Source: an uncultured Gammaproteobacteria bacterium
GTDB taxonomy: Bacteria; Patescibacteriota; Patescibacteriia; SG8-24
Direction of reading: 5' to 3'
NCBI GenBank assembly: GCA_964486995.1
Contig: CAZAOV010000003.1
Span: forward strand, 686 to 64,685
Length of the DNA stretch: 64,000 nucleotides
Shown in pieces: positions 1 through 64,000 of this stretch (positions are counted from its first letter, which is position 1; the number at the start of each line of letters is the position of its first letter). The notes below the pieces were generated by a model. The model saw nothing but the letters and a program-made list of their open reading frames with translations, did no database searches and was not told where the DNA came from. A program made the translations under genes and the position numbers.

Positions 1-543
1 AATATCATCGCCCCGAACGATGTCATCGGCGCGGCGTGGTATGTGGATCCGGACGAGCAGGTTCGGCGTCGCCTGGCTACTCCGCATGACGCCTGGTTAA
101 TCATGCAGGATGCGATTCCGGTAACTTCGGTTGATTTGGCCGGCGTACCGATTGAGGGGCTGGAAGACCCACGATTCGAGAGTGTGTCCGTGGCCGAAGT
201 GCTGGATGCCACCACCGTTAGTCTGTGCGATGGTCGCGAGGTGCGGTTGGTCAGCCTAGAGGTGCCGGACAATCCGGACAAGCAGCAGGCGGCCAAATAT
301 CGGTTGATGGACTTGTTGCTGGATCGAGATATTGTCATGGAGCGCGACGGAAAGAGTGAGGACGATGAGGGGCGGTTACTGCGTTTCTTGCATGCCGATG
401 ACGTGAATATGAATGTTGATTTGGTTCAGCAAGGGCTGGCGTTTGACGATATCGCTTTCCCACATTTTCGCTACGCCGAGCAATTAATAGTCGCCCGGCT
501 CGACGCCATGCGGCATGGAAACGGGTTTTGGGCGCAGGAATAG
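1..543 (+). CDS. Thermonuclease (staphylococcal nuclease-like) family protein, 5'-partial (frame is open to window edge)
   Basis: SNase-fold motifs: DGREVRLVSLEVPD resembles DGDT.VRL.GIDTPE, and ERDGKSEDDEGRLLRFLH...VNMNVDLVQQGLA resembles DRYGRLLAY..VN..LV..G.A. The reading frame is open back to base 1. Confidence 0.55.
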   Translation, partial: NIIAPNDVIGAAWYVDPDEQVRRRLATPHDAWLIMQDAIPVTSVDLAGVPIEGLEDPRFESVSVAEVLDATTVSLCDGREVRLVSLEVPDNPDKQQAAKYRLMDLLLDRDIVMERDGKSEDDEGRLLRFLHADDVNMNVDLVQQGLAFDDIAFPHFRYAEQLIVARLDAMRHGNGFWAQE

Positions 544-555
544 ATGGCAAATAAA

Positions 556-654
556 AAAGACCGCTCTAATCAAGGGCGGTTTTTGGTTTTCCTATAAACC
601 CCATCCGCGCTAGGGGTTTATAGGACAAAAAAGAGACCGCCATGAGGGCGGTCT
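556..654. terminator. Cluster of three hairpins in the gap between convergent genes. One is followed by a T-run; another is a perfect 10-bp inverted repeat TATAAACCCC/GGGGTTTATA. Likely bidirectional terminators.
   Basis: Inverted repeats read directly from the sequence: accgc..gcggt+TTTTT; tataaacccc..ggggtttata; gaccgcc..ggcggtc. They lie between the stops of convergent genes. Confidence 0.5.
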
Positions 655-660
655 GAATTG

Positions 661-1746
661 CTAATTTGTGCGCGGGCCGAGCCAGAACTTCTGGAACATC
701 TGGTCCGCCAGTTCGGCCATACGCTTGGTGTGCGGTACGGCCCTAATCCAGCTGGCTGGGATGTTGCCCTCGCCCATGTTGGCGCCGACCATGGCGCCGA
801 CCATGGCGGCGTTAGTGTCGGTGTCGCCGCCGGCGTTCACCGCTTCGAGCACCGCGGTGCGGTAGTCGTTGGGATGACGCAGGAACGTGCAGATGGAGAA
901 CGGCACCGACTCGAGCGAGTAGCAGGACACACCCGCGATTTCGCGGAGCGTTTCCGCGTTGTTTGCTGCCATCAGCGCGTTTTGGAATCGCTCGGAGAAC
1001 GTGTCTTCGGTTACACCCGAACGCATCTCCATGCCATGAGAATTGCAGATGATGGAGCGCGTAAGCTCAGCCAGGCCAAACCCGTCATCGCGGAGCGTGC
1101 CTCTGGCGAACGGCTCGATAATGGCGAGCGCCACACCCATCGCCGCGATCCAGGCGCGGTGGTCGCCGTGCGTCATCAGCCCGATGGACCGGACGTTCTC
1201 GAAGAATTCGGCGATACCATCCGGATAGATAAGCGCGTGATACAACGCGATTGGCGCGATCTTCATCGCCACGCCGTTGCCACAACTCTTGCCGGGTTCG
1301 GTCGGCGGGGGAGTGTCGGTGAGCGGTCTTCGTCCGGGTCGCTCGCCGTCAACCGGTTCACCGTACAGCCAATCAGCATACGCCTGCGCGGCCAGCTTCG
1401 TGGTGCCGCCCCACCCGTGCCTGCTCCGTCGATATTCCTCGACGAATTGCCGCACCTGGTCTTCGCGGTCGTAACCGTCGCAGCGCAGCAGTGACACCAG
1501 CGACGCTTCGGACAACTGCGTGTCATCCGTGATTGCACCAATCGGCCGCCCGCTTAGCCGCCGCTTGATTTGGTCGCTACACCCAGCGGGGTGTCGAATA
1601 AAACTGGTCACACCGTCCGGATCGTTCACACTGTATGCGATTTCCTCCCAGGTCAGGATTTCGTACGGTGCGCCCAAGGCGTCACCGACGGCCAACCCAA
1701 CCAAACAACCGCGAACCCGATTTCTGATAGTTTCAGCTTCGGTCAC
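661..1746 (-). CDS. ADP-ribosylglycohydrolase family protein (DraG/ARH-like)
   Basis: N-terminal GCLVGLAVGDALGAPYE is the canonical ADP-ribosylglycohydrolase signature. Length 361 aa. Confidence 0.85.
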   Translation of the reverse strand: MTEAETIRNRVRGCLVGLAVGDALGAPYEILTWEEIAYSVNDPDGVTSFIRHPAGCSDQIKRRLSGRPIGAITDDTQLSEASLVSLLRCDGYDREDQVRQFVEEYRRSRHGWGGTTKLAAQAYADWLYGEPVDGERPGRRPLTDTPPPTEPGKSCGNGVAMKIAPIALYHALIYPDGIAEFFENVRSIGLMTHGDHRAWIAAMGVALAIIEPFARGTLRDDGFGLAELTRSIICNSHGMEMRSGVTEDTFSERFQNALMAANNAETLREIAGVSCYSLESVPFSICTFLRHPNDYRTAVLEAVNAGGDTDTNAAMVGAMVGANMGEGNIPASWIRAVPHTKRMAELADQMFQKFWLGPRTN

Positions 1747-1840
1747 GTTAACCTCCTTTAAGGTTCATATAAGGCACTAGCCATATAATCCATCCTTGAT
1801 ACACTAGAAATATCGATTTGTCAATGGATTTGGACATAGA

Positions 1841-2962
1841 ATGAGCGATAACAGCCAGAAAAAACGGCCGACACTCGGAATCGACGCGTCGCGGGCCAAC
1901 TCGCAGTCACGAACCGGTACCGAGTGGTATGCGTACCACGTGATTCAGGAGCTGAAGAAAATAATTCCCGATTCGTATCGGGTGGTTTTGTATTCGCGCG
2001 AGGGGTTGCGGGATGGACTGGAGGATTTGCCGGCGGGTTGGGAGAGTCGGGTATTGCGGTGGCGGTGGCGGTTTTGGACGCAGTTGCGGTTGTCATGGGA
2101 GATGCTGCGACGGCCGCCGGATGTATTGTTTGTGCCGGCGCATGTGTTGCCGGTGGTGTTGCCGCGGCGGGCGGTGACTACGTTGCATGATGTTGGTTTT
2201 TTGACCGTGCCGGATGCGTATTCGTGGGGCGAGCGGTTGTATCATCGGTTGGCCGCGCGGTTTGCGGTGCGACGGGCGGCGCGGTTGCTGACTGTGTCCG
2301 AGTTTTCGCGCGGTGAGTTGGTGCGGTTGTTGGGGGTGGAGGAGAGTGATGTGGCGGTGACGCCGATTTCATATGATGCGAAGAGGTTTCGGGCTAGTGT
2401 TGTGCCGACTGCTGATGCCGAGCCATATTTTTTGTTCATCGGTCGGTTGGAGCGGAAGAAGAATTTGCCGGTGTTGCTCGAAGCTTTTTCTGAATACGTG
2501 CGCGCGGGCGGTTCTGCTCGGCTAAAGTTGGCGGGCAAGCGCGGTTTGGGTGCGGACGAAGTGTTGGATAACTTATCCGACGAAGTGTTGGAGCGCGTTG
2601 ATGAGTTGGGGTACGTTGCGGCGAAAGATTTGCCGGCGTTGTATGCGAGCGCTTTGGCATTTGTGTTTCCATCGCGATACGAGGGGTTCGGTATTCCGGT
2701 ATTGGAAGCGTTCGCTTGCGGTGTACCGGTAATCGCTTCCGATGCGACTTCAATTCCCGAGGTGGCTGGCGATGCGGCACTGCTGGTGTCGCCGGATAAT
2801 GTTGCCGGTTTTGCCGTGGCCATGCGAACGGTCGAGAATGATACTGACCGACGTGAACAGATGGTGGCGGCCGGCTTGGCACGAGTCCAACAATATTCGT
2901 GGTCAAAAACGGCTGAGCTGACTTGGGGCGAATTGCGTATTCTTCTTGACAAAGCGCAATAA
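1841..2962 (+). CDS. Glycosyltransferase family 4 (GT-B fold)
   Basis: C-terminal FPSRYEGFGIPVLEAFACGVPVIASD is the GT4/GT1 E-X7-E region. Length 373 aa. Confidence 0.85.
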   Translation: MSDNSQKKRPTLGIDASRANSQSRTGTEWYAYHVIQELKKIIPDSYRVVLYSREGLRDGLEDLPAGWESRVLRWRWRFWTQLRLSWEMLRRPPDVLFVPAHVLPVVLPRRAVTTLHDVGFLTVPDAYSWGERLYHRLAARFAVRRAARLLTVSEFSRGELVRLLGVEESDVAVTPISYDAKRFRASVVPTADAEPYFLFIGRLERKKNLPVLLEAFSEYVRAGGSARLKLAGKRGLGADEVLDNLSDEVLERVDELGYVAAKDLPALYASALAFVFPSRYEGFGIPVLEAFACGVPVIASDATSIPEVAGDAALLVSPDNVAGFAVAMRTVENDTDRREQMVAAGLARVQQYSWSKTAELTWGELRILLDKAQ

Positions 2963-3050
2963 ACAGGGCAGGATAGACTATCAAGAGATAAGTGTCAGTT
3001 GACTGACACATTTGCTGTAACTGCGGAGGTCACCTCCTCTGCCAATCGCT

Positions 3051-3803
3051 ATGGATGAAAATCTAGTCAAAGAATTGAAAGAAATCGGCCTGTCCGAAAA
3101 TGAAGCTAAAGTTTATTTGGCATCATTAGAATTAGGGCCGGCCACCGCCCAGCAGATTGCGGCCAAGGCAGTGGTATCTCGGCCGAATACTTATATAATG
3201 ATAGAGTCGCTGAAAGGGCGCGGTTTGATGAGTTCATCACCCAGAGGAAAAAAACAGCTTTTTTCTGCCTGCAGCCCTAAAAACCTTGAAGACATTATCG
3301 ATGCGCAAGCTAAAAGCCTTGAGCAAAAAAGGATTCGTTTGCCAGCAATTATGAAGTCCGTAGTAGAGGGTATTCCATCCGATCATGAATTAAAAATAAC
3401 CATGGTAGAAGACTTGGGGGGGTTGGTATTTCTTCAGCGAGACTTAGTTGCTGTGGCTAAAAAATGTGGCTGGATTGATAATGTCGCTTCAATTCCCGCT
3501 GCCAGAAAGTTCGTCTCGGAGCAATCGCTTGATCCTCTTTGGAAGGATTTAGGAAAGGCTAATGTCAGAATTCGCTCGTTAACCACAGGCACGAATAAAT
3601 TAGTGTCAGCTAGCCAAGAAAATTGGGAGAATCGAACAATTAAGCATGACCCATTTTCTTTTAAAGGAGAGCTTACAGTTTATGGTGATAGAGTGGCAAT
3701 GCTATCTTTTAGCAATAGAATTTTCGGAGTTTTAATTAGAGATAAAAATATCGCAGAAACAATGCGCACCATGTTTGAAATGGCCTGGCTAAGCACAAAA
3801 TAA
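3051..3803 (+). CDS. TrmB-family transcriptional regulator (N-terminal winged HTH)
   Basis: LKEIGLSENEAKVYLASLELGPATAQQIAAKAVVSRPNTYIMIESLKGRGLMS matches the TrmB HTH. The region is AT-rich (about 40% GC). Confidence 0.65.
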   Translation: MDENLVKELKEIGLSENEAKVYLASLELGPATAQQIAAKAVVSRPNTYIMIESLKGRGLMSSSPRGKKQLFSACSPKNLEDIIDAQAKSLEQKRIRLPAIMKSVVEGIPSDHELKITMVEDLGGLVFLQRDLVAVAKKCGWIDNVASIPAARKFVSEQSLDPLWKDLGKANVRIRSLTTGTNKLVSASQENWENRTIKHDPFSFKGELTVYGDRVAMLSFSNRIFGVLIRDKNIAETMRTMFEMAWLSTK

Positions 3804-3807
3804 TAAT

Positions 3808-4584
3808 ATGACATCCCAATTAGAGAGAGAATTAATCGAATTTGGCCTTAGTGAAAAAGCAGCAAAGGTATATCTTGCCAGCTTGGAATTGGGACCTTCG
3901 GCGGTGCAGGAAATTGCAAAGAAGGCAGATATCAATAGGCCTACATGTTACGTAATGATTGAAGATTTAACGGAAAAAGGTTTGATGAGCTCTTTTGAAA
4001 AAGGCAAGAGAAGATACTTTACAGCTGAGAATCCTGATCATTTCTTAAATATAATTAGAGAGAATAGGCGCGAGATAGAAAAAAAGGAAGAGAGAATTAA
4101 AAACATATTGGGTGACTTAAGGGCACTCAAAGCTTTTTCGGCCTCATCTCCAAACGTTAGCTATTATGAAGGTTTGGAGGGCATCAATGCGCTACGTGAG
4201 GATGTCATTCGTTCAAAAAGTAAAACAATTTATGAGTTAGTGCCGGTGGATGATGTGCGAAAATTTATTCCAGAAGAGCCAGCACCCGATGATTCCAGAA
4301 AAATTATTCGCGAAAAGGTCAGTGTTAAATCGCTCTACTATAGTAAAAAAGGAGCAATTTATCCGGAAAAAGATGGAATTAGCCAAAGACGTTTTGTTCC
4401 TGTAGAATTGTTTCCCATATCTTGTGAAGTGGTGATTTATGGAAATAAGGTCGCATTCCTGTCTTACTCTGGTAAGCCAACAGGTTTTCTAGTTGATAAT
4501 CAATATGTGGCCGATACCATGAAGATGATGTTTCAAGCACTTTGGGAAGCTGTAAAGCTAATGAATAAAAAAACGAAGCGGTAG
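3808..4584 (+). CDS. TrmB-family transcriptional regulator, tandem paralog of the preceding gene
   Basis: LIEFGLSEKAAKVYLASLELGPSAVQEIAKKADINRPTCYVMIEDLTEKGLMS aligns along the full length with the upstream gene. The start codon sits 4 nt after the previous stop. Confidence 0.65.
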   Translation: MTSQLERELIEFGLSEKAAKVYLASLELGPSAVQEIAKKADINRPTCYVMIEDLTEKGLMSSFEKGKRRYFTAENPDHFLNIIRENRREIEKKEERIKNILGDLRALKAFSASSPNVSYYEGLEGINALREDVIRSKSKTIYELVPVDDVRKFIPEEPAPDDSRKIIREKVSVKSLYYSKKGAIYPEKDGISQRRFVPVELFPISCEVVIYGNKVAFLSYSGKPTGFLVDNQYVADTMKMMFQALWEAVKLMNKKTKR

Positions 4585-4859
4585 CTTCGTTATTAAGTAG
4601 TTTCAGTCGTACTGTCACGCACCCTTGTCGCAATGTGCCACCGGACGCAGCTTCCATCGTCTCTGGTAGGTAGGGACATAATCAGCCTTACCATTGTTAG
4701 CTGGACCGCAATCTTTACTGGTCATATCGAACCTCTCTGTCTTTTCTGCATTAATCGCAGTTCACGATAACGTTTGATATTACACGTTAACGAAAAATTT
4801 GTCAAGGTTCAAGCGCGAACTCGCCATCATGGCGGGTTTTTGCTTTATTTAGCCTTATC

Positions 4860-5531
4860 CTAGCCTTCCTTAACTAGATGGCTACGCAGTGACAGCAGTC
4901 CAAGCACCGCGGCAACGAGCATCAGCCCGCTGCCAACCCGCATGAGCGTCAGAGAACTCAGCGCCAAACCCAACAGTACCGCTGACAGAGAAACAACTTC
5001 CGCAATGAGCTTTATCTTACCAGCCGGACGAGCCTTGATGTCCGAATGTCCGTCGGTATCAACATCAACGTCCTCTCGCCGCAGCATTTTCTTTACTCGC
5101 AGACCGGTCAGCAAACCGCCGGTCACAACTACGACACCGAACAGCCACCAACCAAACGGAATCATCGGGGCCAAAACGCCCAACAGCATCCATACGGTGA
5201 TCTTGTCCATCAGCGGATCCAGAAAAGCGCCGCATCTGGTCTTCAAATCCCGAGCTTCGGCCAGCGCACCATCCGCGAAATCCAACAACACGGAAAATGC
5301 GAACAGCACCAGCGCCCACCAGTACGATTGCGACAGCACCAGAATCATCACCGGAATCATCAGCACGGCGCGGAATGCGGTCACACAGTTCGGCGTAATC
5401 CAAATGGGCAGAGCGCACATCGTACGCCGCACCCAATCCTGCTCCTTGAACCGGACCACACGATTCACCAGCGACATCCCCGTGTTTTCAGTGGTCGAAA
5501 CGGTCGTTCTTTGTCCCGTTTGTTCTGTCAT
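4860..5531 (-). CDS. pgsA: CDP-alcohol phosphatidyltransferase (PgsA-like)
   Basis: DFADGALAEARDLKTRCGAFLDPLMDKI matches the D-x2-DG-x2-AR...G-x3-D-x3-D motif. A GGAGGT RBS sits 6 nt before ATG(5531). The track ORF extends upstream without an RBS. Confidence 0.75.
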   Translation of the reverse strand: MTEQTGQRTTVSTTENTGMSLVNRVVRFKEQDWVRRTMCALPIWITPNCVTAFRAVLMIPVMILVLSQSYWWALVLFAFSVLLDFADGALAEARDLKTRCGAFLDPLMDKITVWMLLGVLAPMIPFGWWLFGVVVVTGGLLTGLRVKKMLRREDVDVDTDGHSDIKARPAGKIKLIAEVVSLSAVLLGLALSSLTLMRVGSGLMLVAAVLGLLSLRSHLVKEG

Positions 5532-5894
5532 GTAATGACCTCCGAATGAGAAACGATACAACACCGCTAAAAAAGAGTCAATGTAAAAAGCTTGAATTCG
5601 AACCCGAAACGTAAGATAAGGCACACAAAATGAAAGCGGCACCTCGCTGGGATAAAATGGTCTTGCAAGATCCAATAACCCGGAGAGAGAATGCCGCACT
5701 CACACATTACATCAGAGGACCGTTCGGTCATGGTCGCCCTGCTCCAAGGCGGCAGAGCTCGCCGCTGCCCGTAGGAACAGGCGCTCCCCAAGCCGGACAG
5801 ATGTGATCTCTGCCGCTACGCGCATACAAACATACAAAAGCCCCATACGAGAACCACAAAACAAAAACCCGGCAAATACTGCCGGGTTGAGAGT

Positions 5895-6758
5895 CTAGTC
5901 CTCTGACGGAAACGGCAAGAAACCTTCAAGCTGCAACAGGTCTTCCAGAACAAACGGCGGAACCATCAGCGTGACGTTGCGATTCTCCAGGACGATGATA
6001 ATCATCCCCACGATTTGTCCTTGCTCGTTGAATACCGGTCCGCCGGAGTTACCGCGATTGGCCAGCCCAGTAATTAGGCTAACCTGCAGGACCGGGCAAG
6101 CCAGATCCTCGAACTGCTGCAGATTTCCGGATGCAAACCAGCTCGTCGGACGGTGCCTGGCGATGTATGACCCAGCGTCAGCTTCTCGATTCTCCTCGAA
6201 GCCGTACATATGCAGGGTTTCCAGCAGTTCAGGTTCGCTGGTGCTGAACCGCATCATCGGAGCGTTAGCAACCGGCGAACCCCCCACACGGACAAAGGCC
6301 ACGTCATAATCCGGCGCCCTGTAAACCACCGTGCCGATGTGCTTAGTTGGGTATCTTGGACCTGACGTAAAGCATCGCAGCGTTACCTGATCCGGTGAGT
6401 TATCAACCACATGATTAGCGGTCACCAAGATATTTTTAGTGAAGATAAATCCGCTGCCCGTGTTTTGGTCAGTCGAAATCATGCAAGTGCGGTTCATGAC
6501 CGCCCGCCCGCCAGAGTTTACGTAGCTCAGCTCAGATTCCGGCTGAAAAGCAATCGAGATGCTATCGCCCTCGGACTCGCATTCCACGTCGTTCGAACCG
6601 ATCTCTGGCGTACCGGCGATAACCAGCGCTCGGTGTTCATTCGGTGCACCCATCAAAAGGGCGACACCCAGCAAGACACAGAACGCGATCATCATCGCCG
6701 AGGCCAAAAGTCCGATTAGAATCGTGCGCGCATTACCGGGAAGACTTTCGCCTGCCAT
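5895..6758 (-). CDS. Trypsin-like serine protease, membrane-anchored (S1 family)
   Basis: Catalytic triad context: TANHVV (His), DYDVAFVRV (Asp), GNSGGPVFN (Ser). N-terminal TM helix. Confidence 0.8.
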   Translation of the reverse strand: MAGESLPGNARTILIGLLASAMMIAFCVLLGVALLMGAPNEHRALVIAGTPEIGSNDVECESEGDSISIAFQPESELSYVNSGGRAVMNRTCMISTDQNTGSGFIFTKNILVTANHVVDNSPDQVTLRCFTSGPRYPTKHIGTVVYRAPDYDVAFVRVGGSPVANAPMMRFSTSEPELLETLHMYGFEENREADAGSYIARHRPTSWFASGNLQQFEDLACPVLQVSLITGLANRGNSGGPVFNEQGQIVGMIIIVLENRNVTLMVPPFVLEDLLQLEGFLPFPSED

Positions 6759-6837
6759 TACTTCCTCCCACCTTCTTAATATATAGAAAGGACATTTAAC
6801 TTAAGCATATTCAGGCGATGTTTTCAACCCCTGACCC

Positions 6838-6904
6838 AAAAACTGTCAGACTTGTTTTAGGAGGGAGACGAAGCCTCCGCCTTAAAACAAGTCTGACAGT
6901 TTTT
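6838..6904. repeat. Palindromic repeat element, copy 1: 22-bp arms AAAAACTGTCAGACTTGTTTTA flank a 22-nt GC-rich centre that is itself a hairpin, with T/A-run flanks
   Basis: Perfect arms read from the sequence. A second copy with a different centre lies at 51133-51200. This copy sits in a divergent promoter region, so it is not simply a terminator. Confidence 0.7.
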
Positions 6905-6935
6905 AAACCTCGGTCGTTCGTGATAAGCTCAAGCC

Positions 6936-8276
6936 ATGAAATCCTTGCTTAAAAAGCTGATTCCAGCTCCGATGCTGGACGTTTATCATAGATTGCTGGC
7001 GCGGGTTGCGGCGGTGCGTTTTGGCTATCCGGCGAATCAGATGATTGTGATTGGCGTGACCGGCACTAACGGCAAATCAACGGTCTGCAACATGATTGCA
7101 CACGTGTTCGAAGGCAGGGGACAAAAGGTTGGCATGACCACCACCGCAAATTTCAAAATAGCGGAGCGTGAATGGCTGAACGACAAGAAGATGACCATGC
7201 TCGGGCGTTTTCAACTGCAGCGGCTGCTGCGGCAGATGGTTGATGCCGGCTGCAAATACGCGGTGATAGAAACTTCGTCCGAGGGGATTCGTCAGCATCG
7301 TCATCGCGGCATCAATTACGATATCGCGGTGTTCACCAATCTTACTCCAGAGCATATCGAATCGCACGGTGGTTTTGAGAACTACAAGAAAGCCAAGGGT
7401 GAATTGTTCGCCAAACTGTCAAAAGACAAGCGCAAGAAAATCGCCGGCTCGGAAGTTCCCAAAACGATCGTAGTAAACGCCATGGACGAGCATGCGCCAT
7501 ATTTCGCGTCGTTCACTGCCGACAACAAAATCGGTTACGTCGTGCCGCACGATAACGATGATACGCCCAAGACCACGGCGGAAACCGACGTGCTGAAAGC
7601 GACAGGCGTTTCCTGTTCCGGCCTTGGTTCAACTTGGGAGGTGGATGGCCAGCAGTTCAAACTAAACCTTCCCGGGCAGTTCAACGTAGAGAATGCCATG
7701 GCTGCAATCGTTGTCGGGCAGGTTCTGGGGCTGAAACTCGCGCAAATTTCTGCGGCCCTCGCCACCTTGCCTGTAGTTCCCGGTCGTCTGGAAAGAGTCG
7801 ACCGGGGTCAGGATTTTACGGCCATCGTTGATTACGCACCCGAGCCGGAGTCTTTTAGAAAATTATACGAAGTGGTTGACCGGTTAGAAAAAAACCGCGT
7901 GATTCATGTGCTGGGTTCGTGTGGCGGCGGTCGTGATGCCAGCCGTCGTCCGGTGCTGGGCGGTCTCGCCGCCGAGAAGGCAGATATTATTATCGTCACA
8001 AACGAAGATCCATACGATGACGACCCGATGGAAATAATTCAGGATGTTGCCGAGGGTGCGCGTCAGCACGGTTTTTGCAATCAGGAAAATCTATACACCA
8101 TAGAAGACAGAGGTGAGGCAATCGATTTCGCGGTGTCGCTCGCTGAGGCCAACGACCTGCTGCTGGTGACCGGTAAGGGTTGCGAGCAGGCCATTGCCAT
8201 CGCGAACGGCAAGAAAATTCCTTGGGATGACCGAAAACGTCTTCAATCCGCGATCGAAGCCAAACTTCATAAATAA
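6936..8276 (+). CDS. Mur ligase family protein, MurE-like (UDP-MurNAc-tripeptide synthetase-like), lacking the usual N-terminal domain
   Basis: GVTGTNGKST P-loop near residue 40. DIAVFTNLTPEHIESHGGFENYKKAK matches MurE DxAVFTNLxxDHLDxHG..E.Y..AK. Length 446 aa. Confidence 0.7.
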   Translation: MKSLLKKLIPAPMLDVYHRLLARVAAVRFGYPANQMIVIGVTGTNGKSTVCNMIAHVFEGRGQKVGMTTTANFKIAEREWLNDKKMTMLGRFQLQRLLRQMVDAGCKYAVIETSSEGIRQHRHRGINYDIAVFTNLTPEHIESHGGFENYKKAKGELFAKLSKDKRKKIAGSEVPKTIVVNAMDEHAPYFASFTADNKIGYVVPHDNDDTPKTTAETDVLKATGVSCSGLGSTWEVDGQQFKLNLPGQFNVENAMAAIVVGQVLGLKLAQISAALATLPVVPGRLERVDRGQDFTAIVDYAPEPESFRKLYEVVDRLEKNRVIHVLGSCGGGRDASRRPVLGGLAAEKADIIIVTNEDPYDDDPMEIIQDVAEGARQHGFCNQENLYTIEDRGEAIDFAVSLAEANDLLLVTGKGCEQAIAIANGKKIPWDDRKRLQSAIEAKLHK

Positions 8277-8372
8277 ATAATCAGCTGCGGAGCTTGCCCC
8301 CGCCCAGTCTGTTGAGAACGTGCTTGCCGCTACTTACTTGGCAAAAAGCTATAAAAAATTAACCAACCAACC

Positions 8373-9080
8373 ATGAACGTAAATAGAGTCGTCACAATGA
8401 AAGAGGGGGAGTCGGTGTTGCGTATCGTCCGCCGCTTTGGCCTGACTTACGTCCCTCATGTGCTACTGGCTGCGTTTCTGATTTGCGCACCGTTCTTCTT
8501 TATGGTTCCGCTTTTTTCTATGCGCATGTACGGCCTAGCGGCGTTCATGGTGTCAGTGCTGGTCGGTCTGCTGTTCGCCGCGCGCCTGTATAAAGAATAT
8601 TATTGGAACTCGTTCGTCATTACGACGCGGCGCGTTATCGACATCGATCAGGTTGGCTTTTTCAAACGCACGGTTTCCGAAGCCCCGTACGATCGCGTGC
8701 AGGACGTGTCGTTCACCATTGAAGGCGTGCTTGGAACGATTTTCAAATACGGTACCATTGTGGTTCAAACCGCAGGCACACACGTTAATCTCGAACTGAT
8801 TTACGTGCATCACCCACAAGATGTGCATCATCTAATTACCGAAACTGCGGGTGCACTGCAGGCCGAGTCGAACGGCGGAATCCGTAGTCAGAAAGTTGCG
8901 CACCTGTTGGATACCGCGGCCGACCTGTCTGATTCCGAAGCGCGGGCCTTTCTGGTGGCCCTGCAAGAAGCGGTCAGTCACGGCGGCGAGGAGCACCATC
9001 TTCAGATGCGACCGCTCGAAGTGATTATGAGCCAAGAGGAGGGTGACACCGAAGGGCCGATGGACGAACTGAAGCATTAA
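8373..9080 (+). CDS. Membrane protein with bacterial PH-like (YdbS/YdbT, bPH_2) domain
   Basis: Two TM helices, then FKRTVSEAPYDRVQDVSFTIEGVLGTIFKYGTIVVQTAG, which fits the bPH_2 pattern. Confidence 0.5.
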   Translation: MNVNRVVTMKEGESVLRIVRRFGLTYVPHVLLAAFLICAPFFFMVPLFSMRMYGLAAFMVSVLVGLLFAARLYKEYYWNSFVITTRRVIDIDQVGFFKRTVSEAPYDRVQDVSFTIEGVLGTIFKYGTIVVQTAGTHVNLELIYVHHPQDVHHLITETAGALQAESNGGIRSQKVAHLLDTAADLSDSEARAFLVALQEAVSHGGEEHHLQMRPLEVIMSQEEGDTEGPMDELKH

Positions 9081-9117
9081 AGTTATTGCACCGTATCTGA
9101 TATAATATGTTAACTTC

Positions 9118-9543
9118 ATGAAACAGAAATGCACCGGTATAGTTAGGCTTCTAGCGATGCGCCGTTTCCTAGTCGTAAATTTAGCGCTGCTTTTTTTGAT
9201 GGGCTGGGGTTTTACCAGTGAAATGATGCGCAACGGCTCAATGCAAGAAGAGATTGAGCAACTGGAATTGCAGGCTGAAGCCCTTGAGGGTCGTAACGTG
9301 GAGTTGCGCAATCTGGCACAAAAATATTCCGGTTCAGGCATGCTCGAACGCGAAGCGCGGCTCAAATTGAACCTAAAAAAACCGGGCGAAGAAGTGGTGG
9401 TCGTGCGTGACATAAATTCGCCAGCACTCACGACAGAAGGGGAGAGCCAGAATATATTTCGCGAACTAGCGACCGAAGAGGTCAAACCCCCCGATCAAAG
9501 CTCTAACATTAAGAAATGGATAAGTTATTTTTTTCCTTACTAA
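9118..9543 (+). CDS. Septum formation initiator family protein (FtsB/DivIC-like)
   Basis: Single TM helix, a coiled coil (EEIEQLELQAEALEGRNVELRNL), then EREARLKLNLKKPGEEVVVV, typical of FtsB/DivIC. Confidence 0.55.
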   Translation: MKQKCTGIVRLLAMRRFLVVNLALLFLMGWGFTSEMMRNGSMQEEIEQLELQAEALEGRNVELRNLAQKYSGSGMLEREARLKLNLKKPGEEVVVVRDINSPALTTEGESQNIFRELATEEVKPPDQSSNIKKWISYFFPY

Positions 9544-9561
9544 TTAGTTAACCCATATTTT

Positions 9562-10527
9562 ATGGAAGAAAAAGAGCCCAACAAAATTCCCCGCAAGAGA
9601 AAGACTGACGGCAAGAGCGTCATTAAGATGTTGCTTTTGGGTGTGGCAACCGGCGCAGTGGTAGTTCTGGTCGGTGTTGTTGCGTACTTCGGCTTCGGTA
9701 TTTATTGGCTTGAGTGGGAAGGGCCGATTACCCGAACGGCCGTGGATACGATTCCGTATCCGGTCGCCAAGGTTAACGACGTGACCATTAAATATTCTGA
9801 GTACTTGGATGATTACGATACGTTGCGGCGTTTCTTCGACAATCAAATTGCGGAAGGCGTGCCGGAAGATCAGATGCCGACAGATGATGAGATGCGCGAG
9901 AACGCCATGGAGCGGCTGATTTTTTCTGTCGTTCTGGAACAGGAGGCGGCCAAGCGCGGTATCACGGTCACGGACGAGGAGATTGACCAGGAATTTACCC
10001 AGCTGGAGATGCAGTCCGGTGGCAAAGAAGTAATGGAAGCCGAGCTGGAAACTTTGTATGGCTGGAAACCGGCCAAGTTCAAGGAAAAAGTTCTAGAACC
10101 GTATTTGCTGCAGCTTAAGTTAGCCGAGGCCCTGAACGAAGACATGGAACTCAATGCCGAAGCGCTCGAAAAGATCGAAACCATCAAAGCCCAGCTCGAG
10201 TCCGGCGCCGATTTCGAGGAGTTGGCCACTCAGTACAGTGACGACCCTTCGGTGCAGATGAATCGCGGCGATTTGGGTTGGTTTGAGCGCGGGGTGATGG
10301 TTCCGGCGTTCGAGGAGGCGGCTTTCGCGCTGGAGGTGGGCGAAATTAGCGAACCGGTGCTATCGGATTTCGGCTATCATCTGATTAGAGTTGACGACAC
10401 AGAAGAAGAGGACGGTGAGGTCGTTCGCGTGAGCGCCCATCACATTCTAATCAGTACGATGTCTGTCGAGGAATTCATCGAAGCCAAACTGCAAGAGGCG
10501 GACGTGACCAAATACATCAGCGACTAA
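9562..10527 (+). CDS. Peptidyl-prolyl cis-trans isomerase, parvulin (PpiC/PrsA/SurA-like), membrane-anchored
   Basis: RGDLGWFERGVMVPAFEEAAFALEVGEISEPVLSDFGYHLIRV is the rotamase domain. N-terminal TM helix. Confidence 0.8.
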   Translation: MEEKEPNKIPRKRKTDGKSVIKMLLLGVATGAVVVLVGVVAYFGFGIYWLEWEGPITRTAVDTIPYPVAKVNDVTIKYSEYLDDYDTLRRFFDNQIAEGVPEDQMPTDDEMRENAMERLIFSVVLEQEAAKRGITVTDEEIDQEFTQLEMQSGGKEVMEAELETLYGWKPAKFKEKVLEPYLLQLKLAEALNEDMELNAEALEKIETIKAQLESGADFEELATQYSDDPSVQMNRGDLGWFERGVMVPAFEEAAFALEVGEISEPVLSDFGYHLIRVDDTEEEDGEVVRVSAHHILISTMSVEEFIEAKLQEADVTKYISD

Positions 10528-10544
10528 TCAGCAAACAAAATTTA

Positions 10545-10575
10545 AAAGCCCGGCCACGGTCGGGTTTTTTGGTTG
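10545..10575 (+). terminator. Rho-independent terminator
   Basis: gcccggccacggtcggg followed by TTTTTT, immediately after the PPIase stop. Confidence 0.55.
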
Positions 10576-10709
10576 CCGGGGTTATGGCTCTGGGACAGGC
10601 CAAGAGCCTTAACCCCTTTCGGGTGGTTAATTCGTGAGCATTCCACAACAAAAAAGCATAAATATATGTATAATGAGTGTGTGCGATATTGAGAGCGATA
10701 AAGCTAATT

Positions 10710-11858
10710 ATGAATATTTTCTACTTAATCACCCGAGCTGAGCAGGGCGGGGCGCAGACTAAAGTTTTGACGCTCGCCAAGGCTGGTTTGGCACGCGGCC
10801 ACCAGGTGCGGATCGGCACTGGCGAAGGCGGATGGCTAGTGGAGCAGGCCGCGGCGGCCGGGATTCCGACCGTGGTGTTCAAGAATCTCAAGCGCACTTG
10901 GAGTCCGCTGTCTATACGGCCTTTTTTGCGCGAGCTTAAGCAGGAAATAACCGAACGTCCAACTGACGTTCTGCATATGCACAGTTCGAATACGCTGTTC
11001 GCGGCGTATTTGCGTGGTTGTTTGGACGACTTTCGACCAAAAACCATGGCTACGGTTTGCGGTTTGAGCATCATGAATCCGGGCTGGACCGGTAATCCGA
11101 TCAAGAAAGCGCTTTTCAATTTGGTTTCCAAGAAGATGTGGGCGCGATGCGACCACGTTATTTTTGTCTGTCAGTGGGATCGCGATTTCGCGGTGTCGAA
11201 CGGTTATGCGTCCGAGCGTACTTCCAGCGTGGTCTATAATGGCCTGCCGGACGACGTAAGTTATTTTTTGCGTGAAGAGGCGCGTCGTCGGTTGGAAATT
11301 AAAACTGACTGTTCGGAATTTTTGGTCGGCACGGTCGCGCGGCTTGATTATCAGAAAGACGTGGACTTGTTTATCGACATGGCGAACGAACTGCGCGATG
11401 ACGGCATGAAGTTTCGCGTGGTGGGCGCGGGCGAGGATCTAGAGAAGCTGGAGAAAAAAATCAGCGACCTGAACCTGCGCGATATCGTAAGCATAAAAGC
11501 GCAAGCCAAAGACGCGCGCCGCTATATGACCGGTTTCGACGTGTTCGTGCTCACTTCGCGCTATGAGGGTTTTCCGTGGACACTGCTCGAAGCCGAACAG
11601 GCCTGCACGCCCATGGTCAGTATGGACGTGGCCGGCTGTCCGGAGGTGGTTATCGACGGCGAGACCGGTTGGCTGGTTCACGAACGCGACCCGAAAGTTC
11701 TAGCCCGTATGGTGCGCGAGGTACGAGACAATCCGGACCGCGCCGCTCAATATGCGGACAACGCCTATCATCGCGGGCGGCAAATGTTCACGCAAGAAGT
11801 GCTGGTGAACGGCAACTATTCTACCTACGCTAAATTACTCAAAGATGAGAGCGCGTAA
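10710..11858 (+). CDS. Glycosyltransferase family 4
   Basis: SRYEGFPWTLLEAEQACTPMVSMDVAGCPEVV is the GT4 motif. The track ORF starts at 10677; the ATG at 10710 (MNIFYLITRAEQGG) is more likely the true start. Confidence 0.8.
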   Translation: MNIFYLITRAEQGGAQTKVLTLAKAGLARGHQVRIGTGEGGWLVEQAAAAGIPTVVFKNLKRTWSPLSIRPFLRELKQEITERPTDVLHMHSSNTLFAAYLRGCLDDFRPKTMATVCGLSIMNPGWTGNPIKKALFNLVSKKMWARCDHVIFVCQWDRDFAVSNGYASERTSSVVYNGLPDDVSYFLREEARRRLEIKTDCSEFLVGTVARLDYQKDVDLFIDMANELRDDGMKFRVVGAGEDLEKLEKKISDLNLRDIVSIKAQAKDARRYMTGFDVFVLTSRYEGFPWTLLEAEQACTPMVSMDVAGCPEVVIDGETGWLVHERDPKVLARMVREVRDNPDRAAQYADNAYHRGRQMFTQEVLVNGNYSTYAKLLKDESA

Positions 11859-13203
11859 CTTGATTTTATTTTTCGGTGATGTCGTCGCGATGTATGCGGC
11901 CCTGATTTTTGCGCTGGTAATTCGTGGTCGCTGGGATGCGTTGGCCGAGGATGTGCTTACGCACGTGTCGTCGTTCACGGTTTTGTTCTTGGTTTGGCTG
12001 GTGATTCTATACATTAACGATTTTTATTCACGACGACGGTTGCGGGTGGACATGAATTTTGGTCGGTCGTTGTTTAATGCGACATTGGTCAATCTGGGCG
12101 TGGCGGTGATGTTCTTCTATCTGATTGGGCCGTCGCTCGGTATCGCGCCGAAGACCAATTTGTTTTTGGTGGTGGCGTTGTTTGTCGGGTTGTTCCTGCT
12201 TTGGCGCCGCGCCGCGTCGGGCATGATGGTGAGCGACCGCAGTCGAAAGTCGGTGCTGTTTTTGGAGCCGGATCATCTGGGCGAGACGCTCATCAACCAA
12301 ATGGCGACCGACACGGCAGTTCCGTATCGCGCCGAAGGCGTGGTGCGGGCGAGCGGTGACGCGTCCGGCGTGCCGCATACTGTTCCCGTGCATTCTGACG
12401 TACAAAAAACGCACCACATCGCCAACCAGCTCGGGGTGGAGACCGTGGTCATCGGCAACACCTCGTACACCGATTTGCACCGCCAGCTGTATCGTCTCAC
12501 GTTGAACGGTTCGACCGTGGTGGATGCGGCATCGTTTTGGGAGGAGATAAATCGAGAGATTCCGATTTTTGTTATCGATACGCCGTGGTTGGTAAACAAC
12601 TTCGGCGATATGCATAAGCGCGAGTTTGAAATTCTCAAAAGGTTCCGAGACCTGCTCGGTGCGCTTGCTATTGGCGGTGCGTTGTCGGGATTAATTGTCG
12701 TCGTAGCCGTTGCCGTGCGTTTAAGCAGTTCGGGTCCGGTGTTTTTCCGCCAGACTCGCGTGGGCAAGGACGGTCGGCATTTCACTTTGGTGAAGTTCCG
12801 CACCATGCGCGAAGACGCGGAAAAAGACGGGCCGCAGTGGTCGGTCAAAGACGATAACCGCGTGACATCAGTTGGTAAAATTTTGCGGCATACTCATCTG
12901 GACGAGATACCGCAACTTTGGAATATTATCTGCGGCGACATGTCGTTTATCGGTCCACGTCCGGAACGTCCGGTGTTTGTCGAACAGCTTGAAGAGCAGA
13001 TTCCATACTATTCGATTCGTCACTTGGTGCGCCCGGGCGTGTCCGGTTGGGCGCAGATTAATTATCGCTACGGTGCATCGGTGGAGGATTCGGCTCGAAA
13101 ACTGGCATATGACCTCTACTACATCAAACGCCGTAATCATTTGTTGGATATAAAAATTGGACTTAAGACCGCGGCCACGGTTTTCCGCGGTGAAGGCAGA
13201 TAA
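11845..13203 (+). CDS. Polyprenyl-phosphate glycosyl-1-phosphate transferase (WbaP/bacterial sugar transferase family), initiating enzyme
   Basis: FRQTRVGKDGRHFTLVKFRTMREDAEKDGPQWSVKDDNRVTSVGKILRHTHLDEIPQLWNIICGDMSFIGPRPERP is the signature C-terminal domain. N-terminal TM helices. Confidence 0.85.
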   Translation: MRARNLILFFGDVVAMYAALIFALVIRGRWDALAEDVLTHVSSFTVLFLVWLVILYINDFYSRRRLRVDMNFGRSLFNATLVNLGVAVMFFYLIGPSLGIAPKTNLFLVVALFVGLFLLWRRAASGMMVSDRSRKSVLFLEPDHLGETLINQMATDTAVPYRAEGVVRASGDASGVPHTVPVHSDVQKTHHIANQLGVETVVIGNTSYTDLHRQLYRLTLNGSTVVDAASFWEEINREIPIFVIDTPWLVNNFGDMHKREFEILKRFRDLLGALAIGGALSGLIVVVAVAVRLSSSGPVFFRQTRVGKDGRHFTLVKFRTMREDAEKDGPQWSVKDDNRVTSVGKILRHTHLDEIPQLWNIICGDMSFIGPRPERPVFVEQLEEQIPYYSIRHLVRPGVSGWAQINYRYGASVEDSARKLAYDLYYIKRRNHLLDIKIGLKTAATVFRGEGR

Positions 13204-13208
13204 TAACT

Positions 13209-15494
13209 ATGGGAAAAAAACAGCGCAGAAAAAAACGCGCGTTAGTGCAGGCATCGTTCGAGCGCTATCCGTTTTTGTTTAAGCTGATTGGCTGGCTGGC
13301 GGTATTGTCGTTGGCCGTGCCGCTGCTGAAGCGACCGCATGCCTACTTAGCTTCGTACTACACGCAGTTTACGGTGATGCAGATTTTGATTGAAGTGATG
13401 TTTGCGTGCTGGCTGATACTGGCGATTAAAGACCGGCGCTTCCGCCCGGATTGGCGAAGTCCAGCGTTGTGGGGCTTGCTGGCGTTTATCGGCACCATGC
13501 TCTTGGCGCTGCCGTTTGCGGTTGACCCAGCATATTCTTTTTGGTCGCGGCCGACGCGCATGACCGGTGTGATTAACTACCTGCACTATGGAGCGTGGCT
13601 GTTTGTGCTGTTGGCGACCTTCAAAAAACCGGAGCAGTATCGCAAGCTGTTGATTGCAACGTCCATAGTATCCATCGTGATCGGGTTGATAGGTTTCGCG
13701 GATTGGTGGGTCAATCCGGGGAGTACGGTGCAGTCCTATTTGGGTAACCCGTCGTTTTTCGGCGTGTACATGCTGCTTCATGCCCTAATTGGCGTGTATC
13801 TGCTGGCCGGAACCAAGACTGTTAAGTCGCGAATATTACCGGTGGTCACGATTGTCGTTGCGGTGGTATCAGTGTTTCTGTCCGGAAGTCGCGGTGCGGT
13901 TCTGACGCTGTTCGCTTCTGTTGTGATTGGGGCAATTATCTATTTTTTGTATTCAAAGACCTATCGACCAGTCAAAATATCCGTAATAGTTGCGCTTTTG
14001 GTTTTGGCAATTTCCGCCGTTGCCGGATTCGCACTGCTGCGGTCGGACAGCATGCGCGGCTGGGTGGATGAGCATCTGTCCGGTCCCACGCATCGTCTGA
14101 TCACCCGCGATTTCGGCAGTGACCGTTGGGTGCTTTGGAACTACGGTTGGCGAGGCGTGCTGGAGCGACCGTTATTCGGTTGGGGTATGGAACAATACGA
14201 GGTGTCGTTCTATAAGCATTACGATCCGCTCACTGAGGATGTGGAAATAATGAACGAGCAGTATGCGGATCGCGCGCATAATCAATATCTTGACGTGCTG
14301 ATTGCTTCTGGATTCTTCGGTTTGGTCGGTTATCTGGCGTTCTTGTTGTTGTTATTGCATTCAGCCTGGACAGCAGTCAGGAAATCGGAAAACTCTATCG
14401 CGCTGTTAAAAAATTCCGCCCTGTCCGCAGCCGTGCTCGCTTACTGCGGTTACGGACTGATTATGTTTGATACGCCCATGGCAGTGATGGTGTCGTTTTT
14501 GGCCTATGGAGTAATCGCGGCTAATTATCGAAAGGTGTGCGGGCCTGCTGAGCCGGAAGCCGAGCTGATAATATCCAATAATTCTTTAGCGCTGGCCGCA
14601 CCAATTTTGGTCATGATGTTTGTGGTGGTGCTGTTGGTGAATGTCATGCCAGCCGTAAAAATTTGGCAGACAGAGGAGGCCGTGAAACTCACCGACACCA
14701 ATCGCACGGCCGCGCTAGAGCAGTATAAAATCGCAACCACCGGATACAATCCTTATGCGCTTGATTTGCGGTTGCGCCTGCTCACCAAAATAAAAAAATG
14801 GTCAGAGAACGTATCACTGCAATCGTCGCAGTTGCAAAAGTTGGTTGAATATACGGTGCCACTCATGGAAGACGCGGCGACAAAACGATCCTATAACATG
14901 CGTTTCCAGTTGGCGGCGGCCGCGATGTTTAGGATTTTTGGCGACTACAATCCGGCGGCCTACGCCATAGCCGAGGAATATGCGCAGACAGTTATACAGA
15001 CCGCACCCGGCAGGCCTGAGGCATATATCGAGCAGGGTGAAATCGATATTACGCAGAATGATGCTGATTCAGCGATTCTATACCTAATGAAGGCAATAGA
15101 GCGGGTGCCAATCAAAAACAGGCATGTCAGTCGGTATATCTATTTCCGACTCGCGAGCGCATATGCGCTAAAGTGTGACCATCAAGAATCAAAGAAGAAC
15201 TTTGATATTGCGGCTGAATACGGCCATCCGCATCATAAAGACACGCGGTTCTTGCTTGATTTGGATCGCGGCTGTCGGTCGGACCGGGATTTTTCCTGGG
15301 TCGCCGATCATGTCGATCAGTTGCTGGTGGTGTATCCCGACCATCCCCGAGTTCTGCCGGCCGCCGCGCGCATATATATGCTCTCCGAACAGCCAGACAA
15401 AGCCGTGGAGATGGTCGAAAGATTAGATAAGAGAGACCCAGGTTCTGCCAGACAGCTAGCCGAAGAACTCGAATTAATTAACGAGGAGGAATAA
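13209..15494 (+). CDS. O-antigen ligase/polymerase (Wzy_C) domain membrane protein with C-terminal TPR-like repeats (paralog 1 of 4)
   Basis: Multi-TM N-terminal half with SGSRGAVLTLFASV and HNQYLDVLIASGFFGLVGYLAFL (WaaL/Wzy_C-like). C-terminal helical repeats. Lys-rich N-terminus. Confidence 0.7.
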   Translation: MGKKQRRKKRALVQASFERYPFLFKLIGWLAVLSLAVPLLKRPHAYLASYYTQFTVMQILIEVMFACWLILAIKDRRFRPDWRSPALWGLLAFIGTMLLALPFAVDPAYSFWSRPTRMTGVINYLHYGAWLFVLLATFKKPEQYRKLLIATSIVSIVIGLIGFADWWVNPGSTVQSYLGNPSFFGVYMLLHALIGVYLLAGTKTVKSRILPVVTIVVAVVSVFLSGSRGAVLTLFASVVIGAIIYFLYSKTYRPVKISVIVALLVLAISAVAGFALLRSDSMRGWVDEHLSGPTHRLITRDFGSDRWVLWNYGWRGVLERPLFGWGMEQYEVSFYKHYDPLTEDVEIMNEQYADRAHNQYLDVLIASGFFGLVGYLAFLLLLLHSAWTAVRKSENSIALLKNSALSAAVLAYCGYGLIMFDTPMAVMVSFLAYGVIAANYRKVCGPAEPEAELIISNNSLALAAPILVMMFVVVLLVNVMPAVKIWQTEEAVKLTDTNRTAALEQYKIATTGYNPYALDLRLRLLTKIKKWSENVSLQSSQLQKLVEYTVPLMEDAATKRSYNMRFQLAAAAMFRIFGDYNPAAYAIAEEYAQTVIQTAPGRPEAYIEQGEIDITQNDADSAILYLMKAIERVPIKNRHVSRYIYFRLASAYALKCDHQESKKNFDIAAEYGHPHHKDTRFLLDLDRGCRSDRDFSWVADHVDQLLVVYPDHPRVLPAAARIYMLSEQPDKAVEMVERLDKRDPGSARQLAEELELINEEE

Positions 15495-15495
15495 A

Positions 15496-17742
15496 GTGAC
15501 AGCGATGGGAAAGAAGAAACGCAACAAAAAAAACCTGGCTAATCAAGCTGCGACCAAGAAGAACGACGAGCAACCGTCAATGTTGCCGGCGCTGATATTC
15601 TTTTGCGGATTGCTGGCTTTGGTCGCTCCATTGCTGCCGTCTTCAGCGCCGTCCATACCGGTCACTCTGACACAGGCCTCAGTGTTTCAGGCATTGGTCG
15701 CTGTTATGGTCGCCGCGTGGATTCCGTTGGCGATTACTGATAGGCGCTATCGGCCGCATTGGGGACTGCTTACGTTCGCAGTGCTCGGCTACGGCGTCAT
15801 GATTTTGGTGTCGCTGGCGTTTAGTGCCGACGGAGATCTGTCGTTCTGGTCGCAGCTGTGGCGCATGACCGGTGTTTGGAACATGCTGCATTACGTGGCT
15901 TGGTTTGTTGTGTTGGCGTCGGTAATGAAGAGTCACAAGGATTGGCGGATATTTTTGGCGATAAGTTGCGCGTTTGCCTTATATGCCAGCCTGTACGGAT
16001 TAAAGCAATGGCTCGCCAGTCCGATGTCGGCTAGCGTGCGTTCAACGCTCGGCAATCAGTCATTACTGGCGGCGTACGTGTTACCGCATATTTTTATCGC
16101 TTGGTATTTGAATATCGCTAACCGTGCTTGGTCTAAGTATTTTTATTACACGGTGATGGTCGCATGTTCGGCCACGATAATTGTTTCTGCCAGTCGTGGG
16201 GCGGTGTTGGCCTGGGTGATTAGTGTCGCACTCGCCGTAGCGGCGCTCGTCGCTTTATCTAAGTGGCCGAGAAAGCGGCGGTTGGCGTTGGTCAGTCTGA
16301 TAATTACGTTACCGGTTCTGGCTATCGGTGCGGTACTGTTAATGCGCACGCCGGTTGCCAAAGAAGTGGTTACTTCGAACATAAGGGTACCGCGTTTTTT
16401 CAGTCGTGTGGTTTATCGCGATATCGGCGAGGACCGCAAGCTGCTTTGGTCTTACGCTTGGCGCGGATTCACGGAGCGACCCGTGTACGGATGGGGTAAC
16501 GAGATGTACGGCTATTTGTACGACTATTATTTTGACCATACCGGGGAAGATATCGTGATTTTCAATGAGCGCTGGCAAGACCGAGCGCATAATCAGTATC
16601 TGGATATTCTGGTTTCGTACGGTGTCATAGGAATGCTGTCGGTAATTCTGATTTGGTTCGCGGTCGGCAGGAAGCTGTGGCTGGCGTTTCGGGCGACCGA
16701 TGAGCGTACGGAAAAAAAGAGGTTGGCCATGCTGGCGGTATTTAGTGTTTGCTACCTGACTTATGTGCTGACCATTTTTGACACGCCGGCACAGTTAACC
16801 GTAGTTTTTGCGGTACTGGCCTTAATTGCGACTCTTTCTGTTGATGAGAAACATGATGAGCGGCTGACAAAAACAAACACCAGATTGCGTTTGGCAATTC
16901 TAGCTGTCTGCATTCCAATATCGCTGTATGTGATTTGGCTCAACATGGCGCCGGTGGTTCGGGCGGCAGCGGTGCATGAAGGGCTGATTGCCATTCGTTC
17001 AGATCGGCAGGACATGCGCGCGACTTTTTCCGGGGCGTTCAAGTGGCCCAACGCTTACGTTCACGGCATGCGGTACGCGGCCATATTTGAGGTGCAGAAG
17101 TATATGGAGCTTGCACAGTTGAATTCCGCAGATATGCACGATGGTCTTGAGTATCTAGTCGAGCAGGCGGTCGATTCGGCTGAAGATCGGCCGCTGACGT
17201 CAAGATACCTAATTGGTGCCAGTACAGCTCTGCGACTGCTGGCCATGCACGAGCCAGAGAAACTTGATGACGCCGAGATGTACGCGCAGAAAATTATCGA
17301 TTTGATGCCGAACCGGTTTGACGGTTATGCCGAAATGGCCGAGATCAATATTTTGCGAGGCGAATTCCAGGAGGCGATTGCACAGCTCAAGAAAGCCGAA
17401 GAACGCGTTTATGCCAGGCGCAGAGATTTACAATCCAGAATCTACATGCTGATGGCAACCGCGTACGCCGGATTGGGGCAGATTGATCGGGTGGTCGAAT
17501 GCACCCAAAAAGCCGGCGAGTTGGATCAGAACGCGTTCTTCGATTCTCGGTTGGCGATTATTCTGTCAAAGAATATTCAATTCGGTGACAACATCGTCGG
17601 CTTGGACGGATACCTAAACATATTGCAGAGCCGCTATTCGCAGGTTTCGCCGGTTATGCAGGCTGTGGCAAAGATTATTCAGGCTGGCTCCAGCACGTCA
17701 GTCGATGTTGGAACCACATCCTTAGATGAGTCAGCTAACTAA
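15496..17742 (+). CDS. O-antigen ligase (Wzy_C)-TPR membrane protein (paralog 2 of 4)
   Basis: Aligns along its length with paralog 1 (SASRGAVLAWVISV; HNQYLDILVSYGVIGMLSVILIW). GGAGGA RBS 5 nt before GTG(15496). ATG at 15505 is an alternative start. Confidence 0.7.
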   Translation: MTAMGKKKRNKKNLANQAATKKNDEQPSMLPALIFFCGLLALVAPLLPSSAPSIPVTLTQASVFQALVAVMVAAWIPLAITDRRYRPHWGLLTFAVLGYGVMILVSLAFSADGDLSFWSQLWRMTGVWNMLHYVAWFVVLASVMKSHKDWRIFLAISCAFALYASLYGLKQWLASPMSASVRSTLGNQSLLAAYVLPHIFIAWYLNIANRAWSKYFYYTVMVACSATIIVSASRGAVLAWVISVALAVAALVALSKWPRKRRLALVSLIITLPVLAIGAVLLMRTPVAKEVVTSNIRVPRFFSRVVYRDIGEDRKLLWSYAWRGFTERPVYGWGNEMYGYLYDYYFDHTGEDIVIFNERWQDRAHNQYLDILVSYGVIGMLSVILIWFAVGRKLWLAFRATDERTEKKRLAMLAVFSVCYLTYVLTIFDTPAQLTVVFAVLALIATLSVDEKHDERLTKTNTRLRLAILAVCIPISLYVIWLNMAPVVRAAAVHEGLIAIRSDRQDMRATFSGAFKWPNAYVHGMRYAAIFEVQKYMELAQLNSADMHDGLEYLVEQAVDSAEDRPLTSRYLIGASTALRLLAMHEPEKLDDAEMYAQKIIDLMPNRFDGYAEMAEINILRGEFQEAIAQLKKAEERVYARRRDLQSRIYMLMATAYAGLGQIDRVVECTQKAGELDQNAFFDSRLAIILSKNIQFGDNIVGLDGYLNILQSRYSQVSPVMQAVAKIIQAGSSTSVDVGTTSLDESAN

Positions 17743-17748
17743 ATAAAT

Positions 17749-20043
17749 ATGAGCAAGAAGAAACGACGACAAAAAGCAGTGTCGAATAAGCATTGGCTGT
17801 CGTGGCTGATTTACATTTGCGCATTGCTCGCTGTAGCCACGCCCCTGCTGTCGCCGTACTGGCCGCTGATTAATTACACCCAGATTAAAACTTTCACTTT
17901 TCAGGCACTGGTCGAGATAATGTTCGTGGCTTGGGTCGTCTTGGCGGTGGCGGACAAGCGCTATCGTCCACGCCGGAACGCCTTGTCAATAACGTTGCTG
18001 CTGTTTATGGGCGCGGTGCTCGCTTCCTTACCTTTCAGCATTGATTCATCGCTGTCGTTTTGGCATATCAGCAATCGCATGACCGGAGTGGTGACTTTGC
18101 TGCATATGGCAGCTTGGTTTTTTGTTCTAGCAAATTCGCTGCATCACCGTGACGAATGGATTAAGCTGTTTAAGATAAGCGGGCTGATTTGTTACGCCAT
18201 CTTAGCGGTTGATTTGGTGGTCTGGTCGGGCAATACGCAAACTTCGGCCATGAAAAAAATATTTGGCAACTCGTTCTACATGATTTCCTATGTCATGCCG
18301 CACGTGTTTCTTGGTCTATATCTGTGGCTACGAGAAAAAACCCATAAAAAATATTTTTGGCTTTCCTTGTCTGTGGTGGCGTCGGTGGCGATTGTATTGA
18401 CGGGAAGCCGTTCTGGAATTCTGGCGTTGATAATTTCGGTGTTCATAGCCGTGCTATGCCTGACGTTGATTTCAGACAAAAGCCGGGGGAAGCGAGCGCT
18501 GATAGTGGTCTTGAGTACGGTCCTTACGCTAGCCGCGGTCGGAGGTTTTTTTGGCTTGCGCACAGAAGCCGGTCGAAATTGGGTTGCTGAAGCCAGTTAT
18601 GTCCCAGGCGCATTTCATCGCATGGCTCACCGAGATTTTGGCGGCGATCGGCTGGCGTTATGGAATATGGCGCTCAAAGGTATAGCCGAACGACCGATTT
18701 TCGGTTGGGGCAATCTGCAGTTCCTGCACGTATCTTCGAAGTATCTGGATATCGACAGCAGTGCCCTAGAGGTACTGAACGAAAGCTGGCAGGACTCCTC
18801 GCACAATCAGTATTTGGATCATTTGATGCATTACGGTGTAGTTGGTTTTACGGCGTATTTGGCGATGTGGATTGGTGTGCTGGTGTTGTTGATCCGCACG
18901 TATCGTCGTGCGGAATCGCTGAACGACAAGCGCAGCTTGCTGTTGGTCGGGGTACTGTTCGTTAATTATCTTATATATACGGTGTTTATTTTTGATACAC
19001 CACAGATGCTGATGCTGATGTTTATGATGTTTGCTTGGCTGGTGTTTATGCGAACTGGGCAGCTCCAGACCGAAGATCAGGATATTCTGGTCGGTAATCC
19101 CTCGGTAACGCTGTTCATGGTTTTGTTGATACCCATGTTGATGTTCTGCTGGTTTGCTAACGGCCAGCATTACGTCGCACAAAAACATTGGATTGCCGGA
19201 GCCGCTGCGGTAAGCGGCGGCAACTGGACTAAAGCGGCGGATGAATTTGGTCAGGCATATGGAAATACATCCAATCCGTACATATACGAGCTGCGCACTT
19301 TTGCTATGGAGCCGACCAGGAATTCCGTCGATTATTATTTTTCTGGCGGTCAGGAGAACGAAGAGGGGATTGACCTGTATCTGAAGACAATGGCTGATGC
19401 CACGACCGCCAATGTGGATGATCATCCGACTAACCCCAAAGCACTCTTCTTGGCTGGGCAGACACATCGGTATTTATACAAAGTAGACGATGCCGCCTGG
19501 CAGCAATCATATGATTACGTTCAGCGGTATCTGGAGATGGCGCCTGATAGATTTGACGCACACCTGCAGATGGCCGAGCTGAATGCCTTACGCGGCAATT
19601 ATGAAGAGGCCCACAAATGGTTCGATTCCGCTTACGAGCGACATTTTCGACTTTCAAGGCAATACGGCGGATTCATTCTGTATCGAAAAGCCTGCATCTA
19701 CGCTCGTCAGCGAAATTTTTCCGCGTTGGCCGAGACTATCTCGAAAAGCGCCAAGGTTTTTCCTGGCCATAAAGATGCGCGCTTAATTCTGATAATGGGA
19801 GAGGTGGTGCAAGAAGGTGATAACTTGAGCGGTTTTGAACCGTTCCTTGATCTTGCCATGACTCATTTTCAGCATGATGTAGAAGTGTTGACCGCTGGTG
19901 CGCGGCTGTATCATGTGCTGGGTCATAACGACATGGTTAGTCAGGTTCTCGAAGTTCCGGCCATGGTGGAATGGGGCAATTCCGAGGAAGGACGGGGACA
20001 ATATGATGCCCTAAAGAGAGAATTGGGCTACATTGAGTGGTAA
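17749..20043 (+). CDS. O-antigen ligase (Wzy_C)-TPR membrane protein (paralog 3 of 4)
   Basis: TGSRSGILALIISV; HNQYLDHLMHYGVVGFTAYLAMW; C-terminal RFDAHLQMAELNALRGNYEEAHKWF TPR-like repeat. Confidence 0.7.
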   Translation: MSKKKRRQKAVSNKHWLSWLIYICALLAVATPLLSPYWPLINYTQIKTFTFQALVEIMFVAWVVLAVADKRYRPRRNALSITLLLFMGAVLASLPFSIDSSLSFWHISNRMTGVVTLLHMAAWFFVLANSLHHRDEWIKLFKISGLICYAILAVDLVVWSGNTQTSAMKKIFGNSFYMISYVMPHVFLGLYLWLREKTHKKYFWLSLSVVASVAIVLTGSRSGILALIISVFIAVLCLTLISDKSRGKRALIVVLSTVLTLAAVGGFFGLRTEAGRNWVAEASYVPGAFHRMAHRDFGGDRLALWNMALKGIAERPIFGWGNLQFLHVSSKYLDIDSSALEVLNESWQDSSHNQYLDHLMHYGVVGFTAYLAMWIGVLVLLIRTYRRAESLNDKRSLLLVGVLFVNYLIYTVFIFDTPQMLMLMFMMFAWLVFMRTGQLQTEDQDILVGNPSVTLFMVLLIPMLMFCWFANGQHYVAQKHWIAGAAAVSGGNWTKAADEFGQAYGNTSNPYIYELRTFAMEPTRNSVDYYFSGGQENEEGIDLYLKTMADATTANVDDHPTNPKALFLAGQTHRYLYKVDDAAWQQSYDYVQRYLEMAPDRFDAHLQMAELNALRGNYEEAHKWFDSAYERHFRLSRQYGGFILYRKACIYARQRNFSALAETISKSAKVFPGHKDARLILIMGEVVQEGDNLSGFEPFLDLAMTHFQHDVEVLTAGARLYHVLGHNDMVSQVLEVPAMVEWGNSEEGRGQYDALKRELGYIEW

Positions 20044-20089
20044 GAATAACTTGTTGATGACATGCCGAAGTTATGCCGAAGCGTGTTAA

Positions 20090-22336
20090 GTGAGTACAAC
20101 TATGGTTTACGCAAATAATAAAATCGCCTCTTGGATGCTTTTGGCAGTCGTAGTCAGTATTGCTGCCATAATTGTGGCCGTGCCGTTATTGCCGGCCTGG
20201 ACTAGTTACACAACCTGTATTTTTTCCGAGGCGACTTTTTTTCAAATCGCGGTGGAGGTGATGCTGGCAGCATGGATACCGCTGGCCTTAGCCACACCAA
20301 GGTTTCGACCGCGTCGAAGTTGGCTTACCGGGGCGGTTGTATTTTACGCCGTCGTTATGATGGCATCTTTGTTTTTTGCGGTTGATCCATCTCTGTCAGC
20401 CTGGTCAAAAGTCACTCGCATGACCGGTGTCATCAATATGCTGCATATTGTTGGCTGGTTTTTGGTCTTGTCTTCCTCGCTGCGCGGCATCAGACAGTGG
20501 CGTTTTCTGCTCACTGCCAGCGTCGTTGTCAGCACCCTAATCAGCATAATCGCCATTATCGAAGGTGTGGCCGGATCAGGTCCTGTTGTGGCTACCATGT
20601 GCAACCAATCATTTTTGGCCGCTTATCTTCTGCCTCATGTGGGGATTGCAATGTTTTTGCTGTTCAGGGAGAAGCAATGGTTCTTTCGTGTAGCTCTATT
20701 GACCACCTCGACCATTCTGCATCTGATTGCGATGTATTTTTCTGCCAGTCGGTCGGGCATGCTGGCGTCACTTATTTTGGTGGCATCGTTCTTGGTGGTG
20801 TTGGTAGCTAGAACAAAGTTTAAGGCGCATAACAGGCGCTTTCTTGTCGCCCTGATTATTATTGCGTTTTGTGCGGTCATCGGGGCGGTCATCGGGCTAC
20901 GTTATTTGTCGGCCGTGGGTAAGTTGGACGCAAATCTGCCTCGACCCGTCAGCCGTCTGGTGCTGAAGGATTTTGGTGATGACCGGTTAGTTTTATGGAC
21001 ATATGCTTGGCGCGGTTTTATGGAGCGGCCCATATTCGGCTGGGGTAACGAACAGTTCAGCACGCTTTATAGCCAGCACTACAACCCGGCCGGTTTGGAT
21101 AAATACGTGTTTAATGAACGATGGCAGGATCGAGCGCATAATCAGTATCTAGATTCACTGGTGTCTTATGGAATTTTCGGGTTTTTGGCCTTTGTATTGA
21201 TTTGGGCGCTGGCCATTAAGCGGGTGCGTTCGTTGTATCGTGATGACGTGCTGGATGTTTATCAGTCATCGATGCTGATGTCGGTGTTTGTGGCGTTGAT
21301 GCTGTTTTACGCGTTCAATTTTGATACGCCGGCCGCGCTTATCGTAATTTACATGTTGTTTGCGTTCTGCGTTGGGGTCAGTCCGCCGCGCCGCGACGAT
21401 CGATTGTTCCATTCGGCTATGTTGGGTGCGGCGTTGATTACCATCAGTTTTGCCGTTGTGGGAATTAGGTTCATAAATGTGGTTCCGGCCATGAGCATGA
21501 AGACTTTCAGCGAAGCCGAGTCAACAATTTTGACCGATGGCATGAAATCGTTCGAAAAATATAGCGTGGCGCTGAAGGGTGTCGGCCCATACAGAAATGA
21601 TTTTAGGCTCAACCACCTGTTTGCCATCCAAAAATATGTCGATCACGCCGGAATGCGCGGTATGCCCCTGGAAACTCTAGTCCGTCAGGCAGTGCATGAA
21701 ACCAAAGATATGGTCGGTGATGCGCCGTACGACTATCGATCGCATTTGGCTAATGCGGTAGCTAATCGGCTAATGGCAGAGTTCGGCGAAGACACCATTC
21801 AAACCGCAAAGGTCAGCGCGCAAAAGGCTCTTGAGTTGGCGCCGACGCGATTTGACGCTCACTTTGAGTTGGGTGAGATTAGTTTAGCTGCGCGGAATTA
21901 TAGACAGTCCGAGCATCATTTTATGCGTGCCATTGAGTATTCTTATTGGAATTTGGCCGGTTTTGATGAATTGGTCTATTATCGCTTAGCTCAGCTGTAC
22001 GTTGAGCAAGGTGATTATGCTATGGCTCGGGAGTGGTTGGCACGCAGTCAGGCGGGTGCGGCATATCCGGCCACTCAAGATGCCAGACTGGTCATGGCCA
22101 TGGATAACCTGTTGGAGACGGATCAGGCCGCATCTGCATTTGCGTTCACATCTTATGTTGATGCGACATTGAATAATTTTATCGTTCATCCGGAGTTGCA
22201 CGCCGCTGCGGCAAGGTATTATGCGGCATTGGGCAACAAGAATCGTGCCGCTCAAATCGTAAATGGCATGGTCGCCACTACACCCGCTTTGGCTCGGCAG
22301 TTGGTAGAAGAATTGGACTTGCCGTTTACTGAATAA
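20090..22336 (+). CDS. O-antigen ligase (Wzy_C)-TPR membrane protein (paralog 4 of 4)
   Basis: SASRSGMLASLILV; HNQYLDSLVSYGIFGFLAFVLIW; C-terminal RFDAHFELGEISLAARNYRQSEHHF. Confidence 0.7.
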   Translation: MSTTMVYANNKIASWMLLAVVVSIAAIIVAVPLLPAWTSYTTCIFSEATFFQIAVEVMLAAWIPLALATPRFRPRRSWLTGAVVFYAVVMMASLFFAVDPSLSAWSKVTRMTGVINMLHIVGWFLVLSSSLRGIRQWRFLLTASVVVSTLISIIAIIEGVAGSGPVVATMCNQSFLAAYLLPHVGIAMFLLFREKQWFFRVALLTTSTILHLIAMYFSASRSGMLASLILVASFLVVLVARTKFKAHNRRFLVALIIIAFCAVIGAVIGLRYLSAVGKLDANLPRPVSRLVLKDFGDDRLVLWTYAWRGFMERPIFGWGNEQFSTLYSQHYNPAGLDKYVFNERWQDRAHNQYLDSLVSYGIFGFLAFVLIWALAIKRVRSLYRDDVLDVYQSSMLMSVFVALMLFYAFNFDTPAALIVIYMLFAFCVGVSPPRRDDRLFHSAMLGAALITISFAVVGIRFINVVPAMSMKTFSEAESTILTDGMKSFEKYSVALKGVGPYRNDFRLNHLFAIQKYVDHAGMRGMPLETLVRQAVHETKDMVGDAPYDYRSHLANAVANRLMAEFGEDTIQTAKVSAQKALELAPTRFDAHFELGEISLAARNYRQSEHHFMRAIEYSYWNLAGFDELVYYRLAQLYVEQGDYAMAREWLARSQAGAAYPATQDARLVMAMDNLLETDQAASAFAFTSYVDATLNNFIVHPELHAAAARYYAALGNKNRAAQIVNGMVATTPALARQLVEELDLPFTE

Positions 22337-22354
22337 TTGCTAGACAAATGACCA

Positions 22355-22386
22355 AAACACCCCATCTGCTGATGGGGTGTTTTGGT
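22355..22386 (+). terminator. Rho-independent terminator of the ligase array
   Basis: acacccca-tctgctga-tggggtgt followed by TTTT. Confidence 0.7.
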
Positions 22387-22417
22387 CGCATTCCGCTCCA
22401 AGTCTCTGCTTCCTGAT

Positions 22418-22487
22418 GCGCGGGACAAGGTAGACAGACGCCTGCCCACCTTGTCCCGCGCACCGAAGCCGGATACTTGGAACGGGA
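22418..22487 (-). repeat. Conserved 3' trailer after tRNA-Thr (about 50 nt shared with the tRNA-Gly trailer), containing a 14-bp perfect hairpin gcgcgggacaaggt/accttgtcccgcgc
   Basis: 22438-22487 matches 22635-22684 with 2 mismatches. The hairpin at 22418-22461 was read directly from the sequence. Confidence 0.6.
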
Positions 22488-22563
22488 TGGAGCCACCTCG
22501 CGGATTCGAACCGCGGACCTCTGCTTTACGAAAGCATTGCTCTACCGACTGAGCTAAGGTGGC
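22488..22563 (-). tRNA. tRNA-Thr (anticodon CGU), CCA encoded
   Basis: Reverse complement GCCACCTTAGCTCAGTCGGTAGAGCAATGCTTTCGTAAAGCAGAGGTCCGCGGTTCGAATCCGCGAGGTGGCTCCA folds as a cloverleaf. Anticodon loop TTCGTAA; GTTCGAATC T-loop. Confidence 0.85.
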
Positions 22564-22620
22564 ATGATAACGGCTGTATCGCATCTCGCTCCGGGTTTCT
22601 GTCGCTTGTGTCTTGCAGGA

Positions 22621-22684
22621 CACAGGGTGGATAAACGCCTGCCCACCTTGTCCCGCGCACCGAAGCCCGATACTCGGAACGGGA
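22621..22684 (-). repeat. Conserved 3' trailer after tRNA-Gly (second copy of the trailer element), with a degenerate hairpin
   Basis: acgcctgcccaccttgtcccgcgcaccgaagcccgatactcggaacgggatgg is near-identical to the copy after tRNA-Thr. Confidence 0.6.
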
Positions 22685-22758
22685 TGGAGCGGGGTACGGG
22701 AATCGAACCCGCGTTATTTGCTTGGGAAGCAGACGTACTACCATTGTACTAACCCCGC
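22685..22758 (-). tRNA. tRNA-Gly (anticodon CCC), CCA encoded
   Basis: Reverse complement GCGGGGTTAGTACAATGGTAGTACGTCTGCTTCCCAAGCAGATAACGCGGGTTCGATTCCCGTACCCCGCTCCA. Anticodon stem TCTGC/GCAGA, loop TTCCCAA. Confidence 0.85.
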
Positions 22759-22854
22759 ATTGAGTATATATCGTGGACTTCGACATAGTCCGCTGTACCA
22801 CTAACGCAACATATTATATACTTATTTTGAGGTATTGCAAGTGTTGTTGAAATC

Positions 22855-23535
22855 ATGATTCGGTTCAAAAACGTCTCTAAATACTATCCGCCAAAGGTGG
22901 TCGGAGTCCAAAATGTTAACCTGCATATCCGTCCAGGTGAATTTGTGTCTATTGTTGGGCAAAGCGGAACTGGAAAGACCACCCTAGTAAAGCTGTTGAT
23001 CGCTGAGGAGAAACCCACACGCGGTCAGATTGTAGTTGGCGGGTGGGATATTTCTGGCATCAAGTCCTCAGAGGTTCCGTTGCTGCGCCGGCAGATTGGC
23101 GTAGTGTTTCAGGATTTTAAGCTGCTACCCAAGAAGACCGTTTACGAAAATGTAGCCTTTGCGCTCGAAGTGTCTGGTGCGCGCCCTCGGCGGATTAAGA
23201 ACATCGTTCCGCAGGCGCTCAAGATAGTCGGGCTGACCGATAAGACATCTCGCTATCCGCGTCAATTATCGGGTGGCGAACAGCAACGCGTAGTGATTGC
23301 GCGCGCTTTGGTGCATCGACCGAAGATTATTGTCGCTGATGAGCCTACCGGAAATTTGGATTCGCTCAACACATGGGAGATTATAGATCTGCTGAAACGA
23401 ATAAACGGTTTTGGTACCACGGTCGTTCTGGTAACGCATGACCGCGAAGTCGTTAACGCCCTCAGTCGCCGCGTCATCACTATCGATAATGGCCTGATAG
23501 TGTCAGACGTGGAAGAGGGCAAGTATGTACTATGA
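22855..23535 (+). CDS. ftsE: Cell division ATP-binding protein FtsE
   Basis: Walker A GQSGTGKTT, signature LSGGEQQRV, Walker B IIVADEPTGNLD. Length 226 aa, immediately upstream of ftsX. Confidence 0.9.
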   Translation: MIRFKNVSKYYPPKVVGVQNVNLHIRPGEFVSIVGQSGTGKTTLVKLLIAEEKPTRGQIVVGGWDISGIKSSEVPLLRRQIGVVFQDFKLLPKKTVYENVAFALEVSGARPRRIKNIVPQALKIVGLTDKTSRYPRQLSGGEQQRVVIARALVHRPKIIVADEPTGNLDSLNTWEIIDLLKRINGFGTTVVLVTHDREVVNALSRRVITIDNGLIVSDVEEGKYVL

Positions 23536-24449
23536 GACCGGCACCAATGTTTAGAGTAATCAAATTTGGCTTACAGAATTTCTTTCGAAATATTTGGCTG
23601 TCATTCGCCACGGTAAGTGTTTTGACGCTGACCGTTATTTCGGTGAACGCGATTTTGGTGATGAACGTGCTGGGTCAGGTCGCGGTTTCCGCAGTCGAAT
23701 CTAAAGTGGACGTGAGCGCCCATTTTCGTCCGGACGTTGAGGAGGATCGTGTGCAGACAGTGAAGGTGGCGCTGCTTGGGATGCAGGAAGTACGCGACGT
23801 TGCTTACGTTTCGCCCGAGGATAATTTAACCGAGTTCAAGAGAATTAATGGGCATGATTCTGATTTGGTGGTTGCGCTTGAGGAAATCGATGAGAATCCG
23901 TTCGGTGCAACATTGATCGTGAAAGCTCGTGACGTGGCCGACTATCCGGCTGTGCTGCAGGCGCTGTCTCAGCCGTTGTTTACAAACCTTATTGAGGAAA
24001 AAGATTTTTCGGACTACGAAGCCATGGTGTCCAGATTGAACTACATCACGACACGGGTGGAAATCGTCATGTTGGCGTTAAGTGTGGCGTTTGGTCTGGT
24101 GGCGCTGTTAATCGTCATGAACGCGATTCGCGTTTCAATCTATACGCACAAGGAAGAAATTAGCATCATGCGTCTGGTTGGCGCGTCTAACTGGTTTATT
24201 CGTGGGCCGTTTTATGTTGAAGCGTTGCTGTGGACCGTGATTTCCGTCGGGGCGACCCTAGCTTTGCTTTACCCTTTATTGGTGGTCATTCAACCGTTTT
24301 TGCATCGCTTCTTCAATACTGAATCCATTGACTTGATTGCGTTCTACCAAGTGAATTTCATACAGGTTGTAGGCTTGCAGTTCTTAGGCGTTGCGGTCAT
24401 GACGCTGGTCACCACAAAAATGGCGACGGCGAGATATCTTAAGATATAA
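23532..24449 (+). CDS. ftsX: Cell division permease FtsX
   Basis: Start overlaps the ftsE stop by 4 nt. Four-TM topology with a large first extracellular loop. FtsX-like C-terminal helices. Confidence 0.8.
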   Translation: MRPAPMFRVIKFGLQNFFRNIWLSFATVSVLTLTVISVNAILVMNVLGQVAVSAVESKVDVSAHFRPDVEEDRVQTVKVALLGMQEVRDVAYVSPEDNLTEFKRINGHDSDLVVALEEIDENPFGATLIVKARDVADYPAVLQALSQPLFTNLIEEKDFSDYEAMVSRLNYITTRVEIVMLALSVAFGLVALLIVMNAIRVSIYTHKEEISIMRLVGASNWFIRGPFYVEALLWTVISVGATLALLYPLLVVIQPFLHRFFNTESIDLIAFYQVNFIQVVGLQFLGVAVMTLVTTKMATARYLKI

Positions 24450-24451
24450 CT

Positions 24452-25195
24452 ATGTTCTGGTCTGGGAGGAAAAAGATAAAGTCCGATGCGTCGGTTCTTT
24501 TTATTTTTATCGCGGCGGTAGGTACTTTGATTTTAGCCACTGCAGTTTTAGAAATCAGCTCGGTCAAACGAACTGTCGTTGAGGAAAAAGCGCCGGTGCC
24601 GTTGATGAACAATGATTCATCTTTACCAGAAGGGATTATAGATTCAGCTCGACGAATGGATATAGAGTTATTGGCGGAACCGGCTACCGTTTTGGCCTAT
24701 CGTCAGAACGGCCGTCAGATGTTGGGTCTGATGAAGTGGGACCGGCGTTCTGGGAAGAATGCTCTAAAAACGGAAATCGTATTGCATGGCACGATGAATC
24801 AGGCTGAACTGCCAGAGCTGTCGGTTAAAAAATATGGCTGGAGTCAGGATTTAGAGGTTGAGTTGCGCTGGTCCGCGGCGAACAGCGATCTCGACGTGCT
24901 GACTCATGTAATGGTTGATGGAACGCAATTGAAACAGCTCAAGATTGAACGTGCAGACGGCATCAGTCGGTACGAATTGTTTGAGGAGGGGGATACCGTA
25001 CTCGGCGAAACGTCTATAGAGATAAAAGATATGGATAACGATGGTGTGGCTGAACTACTTGCCGAGACGATCGATTCATACGGCAATCGCGTGGTTGACG
25101 TCTATCTGTGGGCTGGAGATCGGTTAGCCTGGAACGAAAGCTGGAGCAGAGCCATGACAGCGAGAGACGGTCTGTTTCCGGAGCCAGGAGAATAG
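24452..25195 (+). CDS. Hypothetical membrane-anchored protein, cotranscribed with ftsEX
   Basis: Start 3 nt after the ftsX stop. N-terminal TM helix. No recognised motif. Confidence 0.5.
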   Translation: MFWSGRKKIKSDASVLFIFIAAVGTLILATAVLEISSVKRTVVEEKAPVPLMNNDSSLPEGIIDSARRMDIELLAEPATVLAYRQNGRQMLGLMKWDRRSGKNALKTEIVLHGTMNQAELPELSVKKYGWSQDLEVELRWSAANSDLDVLTHVMVDGTQLKQLKIERADGISRYELFEEGDTVLGETSIEIKDMDNDGVAELLAETIDSYGNRVVDVYLWAGDRLAWNESWSRAMTARDGLFPEPGE

Positions 25196-25207
25196 CAAAA
25201 AATAGAA

Positions 25208-25235
25208 AAACAGCACCGATCGGTGCTGTTTTTGG
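25208..25235 (+). terminator. Rho-independent terminator
   Basis: aacagcaccg-atc-ggtgctgtt followed by TTTTT. Confidence 0.8.
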
Positions 25236-25270
25236 TTGTAAGGTGGCTGGCCAGCGAAATCTCAACCCAA

Positions 25271-25531
25271 TTATTTTATGAGCTTCAAATGCGGGGCGTC
25301 ATCAATTGGATAATGGCTGCCCACTTGTCTGATCGGCGTTCTGAAATGCAAGTGAATGATTTTACCGCTTTCGCCCAGGACGCGTTGGCAGATTGGACAA
25401 AATTTATCTGCGTTTCTCGTACCCACTGAATACGAACCGTCGAGATGTTGAAAAGTGAAGACCTTACCTTCTGGGTGCTTTTTGTTTCTTAGTTTTAGCT
25501 GGGCACCGCTGAGCAGTTCAAGTAGCGTCAT
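25271..25531 (-). CDS. Hypothetical small protein (86 aa)
   Basis: Clean ORF between a terminator and tRNA-Gln. No recognisable domain. Weak support. Confidence 0.2.
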   Translation of the reverse strand: MTLLELLSGAQLKLRNKKHPEGKVFTFQHLDGSYSVGTRNADKFCPICQRVLGESGKIIHLHFRTPIRQVGSHYPIDDAPHLKLIK

Positions 25532-25630
25532 TTTTTTTTCGCGCTAAAGGATGTCTCCCCCAAACCCCCTGTTCGAATCCTGGTTTTAGTTGTTGGGACA
25601 AAAAACCACCCTTCGCGGACGGTTAGTTGA

Positions 25631-25704
25631 TGGTTCGGGGACCAGGATTCGAACCTGGATTGACGGCTTCAAAGGCCGCTGTCCTACCATTGGACGATCC
25701 CCGA
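25631..25704 (-). tRNA. tRNA-Gln (anticodon UUG), CCA encoded
   Basis: Reverse complement TCGGGGATCGTCCAATGGTAGGACAGCGGCCTTTGAAGCCGTCAATCCAGGTTCGAATCCTGGTCCCCGAACCA. Anticodon loop CTTTGAA. Confidence 0.85.
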
Positions 25705-25908
25705 ATGCATGAAGTTGGAAATTTACCGATTATTCGGCGCAGGAGTTCTTTATTTGTCACCTGCCTGCCTTCCGCAGCCTTGGCGGAGGCGGGGACGACC
25801 CCCCAAATTAGTGCGTTAGCAGTTTACTTGATGAAAACAATCTAGGCAAGGACTCGGACTCCGTTGGCGATGGTGATATAATAACCACAGATTAATTAAA
25901 GCATTATT

Positions 25909-26439
25909 ATGGTGTCCGGAATAATAGTTCGATTTACAGCAGCCGCCTTTCTCCTGTTCAACATGATCATATTTATCGCTTCGGCTATTCGGTCCGTGCG
26001 GAGCCTGATGGCGCCGTCGGAAGACGAAAATATGATGTTTTCGGTAGTGTTTATGCTGTTGTCGTTGGTGTTTGCGGTCTGGGTGTGGGGGATGCTGAGC
26101 AAGGTATTCAAGAAGGATTGGCCTCGCAAATCGTTCATTCATATCAAGACCGATTGGCGTAAATATGTCGCCACGGTGCTGGTGCTAATAGGTCTGGTGT
26201 TGTTGTTCGGTTCGCCCATCGGGTTCTATGCGAGCATCGGGTACATGGCCGGTTCGCAGTTTGCCCAATTGGCGCAACAAGAATTCGCCGGACTGCTTGG
26301 TTTGGAATTGCCTGAACTCTTACTGAAATCGGTGGCTTGGACATTTCAATGGAATTTTGCCTCATTCATGGCGGGGTTCTGCATATGGATTTATTCGGCC
26401 ATAGCAGGTGCGATGACGCAGAGCAAGGCCTTCAAGTAA
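25909..26439 (+). CDS. Hypothetical integral membrane protein (4-5 TM)
   Basis: Hydrophobic segments throughout. Followed by a terminator at 26453-26480 (aaccgcttt..aaagcggtt+TTTT). Confidence 0.5.
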   Translation: MVSGIIVRFTAAAFLLFNMIIFIASAIRSVRSLMAPSEDENMMFSVVFMLLSLVFAVWVWGMLSKVFKKDWPRKSFIHIKTDWRKYVATVLVLIGLVLLFGSPIGFYASIGYMAGSQFAQLAQQEFAGLLGLELPELLLKSVAWTFQWNFASFMAGFCIWIYSAIAGAMTQSKAFK

Positions 26440-26485
26440 CGTTGACGCAAAGAAAAACCGCTTTTTGAAAGCGGTTTTATTGTTG

Positions 26486-26845
26486 CTAATCTCCGGATTC
26501 ATTAAGGTCTTCCGGAATGTTGGTGCCATACTTGAGAAGCAGCTGCATGGCCTGATCTTCACTGAATCCAGCCTTTATCAATGCCGAAAACCTGTCATGG
26601 AGGTTCGCGGCATGGATTTGGTATAGTGGCTTGGAGAAAAAAGACTGGGCGAATATCGTGATGATATCTACCTGTTCGTTATAGACGATTCGCTCGACTT
26701 TATCGCTCGTTAATTCGCGCCATTTGTCGATTGCCAGCTGAGTGATATCTTCCGCGCTTTCATCATCCGGCGATTGGTCGTTATGATACCGCACCAGTAA
26801 AGCGATAAGTTCTTTCGGTGGTTCCGGAATGTTGAATTGAGTCAT
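26486..26845 (-). CDS. Hypothetical small protein, paralog of 26932-27201 (shared C-terminal FSEDQAMQLLLKYG motif)
   Basis: GGAGGT RBS 3 nt before the internal ATG (MTQFNIPEPP). The C-terminus aligns with the neighbouring gene. Confidence 0.5.
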   Translation of the reverse strand: MTQFNIPEPPKELIALLVRYHNDQSPDDESAEDITQLAIDKWRELTSDKVERIVYNEQVDIITIFAQSFFSKPLYQIHAANLHDRFSALIKAGFSEDQAMQLLLKYGTNIPEDLNESGD

Positions 26846-26931
26846 GTTACCTCCAAAGCAAGTCACCCGAAAGTATAGCGGGCTAATGGATTAATGCAAT
26901 AGAAAACCACCCTCAACGGGTGGTGGCTGCG

Positions 26932-27201
26932 CTAAGTGTCCGTGAGATTGGCTTTTAGGCCCCAGCGCAGAAGCAGCTGCATGGCCTGATCTTCGTTAAA
27001 GCCGACGTTCAGAAACGCATCGAAACGAGCGCGCAGTAGAGTCGCCTGGTCGTGAAATAGTGTCGGATGACAGGCCTTCAGCAGCTGCAGTTCCTTGAAT
27101 TCTTCTGGGATTTGCGGCACATCGCTGTCGATGAGCTTGGTTTTCCCCTCGCAATTTTCGGTGTTGGCTGGAGGCAGGTCGAGACTATTTTTATCACTCA
27201 T
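26932..27201 (-). CDS. Hypothetical small protein, paralog of 26486-26845 (VGFNEDQAMQLLLRWG)
   Basis: Conserved C-terminal block RFDAFLNVGFNEDQAMQLLLRWG matches RFSALIKAGFSEDQAMQLLLKYG in the neighbour. Terminator hairpin at 26897-26925. Confidence 0.5.
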   Translation of the reverse strand: MSDKNSLDLPPANTENCEGKTKLIDSDVPQIPEEFKELQLLKACHPTLFHDQATLLRARFDAFLNVGFNEDQAMQLLLRWGLKANLTDT

Positions 27202-27260
27202 GCTTCCTCTTAAATAAGCTTTAGTAAACGTACTGCTCTAAAAAAAAACAGTCAATCGCC

Positions 27261-27289
27261 TTGACTGTCAGCACGATATAGATTAATAT
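27261..27289 (+). promoter_or_regulatory. Sigma70-like promoter: TTGACT-N17-TAATAT
   Basis: Read directly from the sequence. It lies 14 nt upstream of the ORF start at 27303. Confidence 0.45.
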
Positions 27290-27302
27290 TTCTTCGATAA
27301 GT

Positions 27303-27722
27303 TTGTTCTTTGGAGTCAGCATGGCAATAAAGTTGGTAGCATATGATTGGCTTTTGCGACCGGTGTGGTTGCAAGAGGTTTCGCTGCGTGACGGTGTGAG
27401 ATCAAAAACTCCGCGTCTTAGGAAGTTTTTGCTTATCGAAGACACTGGTGAGTTAGTGCTGGTAGTCGGACCTCGTTTCTCGTGGCCCATGGAGTATCAT
27501 CATTTTCTCCTGCGAGACAAGTATAAGCAGAGATACGGTATGCAGGGTCGGTGTTTGGGCGGTGGAGTGTTGTCTGCCGAACGTAATTGTGACGCTGGGT
27601 ATCAGGCTCAGCTAGCCTTTTGGAAGAATTTTGTCTGCGGAACGTATAACGACGATCTGGCCGGGCTGGAGAATATGCTTAACATCATGCTTAAGTGTCA
27701 GGTCAAAATTACTGTCGAATAA
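27303..27722 (+). CDS. Hypothetical protein (139 aa), orphan gene with its own promoter and terminator
   Basis: The ORF is bounded by the promoter above and by the terminator cagccag-cctgaa-ctggctg+TTTTTT at 27731-27756. Confidence 0.4.
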   Translation: MFFGVSMAIKLVAYDWLLRPVWLQEVSLRDGVRSKTPRLRKFLLIEDTGELVLVVGPRFSWPMEYHHFLLRDKYKQRYGMQGRCLGGGVLSAERNCDAGYQAQLAFWKNFVCGTYNDDLAGLENMLNIMLKCQVKITVE

Positions 27723-27754
27723 GACCGATACAGCCAGCCTGAACTGGCTGTTTT

Positions 27755-27794
27755 TTATCCCCAAATAGGTCCCTGGCACCTATTTTGTGGATAA
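27755..27794. promoter_or_regulatory. 40-bp palindrome TTATCCCCAAATAGGTCCCTGGCACCTATTTTGTGGATAA with DnaA-box-like ends (right end is a perfect TGTGGATAA)
   Basis: A near-identical element lies at 62445-62485. DnaA box consensus is TTATCCACA. Confidence 0.5.
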
Positions 27795-27831
27795 GTTGGT
27801 TGTTGTAGCTGGTCTGCTAAAATATAGACAT

Positions 27832-28626
27832 ATGAACAAAGTCGCAAAAACAACGGCTCAGGCCGATCTCAAAGCCTCGATTCTAGAGGTGATAAATCAG
27901 CTCGGTGGAATGGGGCAGTTTCTCCAAGAAGGGGAGCGGGTTTTAGTGAAGCCGAATTTTAATACAGCCGACCCGCCACCTGCCTCAACCGATCCGGAAT
28001 TTTTGGCGGCGTTCGTTGATTTGTTGAGCGAGCATGGTGCGGCGCAGGTTACGGTGGGGGAGTCGTCCACTTTTTACGACATCACGAATTATGATTTGCA
28101 GAAAGCCGGTGCGACCGCACTTACTGAAGGTCGACCGTGGCTCGAGGTGCTTTCATTCGACGAAGGGGAGTGGGTTAAAAAGAAAATCGAGGGAGGGGAG
28201 TCACTGAAGAGCGTTCGCGTCCCAAAGATGCTAGAGGATTTTGATAAGATGTTTTTTGTTTGTTGTTTGAAAACCCACTGCTATGCGCAGTTTACCGGTG
28301 CGATTAAATTATCGGTCGGACTGATGAAGCCAAATGAACGCATCGCTCTGCATATGCGAAATCTGCAGCTCAAGATTGCGGAGTTGGCATCGGTATTTTC
28401 GCCGGATTTATGCGTGATGGACGGACGGAAATGTTTTATCACTAAGGGGCCGAGTAAGGGTGAGGTGCGCGAGCCGAATTATATTTTCGCTTCTACTGAT
28501 CGCATCGCATTAGATATAGAGGGCATCAAGGAAATTCAAAAATTTGATGGTAACGATTTATCCGATGTGGTTCCAGAAGAGTTACCTCAAATAAAACGAG
28601 CACTGGAGTTGGGGATTGACAGATAA
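27832..28626 (+). CDS. DUF362 domain-containing protein
   Basis: ERVLVKPNFNTADPP matches the DUF362 core. The track ORF starts with GTG inside the palindrome; MNKVAK at 27832 is the more likely start. Confidence 0.55.
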   Translation: MNKVAKTTAQADLKASILEVINQLGGMGQFLQEGERVLVKPNFNTADPPPASTDPEFLAAFVDLLSEHGAAQVTVGESSTFYDITNYDLQKAGATALTEGRPWLEVLSFDEGEWVKKKIEGGESLKSVRVPKMLEDFDKMFFVCCLKTHCYAQFTGAIKLSVGLMKPNERIALHMRNLQLKIAELASVFSPDLCVMDGRKCFITKGPSKGEVREPNYIFASTDRIALDIEGIKEIQKFDGNDLSDVVPEELPQIKRALELGIDR

Positions 28627-28809
28627 CTCACAAAGGACCGTTTCGTCGGAGTCAAGCCTCCTCTGCAGGGGGAGGCCGGGGTGGAGGGTTTCGAATACGA
28701 GTGCATTCCCGAAACCACGCGGATTAATGTTCGTCGCACACATTTTAGGATTGACAGGGACACTTAGTTTTGATATCGTAACTCGCTAATTAAAATACGG
28801 AGGTCAACG

Positions 28810-29253
28810 ATGGACCTGCTGGCCGATTTGTTTAGCGTACTTCATTATATTTGGAGCGCGGCGTCGGTGCTGCTGTTTGTGGGCGCAATAGTGATGGTCA
28901 TCATCCTGTTCGCCAAGCCGTCCGCGGCCATAGTGAAGAAGATTGCTGCAATAACCGTATGGTCGTTCTTCGGCTGGTGTGGCATTACGATTTTTGCGCA
29001 GATGTTGCTCGGTGGTTGCCCGCTCACCATTATCGAAAATGAATTGCGTACGGCCGAGAATCCGCTGTTCGTTCCAATGGAATCGTTCCTGGTCACTTCG
29101 TGTCACCAGCATTTCGGCTGCAATGTGGGGTCGGAGGTTATCACCCACCTTACCTTAATGCTGGCCGGTTTTTCCGTATTGCTTCTGCTGCTCATGATTA
29201 TCATGGGTAAGGTGACGCAATATGCGCTTGAAGCACGGCGAAGAACAAAATAA
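28810..29253 (+). CDS. Small membrane protein, DUF2784-like (GGCPLT motif)
   Basis: Three or four TM segments with a central LLGGCPLTIIENELR. Confidence 0.45.
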   Translation: MDLLADLFSVLHYIWSAASVLLFVGAIVMVIILFAKPSAAIVKKIAAITVWSFFGWCGITIFAQMLLGGCPLTIIENELRTAENPLFVPMESFLVTSCHQHFGCNVGSEVITHLTLMLAGFSVLLLLLMIIMGKVTQYALEARRRTK

Positions 29254-29271
29254 TTAGATAGGCAGCGTTAT

Positions 29272-29306
29272 AAAGCGGCGGCACGGTAGTCCGCCGCTCT
29301 TTTTTT
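29272..29306. terminator. Bidirectional rho-independent terminator
   Basis: aaagcggcgg-cacggtagtc-cgccgctcttt followed by TTTTTTT. Lies between convergent genes. Confidence 0.75.
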
Positions 29307-29363
29307 GAAACCAAACCAGGTTTGTGTGGATAAAAAACCACCCAAACATGGGTGGCGTATGCG

Positions 29364-30173
29364 TTACTCGCTCGAATTGCGGTTTTCGCGCTCCTTGCGA
29401 ATGAGCTCTTTAAGCTCATCAGCGTATCCGATTTCGCTGCCGTCCTTTTCGGTGTCGGCGGGGCTTCCTTCGTTGGTGTCTTCGGTTCGCCCGGACTGCT
29501 GCTTCGGCTTTTTCTCGCCAGGACGAGTTGATATTGGCGCAGGCGGAGGGGTAGGGGCGTCCGATTTCTCGGGCGGCTGTTCCGGCGCCTGCTGCGCCTT
29601 GCGCTTTTCGTCCTCTTGCAGCTTGCGCTTCAGGCGGTCGATTTCTCGGCCTTCTTCCGTGCCGTTGCCAGGAACCGGGCTCGCATCATCGTCGTTTAGT
29701 CCGGTCTCTTCCCTGAGCCAGTCGCCGGCCCTACGACCCCATCGATTGACCCATCCTGCAGCCCGCCTGCTAGCTCGCTTTGACGCTTCATAGCTCAGTC
29801 GAGCGGTTTCCGCTGCGGTTCCGGCCAGGTCAGCTTCGTCTGTTTGCTCAGCCGCGGTCTTGTTCGCCGCGGCTCGCTGAGGGTCCAATGCATCGTCCTC
29901 TACGGCTCCGGCTTTATTCTGCCTAGTTTCAGCCTTCTTCTCAGCCTCGCGAGCAGATGCCTTGGTCTTATACTCCATGAACATCTGCATGATTTTGACC
30001 GGATCCACCTTAGCGGCGATTCCACGCATTACACTATCCACGCGCTTCTTAAACTCCTCGTCCTTTTTGTACTTCTCATGAAAATACTTGAAGACGTTGT
30101 CCAAAATTTTGAGAAGCACAGGCATGATTACAATCTGAACTAGCTTCAGAAGGTAATCGATCACGAGCTTCAT
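29364..30173 (-). CDS. Hypothetical protein, highly charged and low-complexity (K/E/A/D-rich), with a hydrophobic N-terminal helix
   Basis: ORF of 269 aa. No recognised domain. Confidence 0.4.
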   Translation of the reverse strand: MKLVIDYLLKLVQIVIMPVLLKILDNVFKYFHEKYKKDEEFKKRVDSVMRGIAAKVDPVKIMQMFMEYKTKASAREAEKKAETRQNKAGAVEDDALDPQRAAANKTAAEQTDEADLAGTAAETARLSYEASKRASRRAAGWVNRWGRRAGDWLREETGLNDDDASPVPGNGTEEGREIDRLKRKLQEDEKRKAQQAPEQPPEKSDAPTPPPAPISTRPGEKKPKQQSGRTEDTNEGSPADTEKDGSEIGYADELKELIRKERENRNSSE

Positions 30174-30284
30174 GACCCCTCCTTATCCGCAGTTAAACGA
30201 ATCCGATTTATAAAGGGCTTGTTACGTTACCTATTTTGCCATACTAAGTCAAGATATGGGAAGGGTAGGCGACATTCTAGACTG

Positions 30285-31322
30285 GTTGCACCACCCTGTG
30301 GCAGTATGACCCCTTAGAACATGACACCGAACGACATGCAACACAGGGAACTTTCGCTTCCCGAGCGGCAGTTCCTGGAGGTCCGGCTGCTCGGCAAGTG
30401 GAGCCTGCGGCGGACCGCTACAGCCATGGGCCGGGATCACTCGGCCCTCTCGAGGGAGGTCAGGAACAACCGCTGCCCGGACGGCAGGTACCGCGCGGCC
30501 GAGGCACAGCGACGGTCCGAGGCCGGGAAGCGCCGCTCCGGCCGGGGGCGCAAGCTCGACCGGGACCGGGCGCTGGCGGACTGGGTGACGGACAGGCTCC
30601 GGGACGGATGGTCGCCGGAGAGGATCGCCGGGAGGCTGAAGGCCAGTCCGCCGGAGGGCCTCGAGGGCCGGACGTTGAGCCACGAGACGGTCTACCGCTG
30701 GCTGTACGACGGGGACGGGCGGTACGGCGGGCTGTACAAATACCTCTGGTCGAGACGGAAACGGCGGTACGCGAGGAGGGGCAGGAAGCCGAAAATGGCC
30801 ATGACTGAGGGAAAAGTGCCGCTCTCGGAGCGTCCCGCGGACGGCCTGCCGGGGCACCTAGAGACCGACTCGATGGTCTGGTACGGGTCGAGGGGGCTGC
30901 TCTCGGCCCAGGTCGACCGGGCCACGCTCGCCTGCCGGCTGCGGTGGTGCCCGGACCGGACGGCGGAGGAGACGGCGCACGCGCTGCGGCGCGCGGTCGA
31001 GACCCTGCCGCACCGGTTCGTGCGGGACGTGGCCTTCGACAACGGCTCCGAGTCCGCCCGTCACGGAATCCTCGGCGAGGAGTACGGCATACCGACCTAC
31101 TTCTGCGAGCCGTACTCGCCCTGGCAGAAGTCGCAGGTCGAGAACCTGAACCGCACGATTCGGCACTGGGTGCCGAGGAAAACGAAAGCCCACGACCTTG
31201 CGGCCGTGGACTGGAAGACGCTCGAGGACTGGCTGAACAACCTCCCTCGAAAGTCACTGGGATACCTTACGCCGAACGAGGCGATTAATCAATACCTGTC
31301 AGGTGGTGCAACTGAAACTTGA
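30285..31322 (+). mobile_element. IS30-family insertion sequence (about 1.03 kb) with imperfect terminal inverted repeats. GC about 70% versus about 50% in the flanks.
   Basis: IRL GTTGCACCACCCTGTGGCAGTA (30285-30306). IRR TACCTGTCAGGTGGTGCAAC (31293-31312), whose reverse complement is GTTGCACCACCTGACAGGTA. Encloses one transposase ORF. Confidence 0.8.
30321..31322 (+). CDS. IS30-family DDE transposase
   Basis: N-terminal HTH (WSLRRTATAMGRDHSALSREV). DDE triad context: HLETDSMVW, AFDNGSE, PYSPWQKSQVENLNRTIR. The stop codon lies just past the IRR. Confidence 0.9.
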   Translation: MTPNDMQHRELSLPERQFLEVRLLGKWSLRRTATAMGRDHSALSREVRNNRCPDGRYRAAEAQRRSEAGKRRSGRGRKLDRDRALADWVTDRLRDGWSPERIAGRLKASPPEGLEGRTLSHETVYRWLYDGDGRYGGLYKYLWSRRKRRYARRGRKPKMAMTEGKVPLSERPADGLPGHLETDSMVWYGSRGLLSAQVDRATLACRLRWCPDRTAEETAHALRRAVETLPHRFVRDVAFDNGSESARHGILGEEYGIPTYFCEPYSPWQKSQVENLNRTIRHWVPRKTKAHDLAAVDWKTLEDWLNNLPRKSLGYLTPNEAINQYLSGGATET

Positions 31323-31440
31323 ACTTCCGTAGATAATATATTATTTCGCAGTAAGATTGTTGACATTTTTTGCTGGTCATGATACAATCGCGTGCTCTAG
31401 AGGCGGCATGGTGTCGCATCGGAAGCAGGGAGGATGTGAT

Positions 31441-32349
31441 ATGAAGCTTAGGTCTTTCGCTATGTCTATCGTGGTGGCAGTCATCGCGTTCAGCAGCTTT
31501 GGCTGCGGTTCGCAGGATATTCCACCGGCCATGCGCGGGCAGATGTACGACGCTACGGGCGCGGCTGCGCTCTGGATGTCCGGTGGTCAGGGTCTGACCG
31601 GTCCCGTTCTGGGTCCTGGGACCTATTACACCGGTCTTTATGACAGCATCCGCATGGTAGACTGTTCAGAGTCCGTAGAGCACGAGGGTCTCTCCAGTCT
31701 CACCCGCGACGGTATCCAGTTTGGCCTGGAGGCAGAGATTACCTATTCCATCGACTGTTCGGATGATGTGGTTGGCAAGGTGCTGACTACGCTGCGGCCG
31801 AACGAGCAGGGGGTGATTTCCAGCAAGTCAGCCTACTTGCGTTACGTGCGGCCGTCCATTCGTGAGGTGGTTCGTGAGGCTATTGCGCCGCATATGGCCA
31901 ACGAGGTCAACTCCGAGCGTGACGCCATCATCAACGAGATTCAGAGCAGCTTCATCAAGTCCATGCAGGACGGCAACCGGCGCTTCGTTAAGGTGTCGAC
32001 GCTGGCGCTGACCAACATGGATTTCCCGGAGAAGCTCGACCAGGCGAACGTGGACCGAGCTCAGCAGGACATTTTGCGCGAAAAAGCCATTGCCGAGCGC
32101 GAGCGGGTTGAGGCCGAGACCGAGACCGCGCGCATGCGCAAGCAGCTGCGCACTCGTGAAGGTGAAGCCGAGGCCGCTCGTATCGATATCATCGGGAAGG
32201 CGCTTCAGCGTTACCCTGAATATCTGCGTTACGACATGCAGCAGCGGATGAGTGGTATTTATCGTGAGGCCGGCCAACAGGGCAACATGGTCATTACGGC
32301 ACCTGATCCCAATATTATGATTCAGCCGCCAACCAAGTCGGGGCAGTAG
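31441..32349 (+). CDS. SPFH/band-7 (stomatin/prohibitin-like) domain protein with signal peptide/TM and a C-terminal coiled coil
   Basis: LTRDGIQFGLEAEITYSI SPFH core. Coiled coil AQQDILREKAIAERERVEAETETARMRKQ. The track ORF starts at 31357; MKLRSFAMSIVVA at 31441 is the more likely start. GC about 60%. Confidence 0.65.
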   Translation: MKLRSFAMSIVVAVIAFSSFGCGSQDIPPAMRGQMYDATGAAALWMSGGQGLTGPVLGPGTYYTGLYDSIRMVDCSESVEHEGLSSLTRDGIQFGLEAEITYSIDCSDDVVGKVLTTLRPNEQGVISSKSAYLRYVRPSIREVVREAIAPHMANEVNSERDAIINEIQSSFIKSMQDGNRRFVKVSTLALTNMDFPEKLDQANVDRAQQDILREKAIAERERVEAETETARMRKQLRTREGEAEAARIDIIGKALQRYPEYLRYDMQQRMSGIYREAGQQGNMVITAPDPNIMIQPPTKSGQ

Positions 32350-32350
32350 C

Positions 32351-32605
32351 ATGTTGGTGGTGCTGTATATCGTGGTGGCCGGGGGTGTCATCTATGGTCT
32401 TACCCGGATTGGGCTCAGGCTGCTCGACAACCACAAGGAGCTGAAGATGCTTCGCGAGGAGCGCGCCGCACGTCTCGAAACGGCCAAAACCGCTGAGCAC
32501 GTGGTGCATGAGCTGTTGCTCGATAAGGAGATGGCCTGCGAGGTGCAGGAACGTCTCGAGGAGGGGCTTCGGCGAGAGCATCTTTCGTCGAAAGCGGACG
32601 ACTAA
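32351..32605 (+). CDS. Small membrane protein cotranscribed with the SPFH gene (possible NfeD-like partner)
   Basis: Start codon 1 nt after the SPFH stop. One TM helix, then charged helices. Terminator cggtcgcat-t-atgcggccg+TTTTTT at 32608-32640. Confidence 0.45.
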   Translation: MLVVLYIVVAGGVIYGLTRIGLRLLDNHKELKMLREERAARLETAKTAEHVVHELLLDKEMACEVQERLEEGLRREHLSSKADD

Positions 32606-32688
32606 TCTTATGGCGGTCGCATTATGCGGCCGTTTTTTGTTACCAATAATTTCTGTATTATTAATTCATTATTTCTAAATAACTTTCC

Positions 32689-33288
32689 ATGCGCATAACA
32701 TCTCGCATCCAACAGGCGATTGATAAGGCGGCTCAGCTGCACGATGGCCAGCGACGCAAGGCCGATGATTTGCCGTATATTGTTCATCCGATGACCGTAG
32801 CGGCGACGCTGTTGCCGTTTACCGACGACGAGGACGTGATAATTGCGGCGTTATTTCATGATGTGTTGGAGGATGTGGTTGGATATTCGGCGGATGATAT
32901 GCGGCGCGAATGGGGTGAGCGGATTACTGGCATTGTGCAGGCAGTAACCGAGACTGGGAGTCGGCCAGGGATGTCCGATGAAGAGGAGCGGGCGAGCTGG
33001 CGCGCTCGTAAGGACGCGTATTTGGTGGCGATTCAACGGGACAGCACGGATGCGCTGATGATTTGCGCGGCCGATAAGTTGCATAATCTGCGCGCTACGA
33101 TGATTGCCATCGCGCGCGACGGGCATGATGTGGTTGAGTCGAGGTTTAACTCCACGTTTAAACAGCAGTTGTGGTTTTACGGCGAGGTGCTGAAGATTTT
33201 GCAGGAGCGGCTGCCCGGACCGCTTAGCGAGGATGTGGCCGCAGAATACGAACGATCTAAGGTGATGATGAGCCGCTCGGAGCTTTGA
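32689..33288 (+). CDS. HD-domain (p)ppGpp-hydrolase-like protein (small alarmone hydrolase / Mesh1-like)
   Basis: LHDGQRRKADDLPYIVHPMTVAATLL and AALFHDVLEDV match the Rel/SpoT hydrolase HD motif (HxxQxRK...PY..HP..VA). 199 aa with no synthetase domain. Confidence 0.65.
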   Translation: MRITSRIQQAIDKAAQLHDGQRRKADDLPYIVHPMTVAATLLPFTDDEDVIIAALFHDVLEDVVGYSADDMRREWGERITGIVQAVTETGSRPGMSDEEERASWRARKDAYLVAIQRDSTDALMICAADKLHNLRATMIAIARDGHDVVESRFNSTFKQQLWFYGEVLKILQERLPGPLSEDVAAEYERSKVMMSRSEL

Positions 33289-33357
33289 CTCGCGATATAA
33301 TATATGGTAGATTAACGCGCTGACTTTGGTCGGCGTGTTTTCAAAAATGGAGACGAC

Positions 33358-33741
33358 ATGAGTGATGTCTGTGAGGTCGACGCACAGCACTGCTGTGAAG
33401 ATGAGTACTATGAGGAATTTTTCGATGAGGAAGATGTTGCGTTTCCGTTCGAGCCGTGGCCACTGATGCCGTATCCGCCGATGTTGTACACGCGTTGGCG
33501 ATTGCCCAAGCATCTCGAGGAGGGGCATAGGACGGGGGATCCAACCATGAAGCAGGCCACCTGGCTGTTTCGGACTAAGCGCCCGCGACTTCATGTGAGC
33601 TCTTTGCCGGCGGTGTGTCGCGTTGCGCGGAACATGGCTAGGCGGTTAGCGGCCAGACAGAACGTGCTGTTCGCGCGTCGCCCGTTTCGGGATAGGCATA
33701 TCGTCGTTCCGAGTCGTCGGTGTGTTAAAATAAATCTATGA
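33358..33741 (+). CDS. Hypothetical protein (acidic N-terminus, basic C-terminus)
   Basis: GGAGA RBS 5 nt upstream. No domain recognised. An overlapping minus-strand ORF is less convincing. Confidence 0.3.
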   Translation: MSDVCEVDAQHCCEDEYYEEFFDEEDVAFPFEPWPLMPYPPMLYTRWRLPKHLEEGHRTGDPTMKQATWLFRTKRPRLHVSSLPAVCRVARNMARRLAARQNVLFARRPFRDRHIVVPSRRCVKINL

Positions 33742-33843
33742 ATCGAAGCCGTCTGTAAGGGGCGGTTTTTTGTTTTCGTATGGTTGTCCAGCTTTGGTTG
33801 GGTGCTATAGTATTTACGTTTCTATCAATGTACCCACAAACTT

Positions 33844-34041
33844 ATGCGCGACGGAACAAACCGAGCGGACATCTACCCCGGTCTGGCGGTAGCGATTACG
33901 CTTAAAAAAGACCAAGGCACCAACAAGCTAACGCAGGGTTTTGTTAAGGATATCCTCACCAACAAACCGTTTCACCCGCGTGGCATAAAAGTGCGGCTCG
34001 ACACCGGCGAGGTTGGTCGGGTGCAGGTGATTGTTGATTAG
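33844..34041 (+). CDS. YwbE-family small protein (DUF2196)
   Basis: 65 aa with GIKVRLDTGEVGRVQVIV, characteristic of the YwbE family. Confidence 0.55.
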   Translation: MRDGTNRADIYPGLAVAITLKKDQGTNKLTQGFVKDILTNKPFHPRGIKVRLDTGEVGRVQVIVD

Positions 34042-34163
34042 TTGCGTACGAAAAATCGTCAGATAGTCTAATAAAGCACATATCCACATATCGAACCTGT
34101 TTTCGCTTGTGGATATGTGTTTATATTTTGTCATAGCTCATTAAAAAAATAGAGGAGGTTAAA

Positions 34164-35426
34164 ATGACGACTGGCGCTCCGATTGCTGGGGGCAAGACCA
34201 AGATTATTTACGCCGATCCGCTTAATCCGCACCTAGTGACGATTCAATCCAAGGATGATCTTACCGCTGGTGACGGTGCCAAGCACGATGTGATGGCCGG
34301 CAAGGCCGTGATGGCCAATCAGACCACGTGCAATAACTTTCGGTTCTTGAGCAAATGCGGCGTAGAGTCCGCGTTTCTGCAGCAGCTCGGCGACACCGCG
34401 TTTCAGGCCGTTAAATGCGACATGATTCCGCTCGAGGTGGTAACGCGGCGCGAGGCTCACGGGTCGTTTTTGAAGCGCGAACCGCAGTTGCACAAGGGTC
34501 ATCTGTTTCCACGATTGCGCGTTGAGTTTTATCTGAAGACCGCAGGTGGGATGTGGCGAGCACAGCCGCTTCAGAAAGATGATCCGTATATGCTGCTGAG
34601 CGAAGATGGCTTGGCTCATTTGTATCGACCGGATCAGCCGTTCGTTGGTGCGCAGTCGTTTTTGACCATCAGCGACGCGCCGCTCGACGCCGACCCGGCG
34701 AAGTACGCCGAGCTTGATGGTGTTGCACGCCATGTTTTTCTCGCACTCGAGAAAGCCTGGCAGTTGCAGGGGCGGCGGCTGGTGGACATGAAAATCGAAT
34801 TCGGTATCGGGCCGTCCGGAAAAATTATGCTCGCCGACGTTATCGACAATGACTCGTGGCGGGTGCTCGAGGAGGGTCAGTACATCGACAAGCAGGTGTA
34901 TCGCGACGGCGGTGCGCTAGAGGCGGTGTCCTCGCGCCACAAAAAGGTGATGCAGCTTACCGGACAGTTTCAGTGCCCGCCGCAGCAGATAATTATCTGG
35001 CGCGGTTCCGAATCCGACAACGTGGATTTGTATCCAGAGACTTTTTACTCCATCGTCAACGACTGGTCGTGCCGATTGGAGTTTGTTGCCTGCTCGATGC
35101 ACAAGAATCCAGAACGCGGACTGGAACAACTGCGCAACATGCTGCAGGAACGACCAGACTCAGTGGTGATCGCGCACATTGGACGAAGTAACGGCGCCGG
35201 TCCGACCATCGCCGCGCATACCAATGTGCCGGTAATCACCGTACCTGCATCGTATCGCGAGTTTCCGAACGACGTTTGGTCGTCCCTGCGCACGCCGAGC
35301 GATGTGCCGGTCATGACCGTGCTCGAACCGAAAAACGCCACGTTCGCCGCGATTCGTATTCTCGGTCAGCGTAACCCTGCTCTGTATGCGCCCATACGCC
35401 TGCGGACCGAAGATCATTGGGCCTAG
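34164..35426 (+). CDS. Bifunctional PAICS-like fusion: SAICAR synthetase (PurC) N-terminal domain + class II AIR carboxylase (PurE) C-terminal domain
   Basis: PurC domain: GKTKIIYADP..LTAGDGAK, IPLEVVTRREAHGSFLKR, LVDMKIEFG. PurE domain: IIIWRGSESD, SMHK (class II SAHK-type rather than class I SAHR), GRSNGAGP, DVWSSLRTPS (close to the human PAICS C-terminal domain). Confidence 0.8.
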   Translation: MTTGAPIAGGKTKIIYADPLNPHLVTIQSKDDLTAGDGAKHDVMAGKAVMANQTTCNNFRFLSKCGVESAFLQQLGDTAFQAVKCDMIPLEVVTRREAHGSFLKREPQLHKGHLFPRLRVEFYLKTAGGMWRAQPLQKDDPYMLLSEDGLAHLYRPDQPFVGAQSFLTISDAPLDADPAKYAELDGVARHVFLALEKAWQLQGRRLVDMKIEFGIGPSGKIMLADVIDNDSWRVLEEGQYIDKQVYRDGGALEAVSSRHKKVMQLTGQFQCPPQQIIIWRGSESDNVDLYPETFYSIVNDWSCRLEFVACSMHKNPERGLEQLRNMLQERPDSVVIAHIGRSNGAGPTIAAHTNVPVITVPASYREFPNDVWSSLRTPSDVPVMTVLEPKNATFAAIRILGQRNPALYAPIRLRTEDHWA

Positions 35427-35493
35427 CAATAATTTTATGACCGTACGATATGTGCGGTTTTTTGTTTGCTAAACCGGACCGCTCGTAATAGAA

Positions 35494-37227
35494 TTGGCTC
35501 ATCAAATATTAATTATCAAACATATGCCTGGTAGCAAAAATGCCGCACTGACCATGATTCTAATTGCGGCGATAATCGCACTGATTGGATATTTTTTGTT
35601 TAGGGATGATTTCTCGCCGCCGGAGCCCGCTCCATCAGAAGCCGAAGCCGAGGAACAAGTCACCACCTTGGGCGGGCAAATTATTTACGTCGAAGGTGCA
35701 GTCGAATGGCGTCGGGCTGGTGGCGAATGGTTGCGTGCCGGCACCGGCATCAATCTGAGTGAGGGCGATTCGGTGGAAACGCTCATCGGCGGGAGGGTGA
35801 TTGTAAGTTTGGACGACGGTAGTATGTTGCGGTTGGATTCTGAATCCAGGCTCACGTTATCATCAATGGATCCGGAACATATGATTGTTTCCAACAACAG
35901 CGGTTCGGTTTACTCACGCGTCGTGCAGTCCGAACGCGTGTTCGAGGTGCAGGCTGACGACATCATTTACGAATCACTGGGTACGGCCTACCTGACGCAC
36001 AATAAAGAAAAACTCAAAGGTGTAGAGGTGTACCACAGCAAGGTGAAAGTCAAAGACGCCGAAAACAACGAAATTATCGTAGACGAAGGCAAGATGTATT
36101 TCACATTGCATACGGATGAACCGGATTCGGCCGGTAAGGTGTTTGACATCGATAAGGAGCAGGCGCAGAAAGACGATTTCATTAAATGGAACAAGGATGA
36201 GGATTACATCAAGTTTAAAGATCATCTCGGCTATCTGGCTGATAGCGACGAGTCGCTAGTGGAAAGCATCGCGCTCGAAAATAGTGGTGGCAGTCAGGTG
36301 AGTTGGCGGGCATCGAGCGAATCCGTGTCCGGCTACAAGCTGGTCTGGTCCAAGACTTCCGGCCCGACCTATCCGATCCGCGATACCGATCAATACATAT
36401 ATTATGATGACCCGACCGTGAGCAGTGGCGAGGTTTATCCGTTCGACGGGGCCGGCACTTATTACGTACGTGTCTGCGAATATCTTAACGGTCCGTGCGG
36501 GGAGTATTCGAATGAGGTGACGGTAGAATTGGAGACCGAAGAGACAGATTTTAGTTCGGCTAAAGCTGTACCAGAAGACGAGAAATATGAAGTGTCGAAC
36601 GAGAAAAAAAACGAGCCGAAATCCGGCGGTGTAACCTCCATCAGCGCAACCGCAAATGATTCTGGTGCGGTAAGCTGGATTGTTGACGGTTATTCGGCGC
36701 AGGGCTACAAAGTGGTCTGGTCTAAAAATCCAGGTCCAGCCTACCCGACCCGCAGCGGCGACCGCTATGAGTATTATTCAGATTCCTCGCGTCGTTCCGG
36801 TTCGGTGTGGGCTTTTTCCGGTGACGGTACCTACTACGTTCGCGTTTGCGAATATCTCGGCGGCCGATGCGGCGTGTATTCGAATCAGGTGACGGTTGAT
36901 TTAGCTGGAAAAACCAAAGACGTTTCAGACAGTGGTGACGTTGACGGACAAGTGCTCGGGCTAACAATAACCTCAGGAAGCGGCGGTAATGTCAGATGGG
37001 CAGTGAACGGCTATTCAGAAATGGGATTTAAGGTAGTTTGGTCCAAGAACCCCAGCCCCACCTACCCGACCCGCAGCGGCGACCGGTATCTGTATTACGA
37101 CGATCCGTTTCGTGTCGCGGCGCTCGTCGAGGCTTTCGACGGTCCAGGCACTTACTATGTGCGAGTTTGTGAATACCTTGGTGGAAAATGCGGCGTGTAC
37201 TCGAATGAGATTTCAATAGAGATGTAA
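35494..37227 (+). CDS. Membrane-anchored FecR-domain protein with three C-terminal tandem repeats of about 110 aa, each with a conserved Cys pair
   Basis: FecR-like: GGQIIYVEGAVEWRRAGGEWLRAGTGINLSEGDSVETLIGGRVIVSLDDGSMLRL. Repeat unit GYKVVWSKNPGP.YPTRSGDRY.YY...GTYYVRVCEYLGG.CGVYSN occurs three times. Confidence 0.6.
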   Translation: MAHQILIIKHMPGSKNAALTMILIAAIIALIGYFLFRDDFSPPEPAPSEAEAEEQVTTLGGQIIYVEGAVEWRRAGGEWLRAGTGINLSEGDSVETLIGGRVIVSLDDGSMLRLDSESRLTLSSMDPEHMIVSNNSGSVYSRVVQSERVFEVQADDIIYESLGTAYLTHNKEKLKGVEVYHSKVKVKDAENNEIIVDEGKMYFTLHTDEPDSAGKVFDIDKEQAQKDDFIKWNKDEDYIKFKDHLGYLADSDESLVESIALENSGGSQVSWRASSESVSGYKLVWSKTSGPTYPIRDTDQYIYYDDPTVSSGEVYPFDGAGTYYVRVCEYLNGPCGEYSNEVTVELETEETDFSSAKAVPEDEKYEVSNEKKNEPKSGGVTSISATANDSGAVSWIVDGYSAQGYKVVWSKNPGPAYPTRSGDRYEYYSDSSRRSGSVWAFSGDGTYYVRVCEYLGGRCGVYSNQVTVDLAGKTKDVSDSGDVDGQVLGLTITSGSGGNVRWAVNGYSEMGFKVVWSKNPSPTYPTRSGDRYLYYDDPFRVAALVEAFDGPGTYYVRVCEYLGGKCGVYSNEISIEM

Positions 37228-37651
37228 GAGCATAGAAAAAGTTCGAGCGTTCAATGCAGAGTTCTAGAATTAGAATCCGAAAGGCCTAGTAAAGTCGCAA
37301 GCTCCCCAAATCCTCAATCAGCCGCAAAAAGCCAAAAGTGCGGGCCGTAGCTAACACCTGCACCCAAGACCTTCTCGTATGGACAGCCTATACTTGGAGA
37401 TTTGGGTGCAGGATTTAATTATGAGCTCCAGGTGAGGGGATTGAGGTGAGGGCGTCTCGGATTCGAGCGCGTGCAAAGTACAGGCATTCCGTACTCGGAG
37501 GGTTGTGGCACGGGCCTTAGCTGCCATGTTTCGGGTTCTGGTTTATGGTTTGGGGGCGCGTAAGATACAGTTCTGTCGCACGAATGCATTTAAAGCCGAG
37601 CTTGACCAAACCCATACAAACCGTCTTTAATGATACGAGCTTGAGCTGCCT

Positions 37652-37972
37652 ATGTTTTGGAACCGAAGTAAAAAGGCCGATGCGCCTGCCGAGGAGGAAG
37701 AAGCAAGATCCACCCATTGGTACACCTATATGGTCCGGTGCGCGGACGGTTCGCTGTACACTGATGTCACGGACGATATTAGTGCGACTATGCTGACCAT
37801 CAATGCCGGTCACGGACCGGTTTATACTCGTACCCGTTATCCAGTTTTTTTGGTGCATCACGAAGAGTTCATGAACGAAGCTGACGCTGAGCGCCGCGCC
37901 GACCTCATCAGAAAAATGAACAAACGCCGTAAAGAAGTATTTATATCCGACATTATGGTCGGTTCGTTGTAG
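37652..37972 (+). CDS. GIY-YIG nuclease-domain protein (UPF0213/YhbQ-like)
   Basis: WYTYMVRCADGSLYTDVTDDISATMLTINAGHGPVYTRTRYPVFLVHHEEF matches the GIY-YIG core (Y..Y 'GIY', R, E). Confidence 0.75.
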   Translation: MFWNRSKKADAPAEEEEARSTHWYTYMVRCADGSLYTDVTDDISATMLTINAGHGPVYTRTRYPVFLVHHEEFMNEADAERRADLIRKMNKRRKEVFISDIMVGSL

Positions 37973-38060
37973 AGATTTGTGTTAGCGGGGGTATCCCTGC
38001 TATTTTTTATTTTCCGCATCTACCTTATACTTATAGCTAGTGTTGTTAAGGCTGCGTTAA

Positions 38061-38723
38061 ATGTTCAGAATCAGAAAACCAAAAGTTAATCGCATCGTGT
38101 TGATATTGGTTTACGCCGATATGATTTTTTATACCGCGGTCGGGTTGGTTTCTCCGATTGTGGCCATTTTCTATGCCGATCACATCCAAGGTGGAAACAT
38201 CGCCCTGGCTGGCTTGGCCACCGCAGTTTTTTGGGTTGTTAAATCGGGAGTGCAGATTCCGGTTTCTTTGTATGCCGACAACAAAAAGGGTGAGCGAGAT
38301 GATTTCGCCATGATGGTAGTAGGCTTCTTCATATCAGCCTTGGTGCCGTTTTTTTACTTCCTGTTCGTCACCGAGGTTTGGCAGGTGTATCTGATGGAAG
38401 TGATACGCGGTATTGGTTACGCTTTGGCGGTACCAACGTACTTAGCCATATTTACTCGACACATTGATCAGCAAAAAGAAAATTTCGAGTGGACGCTACA
38501 CAGCAATGCGGTTGGTCTGGGATACGCCGCCGCGGCTGCGGTCGGTGGAATATTGGCCGAGCGGTTTGGTTTTGGCGTGATGTTCCTGATTACATCCATA
38601 TTAATGTTCCTCGCCCCGGTGGCGCTTTTATTCATTAAAAAAGACATTGATCGTTCTGACGGCTTCGACGGCGTTAATCCGAGTATCGGAATGAAACGCG
38701 AGAAGCTTCCAAGACATTTATAA
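38061..38723 (+). CDS. Hypothetical 6-TM membrane protein (resembles half of an MFS transporter)
   Basis: Six hydrophobic segments. No upstream half in frame. Confidence 0.45.
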   Translation: MFRIRKPKVNRIVLILVYADMIFYTAVGLVSPIVAIFYADHIQGGNIALAGLATAVFWVVKSGVQIPVSLYADNKKGERDDFAMMVVGFFISALVPFFYFLFVTEVWQVYLMEVIRGIGYALAVPTYLAIFTRHIDQQKENFEWTLHSNAVGLGYAAAAAVGGILAERFGFGVMFLITSILMFLAPVALLFIKKDIDRSDGFDGVNPSIGMKREKLPRHL

Positions 38724-38731
38724 TTATCCAT

Positions 38732-39424
38732 ATGGGCGCACTCTGGCACGACTATCTTTATACACCCCTGTTAAATTTTTTGATTTTTTTGTATAACGGT
38801 CCGGCGTTCGGCAATCTCGGTGTGGCCATTATCGAGCTGACCATTTTATTGCGTCTGTTGCTGCTGCCGTTATCTATCCTGGATGAACGAAATCGGTATC
38901 GTTTTGAGAGGTTGGATCGGTATGTGCAAACCATCAAGCAGGACTTCAAGGATGACCAGATAAAGATGAAAGAGAAGGTGCGTGAGCTGTTACGGCAACA
39001 TAAGGTGAACTATTGGTCTAAGGTTGGTCTGCTCGGCATTCAGCTGTTGGTGCTGGTTTTGTTGTATCAGGTTTTTGTTGGCGGTATTGAATTCACCAAG
39101 CACGAAGAGCTGTTTTCTTGGGTGCAGATACCGGAAAAGATAAACACATTTTTCTTAGGTTTTGATATCGGTAAACGCAGCATGTTTTGGGCCGCAATAG
39201 TGGCAGCGTTATTGTTTACAAAGATATATACTGAGCAAAAGCAACGGGTGCATTTGGTGACTAAGTCCGACATCATGTACCTGTTCACATTTCCGTTGTT
39301 CACATTTGTAATTTTGGCCGTTCTGCCGATGGTCAAGGCACTTTTTATTCTGACCACGATGATATTCACCATGGTAGTGTTCGGTTTGCGAAAGGCGCTG
39401 TTCAAGGTAAAATTACCTGAGTAA
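38732..39424 (+). CDS. yidC: Membrane protein insertase YidC (short Oxa1-type)
   Basis: NFLIFLYNGPAFGNLGVAIIELTILLRLLLLPLSI..IKQDFKDDQIKMKEKVRELLRQHKVNYW matches the YidC signature (GN.G.AII..T..VRL...PL, ..Y.KD.Q......ELY...GVNP). Confidence 0.8.
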   Translation: MGALWHDYLYTPLLNFLIFLYNGPAFGNLGVAIIELTILLRLLLLPLSILDERNRYRFERLDRYVQTIKQDFKDDQIKMKEKVRELLRQHKVNYWSKVGLLGIQLLVLVLLYQVFVGGIEFTKHEELFSWVQIPEKINTFFLGFDIGKRSMFWAAIVAALLFTKIYTEQKQRVHLVTKSDIMYLFTFPLFTFVILAVLPMVKALFILTTMIFTMVVFGLRKALFKVKLPE

Positions 39425-39589
39425 AAAATTAGCTCTAATTAGCCAAGCATAAGTCAAATTTGCAACTAAAACTCTTGACAAATAGGCCGTCCTGTGGCTA
39501 AGCTGATTTATCACGTTAATGCATAAATCAGGGGGATTGTATAATGTGTCGGCGACAGGCTACGCATAGCTAGTTCCCGATTGTAATAT

Positions 39590-40219
39590 ATGTCCGAAAG
39601 TTTGGATAAAATGATGTATTCGTTTGTCGTTGAGGATGTCCTCAAGGGCTTGTTTGTGTACGTGCCGCCGGGCTATGTGGCTTGCGTGTACGATTTAGGT
39701 AGGGGGGTGTTGAAAAAGGTTTATACACCAGGATTGCATTTGAAGATTCCGTTTTGGCAGAAGGCCAAGCTGTTTAACACGCAGACTCTGGAGTACTCGG
39801 TTACCAAATCATTCAACGCCGATAATCTGCAGTCCATGGGTGACGTGCCGATTGTGGCGCAGACTCGCGACGGAAAGCGAATTTCTGTGGAGGGTACGGT
39901 GCTGCTGCGTTTGGACATCAATCAGATTCCGATGATTTGGCAGACCATTGGTGAGGATTTTGTCTCAAAGATTGTGCGGCCTACCATTCGGTCGCGCATG
40001 CGCATGATAGCGTCGCGCTACGATCATAACGATGTCGCTTCCATGCGGCGTGACTCGGTAGAGGTCGAGGCTAAGAATGAACTGGAGCGAATCTTCTACC
40101 CGCGCGGCATTTTTGTGGAGAACGTACTATTGTCAGAAATCAATCATGTGAGCGGTGAAAACGAGAAGAAGGAGGAAGATGATGTGCCGCAGACCACTCG
40201 CGAGATGCATTTCGCGTAA
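39590..40219 (+). CDS. SPFH/band-7 domain protein (soluble, prohibitin-like)
   Basis: VYTPGLHLKIPFWQKAKLFNTQT and IVAQTRDGKRISVEGTVLLRL match the SPFH core. Terminator at 40234-40264. Confidence 0.65.
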   Translation: MSESLDKMMYSFVVEDVLKGLFVYVPPGYVACVYDLGRGVLKKVYTPGLHLKIPFWQKAKLFNTQTLEYSVTKSFNADNLQSMGDVPIVAQTRDGKRISVEGTVLLRLDINQIPMIWQTIGEDFVSKIVRPTIRSRMRMIASRYDHNDVASMRRDSVEVEAKNELERIFYPRGIFVENVLLSEINHVSGENEKKEEDDVPQTTREMHFA

Positions 40220-40291
40220 TGAGCTAGAGATTAAAAAACAGCCTCCGCGAGGAGGTTGTTTTGATAGAATGTTTTTTGCCCTACATGGTTA

Positions 40292-40371
40292 TCATTCCCG
40301 CGAAGGCGGGAATCCATGATTCATCAGCTAGAGCGTTTCCGCACCGTGGATTCCCGCCTTCGCGGGAATGA
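40292..40371. promoter_or_regulatory. Pair of 25-bp palindromic sites in inverted orientation (TCATTCCCGCGAAGGCGGGAATCCA ...30 nt... TGGATTCCCGCCTTCGCGGGAATGA) upstream of the TolB-like gene
   Basis: Exact reverse-complement copies were read from the sequence. Each is itself a hairpin (attcccgc/gcgggaat). Confidence 0.55.
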
Positions 40372-40394
40372 CAGTGTCATCGAGTCATTTTTTT

Positions 40395-41342
40395 ATGAAA
40401 CCACGCACAAAAATTATTGTTTTAATTATCGTCGCGGTTATGGTGATTTGGCTTTCGATTGCTTCAAATCAGGAGGCGTATGTCCCACCGGCGCGCGAAA
40501 GCAAAATTCCAGACGACATCGAAAAGATGACACCGGAGCTGGATCCGCTTCCGCCGATTTTACATTCGGATGAATTCGAGACGCCGGTACCGCTTGCGGT
40601 AATTAATACCGCCGGCGGGGAAGATTCAGCGTTCATCCCAGAAAGCGGCGATGAGTTGTATTTCTTTTTTACACCCGACGTGCGCGTACCGGTCGAACGG
40701 CAGGTTACCGATGAGGTCACCGGAATCTATGTCTCCAGGGACATCGACGGTGCCTGGCAGGAGCCAACCCGAGTCATGCTGCAAAAACCAGGTAAGCCTT
40801 CGCTCGACGGTTGCCAGTTCGTGCAGGGTGACTACATGTTGTTTTGCTCTGTGCGCGAGGGCTATGCCGGAATACATTGGTTTTCCGCCGAGCGTAAGAA
40901 TAATCGGTGGGTGAACTGGCGGCTGGAAGATTTCGATCCAGAATACGACGTCGGCGAACTTCATATCCACGGTGACGAGCTTTATTACCACTCGCACTAT
41001 CCCGGCAACCAAGCTGACTATAATATATGGAAGATGAAGCGCGTTGACGGTGAGTGGCAGAATTCGGTGCTAGTCACAGCAGTGAGTTCTAATGTAAATG
41101 ACGGTTGGCCGTACATCACTCCAGACGGCAGCGAACTCTGGTTCACTCGCTGGCATTCCGGCTCGCCGGCGATATTTCGCTCCAAACGCGTGCAAGACCA
41201 GTGGCAAGAATCTGAACTAATAGTCTCCCAATTCGCCGGCGAACCAACTCTCGATCGCGACGGCAATCTATATTTCACGCATCATTACTACGAGAATGGC
41301 GAGATGCTCGATGCTGATATCTACGTCGCCTACAAAAAATAG
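40395..41342 (+). CDS. Membrane-anchored WD40-like beta-propeller (PD40/TolB-like) repeat protein
   Basis: PD40-type repeats: GGEDSAFIPESGDELYFF, DGWPYITPDGSELWFT, AGEPTLDRDGNLYFT. The TM helix follows MKPRTK (track ORF starts at 40368). Confidence 0.6.
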   Translation: MKPRTKIIVLIIVAVMVIWLSIASNQEAYVPPARESKIPDDIEKMTPELDPLPPILHSDEFETPVPLAVINTAGGEDSAFIPESGDELYFFFTPDVRVPVERQVTDEVTGIYVSRDIDGAWQEPTRVMLQKPGKPSLDGCQFVQGDYMLFCSVREGYAGIHWFSAERKNNRWVNWRLEDFDPEYDVGELHIHGDELYYHSHYPGNQADYNIWKMKRVDGEWQNSVLVTAVSSNVNDGWPYITPDGSELWFTRWHSGSPAIFRSKRVQDQWQESELIVSQFAGEPTLDRDGNLYFTHHYYENGEMLDADIYVAYKK

Positions 41343-41376
41343 TCGGGCAAGACGATTTAGCGCAAGGTATTTTTAA

Positions 41377-42189
41377 GTGTTATTATTGAGTGGTATGCGG
41401 CTAAAGTTATACAACACACAATTCAAGTTGGCGTGGCAGGACGCGCTGGAGTATCGGCTGAACACGCTGGTTTTTTTTGGGATTGCCGCGCTTGGGGTAA
41501 TCTCGATGTATTTTTTGTGGGGTGAGGTGTTTTCAGACCGTGTAAAAATTCTTGGCTATACTCGCAACGAAATAATCACTTACTACATCATGGTGACCTA
41601 TGTGATAAATACGTCCTTTGCCGGAAATCCGATCGGTAATCACATTCGTACGGGGCAATTGTCTTCGGTCTTGGCTGAACCGGTTAATTACCTGTGGTTG
41701 ACATATTTGGAAGGTTTGGGCAATCGTCTTTTTAGACTGCTGGTCGGGTTACCGGTGGTGGTCGCACTGTTTATCGTATTAAGTGATAGCGTTTTTATTC
41801 CGACCGATCCGCGTGGATATATCGCATTGATTGCGGCTGCCTTTAGCGCTCTCAACATTCTATTCTTGATAGACAGCATTGTTTTGTCGATCGAGTTTTG
41901 GGTGCTGAACGCCGGTAACGTGTTTTGGGTAATCGAAATTATAGTTTACCTGTTCTCAGGGTTTATGATTCCACTGGTGTTTTTACCGGATTGGCTGCAG
42001 ACTGTGGCGGCACTGCTGCCGTTTAAATATGTTGCCAGTTTTCCCGTGGATGCGTTTATGGGTCGTTTACCTTGGAATGAGGTGCTGGCTGGATTGGCAA
42101 TTCAGGTGGTTTGGACTCTGGTGCTGATTGTGATTTTGACTTTGATTTGGCGGCGCGGTATTAAGCGTTTTGAATCTTTCAGCGGTTAA
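41377..42189 (+). CDS. ABC-2 family transporter permease
   Basis: Six TM segments, ABC-2 type. First gene of a three-gene transporter operon. Confidence 0.6.
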   Translation: MLLLSGMRLKLYNTQFKLAWQDALEYRLNTLVFFGIAALGVISMYFLWGEVFSDRVKILGYTRNEIITYYIMVTYVINTSFAGNPIGNHIRTGQLSSVLAEPVNYLWLTYLEGLGNRLFRLLVGLPVVVALFIVLSDSVFIPTDPRGYIALIAAAFSALNILFLIDSIVLSIEFWVLNAGNVFWVIEIIVYLFSGFMIPLVFLPDWLQTVAALLPFKYVASFPVDAFMGRLPWNEVLAGLAIQVVWTLVLIVILTLIWRRGIKRFESFSG

Positions 42190-42982
42190 TATGATAGCGG
42201 GATTAAAACATCACAGCATGGTACTGCTACAGACCGTTCGACTACAACTGATGAGTCTGATGGAGGACCGGATATTCTTTGTTGCGTTTACTGTCGGCTC
42301 AATTGCCGGCATTCTGCTGAATGTTGTTTTGTTTCAGGCGATTTGGGGGCAGGTTAATACTTTGGCCGGATGGACATTGCCCGAAGCGTACGTGCTCTTG
42401 GGTACTTGGCAGTTGGTCGAGAACATTTCATGGATGACCTTTTTGCGCGGCTTGAATCGGGTATCATATTGGGTGCGCAACGGAGAGTTTGATAGGTTTC
42501 TAGTGATACCTCTTAAAACTAAGACATATATCTCCTATAGATTTGCAAATGTTACTATGTCGTTGCCCGCCTTGGTAACATCTTGTTTGCTGATTGCTTA
42601 CGGCATAATTCAAGCCGAGATGTCATTGAATCCGCTTGGCTTTGCGGCCTTGTTATTATGTGGACTAGCCATGAATTTTGCGATCCGCACCATTGTTGCG
42701 GCAGTCAGCATCACTAACCCAGTTGAATCGCCGTTTTATCTGACGTCCGAGTTGATGCATCTCGGTAAATATCCGCTGCAAATTTATCGTGGTTTGACCA
42801 AGCACATCCTGACATTTCTGGTTCCGGTTGGAATTATGGTCACCGTTCCGGTCAGAACTCTTTTTGGAACCGCTACCATGACAGAAATAATAACCGCAGT
42901 AATCGTAGCCGCTACTTTTTATCTATTTTCCGATTGGCTGTTCACTCATCAGCTTCGTCGATATGAAAGCTCGCACGGGTAA
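42170..42982 (+). CDS. ABC-2 family transporter permease (second subunit)
   Basis: Overlaps the upstream gene by 20 nt. Six TM segments. Confidence 0.6.
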   Translation: MNLSAVNMIAGLKHHSMVLLQTVRLQLMSLMEDRIFFVAFTVGSIAGILLNVVLFQAIWGQVNTLAGWTLPEAYVLLGTWQLVENISWMTFLRGLNRVSYWVRNGEFDRFLVIPLKTKTYISYRFANVTMSLPALVTSCLLIAYGIIQAEMSLNPLGFAALLLCGLAMNFAIRTIVAAVSITNPVESPFYLTSELMHLGKYPLQIYRGLTKHILTFLVPVGIMVTVPVRTLFGTATMTEIITAVIVAATFYLFSDWLFTHQLRRYESSHG

Positions 42983-42987
42983 ACCAT

Positions 42988-43986
42988 ATGCCTGAAAAAA
43001 GAACAATTATCAGCGTTAAGAATCTCGTGAAGGATTTTCGCTATCACGAGAAAGCCGAAGGCTTGCGCGGGTCTTTGGTCGCGTTGGTGAAACGCAAAAA
43101 GAAGAATAAGCATGCGGTGCGAAATATTTCGTTTAAGATTCGTCGCGGTGAGTTTGTCGGTTTTATCGGGCCCAACGGAGCGGGTAAGACTACCACGCTG
43201 AAGGTGCTGTCTGGAATATTGACCGCGACTTCCGGCGATGTTCGGGTATTGGGTTTTAATCCAGCTAAACGGGAAAACGATTTTCGTCGGCAGATTTCTA
43301 TCGTGCTCGGCACCAAAGAAAATCTATATCCTACTTTGCCGCCAACCGAATCATTCGAACTGCATCGGTTGATATATGGTGTATCCAAAGATGATTACAA
43401 ACGTCGGCTTAAGCGTTTGGCCAAACTGCTGAACGTCGAAGAATATTTACATCGTCAAACTCGTAAACTTTCATTGGGACAGCGCATGAAGTGCGAGCTG
43501 ATTCAGTCTCTGCTCCATGACCCGAAGGTGTTGTTCTTGGATGAACCGACTATCGGTTTGGACGTATTGTCGCAGCGCCGTATTCGAAAATTCTTAACCG
43601 AATACAACCAGCGAAAAGGGACGACCATAATTTTGACTTCGCACAATATGGACGACGTAGAGGACTTGTGCGCGCGGTTGATTATCATTAACGAAGGTGA
43701 GATTGGTTATGATGGATCGCTTGATAAAATCATTCACGATTACAGTAAGGTGAGGTACATTAGTGCGCGTTTTGGGCATGCGGTTCTGCGCGAAAAGTTA
43801 GAGACACTAGGAGATGTGGTCGAGTATTCACCGCTCGAAGTGCAACTGTGTGTACCGACTGCGGACATCCCAAAAAGAATTAATGAATTGACCACACGGT
43901 TTGATGTGAAAGATATTGGACTCCAAGACGTGCATCTGGAAGAAATTGTCAGCGATATTTTCGTCAAAGCCGAACATAATGAATAA
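42988..43986 (+). CDS. ABC transporter ATP-binding protein
   Basis: Walker A GPNGAGKTT, signature LSLGQRMK, Walker B LFLDEPTIGLD, H-loop TSHNMDD. Confidence 0.85.
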   Translation: MPEKRTIISVKNLVKDFRYHEKAEGLRGSLVALVKRKKKNKHAVRNISFKIRRGEFVGFIGPNGAGKTTTLKVLSGILTATSGDVRVLGFNPAKRENDFRRQISIVLGTKENLYPTLPPTESFELHRLIYGVSKDDYKRRLKRLAKLLNVEEYLHRQTRKLSLGQRMKCELIQSLLHDPKVLFLDEPTIGLDVLSQRRIRKFLTEYNQRKGTTIILTSHNMDDVEDLCARLIIINEGEIGYDGSLDKIIHDYSKVRYISARFGHAVLREKLETLGDVVEYSPLEVQLCVPTADIPKRINELTTRFDVKDIGLQDVHLEEIVSDIFVKAEHNE

Positions 43987-44225
43987 TGACAGATCCAGAA
44001 CGCAATCGCGAAAACAAAGAATTACATTGGGAAAAACGCCGGCTGGCCGAACGCATCGAGAAAGACTTGCGAGAGCGGCTGAACGCCGGTAAGGAAACCA
44101 TGCCCGACATGGTGACCTGCCCCAACCAGTCATGTCGCTATCCGTTGCGGGTGAAATTTTTCGGGGACCGTGTCGAAGTCACCTGCCAGAACTGCGACTT
44201 CAGGCGAATCATCAAAAAGGATTAA
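43986..44225 (+). CDS. Small zinc-ribbon protein (CPNQSC...CQNC)
   Basis: 79 aa. ATG overlaps the ATPase stop. Two CxxC pairs. Bidirectional terminator gaccaccg-gcgggtggtc+TTTT at 44227-44256. Confidence 0.45.
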   Translation: MTDPERNRENKELHWEKRRLAERIEKDLRERLNAGKETMPDMVTCPNQSCRYPLRVKFFGDRVEVTCQNCDFRRIIKKD

Positions 44226-44266
44226 TAAAAAAGACCACCGGCGGGTGGTCGTTTTAATGTTGAAGT

Positions 44267-45061
44267 TCATTTTTCGTCAGGTTCGTGACTCCAGCCCCTC
44301 TCGGTCTCGCACATACCGGTTATGGTGGTCATGAAATCGATGGTCAGCTTCATGGCGTGATACATCGGTTCGTTGATGCATACCAGAGTGGCGCAGTCCT
44401 CGTCGTCGCTCGTCTCTTCGGTCGGCAGCATGCCGGCCAGGCAGACACCCACCGCCTTGAGGTTGGTAAACGTATCCTTGTCGAAACCGACTCGAATGTC
44501 CAGACGTTCCACTGGCTCGGTCGGCTCCTCGCAACTGCAGTTTGGTCGGCCACAACCGGTGCCTCCCTTGCTGATGCAGTTGGGTCCGCAGTCGTGACTC
44601 TCGGAGCATTCGTGGTCGTGTGACTCGTCGCAGTCGTCGGCCTGGTCGCAATTGCTGCAATCGCCATCGCATTGATGCTGTTGCGCCGAGTAGGAGAAGA
44701 CCCGCCAGCGCGCATCGATTACGATGTTTACATGGTCCGCGATGTTGTATCGAGTACGTACGGCGCGCTCGAATAGGAACAAGAGCGCATTGATGAGTAG
44801 TGCGTGCGGGCGCATGCGCGGTAGATGGTTGGCATTTGGGTCGTCCGGCTGCCGCGAGATTTCCACCGCCCGCTCACGCGCATCGACGAACAGCGCATAC
44901 AAGCGCTTGATCTCCGGTTCGGTAATCGTGCAGAGCTGCTGAAAATTTGGCTCGTCGTCGAGTTCTGGCGTCTTGGTCGGCGCTACCCCCGTGTCGGCAT
45001 CAAGGCGCAGATTCTGCGCCAGTCGATCAACGGTGGACTTGGTGAGCATCCACATGGACAT
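44267..45061 (-). CDS. Hypothetical Cys/His/Asp-rich protein, paralog C of a three-gene family
   Basis: IKRLYALFVDARERAV...IADHVNIVIDARWRVFSYS, then CDGDCSNCDQADDCDESHDHECSESHDCGPNC...C.C. Aligns with the two upstream genes. Confidence 0.5.
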   Translation of the reverse strand: MSMWMLTKSTVDRLAQNLRLDADTGVAPTKTPELDDEPNFQQLCTITEPEIKRLYALFVDARERAVEISRQPDDPNANHLPRMRPHALLINALLFLFERAVRTRYNIADHVNIVIDARWRVFSYSAQQHQCDGDCSNCDQADDCDESHDHECSESHDCGPNCISKGGTGCGRPNCSCEEPTEPVERLDIRVGFDKDTFTNLKAVGVCLAGMLPTEETSDDEDCATLVCINEPMYHAMKLTIDFMTTITGMCETERGWSHEPDEK

Positions 45062-45157
45062 TCAGCCTCCTTTCAATGAACAGTTTTTAGGTTACGCCCG
45101 CAATGAGGCAACGTCAATAATGACAAAATTACCCGAGTAAATCGGGTGATGTGCTGA

Positions 45158-45532
45158 CTATTTTGTCAGGTCGAGCGCAATCACTTGCCAGCCCTGAACA
45201 GTCCAGATATTTGAATCTTGGACATCGAGAAGTTTGGGCCGGCGTCGGCGGAGGCCGTAGTAGAACGTCGTGCGGATAGCATCGATGGCGAAACTGGCCT
45301 GCTTGATACGACGAACGTCTTCCTCGGGTGGTTGATACTCGCCCGTGCCGACGTCGCAGATGGAAAGGTGTTCGGCGATTTCCGTCCCGCCAAAGTGGTA
45401 GTAGCTATATAGCCGCTTGAGATCGTCGTCGTCGATGGCACCAATCAAGTGACACGTGGGTGATCCACCCGTTGATGCAGTTCTGGTTCTACGATTTTGG
45501 TGCTGGCGACATCTTTTTCGAGATATCGCCAT
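45158..45532 (-). CDS. Hypothetical protein, paralog B (LKRLYSYY...NIWTVQGWQVIALD)
   Basis: Shares the (I/L)KRLY..., RR.....A..I, and (I/V).(V/T)(V/I)...W(R/Q)V blocks with its neighbours. Confidence 0.4.
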   Translation of the reverse strand: MAISRKRCRQHQNRRTRTASTGGSPTCHLIGAIDDDDLKRLYSYYHFGGTEIAEHLSICDVGTGEYQPPEEDVRRIKQASFAIDAIRTTFYYGLRRRRPKLLDVQDSNIWTVQGWQVIALDLTK

Positions 45533-45546
45533 TATTTAAATATGTC

Positions 45547-46017
45547 TTACTCCTTTACTTCTTCGTCAGTGCCTGACGATTGCTCCGGCTTATTCTGTTT
45601 TCCCGCAGCCGGACAAGCCGCCGAGCAGCTGCCACACATCGAGGGCGGGGAAGTGGAATATACTCGCCAACCTTCCACCACCACGATTTCGCGTGAGTCC
45701 GTAATGTCATAAGTGAATCGCATGTCAGCATCGAGCAGAAGCTTGAACGACTGCATGATATTCATCCACCGACGCAAACCAATCGCGTCCGCATCTTCCG
45801 GATTTGTCGCTTGGCGACGCAGGCGATGCATCGTCAATGCCTGCTCGCGCGCTTGCTGTATCAACGAATACATCTGCTGGGCACCGTTCGCATCCAGCAC
45901 TCCATGAAACTGAATATCCGGAATCTTCTCATACTCATCCGGATCATCCGGAGCCAACACAATGTCCGAATCCAACCCATGCATCCCAGCCAACGCCTCA
46001 ACGATGTCCTTGCGCAT
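45547..46017 (-). CDS. Hypothetical protein, paralog A (QQMYSLIQQAREQAL...REIVVVEGWRVYSTS...CGSCSAAC)
   Basis: First gene of the minus-strand operon. Shares conserved blocks with paralogs B and C. Has a C-terminal CxxCxxxC. Confidence 0.45.
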   Translation of the reverse strand: MRKDIVEALAGMHGLDSDIVLAPDDPDEYEKIPDIQFHGVLDANGAQQMYSLIQQAREQALTMHRLRRQATNPEDADAIGLRRWMNIMQSFKLLLDADMRFTYDITDSREIVVVEGWRVYSTSPPSMCGSCSAACPAAGKQNKPEQSSGTDEEVKE

Positions 46018-46169
46018 ATCTCCTCCGTTTTAATGGACGGACTTACATTATATATAAGCGCATTTTGACGTCAAACATCAGGAGATAAAATAACCCGGCT
46101 ATTTTGGGGATTATATAGACAGGCCACCGCATGGGCTTGACGTTTTTATGAGGTGGCCTTATTATGCCA

Positions 46170-46196
46170 TTAGCAGTCCATGGGTTAGACTGCTAA
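46170..46196 (+). promoter_or_regulatory. CIRCE-like HrcA operator variant TTAGCAGTC-N9-GACTGCTAA
   Basis: The consensus CIRCE is TTAGCACTC-N9-GAGTGCTAA. Here the CA(C>G)TC and GA(G>C)TG positions change symmetrically. It lies 80 nt upstream of hrcA. Confidence 0.65.
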
Positions 46197-46207
46197 TCCA
46201 TTAATAT

Positions 46208-46270
46208 CCTGCCTGTCTGTACTTTCTTGAGTACAGACAGGCAGTACTTGAGAAAGTACAGACAGGCAAG
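46208..46270 (+). promoter_or_regulatory. Second N9 inverted repeat CCTGCCTGTCTGTAC-TTTCTTGAG-GTACAGACAGGCAG, followed by a third half-site (TACTTGAGAAA-GTACAGACAGGCAAG) abutting the hrcA start
   Basis: Read directly from the sequence. Same 9-nt-spacer geometry as CIRCE but with unrelated arms. The half-site GTACAGACAGGCA(A)G occurs twice in direct orientation. Confidence 0.55.
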
Positions 46271-46275
46271 AATGC

Positions 46276-46977
46276 ATGAGCGACTCACCAGAAAAAAGAA
46301 AGCTGCGCATACTGAAGGCTGTGGTGCGCGAGTATTTGGAGACGGCCGAACCAGTCAGCTCTGGAGCTTTAGTTTCTAAATACGACTTGGGAGTTTCGCC
46401 GGCGACGGTTCGTAATGATATGGTCGAGCTGACCGAACGCGGATTACTGGAACAGCCGCACACTTCGGCTGGACGTCGGCCGACCGAAGCTGGGTATCGG
46501 CTGTATGTGCAGGAGTTCGTCGGCGACGGCATTCGAATTATGGAAGACGTGATTTGTCAGGTGCAGTTCATGGCTGCGGAACTGGCTCGCCAGCGCAAAG
46601 CCGCAGCGCAGCATTTTGCACGCTATGTGTCCGAGCTTACCGGCGAGACCGCGTTCGTCAGTTATAACGATGCGGTGTTTATGACTGGTGTCAGCAACCT
46701 CTTCCGCAAGCCGGAGTTCCGCACGCTCGAATTAATGCAGGACTTCTCGGTCATGTTCGACCAGATTGATGACTTGGTGCGTGACGTGCGGCCGCGAATG
46801 AACGCCGATATTGCTATTTATATCGGTCGGGAAAACCCTTTCTGTCCACGGCTATCGTCGGTGCTGACCAGTTGGGATCGGGGTGAGGGTCTAATTGGCA
46901 TCATCGGTCCGACTCGTATGGACTATGAATTAAACGTTGGCGTCATGCGTCAGGTGCATGAGGCTTTGGAGACATAA
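46276..46977 (+). CDS. hrcA: Heat-inducible transcription repressor HrcA
   Basis: RKLRILKAVVREYLETAEPVSSGALVSKYDLGVSPATVRNDMVELTERGLLEQPHTSAGRRPTEAGYRLYV is the HrcA N-terminal wHTH. It precedes grpE-dnaK-dnaJ. Confidence 0.9.
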   Translation: MSDSPEKRKLRILKAVVREYLETAEPVSSGALVSKYDLGVSPATVRNDMVELTERGLLEQPHTSAGRRPTEAGYRLYVQEFVGDGIRIMEDVICQVQFMAAELARQRKAAAQHFARYVSELTGETAFVSYNDAVFMTGVSNLFRKPEFRTLELMQDFSVMFDQIDDLVRDVRPRMNADIAIYIGRENPFCPRLSSVLTSWDRGEGLIGIIGPTRMDYELNVGVMRQVHEALET

Positions 46978-46989
46978 CTACTTATATAT

Positions 46990-47529
46990 ATGGACGAGGA
47001 GAATAACAAAAAAGATTCGAGCACTGATGGATCGAGTGAAGGAGTGAAGGAGAAAAAGAGTGAAGGAGATGGGTGTCAGTGCGAGCAGATGACCGAGGTG
47101 AAGATTGTGGAGGAGAACCTCGATTACAAAGACGCTCATGCGCGCGCGGTGGCCGACTACGATAATTTGAAGAAAGAAACCGCTCGGTTGCGTAGCGAAT
47201 ATGCGCGGTATGCGGCTTGTGAGGTGGTCGAACAGATGCTGCCGGTGCTGGATAATCTGAATAAGGCACTCGAGCAGGCTCCGGAAGAATGCGCCCGATG
47301 GGTGGACGGCATCAAGCTCATTCGTGAGCAGTTTCAGAAAGTGATGGAGGCAGCAGGCGTTCAACCGCTTGGCGCGGAAGGCGAGGAGTTCGATCCCGTC
47401 ATTCACGAGGCGCTCATGCGTGAGGAACGTGAGGGCATCAAATCAGACACCGTAGTCCAGGTCATCGAACCCGGCTACAAAATGCACGATAAAACATTAA
47501 GACCCGCCAAGGTAATAGTGGCGGAATAG
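46990..47529 (+). CDS. grpE: Nucleotide exchange factor GrpE
   Basis: DNLKKETARLRSEYARYAA..VVEQMLPVLDNLNKAL...FDPVIHEALMRE...VVQVIEPGYKMHDKTLRPAKVIVA matches GrpE. Confidence 0.85.
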   Translation: MDEENNKKDSSTDGSSEGVKEKKSEGDGCQCEQMTEVKIVEENLDYKDAHARAVADYDNLKKETARLRSEYARYAACEVVEQMLPVLDNLNKALEQAPEECARWVDGIKLIREQFQKVMEAAGVQPLGAEGEEFDPVIHEALMREEREGIKSDTVVQVIEPGYKMHDKTLRPAKVIVAE

Positions 47530-47662
47530 AATAATCATCAATGCTGTCGTCCTGAGCGAAGCGCCAGGATCCCGTTGATTCAAGGTGAGCGTTCATCTTG
47601 CTGTCACGGGATCGTCAGCTACGCTCGCGATGACATATAGAAATGAACGAACAATTAATGAT

Positions 47663-49576
47663 ATGCCAAAGATATTAGGAATCGACCTAGGAACAACCAA
47701 CTCATGCATGGCCGTCATCGAAGGTGGCCAGCCCAAGGTCGTTGAAAATAAAGAGGGTAATCGCACCACCCCGTCAGTGGTCGCGGTGACCAAAACCGGT
47801 GAGCGTCTAGTGGGCCAGATGGCCAAGCGACAGGCGGTCGTTAATCCGCATAACACCCTGTATTCGGTGAAGCGGTTCATTGGTCGTCGTTGGGAGGATA
47901 GTGAAGTGCAGGAGGAAAACGGCATGTTGCCGTTCGAGCTGGTCAAAGCCGGTGACGGCATAAAGGTGAAGATGGCGGACAAGGAATACACTCCGCAGGA
48001 GATTTCCGCCATGGTTCTGCAGAAGATGAAGGCTGATGCCGAGGAGAAACTCGGCGAGACAATCACCGAAGCGGTCATCACCGTTCCGGCGTATTTCGAT
48101 GACGCTCAGCGTCAAGCCACCAAGAACGCGGGTGAGATTGCGGGCCTGACCGTGAAGCGTATCATCAACGAACCTACGGCCGCCGCGCTCGCTTACGGTT
48201 TCGATAAAAAGCAGGGCAAGATTGTGGTGTACGACTTGGGTGGCGGCACGTTCGACGTATCCGTGCTGGACGTTGCCGAGGACACCGTGGAGGTGATGGC
48301 CACCAACGGCGATACCCATTTGGGCGGCGACGATTTCGATCAGAAACTGATTGCCTGGATTATCGGTGAGTTCAAGAAAGCCGAGGGAATCGATCTCTCC
48401 AAGGACACTCTGGCGTTACAGCGCATCAAGGAGTCGGCCGAGAAAGCGAAGATTGAGCTGTCGACCGCACAGCAGACCGAAATCAACCAGCCGTTCATCA
48501 CTTCCGACGAGAACGGCCCGAAGCACCTGGTACTCAATATGACCCGCGCCAAGCTCGAGGAGCTGGTGGGGGATTTGGTGACCAAGACCCTAGAGCCGTG
48601 CAAGAAGGCGTTGGCCGATGCCGGTATCGACAAGGGCGCCATCAACGAGGTGGTCATGGTCGGTGGTATGACCCGCATGCCTCTAGTGCTGAAGATCGTC
48701 GAGGAGTTTTTCGGCAAGAAGCCGAACGTTTCCGTGAATCCGGACGAGGTGGTCGCCATGGGTGCGGCGGTTCAGGCCGGTGTGCTGCAGGGCGACGTGA
48801 AGGACGTGCTGTTGCTGGACGTCACTCCGCTGTCACTCGGTATCGAAACTCTGGGCGGCGTGATGACGAAACTTATTGACCGCAACACTACCATCCCGAC
48901 CTCTAAGACCCAGACTTTCTCCACTGCCGCCGACAATCAGGCGTCGGTCGAGATTCATGTTTTGCAGGGAGAGCGCGAGTTCTCTAAGGACAACAAGACT
49001 TTAGGGCGATTCATCTTGGATGGCATTCCGCCGTCACCGCGCGGCATTCCGCAGATCGAGGTAGCGTTTGATATTGACGCCAATGGCATTCTGTCGGTGA
49101 GCGCCAAGGACAAGGCTTCCGGCAAGGAGCAGAAGATTACCATTACCGCCTCGACCGGCCTGTCCGAGGAAGAAATTGAAAAGATGAAGAAAGACGCCGA
49201 AGCGCACGCCGAAGAGGACAAGAAGAAGAAAGAAATGGTCGAGCTCAAGAACAACGCCGAGAGCATGGTGTATACCACCGAGAAGATGCTCAAGGATTAT
49301 GCCGACAAGGTTGATGAAGAGAAGCTGAAGCCAGTGAAGGAAAAGCTCGAAGCGCTGAAGGCCGTCAAAGACAGCGAAGACGCCGAAGCCATCAAGAAAG
49401 CCGCCGACGAACTCGGCGAGGCCGCCCAAGTTATCGGTACTGAGATGTACCAGAAGGAGCAGGAAGCCGCGGCCGCCGCCGGTGGCGCCGACGCCAAACA
49501 AGAACAACCCGCCGACGGTGAAGCCAAAAAAGACGACGGCCCGATTGATGCGGAGTTTGAGGAGAAGAAAGATTAA
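47663..49576 (+). CDS. dnaK: Molecular chaperone DnaK (Hsp70)
   Basis: [40 protein letters not shown]. The track ORF begins 78 nt upstream in a structured leader; the conserved N-terminus fixes the start at 47663. Confidence 0.95.
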
Positions 49577-49594
49577 ACTTTAATTGAGAAGATC

Positions 49595-49891
49595 ATGCAA
49601 TCTCAACAACAGAACCAAAAACAACTCCAACTAAAAGCCGACGACGCAACCCTCAAAGGCGTGTACACCAACAACATGCAGGTTGCACACACCAAGGAGG
49701 AGTTCATCGTTGACTTCATGAACATGTTCCCGCCGGTGGCGACGCTGAACGCGCGGGTCATCGTGTCGCCCGGACACATGAAGCGCATGCTCGCCGCGCT
49801 TGCCGAGAACGTCAAGCGCTACGAAGAAACCCATGGCGTCATCGAAGCGGCCAACGCCCCGGAGAACGAGATGGGTTTCAAGACTGCGTAG
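49595..49891 (+). CDS. DUF3467 family protein, inserted between dnaK and dnaJ
   Basis: LKGVYTNNMQVAHTKEEFIVDFMNMFPP matches the DUF3467 core (YAN...V.HT.EEF.LDF). 98 aa. Confidence 0.55.
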   Translation: MQSQQQNQKQLQLKADDATLKGVYTNNMQVAHTKEEFIVDFMNMFPPVATLNARVIVSPGHMKRMLAALAENVKRYEETHGVIEAANAPENEMGFKTA

Positions 49892-50035
49892 TTGTTTGAC
49901 ATTTCTGTGACCAAAAGGTAAGTCGTGACCGTAATTAATCTCCCGTGTCATTTCTGCGAAGGCAAGAATGATACGGGGAAGGCAGGTGTAACAGAGAGGG
50001 CAATACATAAAAAGCAAGGAACTAATTAGTGATAG

Positions 50036-51115
50036 ATGGCAGGAGACTACTACGACCTACTAGGAATCCAAAAAAACGCCTCACAAGACGAAGTGAAGCG
50101 TGCTTTTCGTAAACTCGCCAAGGAATATCATCCGGATCGTGGCGGAGACGAGAAGAAGTTCAAGGAAATCAACACGGCCTATCAGACACTGGGCGACGAA
50201 AAGAAGCGCGCTCAATACGACCAGTTTGGTCATTCCGCCTACGAACAGATGGGCGGCATGGGCGGAGGCCCGCAAGGTAATCCGTTCGGCGGCGGTTTCG
50301 GCGGCGCGCAAGGCTTCAACATCAACATGGAAGACTTGGGTGACCTGTTTGGTTCCGCGTTCGGCGGGGCGTTCGGCGGCGGCGGTCGATCGCGCGGCCC
50401 CAAACGCGGACGTCATATCGAAATGGACATCCCGCTCACGTTCGAAGAAGCCGCGTTCGGCGTGGAGAAAAAAATCAATCCATACAAAACCGTCACCTGC
50501 GACGATTGCGAAGGAACCGGGGCCGAGAAAGGCACCAAAATGAATACCTGCACCAACTGCGACGGAGCCGGCCAAGTCAAAACAGTACAGAACACCATTC
50601 TTGGGAGCTTTCAAGCCGTTCGGCCCTGCACCCGCTGCAGCGGTGAGGGCAAGACCCCAGAAAAACTCTGCTCAACCTGCGGCGGTGCCGGCGTCATCAA
50701 GAAAGCCAAAGAAATCGAAGTAAAAATTCCAGCTGGCATCAACGACGGCGAGGTGTTGCGCGTGGGCGGTGAAGGCGAAGCGGTCAAAGGCGGGCGTGCC
50801 GGTGACCTGTATCTCACCATGCACCTAAAGCCACACAATAAATTCGAACGCGACGGTTTTAACGTGTACGCAGAAGAAGAAATTTCTTTTGCCCAAGCCG
50901 CTCTTGGCGACAAAGTAGAAACCGACACTCTAGATGGCAAGGTAGATTTAAAAATCCCAGCCGGCGTCCAACCGGAAACCGTGCTCAGACTCAAGGGTAA
51001 AGGTGTGCCGTTCCTCAAGGGGTCTGGCCGCGGTGATCACTACGTTACTATCAAAGTGAAAGTCCCCGCCAAACTCTCGCGCAAGCAAAAGAAGATTCTC
51101 GAGGAATGGGATTAA
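50036..51115 (+). CDS. dnaJ: Molecular chaperone DnaJ
   Basis: J-domain DYYDLLGIQKNASQDEVKRAFRKLAKEYHPDRGG. Gly/Phe-rich linker. Four CxxCxGxG zinc-finger repeats. Confidence 0.9.
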   Translation: MAGDYYDLLGIQKNASQDEVKRAFRKLAKEYHPDRGGDEKKFKEINTAYQTLGDEKKRAQYDQFGHSAYEQMGGMGGGPQGNPFGGGFGGAQGFNINMEDLGDLFGSAFGGAFGGGGRSRGPKRGRHIEMDIPLTFEEAAFGVEKKINPYKTVTCDDCEGTGAEKGTKMNTCTNCDGAGQVKTVQNTILGSFQAVRPCTRCSGEGKTPEKLCSTCGGAGVIKKAKEIEVKIPAGINDGEVLRVGGEGEAVKGGRAGDLYLTMHLKPHNKFERDGFNVYAEEEISFAQAALGDKVETDTLDGKVDLKIPAGVQPETVLRLKGKGVPFLKGSGRGDHYVTIKVKVPAKLSRKQKKILEEWD

Positions 51116-51132
51116 CAATCACGCGCTCGAGA

Positions 51133-51200
51133 AAAAACCGTCAGACTTGTTTTATGGGAGAGGCGTAGCCGATGCCTTAAAACAAGTCTGACGGTTTTTT
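51133..51200. repeat. Palindromic repeat element, copy 2: arms AAAAACCGTCAGACTTGTTTTA / TAAAACAAGTCTGACGGTTTTT around a variable 22-nt centre. Likely acts here as the terminator of the dnaK operon.
   Basis: Same 22-bp arms as the element at 6838-6904 (1 mismatch). The central loop differs. Flanked by A-run/T-run. Confidence 0.7.
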
Positions 51201-51311
51201 AGAAGGAACCAAAAAATCCTTATTGTGGATATCCGCACGACACTACCCGCATCCCATGCTATACTAACAACGATTAAGGAGGAATAATGCGACATTGTCG
51301 CTAATTGGGCG

Positions 51312-51908
51312 ATGCCCATACTATTAGTTGCAACAGTATCAGCCGATTCAGCTGGCAGCGGTCTAGCAAAGGCCGCCGGCAGTCTTATTGGTTATGTACA
51401 AGCTCAGTTCATGTCTGTTAATTGGGCCTCGCCAACTTGGGACTTATTCATCGTGATGTTCTTCATACTGACCGTTTTCCTATACGGCATGTCACTCGGT
51501 CGCGATCGTATCATTGTGATTTTGGTTTCTATCTATATGGCCATGGCTGTGGTGTCGAACGCACCCATAATCGGCGGCGCCAATCCCAATCATGACGTGC
51601 AGTTCGGCAATATTTTCGCCATGAAAGTATCAGCCTTCCTAGGACTGTTTATTCTGCTGTTCTTTCTGTTGTCACGCTCCGCACTAATGAAAACTTTTGG
51701 CAACATGGCGGCCGGAAAATGGTGGCAAGTTCTGGCGTTTTCGATTTTTCATGTTGGTTTATTGATTAGCATCACGCTGTCTTTTTTGCCGGCCGAGGCG
51801 GTTGGGCAGTTGGCTCCCATCACTCGAAACTTGTTCGCCTCGGATATCGCAAAGTTCGTGTGGGTGGTAGCGCCGATAACCGGCATGATTTTTTTGAAGG
51901 GTGATTGA
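51312..51908 (+). CDS. Hypothetical integral membrane protein
   Basis: Five hydrophobic segments. Terminator agagc-gtcag-gctct+TTTTGTTT at 51944-51968. Confidence 0.45.
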   Translation: MPILLVATVSADSAGSGLAKAAGSLIGYVQAQFMSVNWASPTWDLFIVMFFILTVFLYGMSLGRDRIIVILVSIYMAMAVVSNAPIIGGANPNHDVQFGNIFAMKVSAFLGLFILLFFLLSRSALMKTFGNMAAGKWWQVLAFSIFHVGLLISITLSFLPAEAVGQLAPITRNLFASDIAKFVWVVAPITGMIFLKGD

Positions 51909-52095
51909 GCTGATCGCATTAAATTTAGTGTAATAATTTTACAAGAGCGTCAGGCTCTTTTTGTTTGTATTCAAATCTTGCGGCGTTAGCCCGGGGGTTG
52001 TAAATTTTGTTGATTAACAAAAGATGACAGGTAAGCATGTACGAAAATCACTAAACAAAAATCACCTCGTTGCCGAGGTGATTTTTTATCCAATG

Positions 52096-52818
52096 CTATT
52101 CCGCAGTATCCGGTTCCGGAATCTCATCTACCGGTTGAATATCATCCGGCGGTGGCTCTGGCAGCGGAATGTCACCTGGTGGCGTCGGAGGATTAAATGG
52201 CGCGTCCTCTATCCCTATTTCAGCTGACAGCGATATTTCGGTTGCGTCAAACGAGCTGTTTTCTCGGATATTGACATCCGTTGTGACATTCACAGTCGAG
52301 CCTATTTTCAGGTCTGATAATGACAGCTCTTCTTCCTCGAAGATTTCAGGTGGCTCCGGTGGCGTGCCGTCACTTTCCGGATCGAAGTTCGAAATAGCTT
52401 CATCGAATGCTCGAAAAGCTGCGTTTAACTCTTCCGGATCCTTCGGTGTCTGTTGAACAATCGTGACATCAGACGGGATACTGACACGAAAAGTTCTGGC
52501 GTCCTCAATCGGTGACAAGGCGGCGCTGATTTCGATATAGCCAGATCCGACTTCCGTAATCTCGCCCTCAACGTAATAAACAGTTGAATTAGGATCGAAC
52601 TCCGGCGGCAGGTATCCGGAATTCAGTAGGCGCTGTAAGACCTCGGAGTCTGAACAGTCCGCGCCCCCAGAAATAATGTTTTTTCCAGGGAGTACGCCCT
52701 TTCCGCTACCGACCGTATAGCCAATCAGGAACGATGCGGCAATCAGTATTACCCCAATTAATATCGCCAACACCAGCGTCATCTTACCGCGTGGCGGGCT
52801 TGTTGTGTCTCCATTCAT
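52096..52818 (-). CDS. Hypothetical membrane-anchored acidic Pro/Glu/Asp-rich protein
   Basis: N-terminal TM (LVLAILIGVILIAASFLIGY). C-terminal PEPP/PPTPP low-complexity region. Bidirectional terminator aaatcacctcg-ttgc-cgaggtgattt at 52058-52090. Confidence 0.5.
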   Translation of the reverse strand: MNGDTTSPPRGKMTLVLAILIGVILIAASFLIGYTVGSGKGVLPGKNIISGGADCSDSEVLQRLLNSGYLPPEFDPNSTVYYVEGEITEVGSGYIEISAALSPIEDARTFRVSIPSDVTIVQQTPKDPEELNAAFRAFDEAISNFDPESDGTPPEPPEIFEEEELSLSDLKIGSTVNVTTDVNIRENSSFDATEISLSAEIGIEDAPFNPPTPPGDIPLPEPPPDDIQPVDEIPEPDTAE

Positions 52819-52954
52819 ATAATTTTTTAAAGAATGTTTTAGTTGATTCTATTACATTATAATCCCTTATCGTATGGTTAGTCATTGGTCGTTGTGGATA
52901 AGGAATAATATAAGAAGACAAAATGTGGTAAAATCGAGACAGATTCATTCGATT

Positions 52955-54334
52955 ATGCCAGCAAAGAAAAAGGCATCGAGTAAGCCAGCCACGAAGCGAG
53001 CCGTCAAGAAATCGATTACAGCTCGTTCCGCCAAAGTCGCGCCCAAGAAACGGGCGACGCCTTCTTCTGGTGCCTCAAAGAAGAAAATGACGAGTAAAGC
53101 CAAGACAAGAAAAACCGCGGCCCAGAAGACGGCCAAGAATACAACCACGAAAAAAATCACCAAGAAAACTGCTGAGGTGAAGACCGCTACTGTACCGGTT
53201 AAACATAAACCTCGATACGAGTATGCGCTGGCGTTTATTTTGACGCTCAGCGCAATTTTGTTGATTGGCTATACGGCTCGGATAGTAACCGCCGCGGAAT
53301 TCGCAGAACCGCCAGGCGGTCCGTCTGAAGGCAATATTCCGGTTACGGTTTGGAATCGTGACGCTACGGTCATTGGCAGTGAGGGTGGTATTTGGCCAGA
53401 GAAGCAACAGGACACTTCTATTAACATCGACGGACAAATATATTTTGGCGATGTATCGCTTCAGCTGGCCAATGATGGGGTGCCTCAATACGGACTGTAT
53501 GGACAGATTCATTACTACGATGGTTTGACCGGCATTACTTACATGGGCTCGGAAGATTATTTTATCAAGATGGATGCGACTCATACTAATTATCCTGGGG
53601 CTGGAGACACTAGCAACTACTCACGTTTTTACGTCAACCGTGGCGGGACGCTATATGGTGCCGGCGGCGGTTCCATCGGTAGTTATTTTGTGGTTGGTAG
53701 CTCCAACAAACAAATGCTTGAAAACGGTTCTTCGACTTATATCTATCAAGGCCTAGCCAGATTTGATGAGACAAGTCCCGGCGGAGACTATTATGCCGAC
53801 CCGGACTTAGACTATTTTTTGTGGATGAAGTCGTATGACTATACCGGTAGTCCGGATGTGGGTTATACTGACCGATTTACCGTAGATGTAACCGGAGACG
53901 TTTGGGCCAGCGAAGACATCAAAGCCGACGGCTGCTTCGGTCCAAGTTTTATCGGTCTAACCGTCACCGGCGGACAGGGCGGTGGCGTGTTTCGTCCTCA
54001 AGATGTAGCTGGGTATTACGGGGGCAACAATCGTTGCCAAGTTGATTATCCCGATTACGAAGGCACACATGTTTGTCAGATTTCAGAGCTGCTCGAAAGC
54101 ATCAAGTGTTCCGAACCCGGTGACGCATTTCGTAGCGTACTTGATGGGACTCGAGCTTGGGTAAACGGCGGTCCCCCAGGACATATTTCTAATTACAACG
54201 ATTGTGAAGGCTGGTCCAGTTCGTCCGCGGACAGCTATGCTCGCTATTGGATTTTTGACACGATTACCGGCGGGCGCGGAACAGGGGTTTCTTGTAATAC
54301 CGTAAACGGACTCCAGTTCGCCTGCTGTTACTAG
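52955..54334 (+). CDS. Hypothetical membrane protein with Lys-rich (histone H1-like) cytoplasmic N-terminal tail, one TM helix, and a Gly/Tyr/Asp-rich extracellular domain with a C-terminal Cys cluster
   Basis: MPAKKKASSKPATKRAVKK...KKITKKTAEVK, then the TM helix ALAFILTLSAILLIGY. The track ORF starts at 52874; MPAKKK at 52955 is preferred. Confidence 0.5.
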   Translation: MPAKKKASSKPATKRAVKKSITARSAKVAPKKRATPSSGASKKKMTSKAKTRKTAAQKTAKNTTTKKITKKTAEVKTATVPVKHKPRYEYALAFILTLSAILLIGYTARIVTAAEFAEPPGGPSEGNIPVTVWNRDATVIGSEGGIWPEKQQDTSINIDGQIYFGDVSLQLANDGVPQYGLYGQIHYYDGLTGITYMGSEDYFIKMDATHTNYPGAGDTSNYSRFYVNRGGTLYGAGGGSIGSYFVVGSSNKQMLENGSSTYIYQGLARFDETSPGGDYYADPDLDYFLWMKSYDYTGSPDVGYTDRFTVDVTGDVWASEDIKADGCFGPSFIGLTVTGGQGGGVFRPQDVAGYYGGNNRCQVDYPDYEGTHVCQISELLESIKCSEPGDAFRSVLDGTRAWVNGGPPGHISNYNDCEGWSSSSADSYARYWIFDTITGGRGTGVSCNTVNGLQFACCY

Positions 54335-54584
54335 TCACCAAACCAAAAACAAAATAAAAACAGCTCCGTCTTAGCGGCGCTGAATTTATTTTAGGTTATG
54401 TGATTGATAAAGGTTCACAACTCATAGATTTGAGCGAGCATTTGGCATGTCAGAATATAGATTTTTACCTAAAAATGAAAGATAAACCGTCAGAAATCCC
54501 TGCGGTTCATTTTAAGTTTTGAAACAAAATAGTTATTCACGTGTTAAGACAGCATTTTTTCAATATAATTAAGGCTAGGAAACC

Positions 54585-54604
54585 TGTGGATAATTTGATA
54601 TAAT
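54585..54604 (+). promoter_or_regulatory. DnaA box (TGTGGATAA) immediately upstream of an extended -10 promoter element (TGATATAAT), about 60 nt before the 2573-aa surface-protein gene
   Basis: A perfect 9-mer match to the reverse complement of TTATCCACA at 54585-54593. TG-n-TATAAT at 54596-54604. Confidence 0.4.
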
Positions 54605-54664
54605 ATAAAGGTAGATAAGTTGCTAGATGTGACCGGCATTTAGCACAGTTTAACCCCCGCAACC

Positions 54665-57600
54665 ATGAAGTACGCTGTATCCACCCGAACACATTGGGCG
54701 ATGCTTATTGTGCTGACGGTTGTTTTTGTATTTGTTTCATTTTTTACCTCAGTCGATTTGGTTCGCGCAGTAACGTATTGCCCCTATGACAGCACACAAG
54801 CGACCTGCGAATGTCCCACGTCCGGTCCTGGGGTGACCTGTATTGAGCCGCAGCTCTACGCCCAGGGTTCTTGCTACAACGATGTCCGGCCGTGCGCTTC
54901 GAATCAGCGCATGAATTGCGATACCGGCAGTTGCGTCTGTAACACGCCCGATTATCCGTGTTCCGGCTGTACCGCGGCTCAGACCACAGTGGGCGCGATT
55001 TGCGATCACCGTTCGACCGACGCTGGCGATTGTGCCGACAGCTCTGAATACACTAGCCAGTGCGGAGCATGGACTTGCCCTGCAGGTACGACTCTGTGTA
55101 ATTCTCCGGCCCCCGGGGTATGTGTACCCAACCGCACCTGTCCGCCGGGTATGACTTGGGACGTTTGTAGTGACACTTGCTCAACGTACTACGTTTTGAC
55201 CAATCCAACCCCAGAGGTTTCGCCACAGCCGGCCAACCCAGAAATCGAAGGTAATTTCACCGTGTTTGGTGACGATGCCGGAGAGGGTGATATCTACATG
55301 TCCAACGGCAAGGCATTGCGCGTGGACGGAACCGGTTCCACCACTCTGAATATCGGCAACTGGGGCGGCGGCGGCTTTTCGTTCGAGGCCTTTGGCTCAC
55401 TCAAGGCCGACGATATCACGACTGACACCGGCAACATTGATTCTACGACCGGCACTCTAAATCTTGGAGGCGGCGCATCTTCTAGCGGATGTACGGTTAC
55501 CACCGCTGGAGACTACAGCTGCAGCGGTGATTTTGTCGAAGCCGGTGCGCCACTATCGAACAAGTATTTGGCGTATGACAGTTACGTGCAGAGCAACAAC
55601 CCCTTCAGCCCCAAAGGAAAATTTTTCATCCCGGAAATTAATAACGGATTCTTTCGTGGTGAATCTAGATTTGCCGTAAATCATACTGGATTCGATCATT
55701 TCTGCTCGACCAATTATCTTTTTGATAACAATTATGAAAGTGGGTGCATCATCGGCACTGGCGGTGGACCTGCCGTAGTTACTATTGATTTGACGGCAAA
55801 AACTGAGTTTTCACCGACTTCAGGTATTGTCTATCCTCAAGGCTATATTTACTTCAACATAAATTATACATTTGGCATTCAGAGTGTTAGCGGTCGGATG
55901 TTTTGGTCGCACCCGTCTAATGGCACGTCTGGTTGGGTAACTCTGTCCGCAGAAGATGTTAGTGCAGCCAGTCAGTTACAACAGTGGAGGATGACTGTTC
56001 CGGCAGTTGTGAATTACGTCAAAAAATTTGAATTTACCATCGAAGCACTCCCCACTGCACCCAGTCCACCCAATCCGCAGCATAACGGCTGGATAACCGA
56101 GATTGAATACTTTCAGACGCGTCCAGCTGGCGCTGCTCCGTCGCTTTTTACAAAATACAAGGAAAATAGGACCTATTCGAATTTTTATTTAAATGATGCT
56201 GCCAATTCCCCGGTAGTGACGTTGGACACCTCAGGAAACATCGATGCGGAGGGAGATATTGGAGTGGGTGATGCGCTGTGCCTGCGCGGCGATTGTATCA
56301 CCGATTGGATGGATGGTTTTACGCCAGGCAGCTCTAGCGGTGATACGTTGCGCTGGAACGGCACCGATTGGATTGCGAGTTCCAATCTGACAAATACGGG
56401 TACGCGGGTTGGCATAGGCACGGATACCCCGGCGGGCGCGTTGGATGTTCATCCTGGAGGTGCGCAAACTGCTGGCGACTTGGTGGTCGATACTACCGGC
56501 AAGACAGTATACGTCGGTCGCATTAGCACCACGGGGGGCGACAACAGCAATTTCGTGTTTAGAGATCGGCTGGGCAACGCCAGATTTACGCTGTCCCCTG
56601 GCATGCATCGCTGGAATCCGGAAGTCGGACACATTATGCTGATGCCGTCATCTTCCTATGGTGTTGCGGTTGGTGCGGCAAATGCCGGTACAGCCAAACT
56701 ATATGTAAACGGCAGTCTCGGCGTTAATACCAGCAGTCCGGCATATGATGTCGACATTGACGGAGACGTACGTATCACGGGGCAGTTGATAGTTGAAGGT
56801 GGCGGCGTAATTGGCGGCAGTGGCACGGCTAATACCATACCCAAATTTACCGCCGGTTCGATAATTGGTAATTCTGCCATTACAGAATCTGGCGGAAACG
56901 TTGGTATCGGAGACGTATCCCCAGCCACCATCCTGGATTTGAATAATACCTATGGAGATCCCGGAACAGTTCCAAATAAAATCGCACTGTGGTATGGCGG
57001 AGCCAATAACTATATGGGTTTCGGTGTGAGTGGTGGTGATTTAGATTATTTCTCTCAGGGGAATCATCGTTTCTATACTCAGTACAATGGCACACCCGGC
57101 ACTGAAAAGATGGTGATTGCGGACAACGGTAACGTTGGTATCGGCACATCTAGTCCCGTGCTCAAACTTCAGGTCACGGGTGATATACAGGCCAGTGATG
57201 GAATAGGTTTTGGTGGTCTGTCCCCGGGATATGTTTTAGGCGGGAGGCCGTTTAGCATGGCTGGCCGGAGTCCGCAAGAAGATGCTGGTGCCGCCGTTTT
57301 GTTCGGTAGCGGTGCATACGGACCAAACTATATCGAATTGATGCGGCAAAGTTACGGGATTTTAAGCAATAGCCACATCTACACCACTGCCAATATCTAT
57401 TCGTATGGACATACATACTTAGGCGACGCAGCCACTGATACCGTTTTTTGGCGAAGTGCTAATAGTTACATATATAACGATCACAATTTCCGTGACGCTG
57501 TGACCGGCAGTACGATGTTGTATCTGGACAATGATACGCAATATGTTGGAGTCAATACCACTACGCCGACTCGAACCCTGTCGGTTGCTGGAGATATCGC

Positions 57601-60600
57601 GGTTGGCAGCAACCAATACATAACTGAGTATGGCGCTAGTCTCCGTGTCGGGAACCCCTCGGGATACGTGAGCATTACCCCGCAAAATACTAGCTATGCG
57701 CATTTTTACACTGATAGACCTAAATTCATTTTTAATAAGCCGATAGATGTTATCGGCGGTCGTTACGGCTCCTATACCGGTAACGTAATTTTAAGTGCTG
57801 GGAGCATTCGGGATGATTTGGTCATCGATAATGCTACCGGTGTCACCACCATCAATAATGGCTTGCGTCTGCCGACCGGTGCGGTGGCCGGTCATGCCCT
57901 AGTGTCAGACGCCAGCGGTAACGCTACTTGGCAGGCGTTGAGTGGAATTGGCGGCGGAGGTACACAGAATTACTTGCCGAAGTTTTCGGCGGCGACCACA
58001 TTAGCTGATTCCCAAGTTTATGATAACGGCTCAAATGTTGGTATCGGTACAGCCACCCCCGAGTATAAATTGGACGTTAATGGAGACATCGTTAATCGCG
58101 GCCGACTCTATCAATATACTCAGCTTGGCTCGTCAAACGCAGCACACGGCATCAGCTGGTATCAACCGAGTTACGTGACTTGGATTGACTACATGGCCGC
58201 ACCTGGTACGGTCAACGCACCAAATGGCACGCCGGCACCGGCCGATTCAGATAACGGCGTCACTCATTGGGCGCGTCGATTTAACATCGAAAATCAGGCG
58301 AACTTCGGCTGGGTGTTCGAATCCGGCACAAACAACGCCACACAGCCGAGCGTCAAGCTGTCCATTAACGCCGCTTCTGGAAACTTACATACAGTCGGCT
58401 CCGGTTATTTTGACGATAATGTCGGCGTGGGAACTACGACTCCTAGCGCACCATTGCATGTAGCATCAGCAGATTCGGCAAATCCGGGCATCCAGGTAGG
58501 TGACGGCAGTACCGGTCGAATTCAGATTGGCGTAAACGGCTGGTTTGATGATGGGACATATTTCAGCCCGATTGGCGGCAGATCACTCTATGTACGCTCA
58601 ACTACTCCGGCTACTTACATTTATTCTCCCAATATCTTTCTTGGTTCTACTACCGGTCAGTACGTTCGTGTACGTGACAATCAGTTGTTTGGCGACGATT
58701 GGGTAATCAATAATGGTTTCGGTGGCAATTGGGGGATCGGCACCATCACCCCGGCGTACACCCTAGATGTCAATGGGACCGTTCGTGTTACTGACTCGCT
58801 GATAATCGACGGCAGTAACGCCATTACCGACCCAGACGACACCAAGAACACCATGCTTGGCTATAATGCCGGTCAGAACATCACTACTGGCTGGGGTGTT
58901 ACATTGATTGGTGAATACGCCGGTGCCGAACACACGACCGCTTATGCCAACACATTCGTTGGTTATCAGTCCGGCGAATCGGTGTCGGGTGTGGGAAATG
59001 CAACTTCGAACGTGGTCATGGGTTTTCGCGCTGGTCGATGGCTTACGGGATCAGAAAATACTCTAATCGGTACCGAAGCTGGAGCCGGATATAACGCAGG
59101 AAGTTGTTGCGATTATGTTGGCGGAGAGAATTCTGGCTCAGAGAATACCTTTGTCGGTATTTTTGCTGGAAATCGCAACTCCACCGGCAGCTATAATGTT
59201 GGCCTGGGTAAGCATGCCGGGTACTACAATACCGTCGGTAACCTAAATACCTATCTTGGTTATCAAGCCGGCCTGTATCACCAGGGGAGTCAGAACATCA
59301 TTATCGGCGGGGATGCCGGGGCGCAAACGAGCGGCGATTCCAGTACCGGGAATAACCTAATCTTGATTGGCTACGGAATTCAGCCACGCACCACTGCCGT
59401 CAGCGATTATTTGAACATTGGCGACACTTTGTATGGTGATTTGGCTGCCGGACGAATTGGTATCGGGACAGCTGCTCCTGCCAGGGCGCTTGACTTAAGC
59501 AGTTCTGGCCAAATAACTTTCGGTAACAACGTGACCTTGGATTCGACCGCCGGTATTTATTGGTACAGCGGTTCTGATTACGGCATCTATCGCGGTGCCG
59601 GTGCTTGGTCGAGCCCTGACTATCGGCAACTGTACATGAAGTGGTCCACGGGCCTGGTTTTAGACGGAGGTAGCGCATACGGCAAGAGTGGCACCACTAT
59701 TCAGCCTGGCGCTGGAAATGTTGGTATTGGTACTTATCCCTCGGCGTATAAGTTAGATGTTAATGGTCAGGTAAACGGTACCGAGCTGTGTATCGCCGGT
59801 GACTGTCGTAGCGTTTGGCCCGGTGCCGGTGCGACGAGCGGATCTGGTGTGCAGTATGGCACGACGGTTTGGTCGGGCGGCAGCACCTTGACTTCGGTTG
59901 GCACCGGACAGCCCGGACAGCTGTATATTTCCAAAGGGGCTTCCGCATATCCAGAATTTGTCACGATGAGCGGTGATGCGACCATTTCTTCGACCGGTGT
60001 AGTGACTGTTGCAAACGGTTCACATACGCATAGTGCCGCTAATATCACATCAGGAATATTGGCGGTAGCCCGCGGTGGAACCGGCAGCAGCACCCTGAGC
60101 AATCTCATCACCCTTGGCACGCATACGACCGGCAATTACGTTAACGATATAACCGCTGGCACCGGAATTACGGTCAGTGGAGTGGCCGGCGAAGGCTGGA
60201 GTCCGACCCTTGCGGTGGACGAGGGTGCATTAACCCTCGGTAACATCGGCGGCTCGCTGTCATTGGGAACTAAGACCAGTGGAGACTACGTTGCGTCACT
60301 GATTGCCGGTAGTGGGGTAACCATAACTGGCGGGACGGGTGAAGGTTCCACCCCCACCATCAGCGTGAGCGGTGGCGCAGTGCCAAGCGGACCGGCCGGC
60401 GGAGACTTAAACGGCAACTATCCTAATCCGCAGGTTGATAACAATTCACATACGCACATTTCCAGCAATATTACCGGCTCTGCGGCTGGGCAGTTTATGG
60501 TTTCAAATTCATCAAATGTTCCTACATGGGTAAGTATGAGTGGTGACGCTTCGATGAATTCCGCTGGGAGTGTAACCGTGAGTAACAACTCACACGTCCA

Positions 60601-62386
60601 TACATTGGGGTCATACACCACCGGTGATTATGTCGAGGGCTTGGTTGCCGGCTCCGGAATTAGCATTACTGGAAGCGGTGGTGAGGGTTCGCTTCCGGTC
60701 ATTACTGCCACTGGTGCCCCGCCGTCCGGTAGCGCTGGCGGTGATTTGAGTGGCAGTTATCCTAACCCACAAGTTAATAATAATTCCCACTACCACGTGG
60801 ACTCAAATATCTACGGAGGTGCCAGCGGTCAGGTGCTGATTGCCGACAATAGCGGATACGGTGATTGGAGAACCGTGGGCGGGGACGCGAGCATCAACTA
60901 TGTGGGTACATTGACCATCAATTCCAATGCTGTGGACTTAGGCGGAAACACTACCGGAGACTATGTTAAAGGTCTGCAGGCCGGCTCCGGCATCAGCATC
61001 AGCGGCAGCGGCGGCGAAGGCTCCAGTCCGATTATTAGCTCTACAATCAGTAGTCCGTGGTCGGTCAGCGGTTCAAATGTATATCGTAGTTCTGGCATGG
61101 TCGGAATACTGGACTCTTCACCGAGCTATCCGCTCGACGTCAATGGCATCATCCGTTCAACTAGCAGCATCTACGGAAACTACGGTTCATTCACCACTGG
61201 CTTGTCAGCCGGTACCGAATCATTATTCCTGGTCACCGATTCAAGTGGCCGGGTGGACGTCAATGGCACGTTTTGTATCAATAGTTCTTGTCGCACTACC
61301 TGGCCGTCTGCATCCAGCCCCTGGACCACCAGCGGCAGCAATGTCTATCGATCTTCCGGTAATGTCGGCATAGGCACGTCCGCGCCGTCGTATAATCTGG
61401 ACGTCTCCGGCACCGGACGTTTTACCGGAACAGTCTCGACCGGAGGTGCGAGCGTCTCTTCCTCTTACGGTATCCGCGCGCAGGGTTCAACGATGGGCGG
61501 TTACTTTAACGATACGGACGGTACTTATGTGTATATCGGTTACGGCACCAGTGGAATCTACACGCCCGGCGGAGCGTATTTTGGAGGTCCAGTCGGAATC
61601 AATACCTCGTCTCCAGTCGGTGATTTCCAGGTCATCGGTGACGCGAACGTAAGCGGCAGTCTGTTCGGAAATTTTGTATATGGCAACAGCGCCTCGTTTT
61701 CGGGAACCGTGGAAGGCGACGATTTCTTCTCGCCTGGCAACGCCGCCTTCGGCGGAGCGACAGCCAGCACCAGCTATGGGCTAAAGGCGCAGGGTTCTAC
61801 TATGGGCGGATGGTTTTATGACGAGGGCGGAACGTCAAGAACTTATCTGGCTTACGGTGGTTATGGGGTATATGTTTCGACAGGTAGTGCCGCAAAACCA
61901 GGTGGCGGCAGCTGGACATCTACCTCTGATAGGCGAACCAAGAAGGATATCAGTTCTTTTAACGGGGGGCTAGATCTTGTCGATCAGCTTAATCCCGTCA
62001 ATTACACATATAACGGCTTGGCCGAAACACCGGAGGGATTGGAAGGCATAGGGTTCATCGCACAAGATATCATGGATGTGACTCCGTGGATGGTGGAAAG
62101 CAACTCGATAAAGCTTCATCCGGAAGATGAAGAAGAAAGTGACGTATATTATGTTAATCCCAGTTCCCTGCCTTTCATAAATTTGAATGCTATCAAGGAT
62201 TTGAAGGCGCTGATTGATGATGAGAATGCCGAGTTGGCCTCTTTCAAGATTGACACCGATGGTCGTATGGTTGAGGTGGAAGCGGCGGTGCGGAAGTTGG
62301 AGGAAGAAAATGTAGAGTTAAAAGCTAAGACCGAAGAATTGGAACAGCGATTACAGCAGCTTGAATGGCAGATGTTGAGCAACTAG
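54665..62386 (+). CDS. 2573-aa secreted/surface fibre protein: signal/TM, an N-terminal Cys-rich module of about 150 aa, a long Gly/Thr/Ser-rich beta-helix-like region with phage tail-fibre-type repeats, then a C-terminal Peptidase_S74 (endosialidase-type intramolecular chaperone) domain and a coiled-coil tail
   Basis: N-terminus MKYAVSTRTHWAMLIVLTVVFVFVSFF. About 30 Cys in residues 40-190. Recurrent GNVGIGT..P...LDVNG units (at least 7 copies). Three C(I/L).GDC(R/I)(S/T).W motifs. Recurrent NNSH.H and GDYV..L.AGSGI.I.G units. C-terminal TSDRRTKKDISSFNGGLDLVDQLNPVNYTYNG...GIGFIAQDIMDVTPWMV matches the S74 autoproteolytic chaperone signature (S-D-R-x-K...Y.Y...G.IAQE). Confidence 0.8.
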   Translation: MKYAVSTRTHWAMLIVLTVVFVFVSFFTSVDLVRAVTYCPYDSTQATCECPTSGPGVTCIEPQLYAQGSCYNDVRPCASNQRMNCDTGSCVCNTPDYPCSGCTAAQTTVGAICDHRSTDAGDCADSSEYTSQCGAWTCPAGTTLCNSPAPGVCVPNRTCPPGMTWDVCSDTCSTYYVLTNPTPEVSPQPANPEIEGNFTVFGDDAGEGDIYMSNGKALRVDGTGSTTLNIGNWGGGGFSFEAFGSLKADDITTDTGNIDSTTGTLNLGGGASSSGCTVTTAGDYSCSGDFVEAGAPLSNKYLAYDSYVQSNNPFSPKGKFFIPEINNGFFRGESRFAVNHTGFDHFCSTNYLFDNNYESGCIIGTGGGPAVVTIDLTAKTEFSPTSGIVYPQGYIYFNINYTFGIQSVSGRMFWSHPSNGTSGWVTLSAEDVSAASQLQQWRMTVPAVVNYVKKFEFTIEALPTAPSPPNPQHNGWITEIEYFQTRPAGAAPSLFTKYKENRTYSNFYLNDAANSPVVTLDTSGNIDAEGDIGVGDALCLRGDCITDWMDGFTPGSSSGDTLRWNGTDWIASSNLTNTGTRVGIGTDTPAGALDVHPGGAQTAGDLVVDTTGKTVYVGRISTTGGDNSNFVFRDRLGNARFTLSPGMHRWNPEVGHIMLMPSSSYGVAVGAANAGTAKLYVNGSLGVNTSSPAYDVDIDGDVRITGQLIVEGGGVIGGSGTANTIPKFTAGSIIGNSAITESGGNVGIGDVSPATILDLNNTYGDPGTVPNKIALWYGGANNYMGFGVSGGDLDYFSQGNHRFYTQYNGTPGTEKMVIADNGNVGIGTSSPVLKLQVTGDIQASDGIGFGGLSPGYVLGGRPFSMAGRSPQEDAGAAVLFGSGAYGPNYIELMRQSYGILSNSHIYTTANIYSYGHTYLGDAATDTVFWRSANSYIYNDHNFRDAVTGSTMLYLDNDTQYVGVNTTTPTRTLSVAGDIAVGSNQYITEYGASLRVGNPSGYVSITPQNTSYAHFYTDRPKFIFNKPIDVIGGRYGSYTGNVILSAGSIRDDLVIDNATGVTTINNGLRLPTGAVAGHALVSDASGNATWQALSGIGGGGTQNYLPKFSAATTLADSQVYDNGSNVGIGTATPEYKLDVNGDIVNRGRLYQYTQLGSSNAAHGISWYQPSYVTWIDYMAAPGTVNAPNGTPAPADSDNGVTHWARRFNIENQANFGWVFESGTNNATQPSVKLSINAASGNLHTVGSGYFDDNVGVGTTTPSAPLHVASADSANPGIQVGDGSTGRIQIGVNGWFDDGTYFSPIGGRSLYVRSTTPATYIYSPNIFLGSTTGQYVRVRDNQLFGDDWVINNGFGGNWGIGTITPAYTLDVNGTVRVTDSLIIDGSNAITDPDDTKNTMLGYNAGQNITTGWGVTLIGEYAGAEHTTAYANTFVGYQSGESVSGVGNATSNVVMGFRAGRWLTGSENTLIGTEAGAGYNAGSCCDYVGGENSGSENTFVGIFAGNRNSTGSYNVGLGKHAGYYNTVGNLNTYLGYQAGLYHQGSQNIIIGGDAGAQTSGDSSTGNNLILIGYGIQPRTTAVSDYLNIGDTLYGDLAAGRIGIGTAAPARALDLSSSGQITFGNNVTLDSTAGIYWYSGSDYGIYRGAGAWSSPDYRQLYMKWSTGLVLDGGSAYGKSGTTIQPGAGNVGIGTYPSAYKLDVNGQVNGTELCIAGDCRSVWPGAGATSGSGVQYGTTVWSGGSTLTSVGTGQPGQLYISKGASAYPEFVTMSGDATISSTGVVTVANGSHTHSAANITSGILAVARGGTGSSTLSNLITLGTHTTGNYVNDITAGTGITVSGVAGEGWSPTLAVDEGALTLGNIGGSLSLGTKTSGDYVASLIAGSGVTITGGTGEGSTPTISVSGGAVPSGPAGGDLNGNYPNPQVDNNSHTHISSNITGSAAGQFMVSNSSNVPTWVSMSGDASMNSAGSVTVSNNSHVHTLGSYTTGDYVEGLVAGSGISITGSGGEGSLPVITATGAPPSGSAGGDLSGSYPNPQVNNNSHYHVDSNIYGGASGQVLIADNSGYGDWRTVGGDASINYVGTLTINSNAVDLGGNTTGDYVKGLQAGSGISISGSGGEGSSPIISSTISSPWSVSGSNVYRSSGMVGILDSSPSYPLDVNGIIRSTSSIYGNYGSFTTGLSAGTESLFLVTDSSGRVDVNGTFCINSSCRTTWPSASSPWTTSGSNVYRSSGNVGIGTSAPSYNLDVSGTGRFTGTVSTGGASVSSSYGIRAQGSTMGGYFNDTDGTYVYIGYGTSGIYTPGGAYFGGPVGINTSSPVGDFQVIGDANVSGSLFGNFVYGNSASFSGTVEGDDFFSPGNAAFGGATASTSYGLKAQGSTMGGWFYDEGGTSRTYLAYGGYGVYVSTGSAAKPGGGSWTSTSDRRTKKDISSFNGGLDLVDQLNPVNYTYNGLAETPEGLEGIGFIAQDIMDVTPWMVESNSIKLHPEDEEESDVYYVNPSSLPFINLNAIKDLKALIDDENAELASFKIDTDGRMVEVEAAVRKLEEENVELKAKTEELEQRLQQLEWQMLSN

Positions 62387-62444
62387 GATTTAGCTGCATA
62401 ATATATAGAAGACCCGTCGGGAAACCGGCGGGCTTTTTGAATTA

Positions 62445-62485
62445 TTATCCACAGAATAGGTGCCTGGCACCTATTCTGTGGATAA
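62445..62485. promoter_or_regulatory. 41-bp perfect palindrome TTATCCACAGAATAGGTGCCTGGCACCTATTCTGTGGATAA: two perfect inverted DnaA boxes flanking a 23-bp core. Second member of the family seen at 27755-27794.
   Basis: Read directly from the sequence. It lies between the terminator of the surface-protein gene (62411-62440) and cysS. Confidence 0.6.
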
Positions 62486-62548
62486 CGTAATCAGTCCAAG
62501 GGGCGATAACATTGCAGGGCTAAAAGTGCCGTGTTAGCATTCTTTTGT

Positions 62549-63979
62549 ATGCTAAAACTCTACGACTCATATACCAAAAAGAAGCGGACCTTTAAGCCAC
62601 TAAAGAAGGGGCAGGTTGCGATATATAACTGCGGGCCGACGGTTTACGGCAATATCCATATTGGCAACCTTCGTGCTTTTTTGTTCGCAGATATCTTGCG
62701 GCGGTACTTGGAACACTCTGGCTATGAGGTGACGCAGGTAATGAACATTACCGATGTGGGGCACATGTTGCAGGACGCGGACGAAGGCGAGGACAAGTTG
62801 GAAGTAGCGGCCGAGAAGGAAGGTAAAACTCCGCAAGAAGTGGCGGAGCATTACACGAAATCTTTTTTTCACGATATTGATCGGCTGAATATTCGTCGCG
62901 CACAGGTGTACCCCAAAGCGTCGGAGCATGTCGATGAGATGATAGATATTATTTCTAAACTGCTCGAGAAAGGTCATGCTTATAAGGTGAATCATGATGG
63001 GGGATTCAGCGTTTATTTTGACGTTTCGACCTTTGCGGATTACGGCAAGCTTTCCGGCAACAAGGTGGAAAAGTTAAATCCGGGCGCGCGTATTGAGGTG
63101 CGTGACGACAAGAGAAGTCCGGCCGATTTTGCGTTGTGGATTTACAATCCTAAACATGTGATGCAATGGGAAGCGCCTTGGGGAGCTGGATATCCTGGGT
63201 GGCATATCGAATGTTCGGCTATGGCCATGAAATATCTGGGCAAGACCATCGACATTCATACCGGCGGCGAGGATAATAAATTCCCGCACCATGAATGCGA
63301 AATCGCTCAGTCCGAGTGCTCGAGCGGCGTAGAGTTTGCGCGCTATTGGCTGCACGTTACGCACCTGATGTTCGAAGGCAAGAAAATGTCCAAGTCGCTT
63401 GGCAACGTGCATACTCTAGATAGCTTGATTGATAAAGGTTATGGCGCTCGCGAGATTAGATATCTGCTGTTGTCTTCGCATTATCGTCAGACGTTGAATT
63501 TTACTGAACATGGTTTAGAGTCTTCTCGGTCGGCGCTTGAGCGGCTAGATGCTTTCGCTGACGCTTTGTCGCGTTATGCCCACAAGAAGAAGGGGAGGGG
63601 GAAGGGGCAAGCTGTAGATGTGCTGAAGCAGTTTACCGCGGCGCTTGACGATGACATGAATATTGCCGAAGCTTTGGCCGCTTTGTTCGATTTCGTGAAG
63701 TCAGCCAATGACCGCATGAACAAAGAGGAAATGACCGAAGCAGAGAAAGAGGGCGCAGAAGAGTTGCTCGAGACCATCGGAAAGATTCTAGGCTTCACTT
63801 TTGGTCGGTCCTTGGACGACACCGATATCCCGCATAGCATTCGAGAAATGGTCGAGCGTCGCGAGCAGGCGCGCAAGAATAAGAGTTTCAAAGAAGCCGA
63901 TCGCATACGCGGTGAGTTGTTGGAAAAAGGGTTCGAAGTGGAGGATACTTCCGACGGGCCGGTTATTAAGAGAAAATAG
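62549..63979 (+). CDS. cysS: Cysteine--tRNA ligase
   Basis: CGPTVYGNIHIGNLRAFLFADILRRYLE (HIGH motif), Zn-binding Cys/His, KMSKSLGNV (KMSKS), and an anticodon-binding C-terminal domain. The track ORF starts at 62531; MLKLYDSY at 62549 is preferred. Confidence 0.9.
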   Translation: MLKLYDSYTKKKRTFKPLKKGQVAIYNCGPTVYGNIHIGNLRAFLFADILRRYLEHSGYEVTQVMNITDVGHMLQDADEGEDKLEVAAEKEGKTPQEVAEHYTKSFFHDIDRLNIRRAQVYPKASEHVDEMIDIISKLLEKGHAYKVNHDGGFSVYFDVSTFADYGKLSGNKVEKLNPGARIEVRDDKRSPADFALWIYNPKHVMQWEAPWGAGYPGWHIECSAMAMKYLGKTIDIHTGGEDNKFPHHECEIAQSECSSGVEFARYWLHVTHLMFEGKKMSKSLGNVHTLDSLIDKGYGAREIRYLLLSSHYRQTLNFTEHGLESSRSALERLDAFADALSRYAHKKKGRGKGQAVDVLKQFTAALDDDMNIAEALAALFDFVKSANDRMNKEEMTEAEKEGAEELLETIGKILGFTFGRSLDDTDIPHSIREMVERREQARKNKSFKEADRIRGELLEKGFEVEDTSDGPVIKRK

Positions 63980-64000
63980 AGTCTTGCTTTAAAAACAGTC

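Follow-up and report, generated by a model that had tools for sequence, protein, structure and literature searches.

Four diverged Wzy_C-TPR paralogs follow GT4 and sugar-1-phosphate transferase genes in a conserved locus of a Patescibacteria genome

We have analyzed a stretch of 64,000 nucleotides (the window) from the metagenome-assembled genome of an uncultured member of the Patescibacteria (CPR). Six colinear genes on its forward strand (positions 10677–22336) encode a GT4-family glycosyltransferase, a polyprenyl-phosphate sugar-1-phosphate transferase (PGT) and four paralogous membrane proteins, A, B, C and D, in that order. We estimate a probability of roughly 45% that these genes serve to build a short lipid-linked glycan, which four specialized transferases of the WsfB/PglL type would move en bloc onto acceptors that are probably proteins. 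Proteins combining Wzy_C with TPR abound, with 9,725 cluster representatives at E≤1e-30, and are already labelled “O-antigen ligase family protein”; both the architecture and the enzyme type are known. The value of the locus therefore lies not in a new mechanism, but in the conserved four-gene, multi-paralog array, which is the sole unusual part of the system.

All six open reading frames (ORFs) lie where the initial annotation had placed them (Table 1). Successive genes are separated by −14, 5, 1, 6 and 46 nt, the negative value being a 14-nt overlap between the 3′ end of GT4 and the start of PGT. Based on this tight packing, followed by a hairpin, we conclude that GT4, PGT and A–D constitute one operon. 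Genes for tRNA-Thr and tRNA-Gly are located on the minus strand (22488–22758), and the hairpin is likely a bidirectional terminator that serves both the operon and these convergent tRNA genes. The end coordinate originally assigned to the locus, 22386, coincides with this hairpin just past D.

Table 1. Coordinates of the genes, the hairpin and the putative catalytic histidine codons in the window.
Feature	Position	Strand	Evidence or remark
GT4-family glycosyltransferase	10677–11858	+	Pfam Glycos_transf_1 4e-32, Glyco_transf_4 6e-18
Initiating polyprenyl-phosphate sugar-1-phosphate transferase (PGT), large type with WbaP/WcaJ architecture	11845–13203	+	Bac_transf (PF02397) 7e-63, TIGR03025
Paralog A, 761 aa	13209–15494	+	Wzy_C + TPR
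Paralog B, 748 aa	15496–17742	+	Wzy_C 1.1e-16 + TPR
Paralog C, 764 aa	17749–20043	+	Wzy_C 8.8e-21 + TPR
Paralog D, 748 aa	20090–22336	+	Wzy_C 7.2e-21 + TPR_19/TPR_17
Hairpin, perfect 17-bp	22350–22387		14 nt past the paralog D stop codon; terminator-like scan and sequence
His357 codon of paralog A (DRAHNQYLD)	14277–14279	+	Putative catalytic base
His365 codon of paralog B	16588–16590	+	Equivalent to paralog A His357
His352 codon of paralog C	18802–18804	+	Equivalent to paralog A His357
His350 codon of paralog D	21137–21139	+	Equivalent to paralog A His357

As judged from profile matches, the PGT is a large polyprenyl glycosylphosphotransferase of WbaP/WcaJ architecture. It exceeds the cut-off of TIGR03025 (EPS polyprenyl glycosylphosphotransferase) with 348.5 bits versus 295.6 over residues 11–451, yet it remains below the cut-offs of the models for WbaP (185 versus 403) and WcaJ (291 versus 411). 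Thus, the earlier designation as a “WbaP-like initiator” is correct in identifying a sugar-1-phosphate transferase, but too specific in its label. No NCBIfam equivalog matches the GT4 protein above its cut-off. Orthologs of the PGT in related genomes are 62–79% identical, and those of GT4 40–66%.

Each of the four paralogs matches PF04932 (Wzy_C) with E-values between 1e-16 and 9e-21 over residues ~208–383 (61–75 bits, cut-off 31.7), and each has C-terminal matches to TPR families in Pfam. The initial annotation had read these proteins as fusions of an O-antigen-ligase core with a TPR domain that can be aligned with each other over their whole length; the Pfam search and a colinear alignment, with pairwise amino-acid identities of 27–30%, bear out both points. 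In the motifs quoted there, the Ser-Arg pair and HNQYLD are indeed invariant, but paralog C reads TGSRS around the former and has a methionine at the (V/I) position that follows the latter. The N-termini of A, B and C contain 7–8 Lys and Arg residues before TM1, compared to one in D, consistent with the previous observation that the fourth paralog is the exception.

AF2 models of paralog A (pLDDT 93.7, pTM 0.91) and paralog D (pLDDT 91.5, pTM 0.90) both comprise 13 TM helices followed by a TPR domain of ~280 aa with about 14 helices. In paralog A, the TM helices span residues 1 to ~480, the catalytic loop residues ~278–362 and the TPR domain residues ~481–761. The other three share this architecture, D without the Lys-rich N-terminus. 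The predicted multi-TM fold resembles that of WaaL and has a large external loop that joins TM9 to TM10. No structure matches better than WaaL, and its chain 7tpg_B is the only one among the best 50 Foldseek hits of paralog D that is not a TPR-repeat protein. As the N-terminus is Lys-rich, the TM helices number 13 and the loops obey the positive-inside pattern, the topology anchored on WaaL would put both the catalytic loop of 85 aa and the TPR tail on the external side. Together with the high pTM, this topology predicts a TPR domain that is external to the membrane and next to the active site.

A profile of the TM core was compared with all PDB sequences and found only two chains below E=0.1: 9rmk_A, a PglL-type enzyme entitled “Oligosaccharyltransferase” (E 5.6e-13), and WaaL 7tpg_B (E 1.6e-11). 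The third match, a lysozyme (E 0.15), is noise. The scores of the two chains (51.5 and 46.8 bits) do not separate O-oligosaccharyltransferase (O-OTase) from ligase. Residues SR228, R306 and H357 of paralog A align with SR, pRQIEW and SHN (His349, within THSHN) of 9rmk_A and with GTRGAV, vRLkiW and AHN of 7tpg_B, and in an hhalign alignment with E. coli WaaL, R306 and H357 fall on Arg288 and the HN motif. Arg228, Arg306 and His357 are invariant in the four paralogs; across 25 homologs, Arg306 and His357 remain invariant and Arg228 is at least 90% conserved. The histidine is also invariant in alignments of 4, 17, 25 and 42 sequences, and a conserved histidine is required in Wzy_C enzymes (PMC9829042). 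Since the catalytic Arg/Arg/His set is kept in all four paralogs, all four are probably active.

WsfB, an S-layer O-OTase of the monoderm Paenibacillus alvei, and PglL have both been described as Wzy_C proteins with a C-terminal TPR motif, and the WsfB cluster includes a Gal-1-P transferase as the initiation enzyme (PMC2943079). Wzy_C is common to WsfB, WsaB of Geobacillus stearothermophilus and paralogs A–D, and the TPR motif of WsfB matches the architecture of the paralogs, a likeness by description (PMC2943079). The hosts are of the monoderm type in each case, and the genes are grouped with others for glycosyltransferases and for a sugar-1-phosphate transferase that initiates the glycan (PMC2943079). 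However, WsfB and WsaB are encoded by single genes beside an S-layer gene, whereas the array has up to four diverged copies and the window contains no recognizable S-layer gene.

PglL, PglS, TfpO and TfpM of Neisseria, Acinetobacter and Moraxella resemble the array in their Wzy_C core and essential histidine (PMC9829042), and in PglS, as in the paralogs, 13 TM helices are combined with a C-terminal domain, which is periplasmic (PMC12800693). The extra C-terminal TM helix and the extracytoplasmic C-terminal domain of the WsfB/PglL/PglS type are predicted in the paralogs by the models and the topology. In contrast to the array, these enzymes are from diderm proteobacteria, the alignment with the paralogs extends over the catalytic core only, and a tandem array of four has not been described for them. 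Their C-terminal domains are also far shorter: PglS has 548 aa with the C-terminal domain at residues 438–548 (PMC12800693), and 9rmk_A has 610 residues, compared to ~280 aa for the TPR domain of the paralogs.

WaaL is known from Cupriavidus metallidurans (7TPG/7TPJ) and E. coli; its solved chain (7tpg_B) has 413 residues, aligns with the TM core alone and lacks a counterpart of the TPR domain. We find no support for a role as LPS O-antigen ligase, as no WaaL-specific NCBIfam model matches the paralogs at E≤0.01, the window contains none of the lpx or waa genes that would accompany the lipid A-core acceptor of WaaL, and the host belongs to the Patescibacteria, which are not known to possess an outer membrane or LPS. 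Two further families were rejected on their scores, the exosortase-associated O-glycosylation ligase (TIGR03097; 44.9 and 32.6 bits, cut-off 188.1) and the IctB-type bicarbonate transporter (TIGR00947; 38.4 and 35.2 bits, cut-off 366.4).

In the pathway that we propose, the lipid carrier and the flippase are inferred, as are glycan size, type of acceptor and the specialization of the four copies. The PGT would place a sugar-1-phosphate on polyprenyl phosphate at the inner membrane face, and GT4 would add a second sugar to this lipid-linked primer, lengthening it to a short oligosaccharide. A flippase encoded elsewhere would then turn the lipid-linked oligosaccharide outward. Pfam families of Wzx/MurJ and Wzz have no match in the 49 ORFs of the window that were scanned, including every ORF of at least 400 aa, in agreement with the absence of both reported previously. 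The sole large protein of the window without a Pfam match (52874–54334, 486 aa) has a single TM helix and is no flippase. Each WaaL/PglL-type paralog would bind the polyprenyl-PP-glycan by means of its conserved arginines. With the aid of the conserved histidine in the external TM9–TM10 loop, it would then transfer the glycan en bloc to an acceptor hydroxyl group, while the extracytoplasmic TPR domain holds the acceptor. The four copies would differ in their acceptors, which would most probably be proteins that are secreted or exposed at the surface, and would thus be O-OTases like WsfB and PglL.

A more specific version, possible though doubtful, is that the array consists of acceptor-specialized protein O-OTases on one minimal glycan pathway, whose TPR domains recruit different classes of surface proteins. 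Between the paralogs, conservation is lowest in the TPR domain, with identities of 17–27%, compared to 41–57% for the catalytic loop, a pattern in favor of the pathway proposed above. The initial annotation had suggested that this domain might select the acceptor. Contact with an acceptor is plausible for a domain predicted to lie outside, by the active site. TPR columns that are conserved within and differ between the orthogroups amount to 2%, without excess over the rest of the protein, and yield no sequence evidence for acceptor pockets particular to one paralog. Such columns make up 2–6% of any region and argue neither for nor against acceptor specialization. Candidate acceptor classes in this version would be pilins, S-layer subunits and giant Ser/Thr-rich fibres, for example the 2573-aa protein of the window; the type IV prepilin motif G[FMYW][TSA][LI][IVLM]E is absent from every ORF of the window.

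Glycosylation in Patescibacteria is essentially unexplored. A literature search on O-antigen ligase in Patescibacteria or Saccharibacteria found nothing relevant, and a study of Saccharibacteria pili explicitly asks for glycosylation to be examined (PMC11623550). Attachment to host bacteria is mediated by the Patescibacteria cell surface, and the locus offers a compact system in which two genes for glycan assembly are joined by as many as four transferases whose catalytic residues are intact. If the acceptor-specialized version is true, it would be the first defined glycosylation system in Patescibacteria, in which the glycosylated surface that these episymbionts show to hosts and phages would be retuned as copies are gained, lost or diverge rapidly. 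It would also have a eukaryotic counterpart in the four TMTC enzymes. TMTC1–4 are O-mannosyltransferases of the ER that resemble the paralogs by analogy, not homology: they are four paralogs of 741–915 aa in which a cytoplasmic N-terminus leads into a multi-TM GT-C core whose TM helices are odd in number, and in which the TPR domain at the C-terminus faces the lumen, as do the catalytic loops; they are components of an O-mannosylation pathway (PMC7801869). However, their GT-C clade is a different, PMT-like one with 11 TM helices, and they transfer a single mannose rather than an oligosaccharide en bloc.

Alternatively, the four proteins could be ligases for non-protein acceptors, such as a membrane glycolipid or the cell wall, with the TPR domain docking to the wall or division machinery instead of a protein substrate. 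We consider this unlikely, although several observations point to it. WaaL, whose acceptor is a lipid, is the best structural match, but it is also the only solved fold that was compared. TacL, the lipoteichoic acid ligase of Streptococcus pneumoniae, is a monoderm Wzy_C enzyme that transfers a polyprenyl-PP-linked polymer to a glycolipid acceptor on the outer face (PMC5727136). The locus, kept in five related genomes with 1–3 paralog copies each, is flanked by murE, divIC and a prsA-like gene and by ftsEX in all relatives; two of these have an LtaS-like (sulfatase-family) gene inside the array, and genes for a GT4 protein and a CDP-alcohol phosphatidyltransferase are found 5–9 kb upstream. 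The LtaS-like gene and the surrounding wall and division genes are equally compatible with glycoproteins and with a polymer of the wall or membrane. Synteny is, however, weak functional evidence in a very small genome. TacL, which is set beside the paralogs by description, has 397 aa and no TPR domain (PMC5727136), and both it and 7tpg_B are too short to accommodate the ~280-aa TPR domain, whereas the described Wzy_C proteins with TPR that we found, WsfB and PglL, both act on proteins. Moreover, an array of four ligases presupposes as many different lipid or wall acceptors, of which there is no hint.

It is improbable that the paralogs are instead Wzy-type polymerases, which would assemble lipid-linked repeat units into one or more polysaccharides and would form different linkages or have different TPR-bound partners. 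Wzy_C in Pfam also includes polymerases, and TIGR04370 (“oligosaccharide repeat unit polymerase”) gives weak scores of 22.7 and 18.6 bits, below its cut-off of 40. Three distant single-copy homologs adjoin genes for sugar biosynthesis or glycosyltransferases, a context that speaks for the pathway proposed above: one is found in a nonulosonic-acid cluster, one beside a Wzx flippase in a dTDP-sugar/GT4 cluster and one in a stretch with a GT2 gene. The homolog adjoining Wzx (L028) lies in a sugar cluster without any other Wzy candidate, which would also fit a polymerase. Against a polymerase, the ligase-type Arg/Arg/His set is invariant, and the PDB profile search finds PglL-type and WaaL chains, but no polymerase. 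With a single sequence of E. coli WaaL, hhalign gives E 0.007 over the catalytic loop, albeit at a low probability (5.5%), compared to E ~0.17 over 38–45 columns outside this loop for E. coli WzyE and the O16 polymerase WbbH; we take from these comparisons only the correspondence of residues and the lack of alignment with the polymerases. We therefore do not assign the paralogs to the Wzy O-antigen/EPS polymerases, which would also be expected with the Wzx and Wzz that are missing from the window. In addition, one PGT and one GT4 give at most one repeat unit, so that four polymerases are not called for.

A redundant or decaying duplication without division of labor, or an assembly artefact, is very improbable and largely refuted: copy number does vary among relatives (one plus a pseudogene, two, three or four), but the catalytic residues are invariant, both modelled copies fold confidently, and the orthogroups are retained, in order, across genomes whose FtsE proteins are 86–92% identical. 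Over aligned codons, nucleotide identity among the paralogs is only 42–46%, third positions are saturated (32–36%), and the longest DNA repeats are 50–96 nt at 61–75% identity, which excludes a recent or artefactual duplication. These values agree with the high divergence claimed in the initial annotation, which had named near-identical nucleotide sequences as the sign of an artefact, and indicate, at the sequence level, that the divergence is old. Orthogroups A, B and C have bootstrap values of 99–100% (100% for B and C). The order A-B-C is kept in three relatives (L001, L002 and L006), which also hold the positional orthologs of B. In favor of decay, the C-type copy of L003/L004 has suffered a frameshift and is a pseudogene, and copies of the D type are rare: the C-D pair recurs on one further contig (L024), and paralog D as a query retrieved a single close ortholog (P0008, 51% identity), which is also located behind a C-type gene.

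Positions 10677-22336 are occupied by six plus-strand ORFs, encoding a GT4 glycosyltransferase, a polyprenyl-phosphate sugar-1-phosphate transferase (PGT) and four Wzy_C-TPR paralogs, A to D (see table). The initial annotation had described four consecutive genes of 748-764 aa with this architecture, which is borne out by the ORFs and by Pfam, where Wzy_C exceeds the gathering score in all four (E 1e-16 to 9e-21). Against NCBIfam, A-D give sub-threshold matches only (exosortase-associated O-ligase, IctB, repeat-unit polymerase). The description of the initiator as WbaP-like holds only at the level of the broader PGT family (Bac_transf; TIGR03025 cut-off passed); the WbaP- and WcaJ-specific NCBIfam cut-offs are not reached. 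Intergenic spacings along the six genes are -14, 5, 1, 6 and 46 nt, and a perfect 17-bp hairpin 3' of D is followed by two convergent tRNA genes and then ftsE; thus, the six genes most likely form a single operon.

Features of the window and their positions
Feature	Position	Strand	Assignment
Second GT4	1841-2962		
TrmB-family regulator 1	3051-3803		
TrmB-family regulator 2	3808-4584		
GT4 glycosyltransferase	10677-11858	+	Pfam Glycos_transf_1, 4e-32
PGT	11845-13203	+	Pfam Bac_transf, 7e-63
Paralog A, 761 aa	13209-15494	+	Pfam Wzy_C + C-terminal TPR families
Paralog B, 748 aa	15496-17742	+	Pfam Wzy_C + C-terminal TPR families
Paralog C, 764 aa	17749-20043	+	Pfam Wzy_C + C-terminal TPR families
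Paralog D, 748 aa	20090-22336	+	Pfam Wzy_C + C-terminal TPR families
Hairpin	22350-22387		
Direct repeat, copy 1	22396-22500		
tRNA-Thr(cgt)	22488-22563	-	
Direct repeat, copy 2	22596-22696		
tRNA-Gly(ccc)	22685-22758	-	
Conserved hypothetical, 247 aa	24452-25195		
Divergent gene order	25200-27800		
tRNA-Gln(ttg), within the preceding stretch	25631-25704	-	
Small ORF 1	26486-26866	-	
Small ORF 2	26932-27201	-	
GC-rich stretch	30001-32000		
IS-type transposase	30321-31322		HTH_38 + rve integrase core
486-aa protein	52874-54334		
2573-aa protein	54665-62386		Peptidase_S74

A-D share 27-30% amino-acid identity in end-to-end alignments, confirming the whole-length alignability and old divergence claimed at first reading. 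Near-identity of the nucleotides, which would have pointed to a duplicated assembly, was checked directly: identity is 42-46% over aligned codons and 32-36% at third positions, and the longest DNA repeats among the copies (50-96 nt, 61-75% identity) lie over conserved motifs, which excludes both an assembly artefact and a recent duplication. In a neighbour-joining tree (100 bootstraps), A, B and C define orthogroups with 99-100% support, whose members are positional orthologs ordered A-B-C. D groups only with P0008 (100% bootstrap), a homolog whose gene, on a separate contig from a metagenome, comes directly after one of C type. These orthogroups and the retained order indicate that the duplications predate the split of these genomes, with copies lost in some lineages.

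In database searches, the nearest proteins were those of 'Patescibacteria group bacterium' MAGs. Five related contigs have a common neighbourhood of murE, a bPH-domain gene, divIC, a PrsA/SurA-like PPIase, sometimes GT2, GT4, PGT, the Wzy_C-TPR genes, ftsE, ftsX and a conserved hypothetical gene. Three Wzy_C-TPR copies are found in contigs L001, L002 and L006 and two in L005; L025 has two together with an LtaS-like sulfatase-family gene, a combination repeated on the short contig L027. L003 and L004, independent assemblies of one related organism, retain one copy and a C-type paralog broken by frameshifts into 3-4 fragments (L003 12314-14539, L004 3566-5792), a pseudogene on its way to being lost. 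The LtaS-like membrane protein (731-734 aa; L025 13950-16154, L027 5409-7604) follows two Wzy_C-TPR genes, in L025 at the third-paralog position before ftsEX, and scores 80 bits against the LTA synthase model, far under its cut-off. Ortholog identities in the same genomes (36-62% for the four transferases, 62-79% for PGT, 86-92% for FtsE) show that the transferases evolve faster than many of their neighbours in the locus. Single copies in different surroundings occur in more distant Patescibacteria (Saccharibacteria, Paceibacteria, Wildermuthbacteria); all three inspected adjoin sugar-biosynthesis or glycosyltransferase genes. One is next to a nonulosonic-acid cluster, another beside a Wzx flippase accompanied by dTDP-sugar and GT4 genes, and the third in a stretch including GT2.

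The architecture itself is abundant and already labelled 'O-antigen ligase/TPR repeat protein' in the sources: at E<=1e-30, an exhaustive profile search returned 9,725 cluster representatives; the top 150 are 679-845 aa long, and almost all of these cover nearly the whole profile. What is new is that a single Patescibacteria clade conserves, in fixed order, an array of up to four ancient paralogs after one PGT and GT4. No characterised glycosylation system in Patescibacteria was found in the literature.

AlphaFold2 models of A (pLDDT 93.7, pTM 0.91) and D (pLDDT 91.5, pTM 0.90) contain 13 TM helices, a helical TM9-TM10 loop of ~85 residues and ~14 C-terminal helices in TPR-like pairs. Only two PDB sequences matched the TM-core profile (25 homologs) below E=0.1, 9rmk_A (E 5.6e-13; 610 residues, named 'Oligosaccharyltransferase' by its depositors) and WaaL 7tpg_B (E 1.6e-11); a third match, lysozyme (E 0.15), was noise. 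We take the THSHN motif of 9rmk_A to be that of Neisseria PglL, which the depositors' name does not say. The motifs SR228, R306/W310, FGWG and H357-N358 (paralog A numbering) align with GTRGAV, RLkiW, TGVG and AHN of WaaL and with SR, RQIEW, FGHG and SHN (His349) of 9rmk_A; in the hhalign comparison with E. coli WaaL, R306 falls opposite R288, and H357 lines up with the HN motif. Since none of these residues varies among the four paralogs, and Wzy_C enzymes are reported to need a conserved His (PMC9829042), all copies look catalytically competent. Hydropathy and charge counts give 13 TM segments, a cytoplasmic Lys/Arg-rich N-terminus and positive even-numbered loops. By analogy with WaaL, the TM9-TM10 loop must face outward because it bears the catalytic residues, and four further helices bring the TPR domain to the same side. 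PglS is described as having this plan too, with 13 TM helices and a C-terminal periplasmic domain forming a cleft over the active site (PMC12800693); we infer a similar geometry for A-D.

Between paralogs, the catalytic loop is best conserved (41-57% identity) and the TPR domain least (17-27%); within orthogroups, TPR identity is 33-55%, near the whole-protein value. This pattern fits a common donor and chemistry with different partners. Positions conserved inside orthogroups yet different between them are scarce throughout the protein (2% of TPR columns), and this column-conservation scan gave no positive sign that the paralogs have fixed binding pockets of their own.

The mechanism with the best support is a pathway for a minimal lipid-linked glycan, in which PGT would prime and GT4 extend the glycan, a flippase encoded elsewhere would export it, and A-D, as ligase-type Wzy_C enzymes, would transfer the product en bloc on the outward-facing side of the membrane. 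We tentatively infer that the acceptors are proteins and A-D O-oligosaccharyltransferases (probability about 0.45). This reading is favoured because TPR domains usually bind proteins. It is also favoured because proteins are the acceptors of WsfB and PglL, the sole Wzy_C enzymes described with a TPR motif at the C-terminus, and because the WsfB cluster has an initiation enzyme of the same kind as PGT (PMC2943079). Eukaryotic TMTC1-4 follow the same logic, sharing with A-D a multi-TM glycosyltransferase core, a TPR domain (luminal in TMTC1-4) and the number of four paralogs (PMC7801869). That A-D instead ligate the glycan to a glycolipid or a wall polymer is rather unlikely; in favour of this reading are TacL as a monoderm precedent (PMC5727136), the position of the locus among envelope genes and an LtaS-like gene within the array of two relatives. 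A role as Wzy-type polymerases, favoured by the context of L028, where a distant homolog adjoins a Wzx flippase, is improbable: the ligase-type residues are conserved, similarity to WzyE or WbbH is not detectable, and the window is without Wzx or Wzz, as originally noted. Simple redundancy or decay of the array is hardly credible.

Possible acceptors for protein glycosylation include two candidate surface fibres. Gly, Ser and Thr make up 35% of the 2573-aa protein, which has a hydrophobic segment at its N-terminus and, at its end, a Peptidase_S74 (endosialidase-type intramolecular chaperone) domain plus a coiled coil. The 486-aa protein preceding it, with a Lys-rich N-terminus, single TM helix and Gly/Tyr-rich ectodomain, has no match in Pfam or NCBIfam.

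Outside the window, ~1050-aa proteins from Logan/ENA assemblies (P0075, P0087, P0092, P0093, P0097-P0100) combine MurJ/MATE/Polysacc_synt_3 flippase domains with Wzy_C and would be flippase-ligase or flippase-polymerase fusions. The 247-aa hypothetical protein, with an N-terminal TM helix and no family match, always follows ftsX in relatives at only 35-40% identity, and may act together with FtsEX in the divisome. A ~95-nt direct repeat (86% identity) lies immediately 3' of both the tRNA-Thr and tRNA-Gly genes and carries a 12-bp inverted repeat, GCGGGACAAGGT...ACCTTGTCCCGC; Rfam gave only a sub-threshold chance match there. Further downstream, a stretch with gene order unlike L001 or L002 includes two small paralogous ORFs with a common C-terminal motif, GF(S/N)EDQAMQLLL(K/R)(Y/W)G. 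GC content around the transposase is 60%, against ~50% in the rest of the window, and the transposase is probably an insertion. The tandem TrmB-family transcriptional regulator genes, a pair kept in L002 and L003, lie downstream of the second GT4 and adjoin a divergent CDP-alcohol phosphatidyltransferase gene.

Follow-up and report, generated by a model that had tools for sequence, protein, structure and literature searches.

A DnaA-box 9-mer upstream of conserved promoters and in the arms of a REP-like palindrome in a Uhrbacteria-like CPR genome

The intergenic DNA of a Uhrbacteria-like CPR genome carries repeated copies of a 9-mer, TGTGGATAW, that is identical to the DnaA-box consensus. We observed it as solitary sites, two of which are conserved at a fixed distance from promoters in related genomes, and as the arms of short palindromes, one of which is missing at the corresponding site of five relatives. 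We see about an even chance that two modules have been combined here: a conserved DnaA-consensus 9-mer and a REP-like insertion element with the 9-mer as its arms. All coordinates refer to the window, i.e. the whole stretch of 64,000 nt (contig CAZAOV010000003.1) that was analysed; those of palindromes and inverted pairs are given without strand.

RESULTS

Enrichment of the 9-mer in intergenic DNA

The window contains nine perfect TGTGGATAW sites, more than the four perfect 9-mers counted by the first-pass annotation. Six are TTATCCACA (at 27786, 29325, 52893, 54585, 62445 and 62477) and three are ATATCCACA (34080, 34108 and 51224); both forms match the DnaA-box 9-mer TTATCCACA in its stringent form, TTWTNCACA. 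In 300 first-order Markov simulations the mean was 0.83 perfect sites and the maximum four. With up to one mismatch allowed, 26 sites are observed vs 12.4 ± 4.0 in dinucleotide shuffles, and none of 100 shuffles reaches 26. The density of consensus boxes is ∼13 times that of Escherichia coli (6 per 64 kb vs 32 per 4.6 Mb; PMC11317965). Every perfect site is intergenic, and intergenic DNA makes up ∼9% of the window (start codons were placed by orthology for this assignment; with maximum-length ORFs, three sites score as coding). Neither dnaA nor dnaN was found within the window by Pfam/NCBIfam searches, in agreement with the earlier statement that no such locus is nearby. We also looked for dnaA in a relative via a Band_7 neighbour, and found none in the 10 kb upstream, which hold nrdJ, a protease, an MFS gene and yidC.

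Seven of the sites read TGTGGATAW on the + strand, including all solitary ones. Five of these seven (51224, 52893, 54585 and the gene-side arms of palindrome B and pair C, see below) lie 5–27 nt before the −10 of a + strand gene, where both extended −10s and −10-like hexamers were counted. The other two are 29325, with no −10 within 70 nt, and the arm of palindrome A, which is 49 nt away.

Solitary 9-mers at conserved promoters

One solitary site (51224–51232, +; TGTGGATAT) is located 27 nt 5′ of the extended −10 TGCTATACT (51257–51265) of a gene after dnaJ that encodes a 198-aa membrane protein. Another (52893–52901, +; TGTGGATAA) is located, again, 27 nt 5′ of the extended −10 TGGTAAAAT (52926–52934) of a gene for a lysine-rich, membrane-anchored surface protein, whose start codon is probably at 52955. 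The 27-nt gap is kept at the first promoter in L256/L128, L130 and L134 (19 nt in L132), and at the second in L127, L256/L128, L130/L131 and L132, so that in six related genomes TTGTGGATA is found 27 nt 5′ of an extended −10 at two orthologous promoters (with the single exception of 19 nt). An alignment of these promoters (10 sequences from six genomes, with GC contents of 43–60% and CysS identity down to 69%) has TTGTGGATA and TG.TA...T as its only invariant columns; the whole stretch that separates these two elements has diverged. Among gaps of 0–60 nt, nine perfect sites fall at 27 nt and at most one at any other value. The 9-mer occupies about −48 to −40, just 5′ of a weak or absent −35. 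It is missing from both promoters in L259, a more distant Uhrbacteria genome. The site at 51224 forms a near-palindrome, TGTGGATATCCGCA, with abutting or overlapping half-sites (TGTGGATATCC); the sites of the 486-aa gene at the second conserved promoter are not palindromic. Solitary sites cannot form hairpins.

The third solitary site (54585–54593, +; TGTGGATAA) belongs to the gene of a 2573-aa fibre protein. It is followed by TTTGA and then TATAAT, and is thus 5 nt from the hexamer of the extended −10 TGATATAAT (54596–54604). The first-pass annotation had pointed out this box, and it is indeed present; it is not conserved in the closest relative, however, as the orthologous fibre promoter of L127 keeps TTTGCTATAATATA and lacks the 9-mer.

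Other readings, weighed on the sequence alone, were rejected. A sigma-54 promoter would have its TGGCAC here, but TTGC does not occur at the distance required; CRP/FNR and LexA boxes have a different half-site order; and for an element of an alternative sigma factor (−10/−35), the 27-nt distance is too large and a conserved partner is lacking.

Palindromes with 9-mer arms

Palindrome A (62445–62485), found again where the first-pass annotation had placed it, is a perfect 41-bp palindrome, TTATCCACAGAATAGGTGCCTGGCACCTATTCTGTGGATAA. It consists of the 9-mer TTATCCACA, a G, the 21-bp core AATAGGTGCCTGGCACCTATT (62455–62475), a C and TGTGGATAA. As single-stranded DNA it folds with −19.9 kcal/mol (z = −10.4) into a 19-bp stem that contains the DnaA-type box. 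The terminator of the fibre gene (62413–62432) ends 12 nt 5′ of palindrome A, and the −10 of cysS (62535–62540) is 49 nt beyond it. The cysS promoter (62532–62540, +) has the extended −10 TGTTAGCAT, 8 nt 5′ of the ATG, and is near-leaderless.

The close relative of A, palindrome B, was also confirmed (27755–27794). It is a decayed 40-bp copy, TTATCCCCA-AATAGGTCCCTGGCACCTATT-T-TGTGGATAA, identical to A in 37 out of 41 alignment columns; the three changes that break the symmetry are all in the left half, and the gene-side right half is intact. The first base of B falls within the T-tail of a terminator (27730–27751), and its right 9-mer is 23 nt from TGcTAAAAT (27815–27823), the −10 of a leaderless DUF362 gene. 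Both palindromes sit just after terminators and before genes, as had been described. They are short (40–41 bp) and intergenic, within the REP size range of ∼20–65 nt. Neither was accepted as an intrinsic terminator itself, for which a T-run should come after a GC-rich hairpin, as there is no T-run (CGTAATC comes after A, and GTTGGTT after B). Genuine, separate terminators stand just 5′ of each, and the window has other post-terminator hairpins (e.g. 10586–10608).

Beyond these we found a third inverted pair, C (34080–34116; ATATCCACA-TATCGAACCTGTTTTCGCT-TGTGGATAT), whose arms are perfect 9-mers with the spacing ATATCCACA-N19-TGTGGATAT. Its interior is unlike that of A and B, being only weakly palindromic with a CCTGT centre. 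Pair C folds with −7.7 kcal/mol (z = −5.6), and B and C both fold weakly (−7 to −8 kcal/mol). It sits 5′ of a purC-purE fusion gene (34164), with its right 9-mer 5 nt from TATATT (34122–34127). The clade lacks a close orthologue of the fusion gene, which was probably acquired horizontally, and homologues of its product did not lead to the B and C loci in relatives. Site D (29312–29333, −) consists of a terminator T-tail, then TTATCCACA, then a mini-palindrome, CAAACCTGGTTTG. The tail of its terminator (29356–29337, −) reads TTTTTATCCA, a junction identical to that of B. D may be a truncated member of the palindrome family, to which its link is weak.

Insertion polymorphism at the cysS site

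Palindrome A is absent from the orthologous cysS intergenic site of five relatives (L127, L128, L130, L132 and L134). At the same site, L257/L258 have a tandem doublet, GATTCAACTTCT-GGTGCCTGTCACC-AGAAGTTGAATC, with the same apex (GGTGCCTGKCACC) and different arms. None of the six relatives has a 9-mer there. Upstream of cysS, the genomes L127, L128, L130, L132, L134 and L257 all have the motif TG(c/t)TAGCAT or a variant (in L134, GGTGTTAGCAT), at varying distances from the start codon as called. Because this promoter motif anchors the orthologous site in relatives without the palindrome, A represents extra DNA. The window, L127 and L257 are about equidistant from one another (CysS identities of 80–82%), and palindromes have turned over between these related genomes, with an empty site in five and another variant in L257/L258.

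The core in other phyla

The 21-bp centre of A is identical to palindromes dispersed in some Gammaproteobacteria and Planctomycetes. At least 110 loci matched the core pattern in a scan, many per genome, and none among the matches listed has 9-mer flanks; the 21-bp top is constant in these loci and the arms vary by lineage. In L058, two copies of the core flank an ORF that matches Pfam Y1_Tnp (46.9 bits vs a cutoff of 23). In Planctomycete loci a related ORF adjoins the palindrome, with a Pfam match below threshold. The association of the 21-bp palindrome with Y1 transposase genes in Gammaproteobacteria and Planctomycetes merits attention by itself.

The first-pass annotation had proposed looking for the core without DnaA-box ends. 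It does occur so in other phyla, and the 13-nt apex occurs without box ends in the sister genome, at the same cysS locus. Core and boxes are thus separable modules, not an obligate unit. A metagenome scan for the junction of core and 9-mer (GGCACCTATTNTGTGGATAA) gave 16 matches, coding or chance and none of them palindromic, and a scan of viral contigs for the core gave none. The viral-contig matches to TTATCCACA-N19–24-TGTGGATAA (at least 120) were set aside as uninformative: they represent DnaA-box clusters of the usual kind, which contain additional boxes and have a non-palindromic interior. Profile searches found no Y1 transposase gene, either in the window or across 263 kb of DNA from CPR relatives. 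Our literature searches on the core sequence, on DnaA boxes in Patescibacteria and on DnaA boxes in REPs returned nothing relevant.

DISCUSSION

A proposed two-module explanation

The first module would be the 9-mer, (T)TGTGGATAW, serving as a promoter-upstream protein-binding site in a Uhrbacteria-like CPR clade. Its presumed binder is DnaA, which would work as a transcription factor: we consider it very improbable a priori that a 9-mer conserved on its own account would agree in every base with the one DnaA consensus unless DnaA were involved. The strict 27-nt spacing suggests contact with RNA polymerase, i.e. activation, and we infer that DnaA would activate the conserved promoters. The earlier suggestion of DnaA-regulated promoter elements thus holds as far as a promoter-upstream 9-mer conserved at fixed spacing is concerned; for DnaA as the regulator, the evidence is identity to the consensus.

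The second module would be a REP-like, hairpin-forming insertion with the conserved apex GGTGCC-TGK-CACC, which lands just 3′ of intrinsic terminators and was presumably moved as single-stranded DNA by a Y1 (RAYT-type) enzyme. As its arms are the 9-mer, each insertion would place an inverted pair of consensus boxes in intergenic DNA, one of which would end up 23–49 nt 5′ of the next gene's −10; copies A and B may in this way influence the genes that follow them. Of the readings offered by the first-pass annotation, we favour that of a palindromic repeat family with DnaA boxes, because the element is polymorphic and its centre is shared with a family of Y1-adjacent palindromes.

A bolder version, in which the REP-type hairpin, in a CPR bacterium with very few regulators, spreads its DnaA-box arms so as to bring new promoters under DnaA or to seed hairpins for helicase loading by DnaA, and in which, independently, DnaA at a rigid −44 position activates the conserved pair of surface-protein promoters, is in our view rather doubtful.

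Comparison with known systems

REPs are extragenic, host-protein-binding sequences of 21–65 nt that are cut and rejoined by TnpA-REP (PMC6006769). A and B resemble the REP/REPIN-RAYT system (TnpA-REP, Y1 HUH) in being short (40–41 bp), extragenic, hairpin-forming and repeated just after terminators; A is present or absent among close relatives, with other variants at the locus in sister genomes, and its 21-bp centre is the same as in palindromes that are scattered over those other genomes and, in L058, stand on both sides of a Y1_Tnp gene. Differences are also apparent. The window has no visible RAYT gene, and its 64 kb hold two clear palindrome copies (A and B) and two doubtful ones (C and D), a very low visible copy number. 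By the tag definitions of PMC6006769 and PMC3733652, A and B lack an unpaired 5′ GT[AG]G or CGTC tag, A being perfect to its ends, and not an imperfect palindrome: ATAG and CTAT are placed symmetrically at the foot of the core, and GTGG occurs inside the 9-mer, on its 3′ side. The arms of A are, moreover, the consensus DnaA box, and we found no description of such REPs in the literature. That the core matches some REP family by coincidence has a probability that is not negligible (0.1–1% by our estimate), as a palindrome has only ∼10^6 possible 10-bp arms.

E. coli BIMEs carry IHF sites, and Neisseria Correia elements carry promoters and IHF sites. A and B are likewise small non-coding repeats that bring a putative host-protein site beside genes, but here the site is a DnaA-type box, the unit is much smaller, and the structure of terminal inverted repeats plus target duplication is lacking. 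MITEs are 50–500 bp long, with terminal inverted repeats that match those of a parent IS and a target-site duplication; A, at 41 bp and with no flanking direct repeat or target duplication, was not assigned to them. A tie to the DDE transposase at 30321–31322 was also rejected, as it has no inverted repeats that match the palindromes.

DnaA boxes that control transcription occur at dnaA, nrdAB, polA, purH and guaBA in E. coli, sda in Bacillus subtilis and gcrA in Caulobacter. We know of no DnaA regulon in the CPR lineage. DnaA can switch promoters on or off, those of purine-biosynthesis genes among them (PMC8203912, PMC11317965). In the window, too, consensus TTATCCACA occurs at promoters outside oriC, at positions where it could serve activation (about −44) or repression (between the −35 and the −10), and one site precedes a purine-biosynthesis gene. 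In contrast to the known cases, the predicted boxes here are single, with a rigid 27-nt distance to an extended −10; they occur in a CPR bacterium, and the targets are surface and membrane proteins, which do not form a typical DnaA regulon. In E. coli, only 13 out of the 32 boxes that match the consensus are occupied in vivo, and DnaA favours boxes paired at 2–3 bp (PMC11317965), whereas the CPR boxes are single or 19–23 bp apart.

Alternative explanations

The 9-mer might be the operator of another clade-specific protein, with a coincidental or competitive likeness to the DnaA box and with the palindromes as symmetric dimer operators. The motif is limited to a sub-clade and absent in L259, it precedes genes for surface and membrane proteins, and the near-palindrome at 51224 is what a dimer would be expected to use. 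Its variable base is the outermost one (A/T), unlike in the R-box variants of E. coli, where DnaA boxes vary at other positions. In E. coli, moreover, DnaA frequently leaves single consensus boxes unoccupied (PMC11317965). We nevertheless consider this unlikely: an unrelated factor would hardly be expected to match the single DnaA consensus 9/9 at nine conserved sites, no palindromy is seen in the sites of the 486-aa gene, and CPR genomes have few regulators (the window shows HrcA and two TrmB-like proteins only). It is slightly less probable still that a REP-like apex was inserted into older inverted pairs of 9-mers, which would be host operators outside the mobile unit. Pair C, with perfect 9-mer arms around another interior, would fit such a history, as would the abutting or overlapping half-sites at 51224, and REPs nested within other palindromes are on record (PMC3733652). 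But A and B, at unlinked loci, share their whole 40/41 bp in addition to the 9-mers, no 9-mer is present at the cysS site in any of six relatives, and three independent, pre-existing inverted pairs would be needed.

The palindromes could also be immobile sites that the host has selected for handling DnaA, with paired inverted boxes that titrate the protein or change its nucleotide state, as at datA and DARS. The ∼13-fold box density and the inverted, perfectly symmetric boxes of an undecayed A point that way; A is, however, not kept even at CysS identities of 80–82%, and the element at the same site in the sister genome carries no boxes. As datA and DARS need at least three boxes in defined arrangements plus IHF sites, and only two boxes and no such arrangement are seen here, we regard this as improbable. 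We give distinctly less credence to a role like that of the ABC-primosome A-site, with helicase and primase loading for restart or lagging-strand priming at a hairpin whose stem has one duplex DnaA box at its base. Palindrome A does form a stable hairpin with the box in its 19-bp stem, and according to PMC6127211, which cites Masai 1990 and 1995, the A-site is a single-stranded DNA hairpin that holds a DnaA box, where bound DnaA recruits DnaB-DnaC. The A-site is, however, a plasmid or engineered single-strand initiation signal, and such sites are not known to be used on chromosomes; B and C fold only weakly, and the solitary sites form no hairpins at all. We know of no chromosomal repeated family of A-site-like hairpins. 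That leftover hairpins happen to hold the 9-mer by chance is the reading to which we give almost no weight. Only two full copies are visible, and other post-terminator hairpins exist in the window, but it is already contradicted by the excess of sites over simulation, by their exclusively intergenic positions and by their perfect conservation at fixed spacing across genomes.

Implications

To our knowledge, almost nothing is known about gene regulation and mobile DNA in CPR/Patescibacteria. If DnaA binds the 9-mer, the protein that initiates replication would have a second role in these reduced genomes, that of activating surface-protein genes at specific promoters, and the rigid 27-nt architecture provides a promoter model that is open to direct test. 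If the palindromes are of the REP type, repeats processed as single strands would reach CPR genomes, and a mobile repeat could carry sites for an essential host protein, which would be one route for the spread of regulatory sites.

DnaA-box sites in the window

Both palindromes of the first-pass annotation lie where it had placed them: palindrome A (62445–62485) is a perfect 41-bp palindrome, palindrome B (27755–27794) is its 40-bp relative, and the arms of both are the DnaA-box 9-mer (consensus TGTGGATAW). The box TGTGGATAA at the promoter of the long surface-fibre gene (54585–54593) is likewise present, followed by TTTGA and TATAAT, which make an extended -10. All the sites listed were real, but the list was too short: it had overlooked perfect boxes at 29325 and 52893, and ATATCCACA/TGTGGATAT variants at 34080, 34108 and 51224. 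The variants at 34080/34108 form a third inverted pair (pair C, 34080–34116; arms 19 nt apart), which precedes a purC-purE fusion gene. The window has nine perfect boxes, compared with a mean of 0.83 and a maximum of 4 in first-order Markov simulations, and 26 boxes with at most one mismatch (12.4 expected). With gene starts set by orthology, all the perfect boxes are intergenic, whereas intergenic DNA makes up only ∼9% of the window. The observation is real, and stronger than first reported.

All solitary sites (those outside inverted pairs) have TGTGGATAW on the + strand. The extended -10 of a + strand gene, or a hexamer resembling a -10, comes 5–27 nt after the boxes at 51224, 52893 and 54585 and after those arms of B and C that face a gene; the distance from the arm of A to the -10 of cysS is 49 nt, and no -10 was found within 70 nt of the box at 29325. 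A one-off box (GGTGGATAA) at 22626 is part of a repeat context, that of the near-identical ∼50-nt trailers (22439–22487 and 22634–22684, minus strand) directly 3' of tRNA-Thr and tRNA-Gly.

Genomic context

Comparison of CysS proteins places the window, which is part of an 81.5-kb contig, in Patescibacteria (CPR), near Candidatus Uhrbacteria. Nearly all of its genes are encoded on the + strand, and its GC skew stays positive from end to end; the window therefore contains no replication origin. Pfam and NCBIfam passes found no dnaA, dnaN or Y1 transposase gene in it. A GC-rich stretch (∼29400–37500; GC up to 0.60, versus ∼0.50 elsewhere in the window) contains a DDE transposase (30321–31322; HTH_38 and rve), Band_7, an HD-domain gene, the purC-purE fusion (closest homologues at most 60% identical and mostly from outside the clade) and a FecR-like gene, and was probably acquired horizontally, as an island. 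Regulators seen in the window are limited to HrcA and two TrmB-family proteins, the latter encoded side by side (3051–4584). Upstream of hrcA (46170–46270) is a CIRCE-like inverted repeat, TTAGCAGTC-N9-GACTGCTAA, then a perfect 15-bp inverted repeat and another copy of AGTACAGACAGGCA. Four tandem paralogues of ∼750 aa (O-antigen-ligase-like, with TPR repeats) follow an exopolysaccharide gene cluster (13209–22336). In a relative's 1.5-Mb contig, an integrated element near dnaX (L260:20013–21455) carries a phage-type integrase, an HTH gene and a REP_ORF2-G2P rolling-circle replication gene.

The 9-mer as a conserved promoter element

We compared the syntenic dnaK-dnaJ...cysS region of relatives (loci L127, L128/L256, L130/L131, L132, L134/L135, L257/L258 and L259; CysS identity to the window from 82% down to 63%). 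Two promoters there share one architecture: that of a 198-aa membrane-protein gene directly after dnaJ, and that of the next gene, encoding a lysine-rich, membrane-anchored protein of 453–486 aa. At both, in the window and five relatives, TGTGGATAW precedes an extended -10 (TGnTAnnnT) by exactly 27 nt; nine cases are perfect, and the gap at one of the two L132 promoters is 19 nt instead. When gaps of 0–60 nt to all extended -10 matches are counted, nine sites fall at 27 and at most one at every other gap. In an alignment of 10 promoters, no columns are invariant except those of TTGTGGATA and TG.TA...T; the intervening 27 nt show no conservation, and the GC content of these genomes ranges from 43% to 60%. 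The conserved box sits at about -48 to -40, beside a weak or absent -35, a position typical of an activator that would touch RNA polymerase. In L130 (6129–6153) a second, one-off box (TGTGGTTAA) precedes the conserved box of the 486-aa gene, in direct orientation and 7 bp apart.

The motif is missing at both promoters of L259, a more distant relative, and the element is therefore confined to a sub-clade. The fibre-promoter box (5-nt gap) is not kept in L127, though the -10 region is. Site density in the window is thus about three times that of its relatives, the palindromes supplying part of the excess.

The core palindrome in other phyla

One genome per species was scanned with the 21-bp core of palindrome A (AATAGGTNCCNGGNACCTATT), which gave at least 110 loci (L001–L110). 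The matches listed come from several Gammaproteobacteria MAGs (including Steroidobacteraceae and Nevskiaceae) and several Pirellula/Planctomycetota MAGs, with single copies elsewhere, so that unrelated MAGs of different phyla have one repeat core in common. Among these matches AATAGGTGCCWGGCACCTATT occurs in many copies per genome, often paired, and the constant 21 bp carry short lineage-specific extensions: GAA...TTC or ATA...TAT in Gammaproteobacteria, and CCAAGTC...GACTTGG, including one compensated variant, in Pirellula. None of the matches listed has the 9-mer at its ends; the core without DnaA-box ends in Gammaproteobacteria and Planctomycetes loci is what the first-pass annotation had named as evidence against its proposal.

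In L058 (3788–4575) a 226-aa ORF with a match to Pfam Y1_Tnp (IS200-like; 46.9 bits, cutoff 23) lies between two copies of the core, as in the REPtrons known from RAYTs (PMC6006769). In the planctomycete loci a 385–400-aa ORF with an HUH-like SNHLH motif starts right beside the palindrome; it has weak similarity to the L058 protein, and its Pfam matches are below threshold. The core is therefore a repeat of a Y1-transposase-associated family in these two phyla. No transposase able to move the element was seen in the CPR DNA (the window and ∼260 kb of relatives).

Placement of the palindromes

A begins 12 nt, and B 0 nt, after the T-tail of a terminator. On the minus strand the box at 29325 has a junction of the same kind, and after it comes a mini-palindrome with CCTGG at its centre; pair C has a CCTGT centre. 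These likenesses are only suggestive of a link to the palindrome family. Another post-terminator hairpin, GGCTCTGGG-ACAGG-CCAAGAGCC (10586–10608), whose loop reads CCTGT on the minus strand, is situated between a terminator and the promoter that follows and has no 9-mer. In B, only the half away from the gene has decayed; the half toward the DUF362 gene, which ends 23 nt before the -10, shows no decay, a single case that only hints at selection. The palindromes lack the canonical GT[AG]G tag, and their copy number is low.

In five relatives (L127, L128, L130, L132 and L134) the site upstream of cysS has neither a palindrome nor any 9-mer; in L127 the -10 follows the terminator after only ∼30 nt. 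L257 (3114–3182) and L258 (724–792), two independent assemblies (80% CysS identity), have between the fibre-gene terminator and the cysS promoter, where the window has A, a tandem doublet of a different palindrome of 37 bp, GATTCAACTTCT-GGTGCCTGTCACC-AGAAGTTGAATC (GATTCAACTTCTGGTGCCTGTCACCAGAAGTTGAATC). The apex of this palindrome differs from that of A (GGTGCCTGGCACC) by a single change; the arms bear no relation to those of A. Since the window, L127 and L257 are about equidistant (80–82% CysS identity) and differ at this site, either insertion there was recurrent, or one lineage replaced an ancestral element and another lost it. Both kinds of behaviour are typical of REPs.

The cysS promoter of the relatives reads TG(c/t)TAGCAT or a variant (GGTGTTAGCAT in L134). 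Its last base precedes the ATG by 7–9 nt in the window, L127, L128, L130 and L257; the ATG called in L132 and L134 is much further downstream. In the window the extended -10 is only 8 nt before the ATG of both cysS (62532–62551) and the DUF362 gene (27815–27834), which implies leaderless or near-leaderless mRNAs; upstream of cysS this arrangement is shared by L127, L128, L130 and L257, but not by L132 or L134.

Origin of the arms and the candidate binding protein

Pair C would fit a core that was inserted into pre-existing 9-mer operators, and keeps that explanation alive; however, A and B are alike over the entire unit of arms and core (37 of 41 columns identical) at unlinked loci, and no relative has 9-mers at the site of A. 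The 9-mers in this genome are therefore part of the repeated unit, rather than operators that received a core. The probability that a lineage-specific 10-bp arm matches the independently selected 9-mer of the clade by chance is ∼10^-5, so a causal link between the two is likely: the element may have taken up the host operator sequence as its arms, or arms of such sequence may have been favoured.

The one argument for DnaA as the putative binder is the exact identity of the 9-mer to its consensus, which is widely conserved across bacteria. Binding by DnaA would fit its known roles as activator and repressor, purine genes included (PMC8203912, PMC11317965). Against it count the targets, which here are surface proteins, and the in vivo behaviour of Escherichia coli DnaA, which bound only 13 of 32 consensus boxes and prefers boxes 2–3 bp apart (PMC11317965). 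What defines the A-site of the ABC primosome is a hairpin whose stem contains a DnaA box (PMC6127211), and palindrome A is predicted to fold into such a hairpin; that A acts as an A-site is nevertheless improbable.

Judged from sequence, the best reading of the palindromes is a REP-like insertion element whose arms are DnaA boxes; it is superimposed on a promoter element of DnaA-box type that the clade conserves, and the rigid architecture of the latter (9-mer, 27-nt gap and -10) is the most testable part.

Follow-up and report, generated by a model that had tools for sequence, protein, structure and literature searches.

Organization of the locus

The window, the whole 64-kb stretch of DNA analysed here, carries one complete insertion sequence (IS), with a gene for a charged low-complexity protein on its left and a gene pair encoding an SPFH/Band-7 protein and a small partner on its right (Table 1). 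To judge from its sequence, the host is an Uhrbacteria-like Patescibacterium near Uhrbacteria, the best named matches of its CysRS coming from Patescibacteria (82% and 79%) and Ca. Uhrbacteria (69%).

Table 1. Features of the element and its neighbourhood, in window coordinates.
Feature	Position	Strand	Details
Left neighbour, 269-aa charged low-complexity protein	29364..30173	-	from the ORF list; transcribed away from the IS
Putative host promoter of the divergent 269-aa gene	30224..30252	-	TTGACT (30252-30247), 17 nt, TAACGT (30229-30224)
Target-site duplication TAG, left copy	30266..30268	.	directly abuts the element end
Complete IS30-family insertion sequence	30269..31329	+	1,061 bp, 67% GC, one copy in the window
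Left inverted repeat, imperfect, ~44-45 nt	30269..30312	+	perfect core 30285-30295; pairwise alignment of both ends
IS30-family DDE transposase, 333 aa	30321..31322	+	NCBIfam NF033563; Pfam HTH_38, rve, rve_3
Right inverted repeat, imperfect, ~44-45 nt	31286..31329	+	perfect core 31302-31312
Target-site duplication TAG, right copy	31330..31332	.	directly abuts the element end
Predicted promoter of the SPFH gene	31360..31388	+	TTGACA-17-TACAAT, TG before the -10; 11/12 matches; outside the IS
SPFH/Band-7 protein, 302 aa, lipoprotein-like N-terminus	31441..32349	+	Pfam Band_7, E = 8.5e-15
84-aa SPFH partner	32351..32605	+	65% identity with its counterpart downstream of SPFH in L040
Intrinsic terminator of the SPFH pair	32612..32640	+	hairpin 32612-32634: stem of 10 pairs, 6 of them G-C, ahead of a T run

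We placed the boundaries of the element at the positions where similarity among 14–16 distinct family members ceases, which gives a left end beginning with GCGACATTCTAGACT and a right end terminating in CTTGAACTTCCG. Logan unitigs agree with these ends: one of them (L037) is the element exactly (1,061 bp) and two others (L036 and L039) begin at GCGAC. The first-pass annotation had started the element at 30285, where a perfect 11-bp inverted repeat (GTTGCACCACC / GGTGGTGCAAC) is indeed present; this repeat turned out to be only the perfect core of longer, imperfect repeats, and the ends lie further out on both sides. The left-end family consensus is GCGAnnTTCTAnACT, in which GCGA, TTCTA and ACT are invariant in 14 distinct left ends, and the left repeat holds a −10-like TAGACT (30278–30283) 9 nt from the tip. 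The right repeat contains a sub-terminal CTTGAAC (31318–31324), and with it a −35-like TTGAAC 5 nt from the tip, as well as the transposase stop codon TGA (31320–31322). Most of 16 distinct right ends retain CTTGAAC or CTTGAAT at this distance of 5 nt from the tip, with L011 carrying TTTGACT instead, and both hexamers, which may form a junction promoter, are conserved in the ends of the clade.

Besides the TAG duplication in the window, perfect 3-bp duplications border the element at five other clade sites (L002, CTC; L005, CAT; L020, CCA; L029, AGG; L033, GTT). A clean duplication is absent at about half of the clade sites having both flanks, probably because of chimeric assembly of multi-copy repeats. 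A search for other copies, proposed in the first-pass annotation, was run within the 64-kb window and recovered no second copy, fragment or end of the element. Neither Rfam families nor tRNAs were found near the element, and its left end had no match in the viral contigs searched.

One long open reading frame, at element positions 53–1054, spans nearly the whole element and encodes the transposase; an alternative start at Met6 (30336) would give 328 aa, as in several relatives. The protein matches NF033563 (transpos_IS30) with 188.2 bits (cut-off 80), its residues 41–311 covering model positions 1–267 of 267, whereas the second-best model, IS481, reaches 55.8 bits against a cut-off of 224. Pfam HTH_38 matches residues 8–50 with 28.7 bits (cut-off 27), and the matches to rve and rve_3 fall under their cut-offs. 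All 23 aligned sequences share D183 and D240, and conservation of E274 reaches at least 90%; between D240 and E274 lie 33 residues, in keeping with the DD(33)E spacing of the IS30 family. The reading of this frame as an intact DDE transposase gene thus holds at full length, and the model match, the HTH and DDE domains, the layout of ORF and repeats and the short duplication show that the element belongs to the IS30 family. Two long antisense frames (202 aa, 30249–30857; 265 aa, 30460–31257) exist as annotated. We reject them as real genes, since every member has an intact sense frame but the length of the antisense frame follows GC content: it stays open over 268–354 aa only where member GC is 63% or more, and the five members with at most 65% GC (L007, L008, L009, L020 and L038) have it cut to 135–204 aa.

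The SPFH gene and its partner have GC contents of 0.581 and 0.588, bearing out the earlier description of a pair at about 60% GC that ends in its own terminator. In GC3, SPFH (0.71) is level with DnaK (0.709) and exceeds the window mean by only 1.5 sd. Its 302-aa product is identical to an SPFH protein on record (P0121), and SRR7048221 contains a contig identical to downstream sequence. An SPFH–NfeD pairing is not what we find, as the 84-aa partner has no match in Pfam or NCBIfam; at another, homologous SPFH locus of 70% GC (L031, ERZ1757541 contig_8589), the gene after SPFH is not homologous to this partner. A syntenic relative, L040, shows the same gene order, with DUF362 (79% identity), a homologue of a 147-aa protein, a divergent gene, SPFH (72%) and the partner (65%). 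Its divergent gene is a weak homologue (25%) of the 269-aa left neighbour, its intergenic region is 416 nt long and free of an IS, and an equivalent promoter (TTGACA-17-TAAGTT) lies ahead of SPFH. As SPFH and partner have the highest GC3 in L040 and an equally close SPFH homologue (72%) is found in a ∼70% GC genome not resembling a CPR genome, the data suggest an older, separate transfer from a high-GC bacterium.

Insertion next to promoters

Of 19 unrelated sites at which clade members are inserted, 16 have a divergent promoter of the form TTGACA-N17-TGnTAnnnT lying 15–17 nt from the left end of the element (binomial P ∼ 2e-27). A match required at least 5 of 6 positions of TTGACA at a distance of 15–17 nt from the tip, with TGn and TAnnnT another 16–17 nt on. 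The orientation is the same at all 16 promoter-adjacent sites, the motif is missing at three of the 19, and none of 15 right flanks has it at that distance. In the window, the −35 hexamer of the predicted promoter of the 269-aa gene starts 16 nt from the left tip; its predicted −10, TAACGT, is weak, with matches at 3 of 6 positions. Descent of the 19 sites from one inherited site was rejected, as blastn and tblastx detected no homology among their flanks. We also rejected the promoter-like motif as a component of the element: the duplications and unitig ends lie inside the motif, and the intervening 15 nt beside the left tip show no base preference (information content ∼0), which places the motif outside the element. 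A palindromic target like the IS30 hot spots was rejected as well, because the right flanks have no mirrored motif. Overall, these data suggest orientation-specific insertion next to promoters.

Such a pattern might reflect survivorship instead of target choice, with random insertions persisting only between a terminator and a promoter in dense CPR genomes. Intergenic regions in CPR are short, the left neighbours are all transcribed away from the IS, the terminator of the adjacent gene is often in the right flank, and the three sites lacking the motif would fit as well. However, selection alone predicts neither a spacing of 15–17 nt at 16 of 19 sites nor a single orientation at all 16 nor right flanks devoid of the motif at that distance; in the window itself the divergent −35 boxes were 43 bp apart, yet the IS sits 16 nt from one of them. 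We therefore consider survivorship unlikely. That a CPR-restricted IS30 clade picks its targets by reading promoters is, in our judgement, an even bet.

If promoters are read in this way, the transposase, alone or complexed with promoter-bound RNA polymerase or sigma factor, would position the left end so that it lands 15–17 bp upstream of a sigma-70-type −35 hexamer, at about −50 from the transcription start, and the element would always point away from the promoter. Such sites spare both neighbouring genes and their core promoters. In the window, the element entered the 43-bp gap separating two predicted divergent promoters of the host, making the 3-bp TAG duplication. By analogy with IS30 and ISApl1, it would move by copy-out-paste-in, the transposase joining both ends with a spacer of ∼3 bp to give a junction of the form CTTGAACTTCnn-N(2-3)-GCGACATTCTAGACT. 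The spacer is expected to be 3 bp here because that of ISApl1 is much like its direct repeat, and a 3-bp spacer puts TTGAAC and TAGACT 17 nt apart; the joined ends would then create a junction promoter for the transposase. No IRR–IRL circle junction was present among the fetched clade loci.

IS30 of Escherichia coli, at ∼1.2 kb compared with 1,061 bp here, likewise has a single ORF with HTH and DDE domains that nearly fills the element and ends in the right repeat, and both have terminal inverted repeats and a short duplication; the ends here, once joined, might form a promoter as those of IS30 do. However, the closest IS30 transposases of cultured bacteria are only ∼35% identical to that of the element. 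IS1630 of Mycoplasma fermentans targets terminator-like inverted repeats; IS1630 and IS1655 illustrate that target specificity varies among IS30-family members, and we know of no description of either as inserting at a fixed distance from a −35 box. IS1655, from Neisseria meningitidis, is a family member with its own target rule and is cited in PMC9333248 (reference 34). In IS30, the IRL–IRR junction forms the promoter Pjunc, the staggered cuts are 2 bp apart, and target specificity is pronounced (PMC9333248), directed at near-palindromic hot spots or the element's own repeats; in contrast, the duplication here is 3 bp, and the target of the clade is asymmetric, a one-sided promoter at fixed distance and orientation. 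ISApl1, which mobilises mcr-1 and is of similar size to our element, forms a ∼1-kb circle with 27-bp repeats and a junction spacer nearly identical to its direct repeat, both 2 bp long and matching, and inserts mostly in AT-rich regions (PMC10916398), whereas our element makes a 3-bp duplication and its clade shows no base preference in the 15 nt at the left tip. Fixed distance and orientation beside a functional protein-binding DNA site are described for another group of elements in PMC10132070; unlike the element here, these belong to an unrelated IS family, are ∼1.5 kb long and target a recombination site and not a promoter. A full-text literature search, limited in scope so that absence is no proof, found neither promoter-adjacent targeting by IS30-family elements nor IS30 elements in Patescibacteria.

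Composition and origin of the element

The first-pass annotation had estimated ∼70% GC for the element in surroundings of ∼50% and had proposed sliding-window GC and codon-usage analysis, which confirmed the step. Windows of 300 nt over 30350–31250 have a GC content of 0.68–0.73, compared with 0.511 for the window overall, and the whole element has 0.670–0.677. GC3 of the transposase ORF is 0.868, the highest of all 48 ORFs, and the mean of the other 47 is 0.592 (sd 0.079); z is 3.5 for GC as well as GC3, and 4.7 for element GC relative to other 1-kb windows. The step recurs in other hosts: the L001 element has 73–76% GC within flanks of ∼50%, and element GC exceeds flank GC in 16 of 17 clade elements, with a mean excess of 11 points and no positive correlation between the two (r = −0.15). 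This indicates that high GC characterises the clade and is no marker of a donor phylum. As relatives are richer in GC than their hosts wherever sampled, the composition step rather marks a mobile, horizontally spreading element.

The 47 closest relatives of the transposase (56–85% identity) are all metagenomic, and the named carriers of this clade are Parcubacteria CG1_02_58_44, Ca. Uhrbacteria PIY63138.1 and Patescibacteria WB02no13_65_8; Ca. Uhrbacteria supplies one member of the transposase cluster. A scan of 185,579 species genomes yielded three confirmed clade loci only, all in Patescibacteria. The restriction to CPR accordingly reflects four named genomes and a pattern-based scan able to miss divergent copies, and the majority of clade members are short metagenome contigs carrying no taxonomic label. 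Among 72,556 plasmids, the best transposase matches reach at most ∼35% identity, with Rhodobacterales, Streptomyces and Bifidobacterium scoring alike. No near-identical donor copy was found in these searches, the closest relative having 85% identity across 85% of the length and 82% at full length.

The element is intact in its ORF, DDE residues, both ends and duplication and is absent from the L040 locus, indicating a real and fairly recent gain. The foreign composition and recent acquisition reported in the first-pass annotation thus stand, whereas its proposal of an Actinobacteria-like donor fares differently. According to that proposal, the IS, and perhaps SPFH too, came recently from a high-GC donor of this kind, possibly the physical host of an episymbiont. 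A GC content of 67% and a GC3 of 0.87 are typical of Actinobacteria, IS30 transposases of Streptomyces and Bifidobacterium are among the best plasmid matches, and the 72% identical SPFH homologue resides in a genome of ∼70% GC. However, comparison of the transposase with actinobacterial plasmid copies gave 33–35% identity at best, equal to alphaproteobacterial copies and no better than Rhodobacterales, compared with 56–85% for relatives from Patescibacteria and metagenomes; the species-genome scan placed the clade in Patescibacteria only, the GC step recurs in other CPR hosts, and the host appears Uhrbacteria-like and not one of the Saccharibacteria, the only group for which, to our knowledge, association with an actinobacterial host is documented. 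An actinobacterial source is therefore very unlikely. Another Patescibacterium is the likeliest immediate source of the element, whose clade circulates in CPR among Uhrbacteria- and Parcubacteria-like genomes.

Still less probable is a joint mobile unit of IS and SPFH pair, whether an IS with cargo, as the first-pass annotation had it, or the remnant of a composite transposon. The two are adjacent and both above the mean GC of the window, and in another population (L022) a clade IS also adjoins a Band_7 gene. Yet SPFH, starting 112 nt past the right tip, is clear of both right repeat and duplication, a predicted promoter of its own precedes it, no second IS copy or repeat lies within the window, and SPFH and partner occupy the same L040 locus in the absence of an IS. 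The L022 gene was rejected as an orthologue of the window's SPFH: its Band_7 protein shares no more than the domain with that SPFH (BLASTP E = 0.41), and the gene and the IS run convergently. The SPFH pair are thus resident neighbours with their own promoter and terminator, not cargo. A chimeric assembly or a contaminating fragment is an equally improbable origin of the high-GC segment. The switch in composition is abrupt, metagenome assemblies are often broken or mis-joined at IS elements, and related samples show the same IS with varying combinations of flanks. However, a chimeric join would not produce what is seen here: a perfect TAG duplication bordering ends that exactly match the family consensus, a left flank with the usual promoter geometry of the clade, and two flanks that together rebuild an intergenic region syntenic with L040. 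The explanation that we favour, with a probability of roughly 80%, is that of an intact IS30 element of a Patescibacteria clade, inserted next to a promoter and beside a resident SPFH pair; that element GC tops every sampled host flank counts against it.

Implications for mobile elements in CPR bacteria

The phylum of a donor cannot be read off from an abrupt change in GC around a mobile element. Mobile elements of CPR bacteria are little described, and here a distinct IS30 clade emerges whose members have defined ends, duplicate 3 bp and in some samples, such as SRR11567487/8 and ERZ272933xx, are multi-copy. This is direct evidence of DNA movement among reduced CPR genomes. The fixed-distance, one-orientation association of the clade with sigma-70-type promoters is a new lead and, if mechanistic, would mean a new rule of target choice for a DDE transposase. 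If true, it would explain how an IS spreads and persists in very small, gene-dense genomes with little spare DNA, a safe-haven strategy comparable to the promoter-proximal integration by some eukaryotic retrotransposons, and insertions of the clade would map real promoters in unculturable lineages.

Limits, family and expression of the element

Relatives of the IS30-family element at three genome loci and 15 metagenome loci, plus others on further contigs, were aligned at their ends; this put its start at GCGACATTCTAGACT and its end at CTTGAACTTCCG, a length of 1,061 bp. The 11-bp perfect inverted repeat of the first-pass annotation lies where that annotation placed it, but is only the core of imperfect repeats of ∼44 nt, and the element, whose start is conserved beyond it, ends farther out. 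Three independent observations fix these ends. Both tips are flanked by the same 3 bp, TAG, and perfect 3-bp duplications occur at five other sites (CTC, CAT, CCA, AGG and GTT). In Logan, several unitigs comprise exactly the whole element or begin at its first base (L037 is exactly the 1,061 bp; L036 and L039 are further unitigs supporting the ends), as expected of a de Bruijn graph for a multi-copy repeat. Finally, family conservation ceases at bases 30269 and 31329. Within the window the element is present in one copy, with no second copy or fragment.

The transposase, previously called intact and of the IS30 DDE type, indeed covers the full NCBIfam model at 188 bits (cut-off 80). D183, D240 and E274 are conserved, with a D–E spacing of 33 residues as in the IS30 family, and the stop codon lies inside the right repeat. 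The element matches the model, combines HTH with DDE, has one ORF that terminates within the right repeat, and carries terminal repeats and a short duplication; every testable defining feature of the IS30 family is thus present, and it is a member. It differs from characterised members in belonging to a deep clade so far seen only in CPR bacteria (Patescibacteria) and consistently GC-richer than its hosts, in making a 3-bp duplication, and in an insertion pattern that is asymmetric, promoter-adjacent and orientation-specific. A terminator-like antisense hairpin with a T-rich tail within the 3′ end of the transposase gene could halt transcription coming into the IS from the right flank; terminator-like sites were not more numerous in the scan than in shuffles, and the hairpin may be chance.

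During transposition of IS30 and ISApl1, the ends are joined into a circle or dimer whose junction is the reactive substrate (PMC9333248, PMC10916398). The IS30 junction forms a strong promoter, Pjunc (PMC9333248), and the 2-bp junction spacer of ISApl1 is nearly identical to its 2-bp direct repeat (PMC10916398). The clade conserves two hexamers, −35-like TTGAAC at a distance of 5 nt from the right tip and −10-like TA(G/C/T)ACT at 9 nt from the left; with ends joined by a 3-bp spacer, they would stand 17 nt apart. No IRR–IRL junction sequence was present in the related loci retrieved. As inspection of the sequence revealed no convincing transposase promoter in the integrated copy, and the half-promoters are conserved, transposase control is likely a junction-dependent burst of expression.

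Features of the window, with coordinates
Feature	Position	Strand	Details
ADP-ribosylglycohydrolase gene	661-1746	-	0.618 GC, GC3 0.749
Low-GC island	3051-4584		0.39-0.42 GC, GC3 0.35-0.39
Four successive ORFs	13209-22336		∼750 aa each
Scanned ORFs of these four	13209-15494; 17749-20043		Wzy_C/O-antigen-ligase domains; one also TPR
Left-flank −35 hexamer	30252-30247	-	TTGACT, then TAACGT 17 nt on; upstream of divergent 269-aa gene
IS30-family element	30269-31329		0.67 GC
Transposase ORF	30321-31322	+	GC3 0.868
Hairpin, terminator-like	31187-31212	-	in transposase gene 3′ end
SPFH promoter	31360-31388		TTGACA-17-TACAAT, near-consensus
SPFH (Band_7) gene	31441-32349	+	0.581 GC
Partner ORF	32351-32605	+	84 aa, 0.588 GC
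Terminator of SPFH pair	32612-32634
PurC-PurE fusion ORF	34164-35426		SAICAR synthetase and AIR carboxylase domains

Composition and origin

A GC step at the element, proposed in the first-pass annotation, was borne out by 300-nt sliding windows: GC is 0.43-0.46 at 29900-30349, 0.68-0.73 over 30350-31250 and 0.49-0.52 at 31100-31549, against 0.511 for the window overall. The element lies 4.7 sd over the remaining 1-kb windows, and its transposase ORF has the highest GC3 of 48 ORFs (mean of the rest 0.592, sd 0.079). The copy in Parcubacteria CG1_02_58_44 has 73-76% GC between flanks of ∼50%, and 16 of 17 elements with usable flanks exceed them, on average by 11 points, without tracking flank GC (r = −0.15). 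As the step recurs in other hosts and element GC does not follow that of the flanks, high GC is a property of the clade. Its persistence could reflect high-GC hosts, so far unsampled, that act as a reservoir, or some pressure on the element itself that holds its GC up. Both antisense ORFs (202 and 265 aa) are present and, as originally noted, a by-product of high GC. Clade members with at least 63% GC are the only ones in which this frame stays open for 268-354 aa; in L007, L008, L009, L020 and L038, the five at or below 65%, it is shortened to 135-204 aa, unlike the sense ORF, which is intact in every member; the antisense ORFs were therefore ruled out as genes.

The window's CysRS has its best named matches in Patescibacteria (82% and 79%) and Candidatus Uhrbacteria (69%). 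All of the nearest transposases (56-85% identity) come from metagenomes or Patescibacteria, Ca. Uhrbacteria contributing one cluster member, and beyond the clade identity is at most 43%. Scanning 185,579 species by pattern, with one genome for each, confirmed just three loci: two in CG1_02_58_44 and one in Patescibacteria WB02no13_65_8. On plasmids of cultured bacteria (72,556 in all), transposases reached no more than ∼35% identity, with Rhodobacterales, Streptomyces and Bifidobacterium scoring equally. The Actinobacteria-like donor suggested earlier is thus not supported: nothing in these searches ties the element to Actinobacteria.

A syntenic Patescibacteria relative (L040) has the same gene order (DUF362, 79% identity; the 147-aa homologue; the divergent gene; SPFH, 72%; partner, 65%) without the IS, and an intergenic region of only 416 nt. 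The intact element, its undecayed duplication and this empty site argue against the GC-rich segment being an assembly chimera, and indicate that the element is foreign to the window genome, where it was probably gained fairly recently. The proposed recent horizontal transfer therefore stands as to the gain, but not as to an actinobacterial source. As first stated, an intact, horizontally gained IS, the finding is mostly ordinary. The second CG1_02_58_44 copy (L002:3949-5040, on a 48.8-kb contig) is degraded, with a truncated product (254-289 aa) and only ∼60% GC where the intact copy has ∼70%, as would fit an older insertion whose composition is drifting towards that of the host. In a CG1_02_58_44-like population (L021:1030-2603, L023:377-997), the element lies 300-900 nt from rve-type and IS1595-type DDE transposase genes, which looks like a local mobile-element cluster in a CPR genome.

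The SPFH pair and other window features

The intermediate GC of the SPFH gene and its partner, and their own terminator, were confirmed. However, SPFH is not cargo of the IS: it lies outside the right repeat and duplication, has its own promoter and occupies the same place in L040. At 0.71, its GC3 is the same as for DnaK (0.709) and 1.5 sd over the window mean, so composition alone is little informative. In L040, SPFH (0.795) and partner (0.783) have the highest GC3 of 11 genes (the rest 0.505-0.743), and an equally close homologue (72%) sits on a ∼70% GC contig (L031:6001-6924) with gene content unlike CPR (bifunctional aspartokinase-homoserine dehydrogenase, radical-SAM/SPASM and FG-GAP/ASPIC proteins). 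SPFH GC3 declines from 0.886 there to 0.795 in L040 (6001-6906) and to the window value; the partner beside the CPR copies has no conserved counterpart beside the high-GC copy. The L040 peak and the high-GC homologue make an older transfer, separate from the IS, from a high-GC bacterium to the ancestor of both Patescibacteria plausible, at roughly even odds.

Elsewhere, the low-GC island contains two tandem TrmB-like HTH regulator genes and lies as far under the window mean composition (GC3 0.59) as the IS lies over it. The ADP-ribosylglycohydrolase gene, the window's second most GC-rich, may be foreign too. Preceded by glycosyltransferase and sugar-transferase genes, the four successive ORFs resemble an array of paralogues that would assemble cell-surface glycans. 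Fusions of PurC and PurE are more familiar in eukaryotes than in bacteria.

Insertion beside promoters

We read 19 insertion sites, whose flanks lack detectable mutual homology, outward from the left tip. At 16 of them a TTGACA-like hexamer (5 or 6 of 6 matches) starts 15-17 nt from the tip, followed 16-17 nt on by TAnnnT, usually preceded by TG: an extended −10 sigma-70 promoter signature directed away from the IS. By chance, a −35 match at the three offsets would occur with a probability of 0.014 per site (binomial P ∼2e-27). The 15 nt separating tip and hexamer carry no information content, and the motif was found at 15-17 nt in none of 15 right flanks, in either orientation. In the window, the element entered where two divergent −35 boxes lay 43 bp apart, 16 nt away from one of them. 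All but two of the called left neighbours are transcribed in the direction leading away from the IS; the exceptions are a dubious 57-aa ORF in L021 and the neighbour in L043, which belongs to a distant clade.

Promoter adjacency might be mere survival of harmless insertions. Survival alone, however, would not yield a distance peak 3 nt wide together with a single orientation, and we favour target choice, with a probability of about 0.8. The transposase may read CTTGACA directly, a motif resembling the sub-terminal CTTGAAC of the element's own right end. Alternatively, RNA polymerase bound at the promoter may serve it as a docking site; insertion lies near −50, where the polymerase footprint has its upstream edge. 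Full-text literature searches found no description of promoter-adjacent insertion by IS30-family elements.

A distant IS30 element (transposase P0087, L041-L050; 37% identity to the window's transposase, 45% GC) is multi-copy, with at least eight distinct left flanks and a GGT duplication at one site (L049). A TGTCAA-16 nt-IS-tip geometry occurs in two of eight left flanks (L046 and L047), and weaker −35-like hexamers lie at that offset in three more. Of the results, the promoter association most deserves pursuit. As this distant clade shows the same geometry at two of eight sites, insertion of this kind may predate the GC-rich clade.
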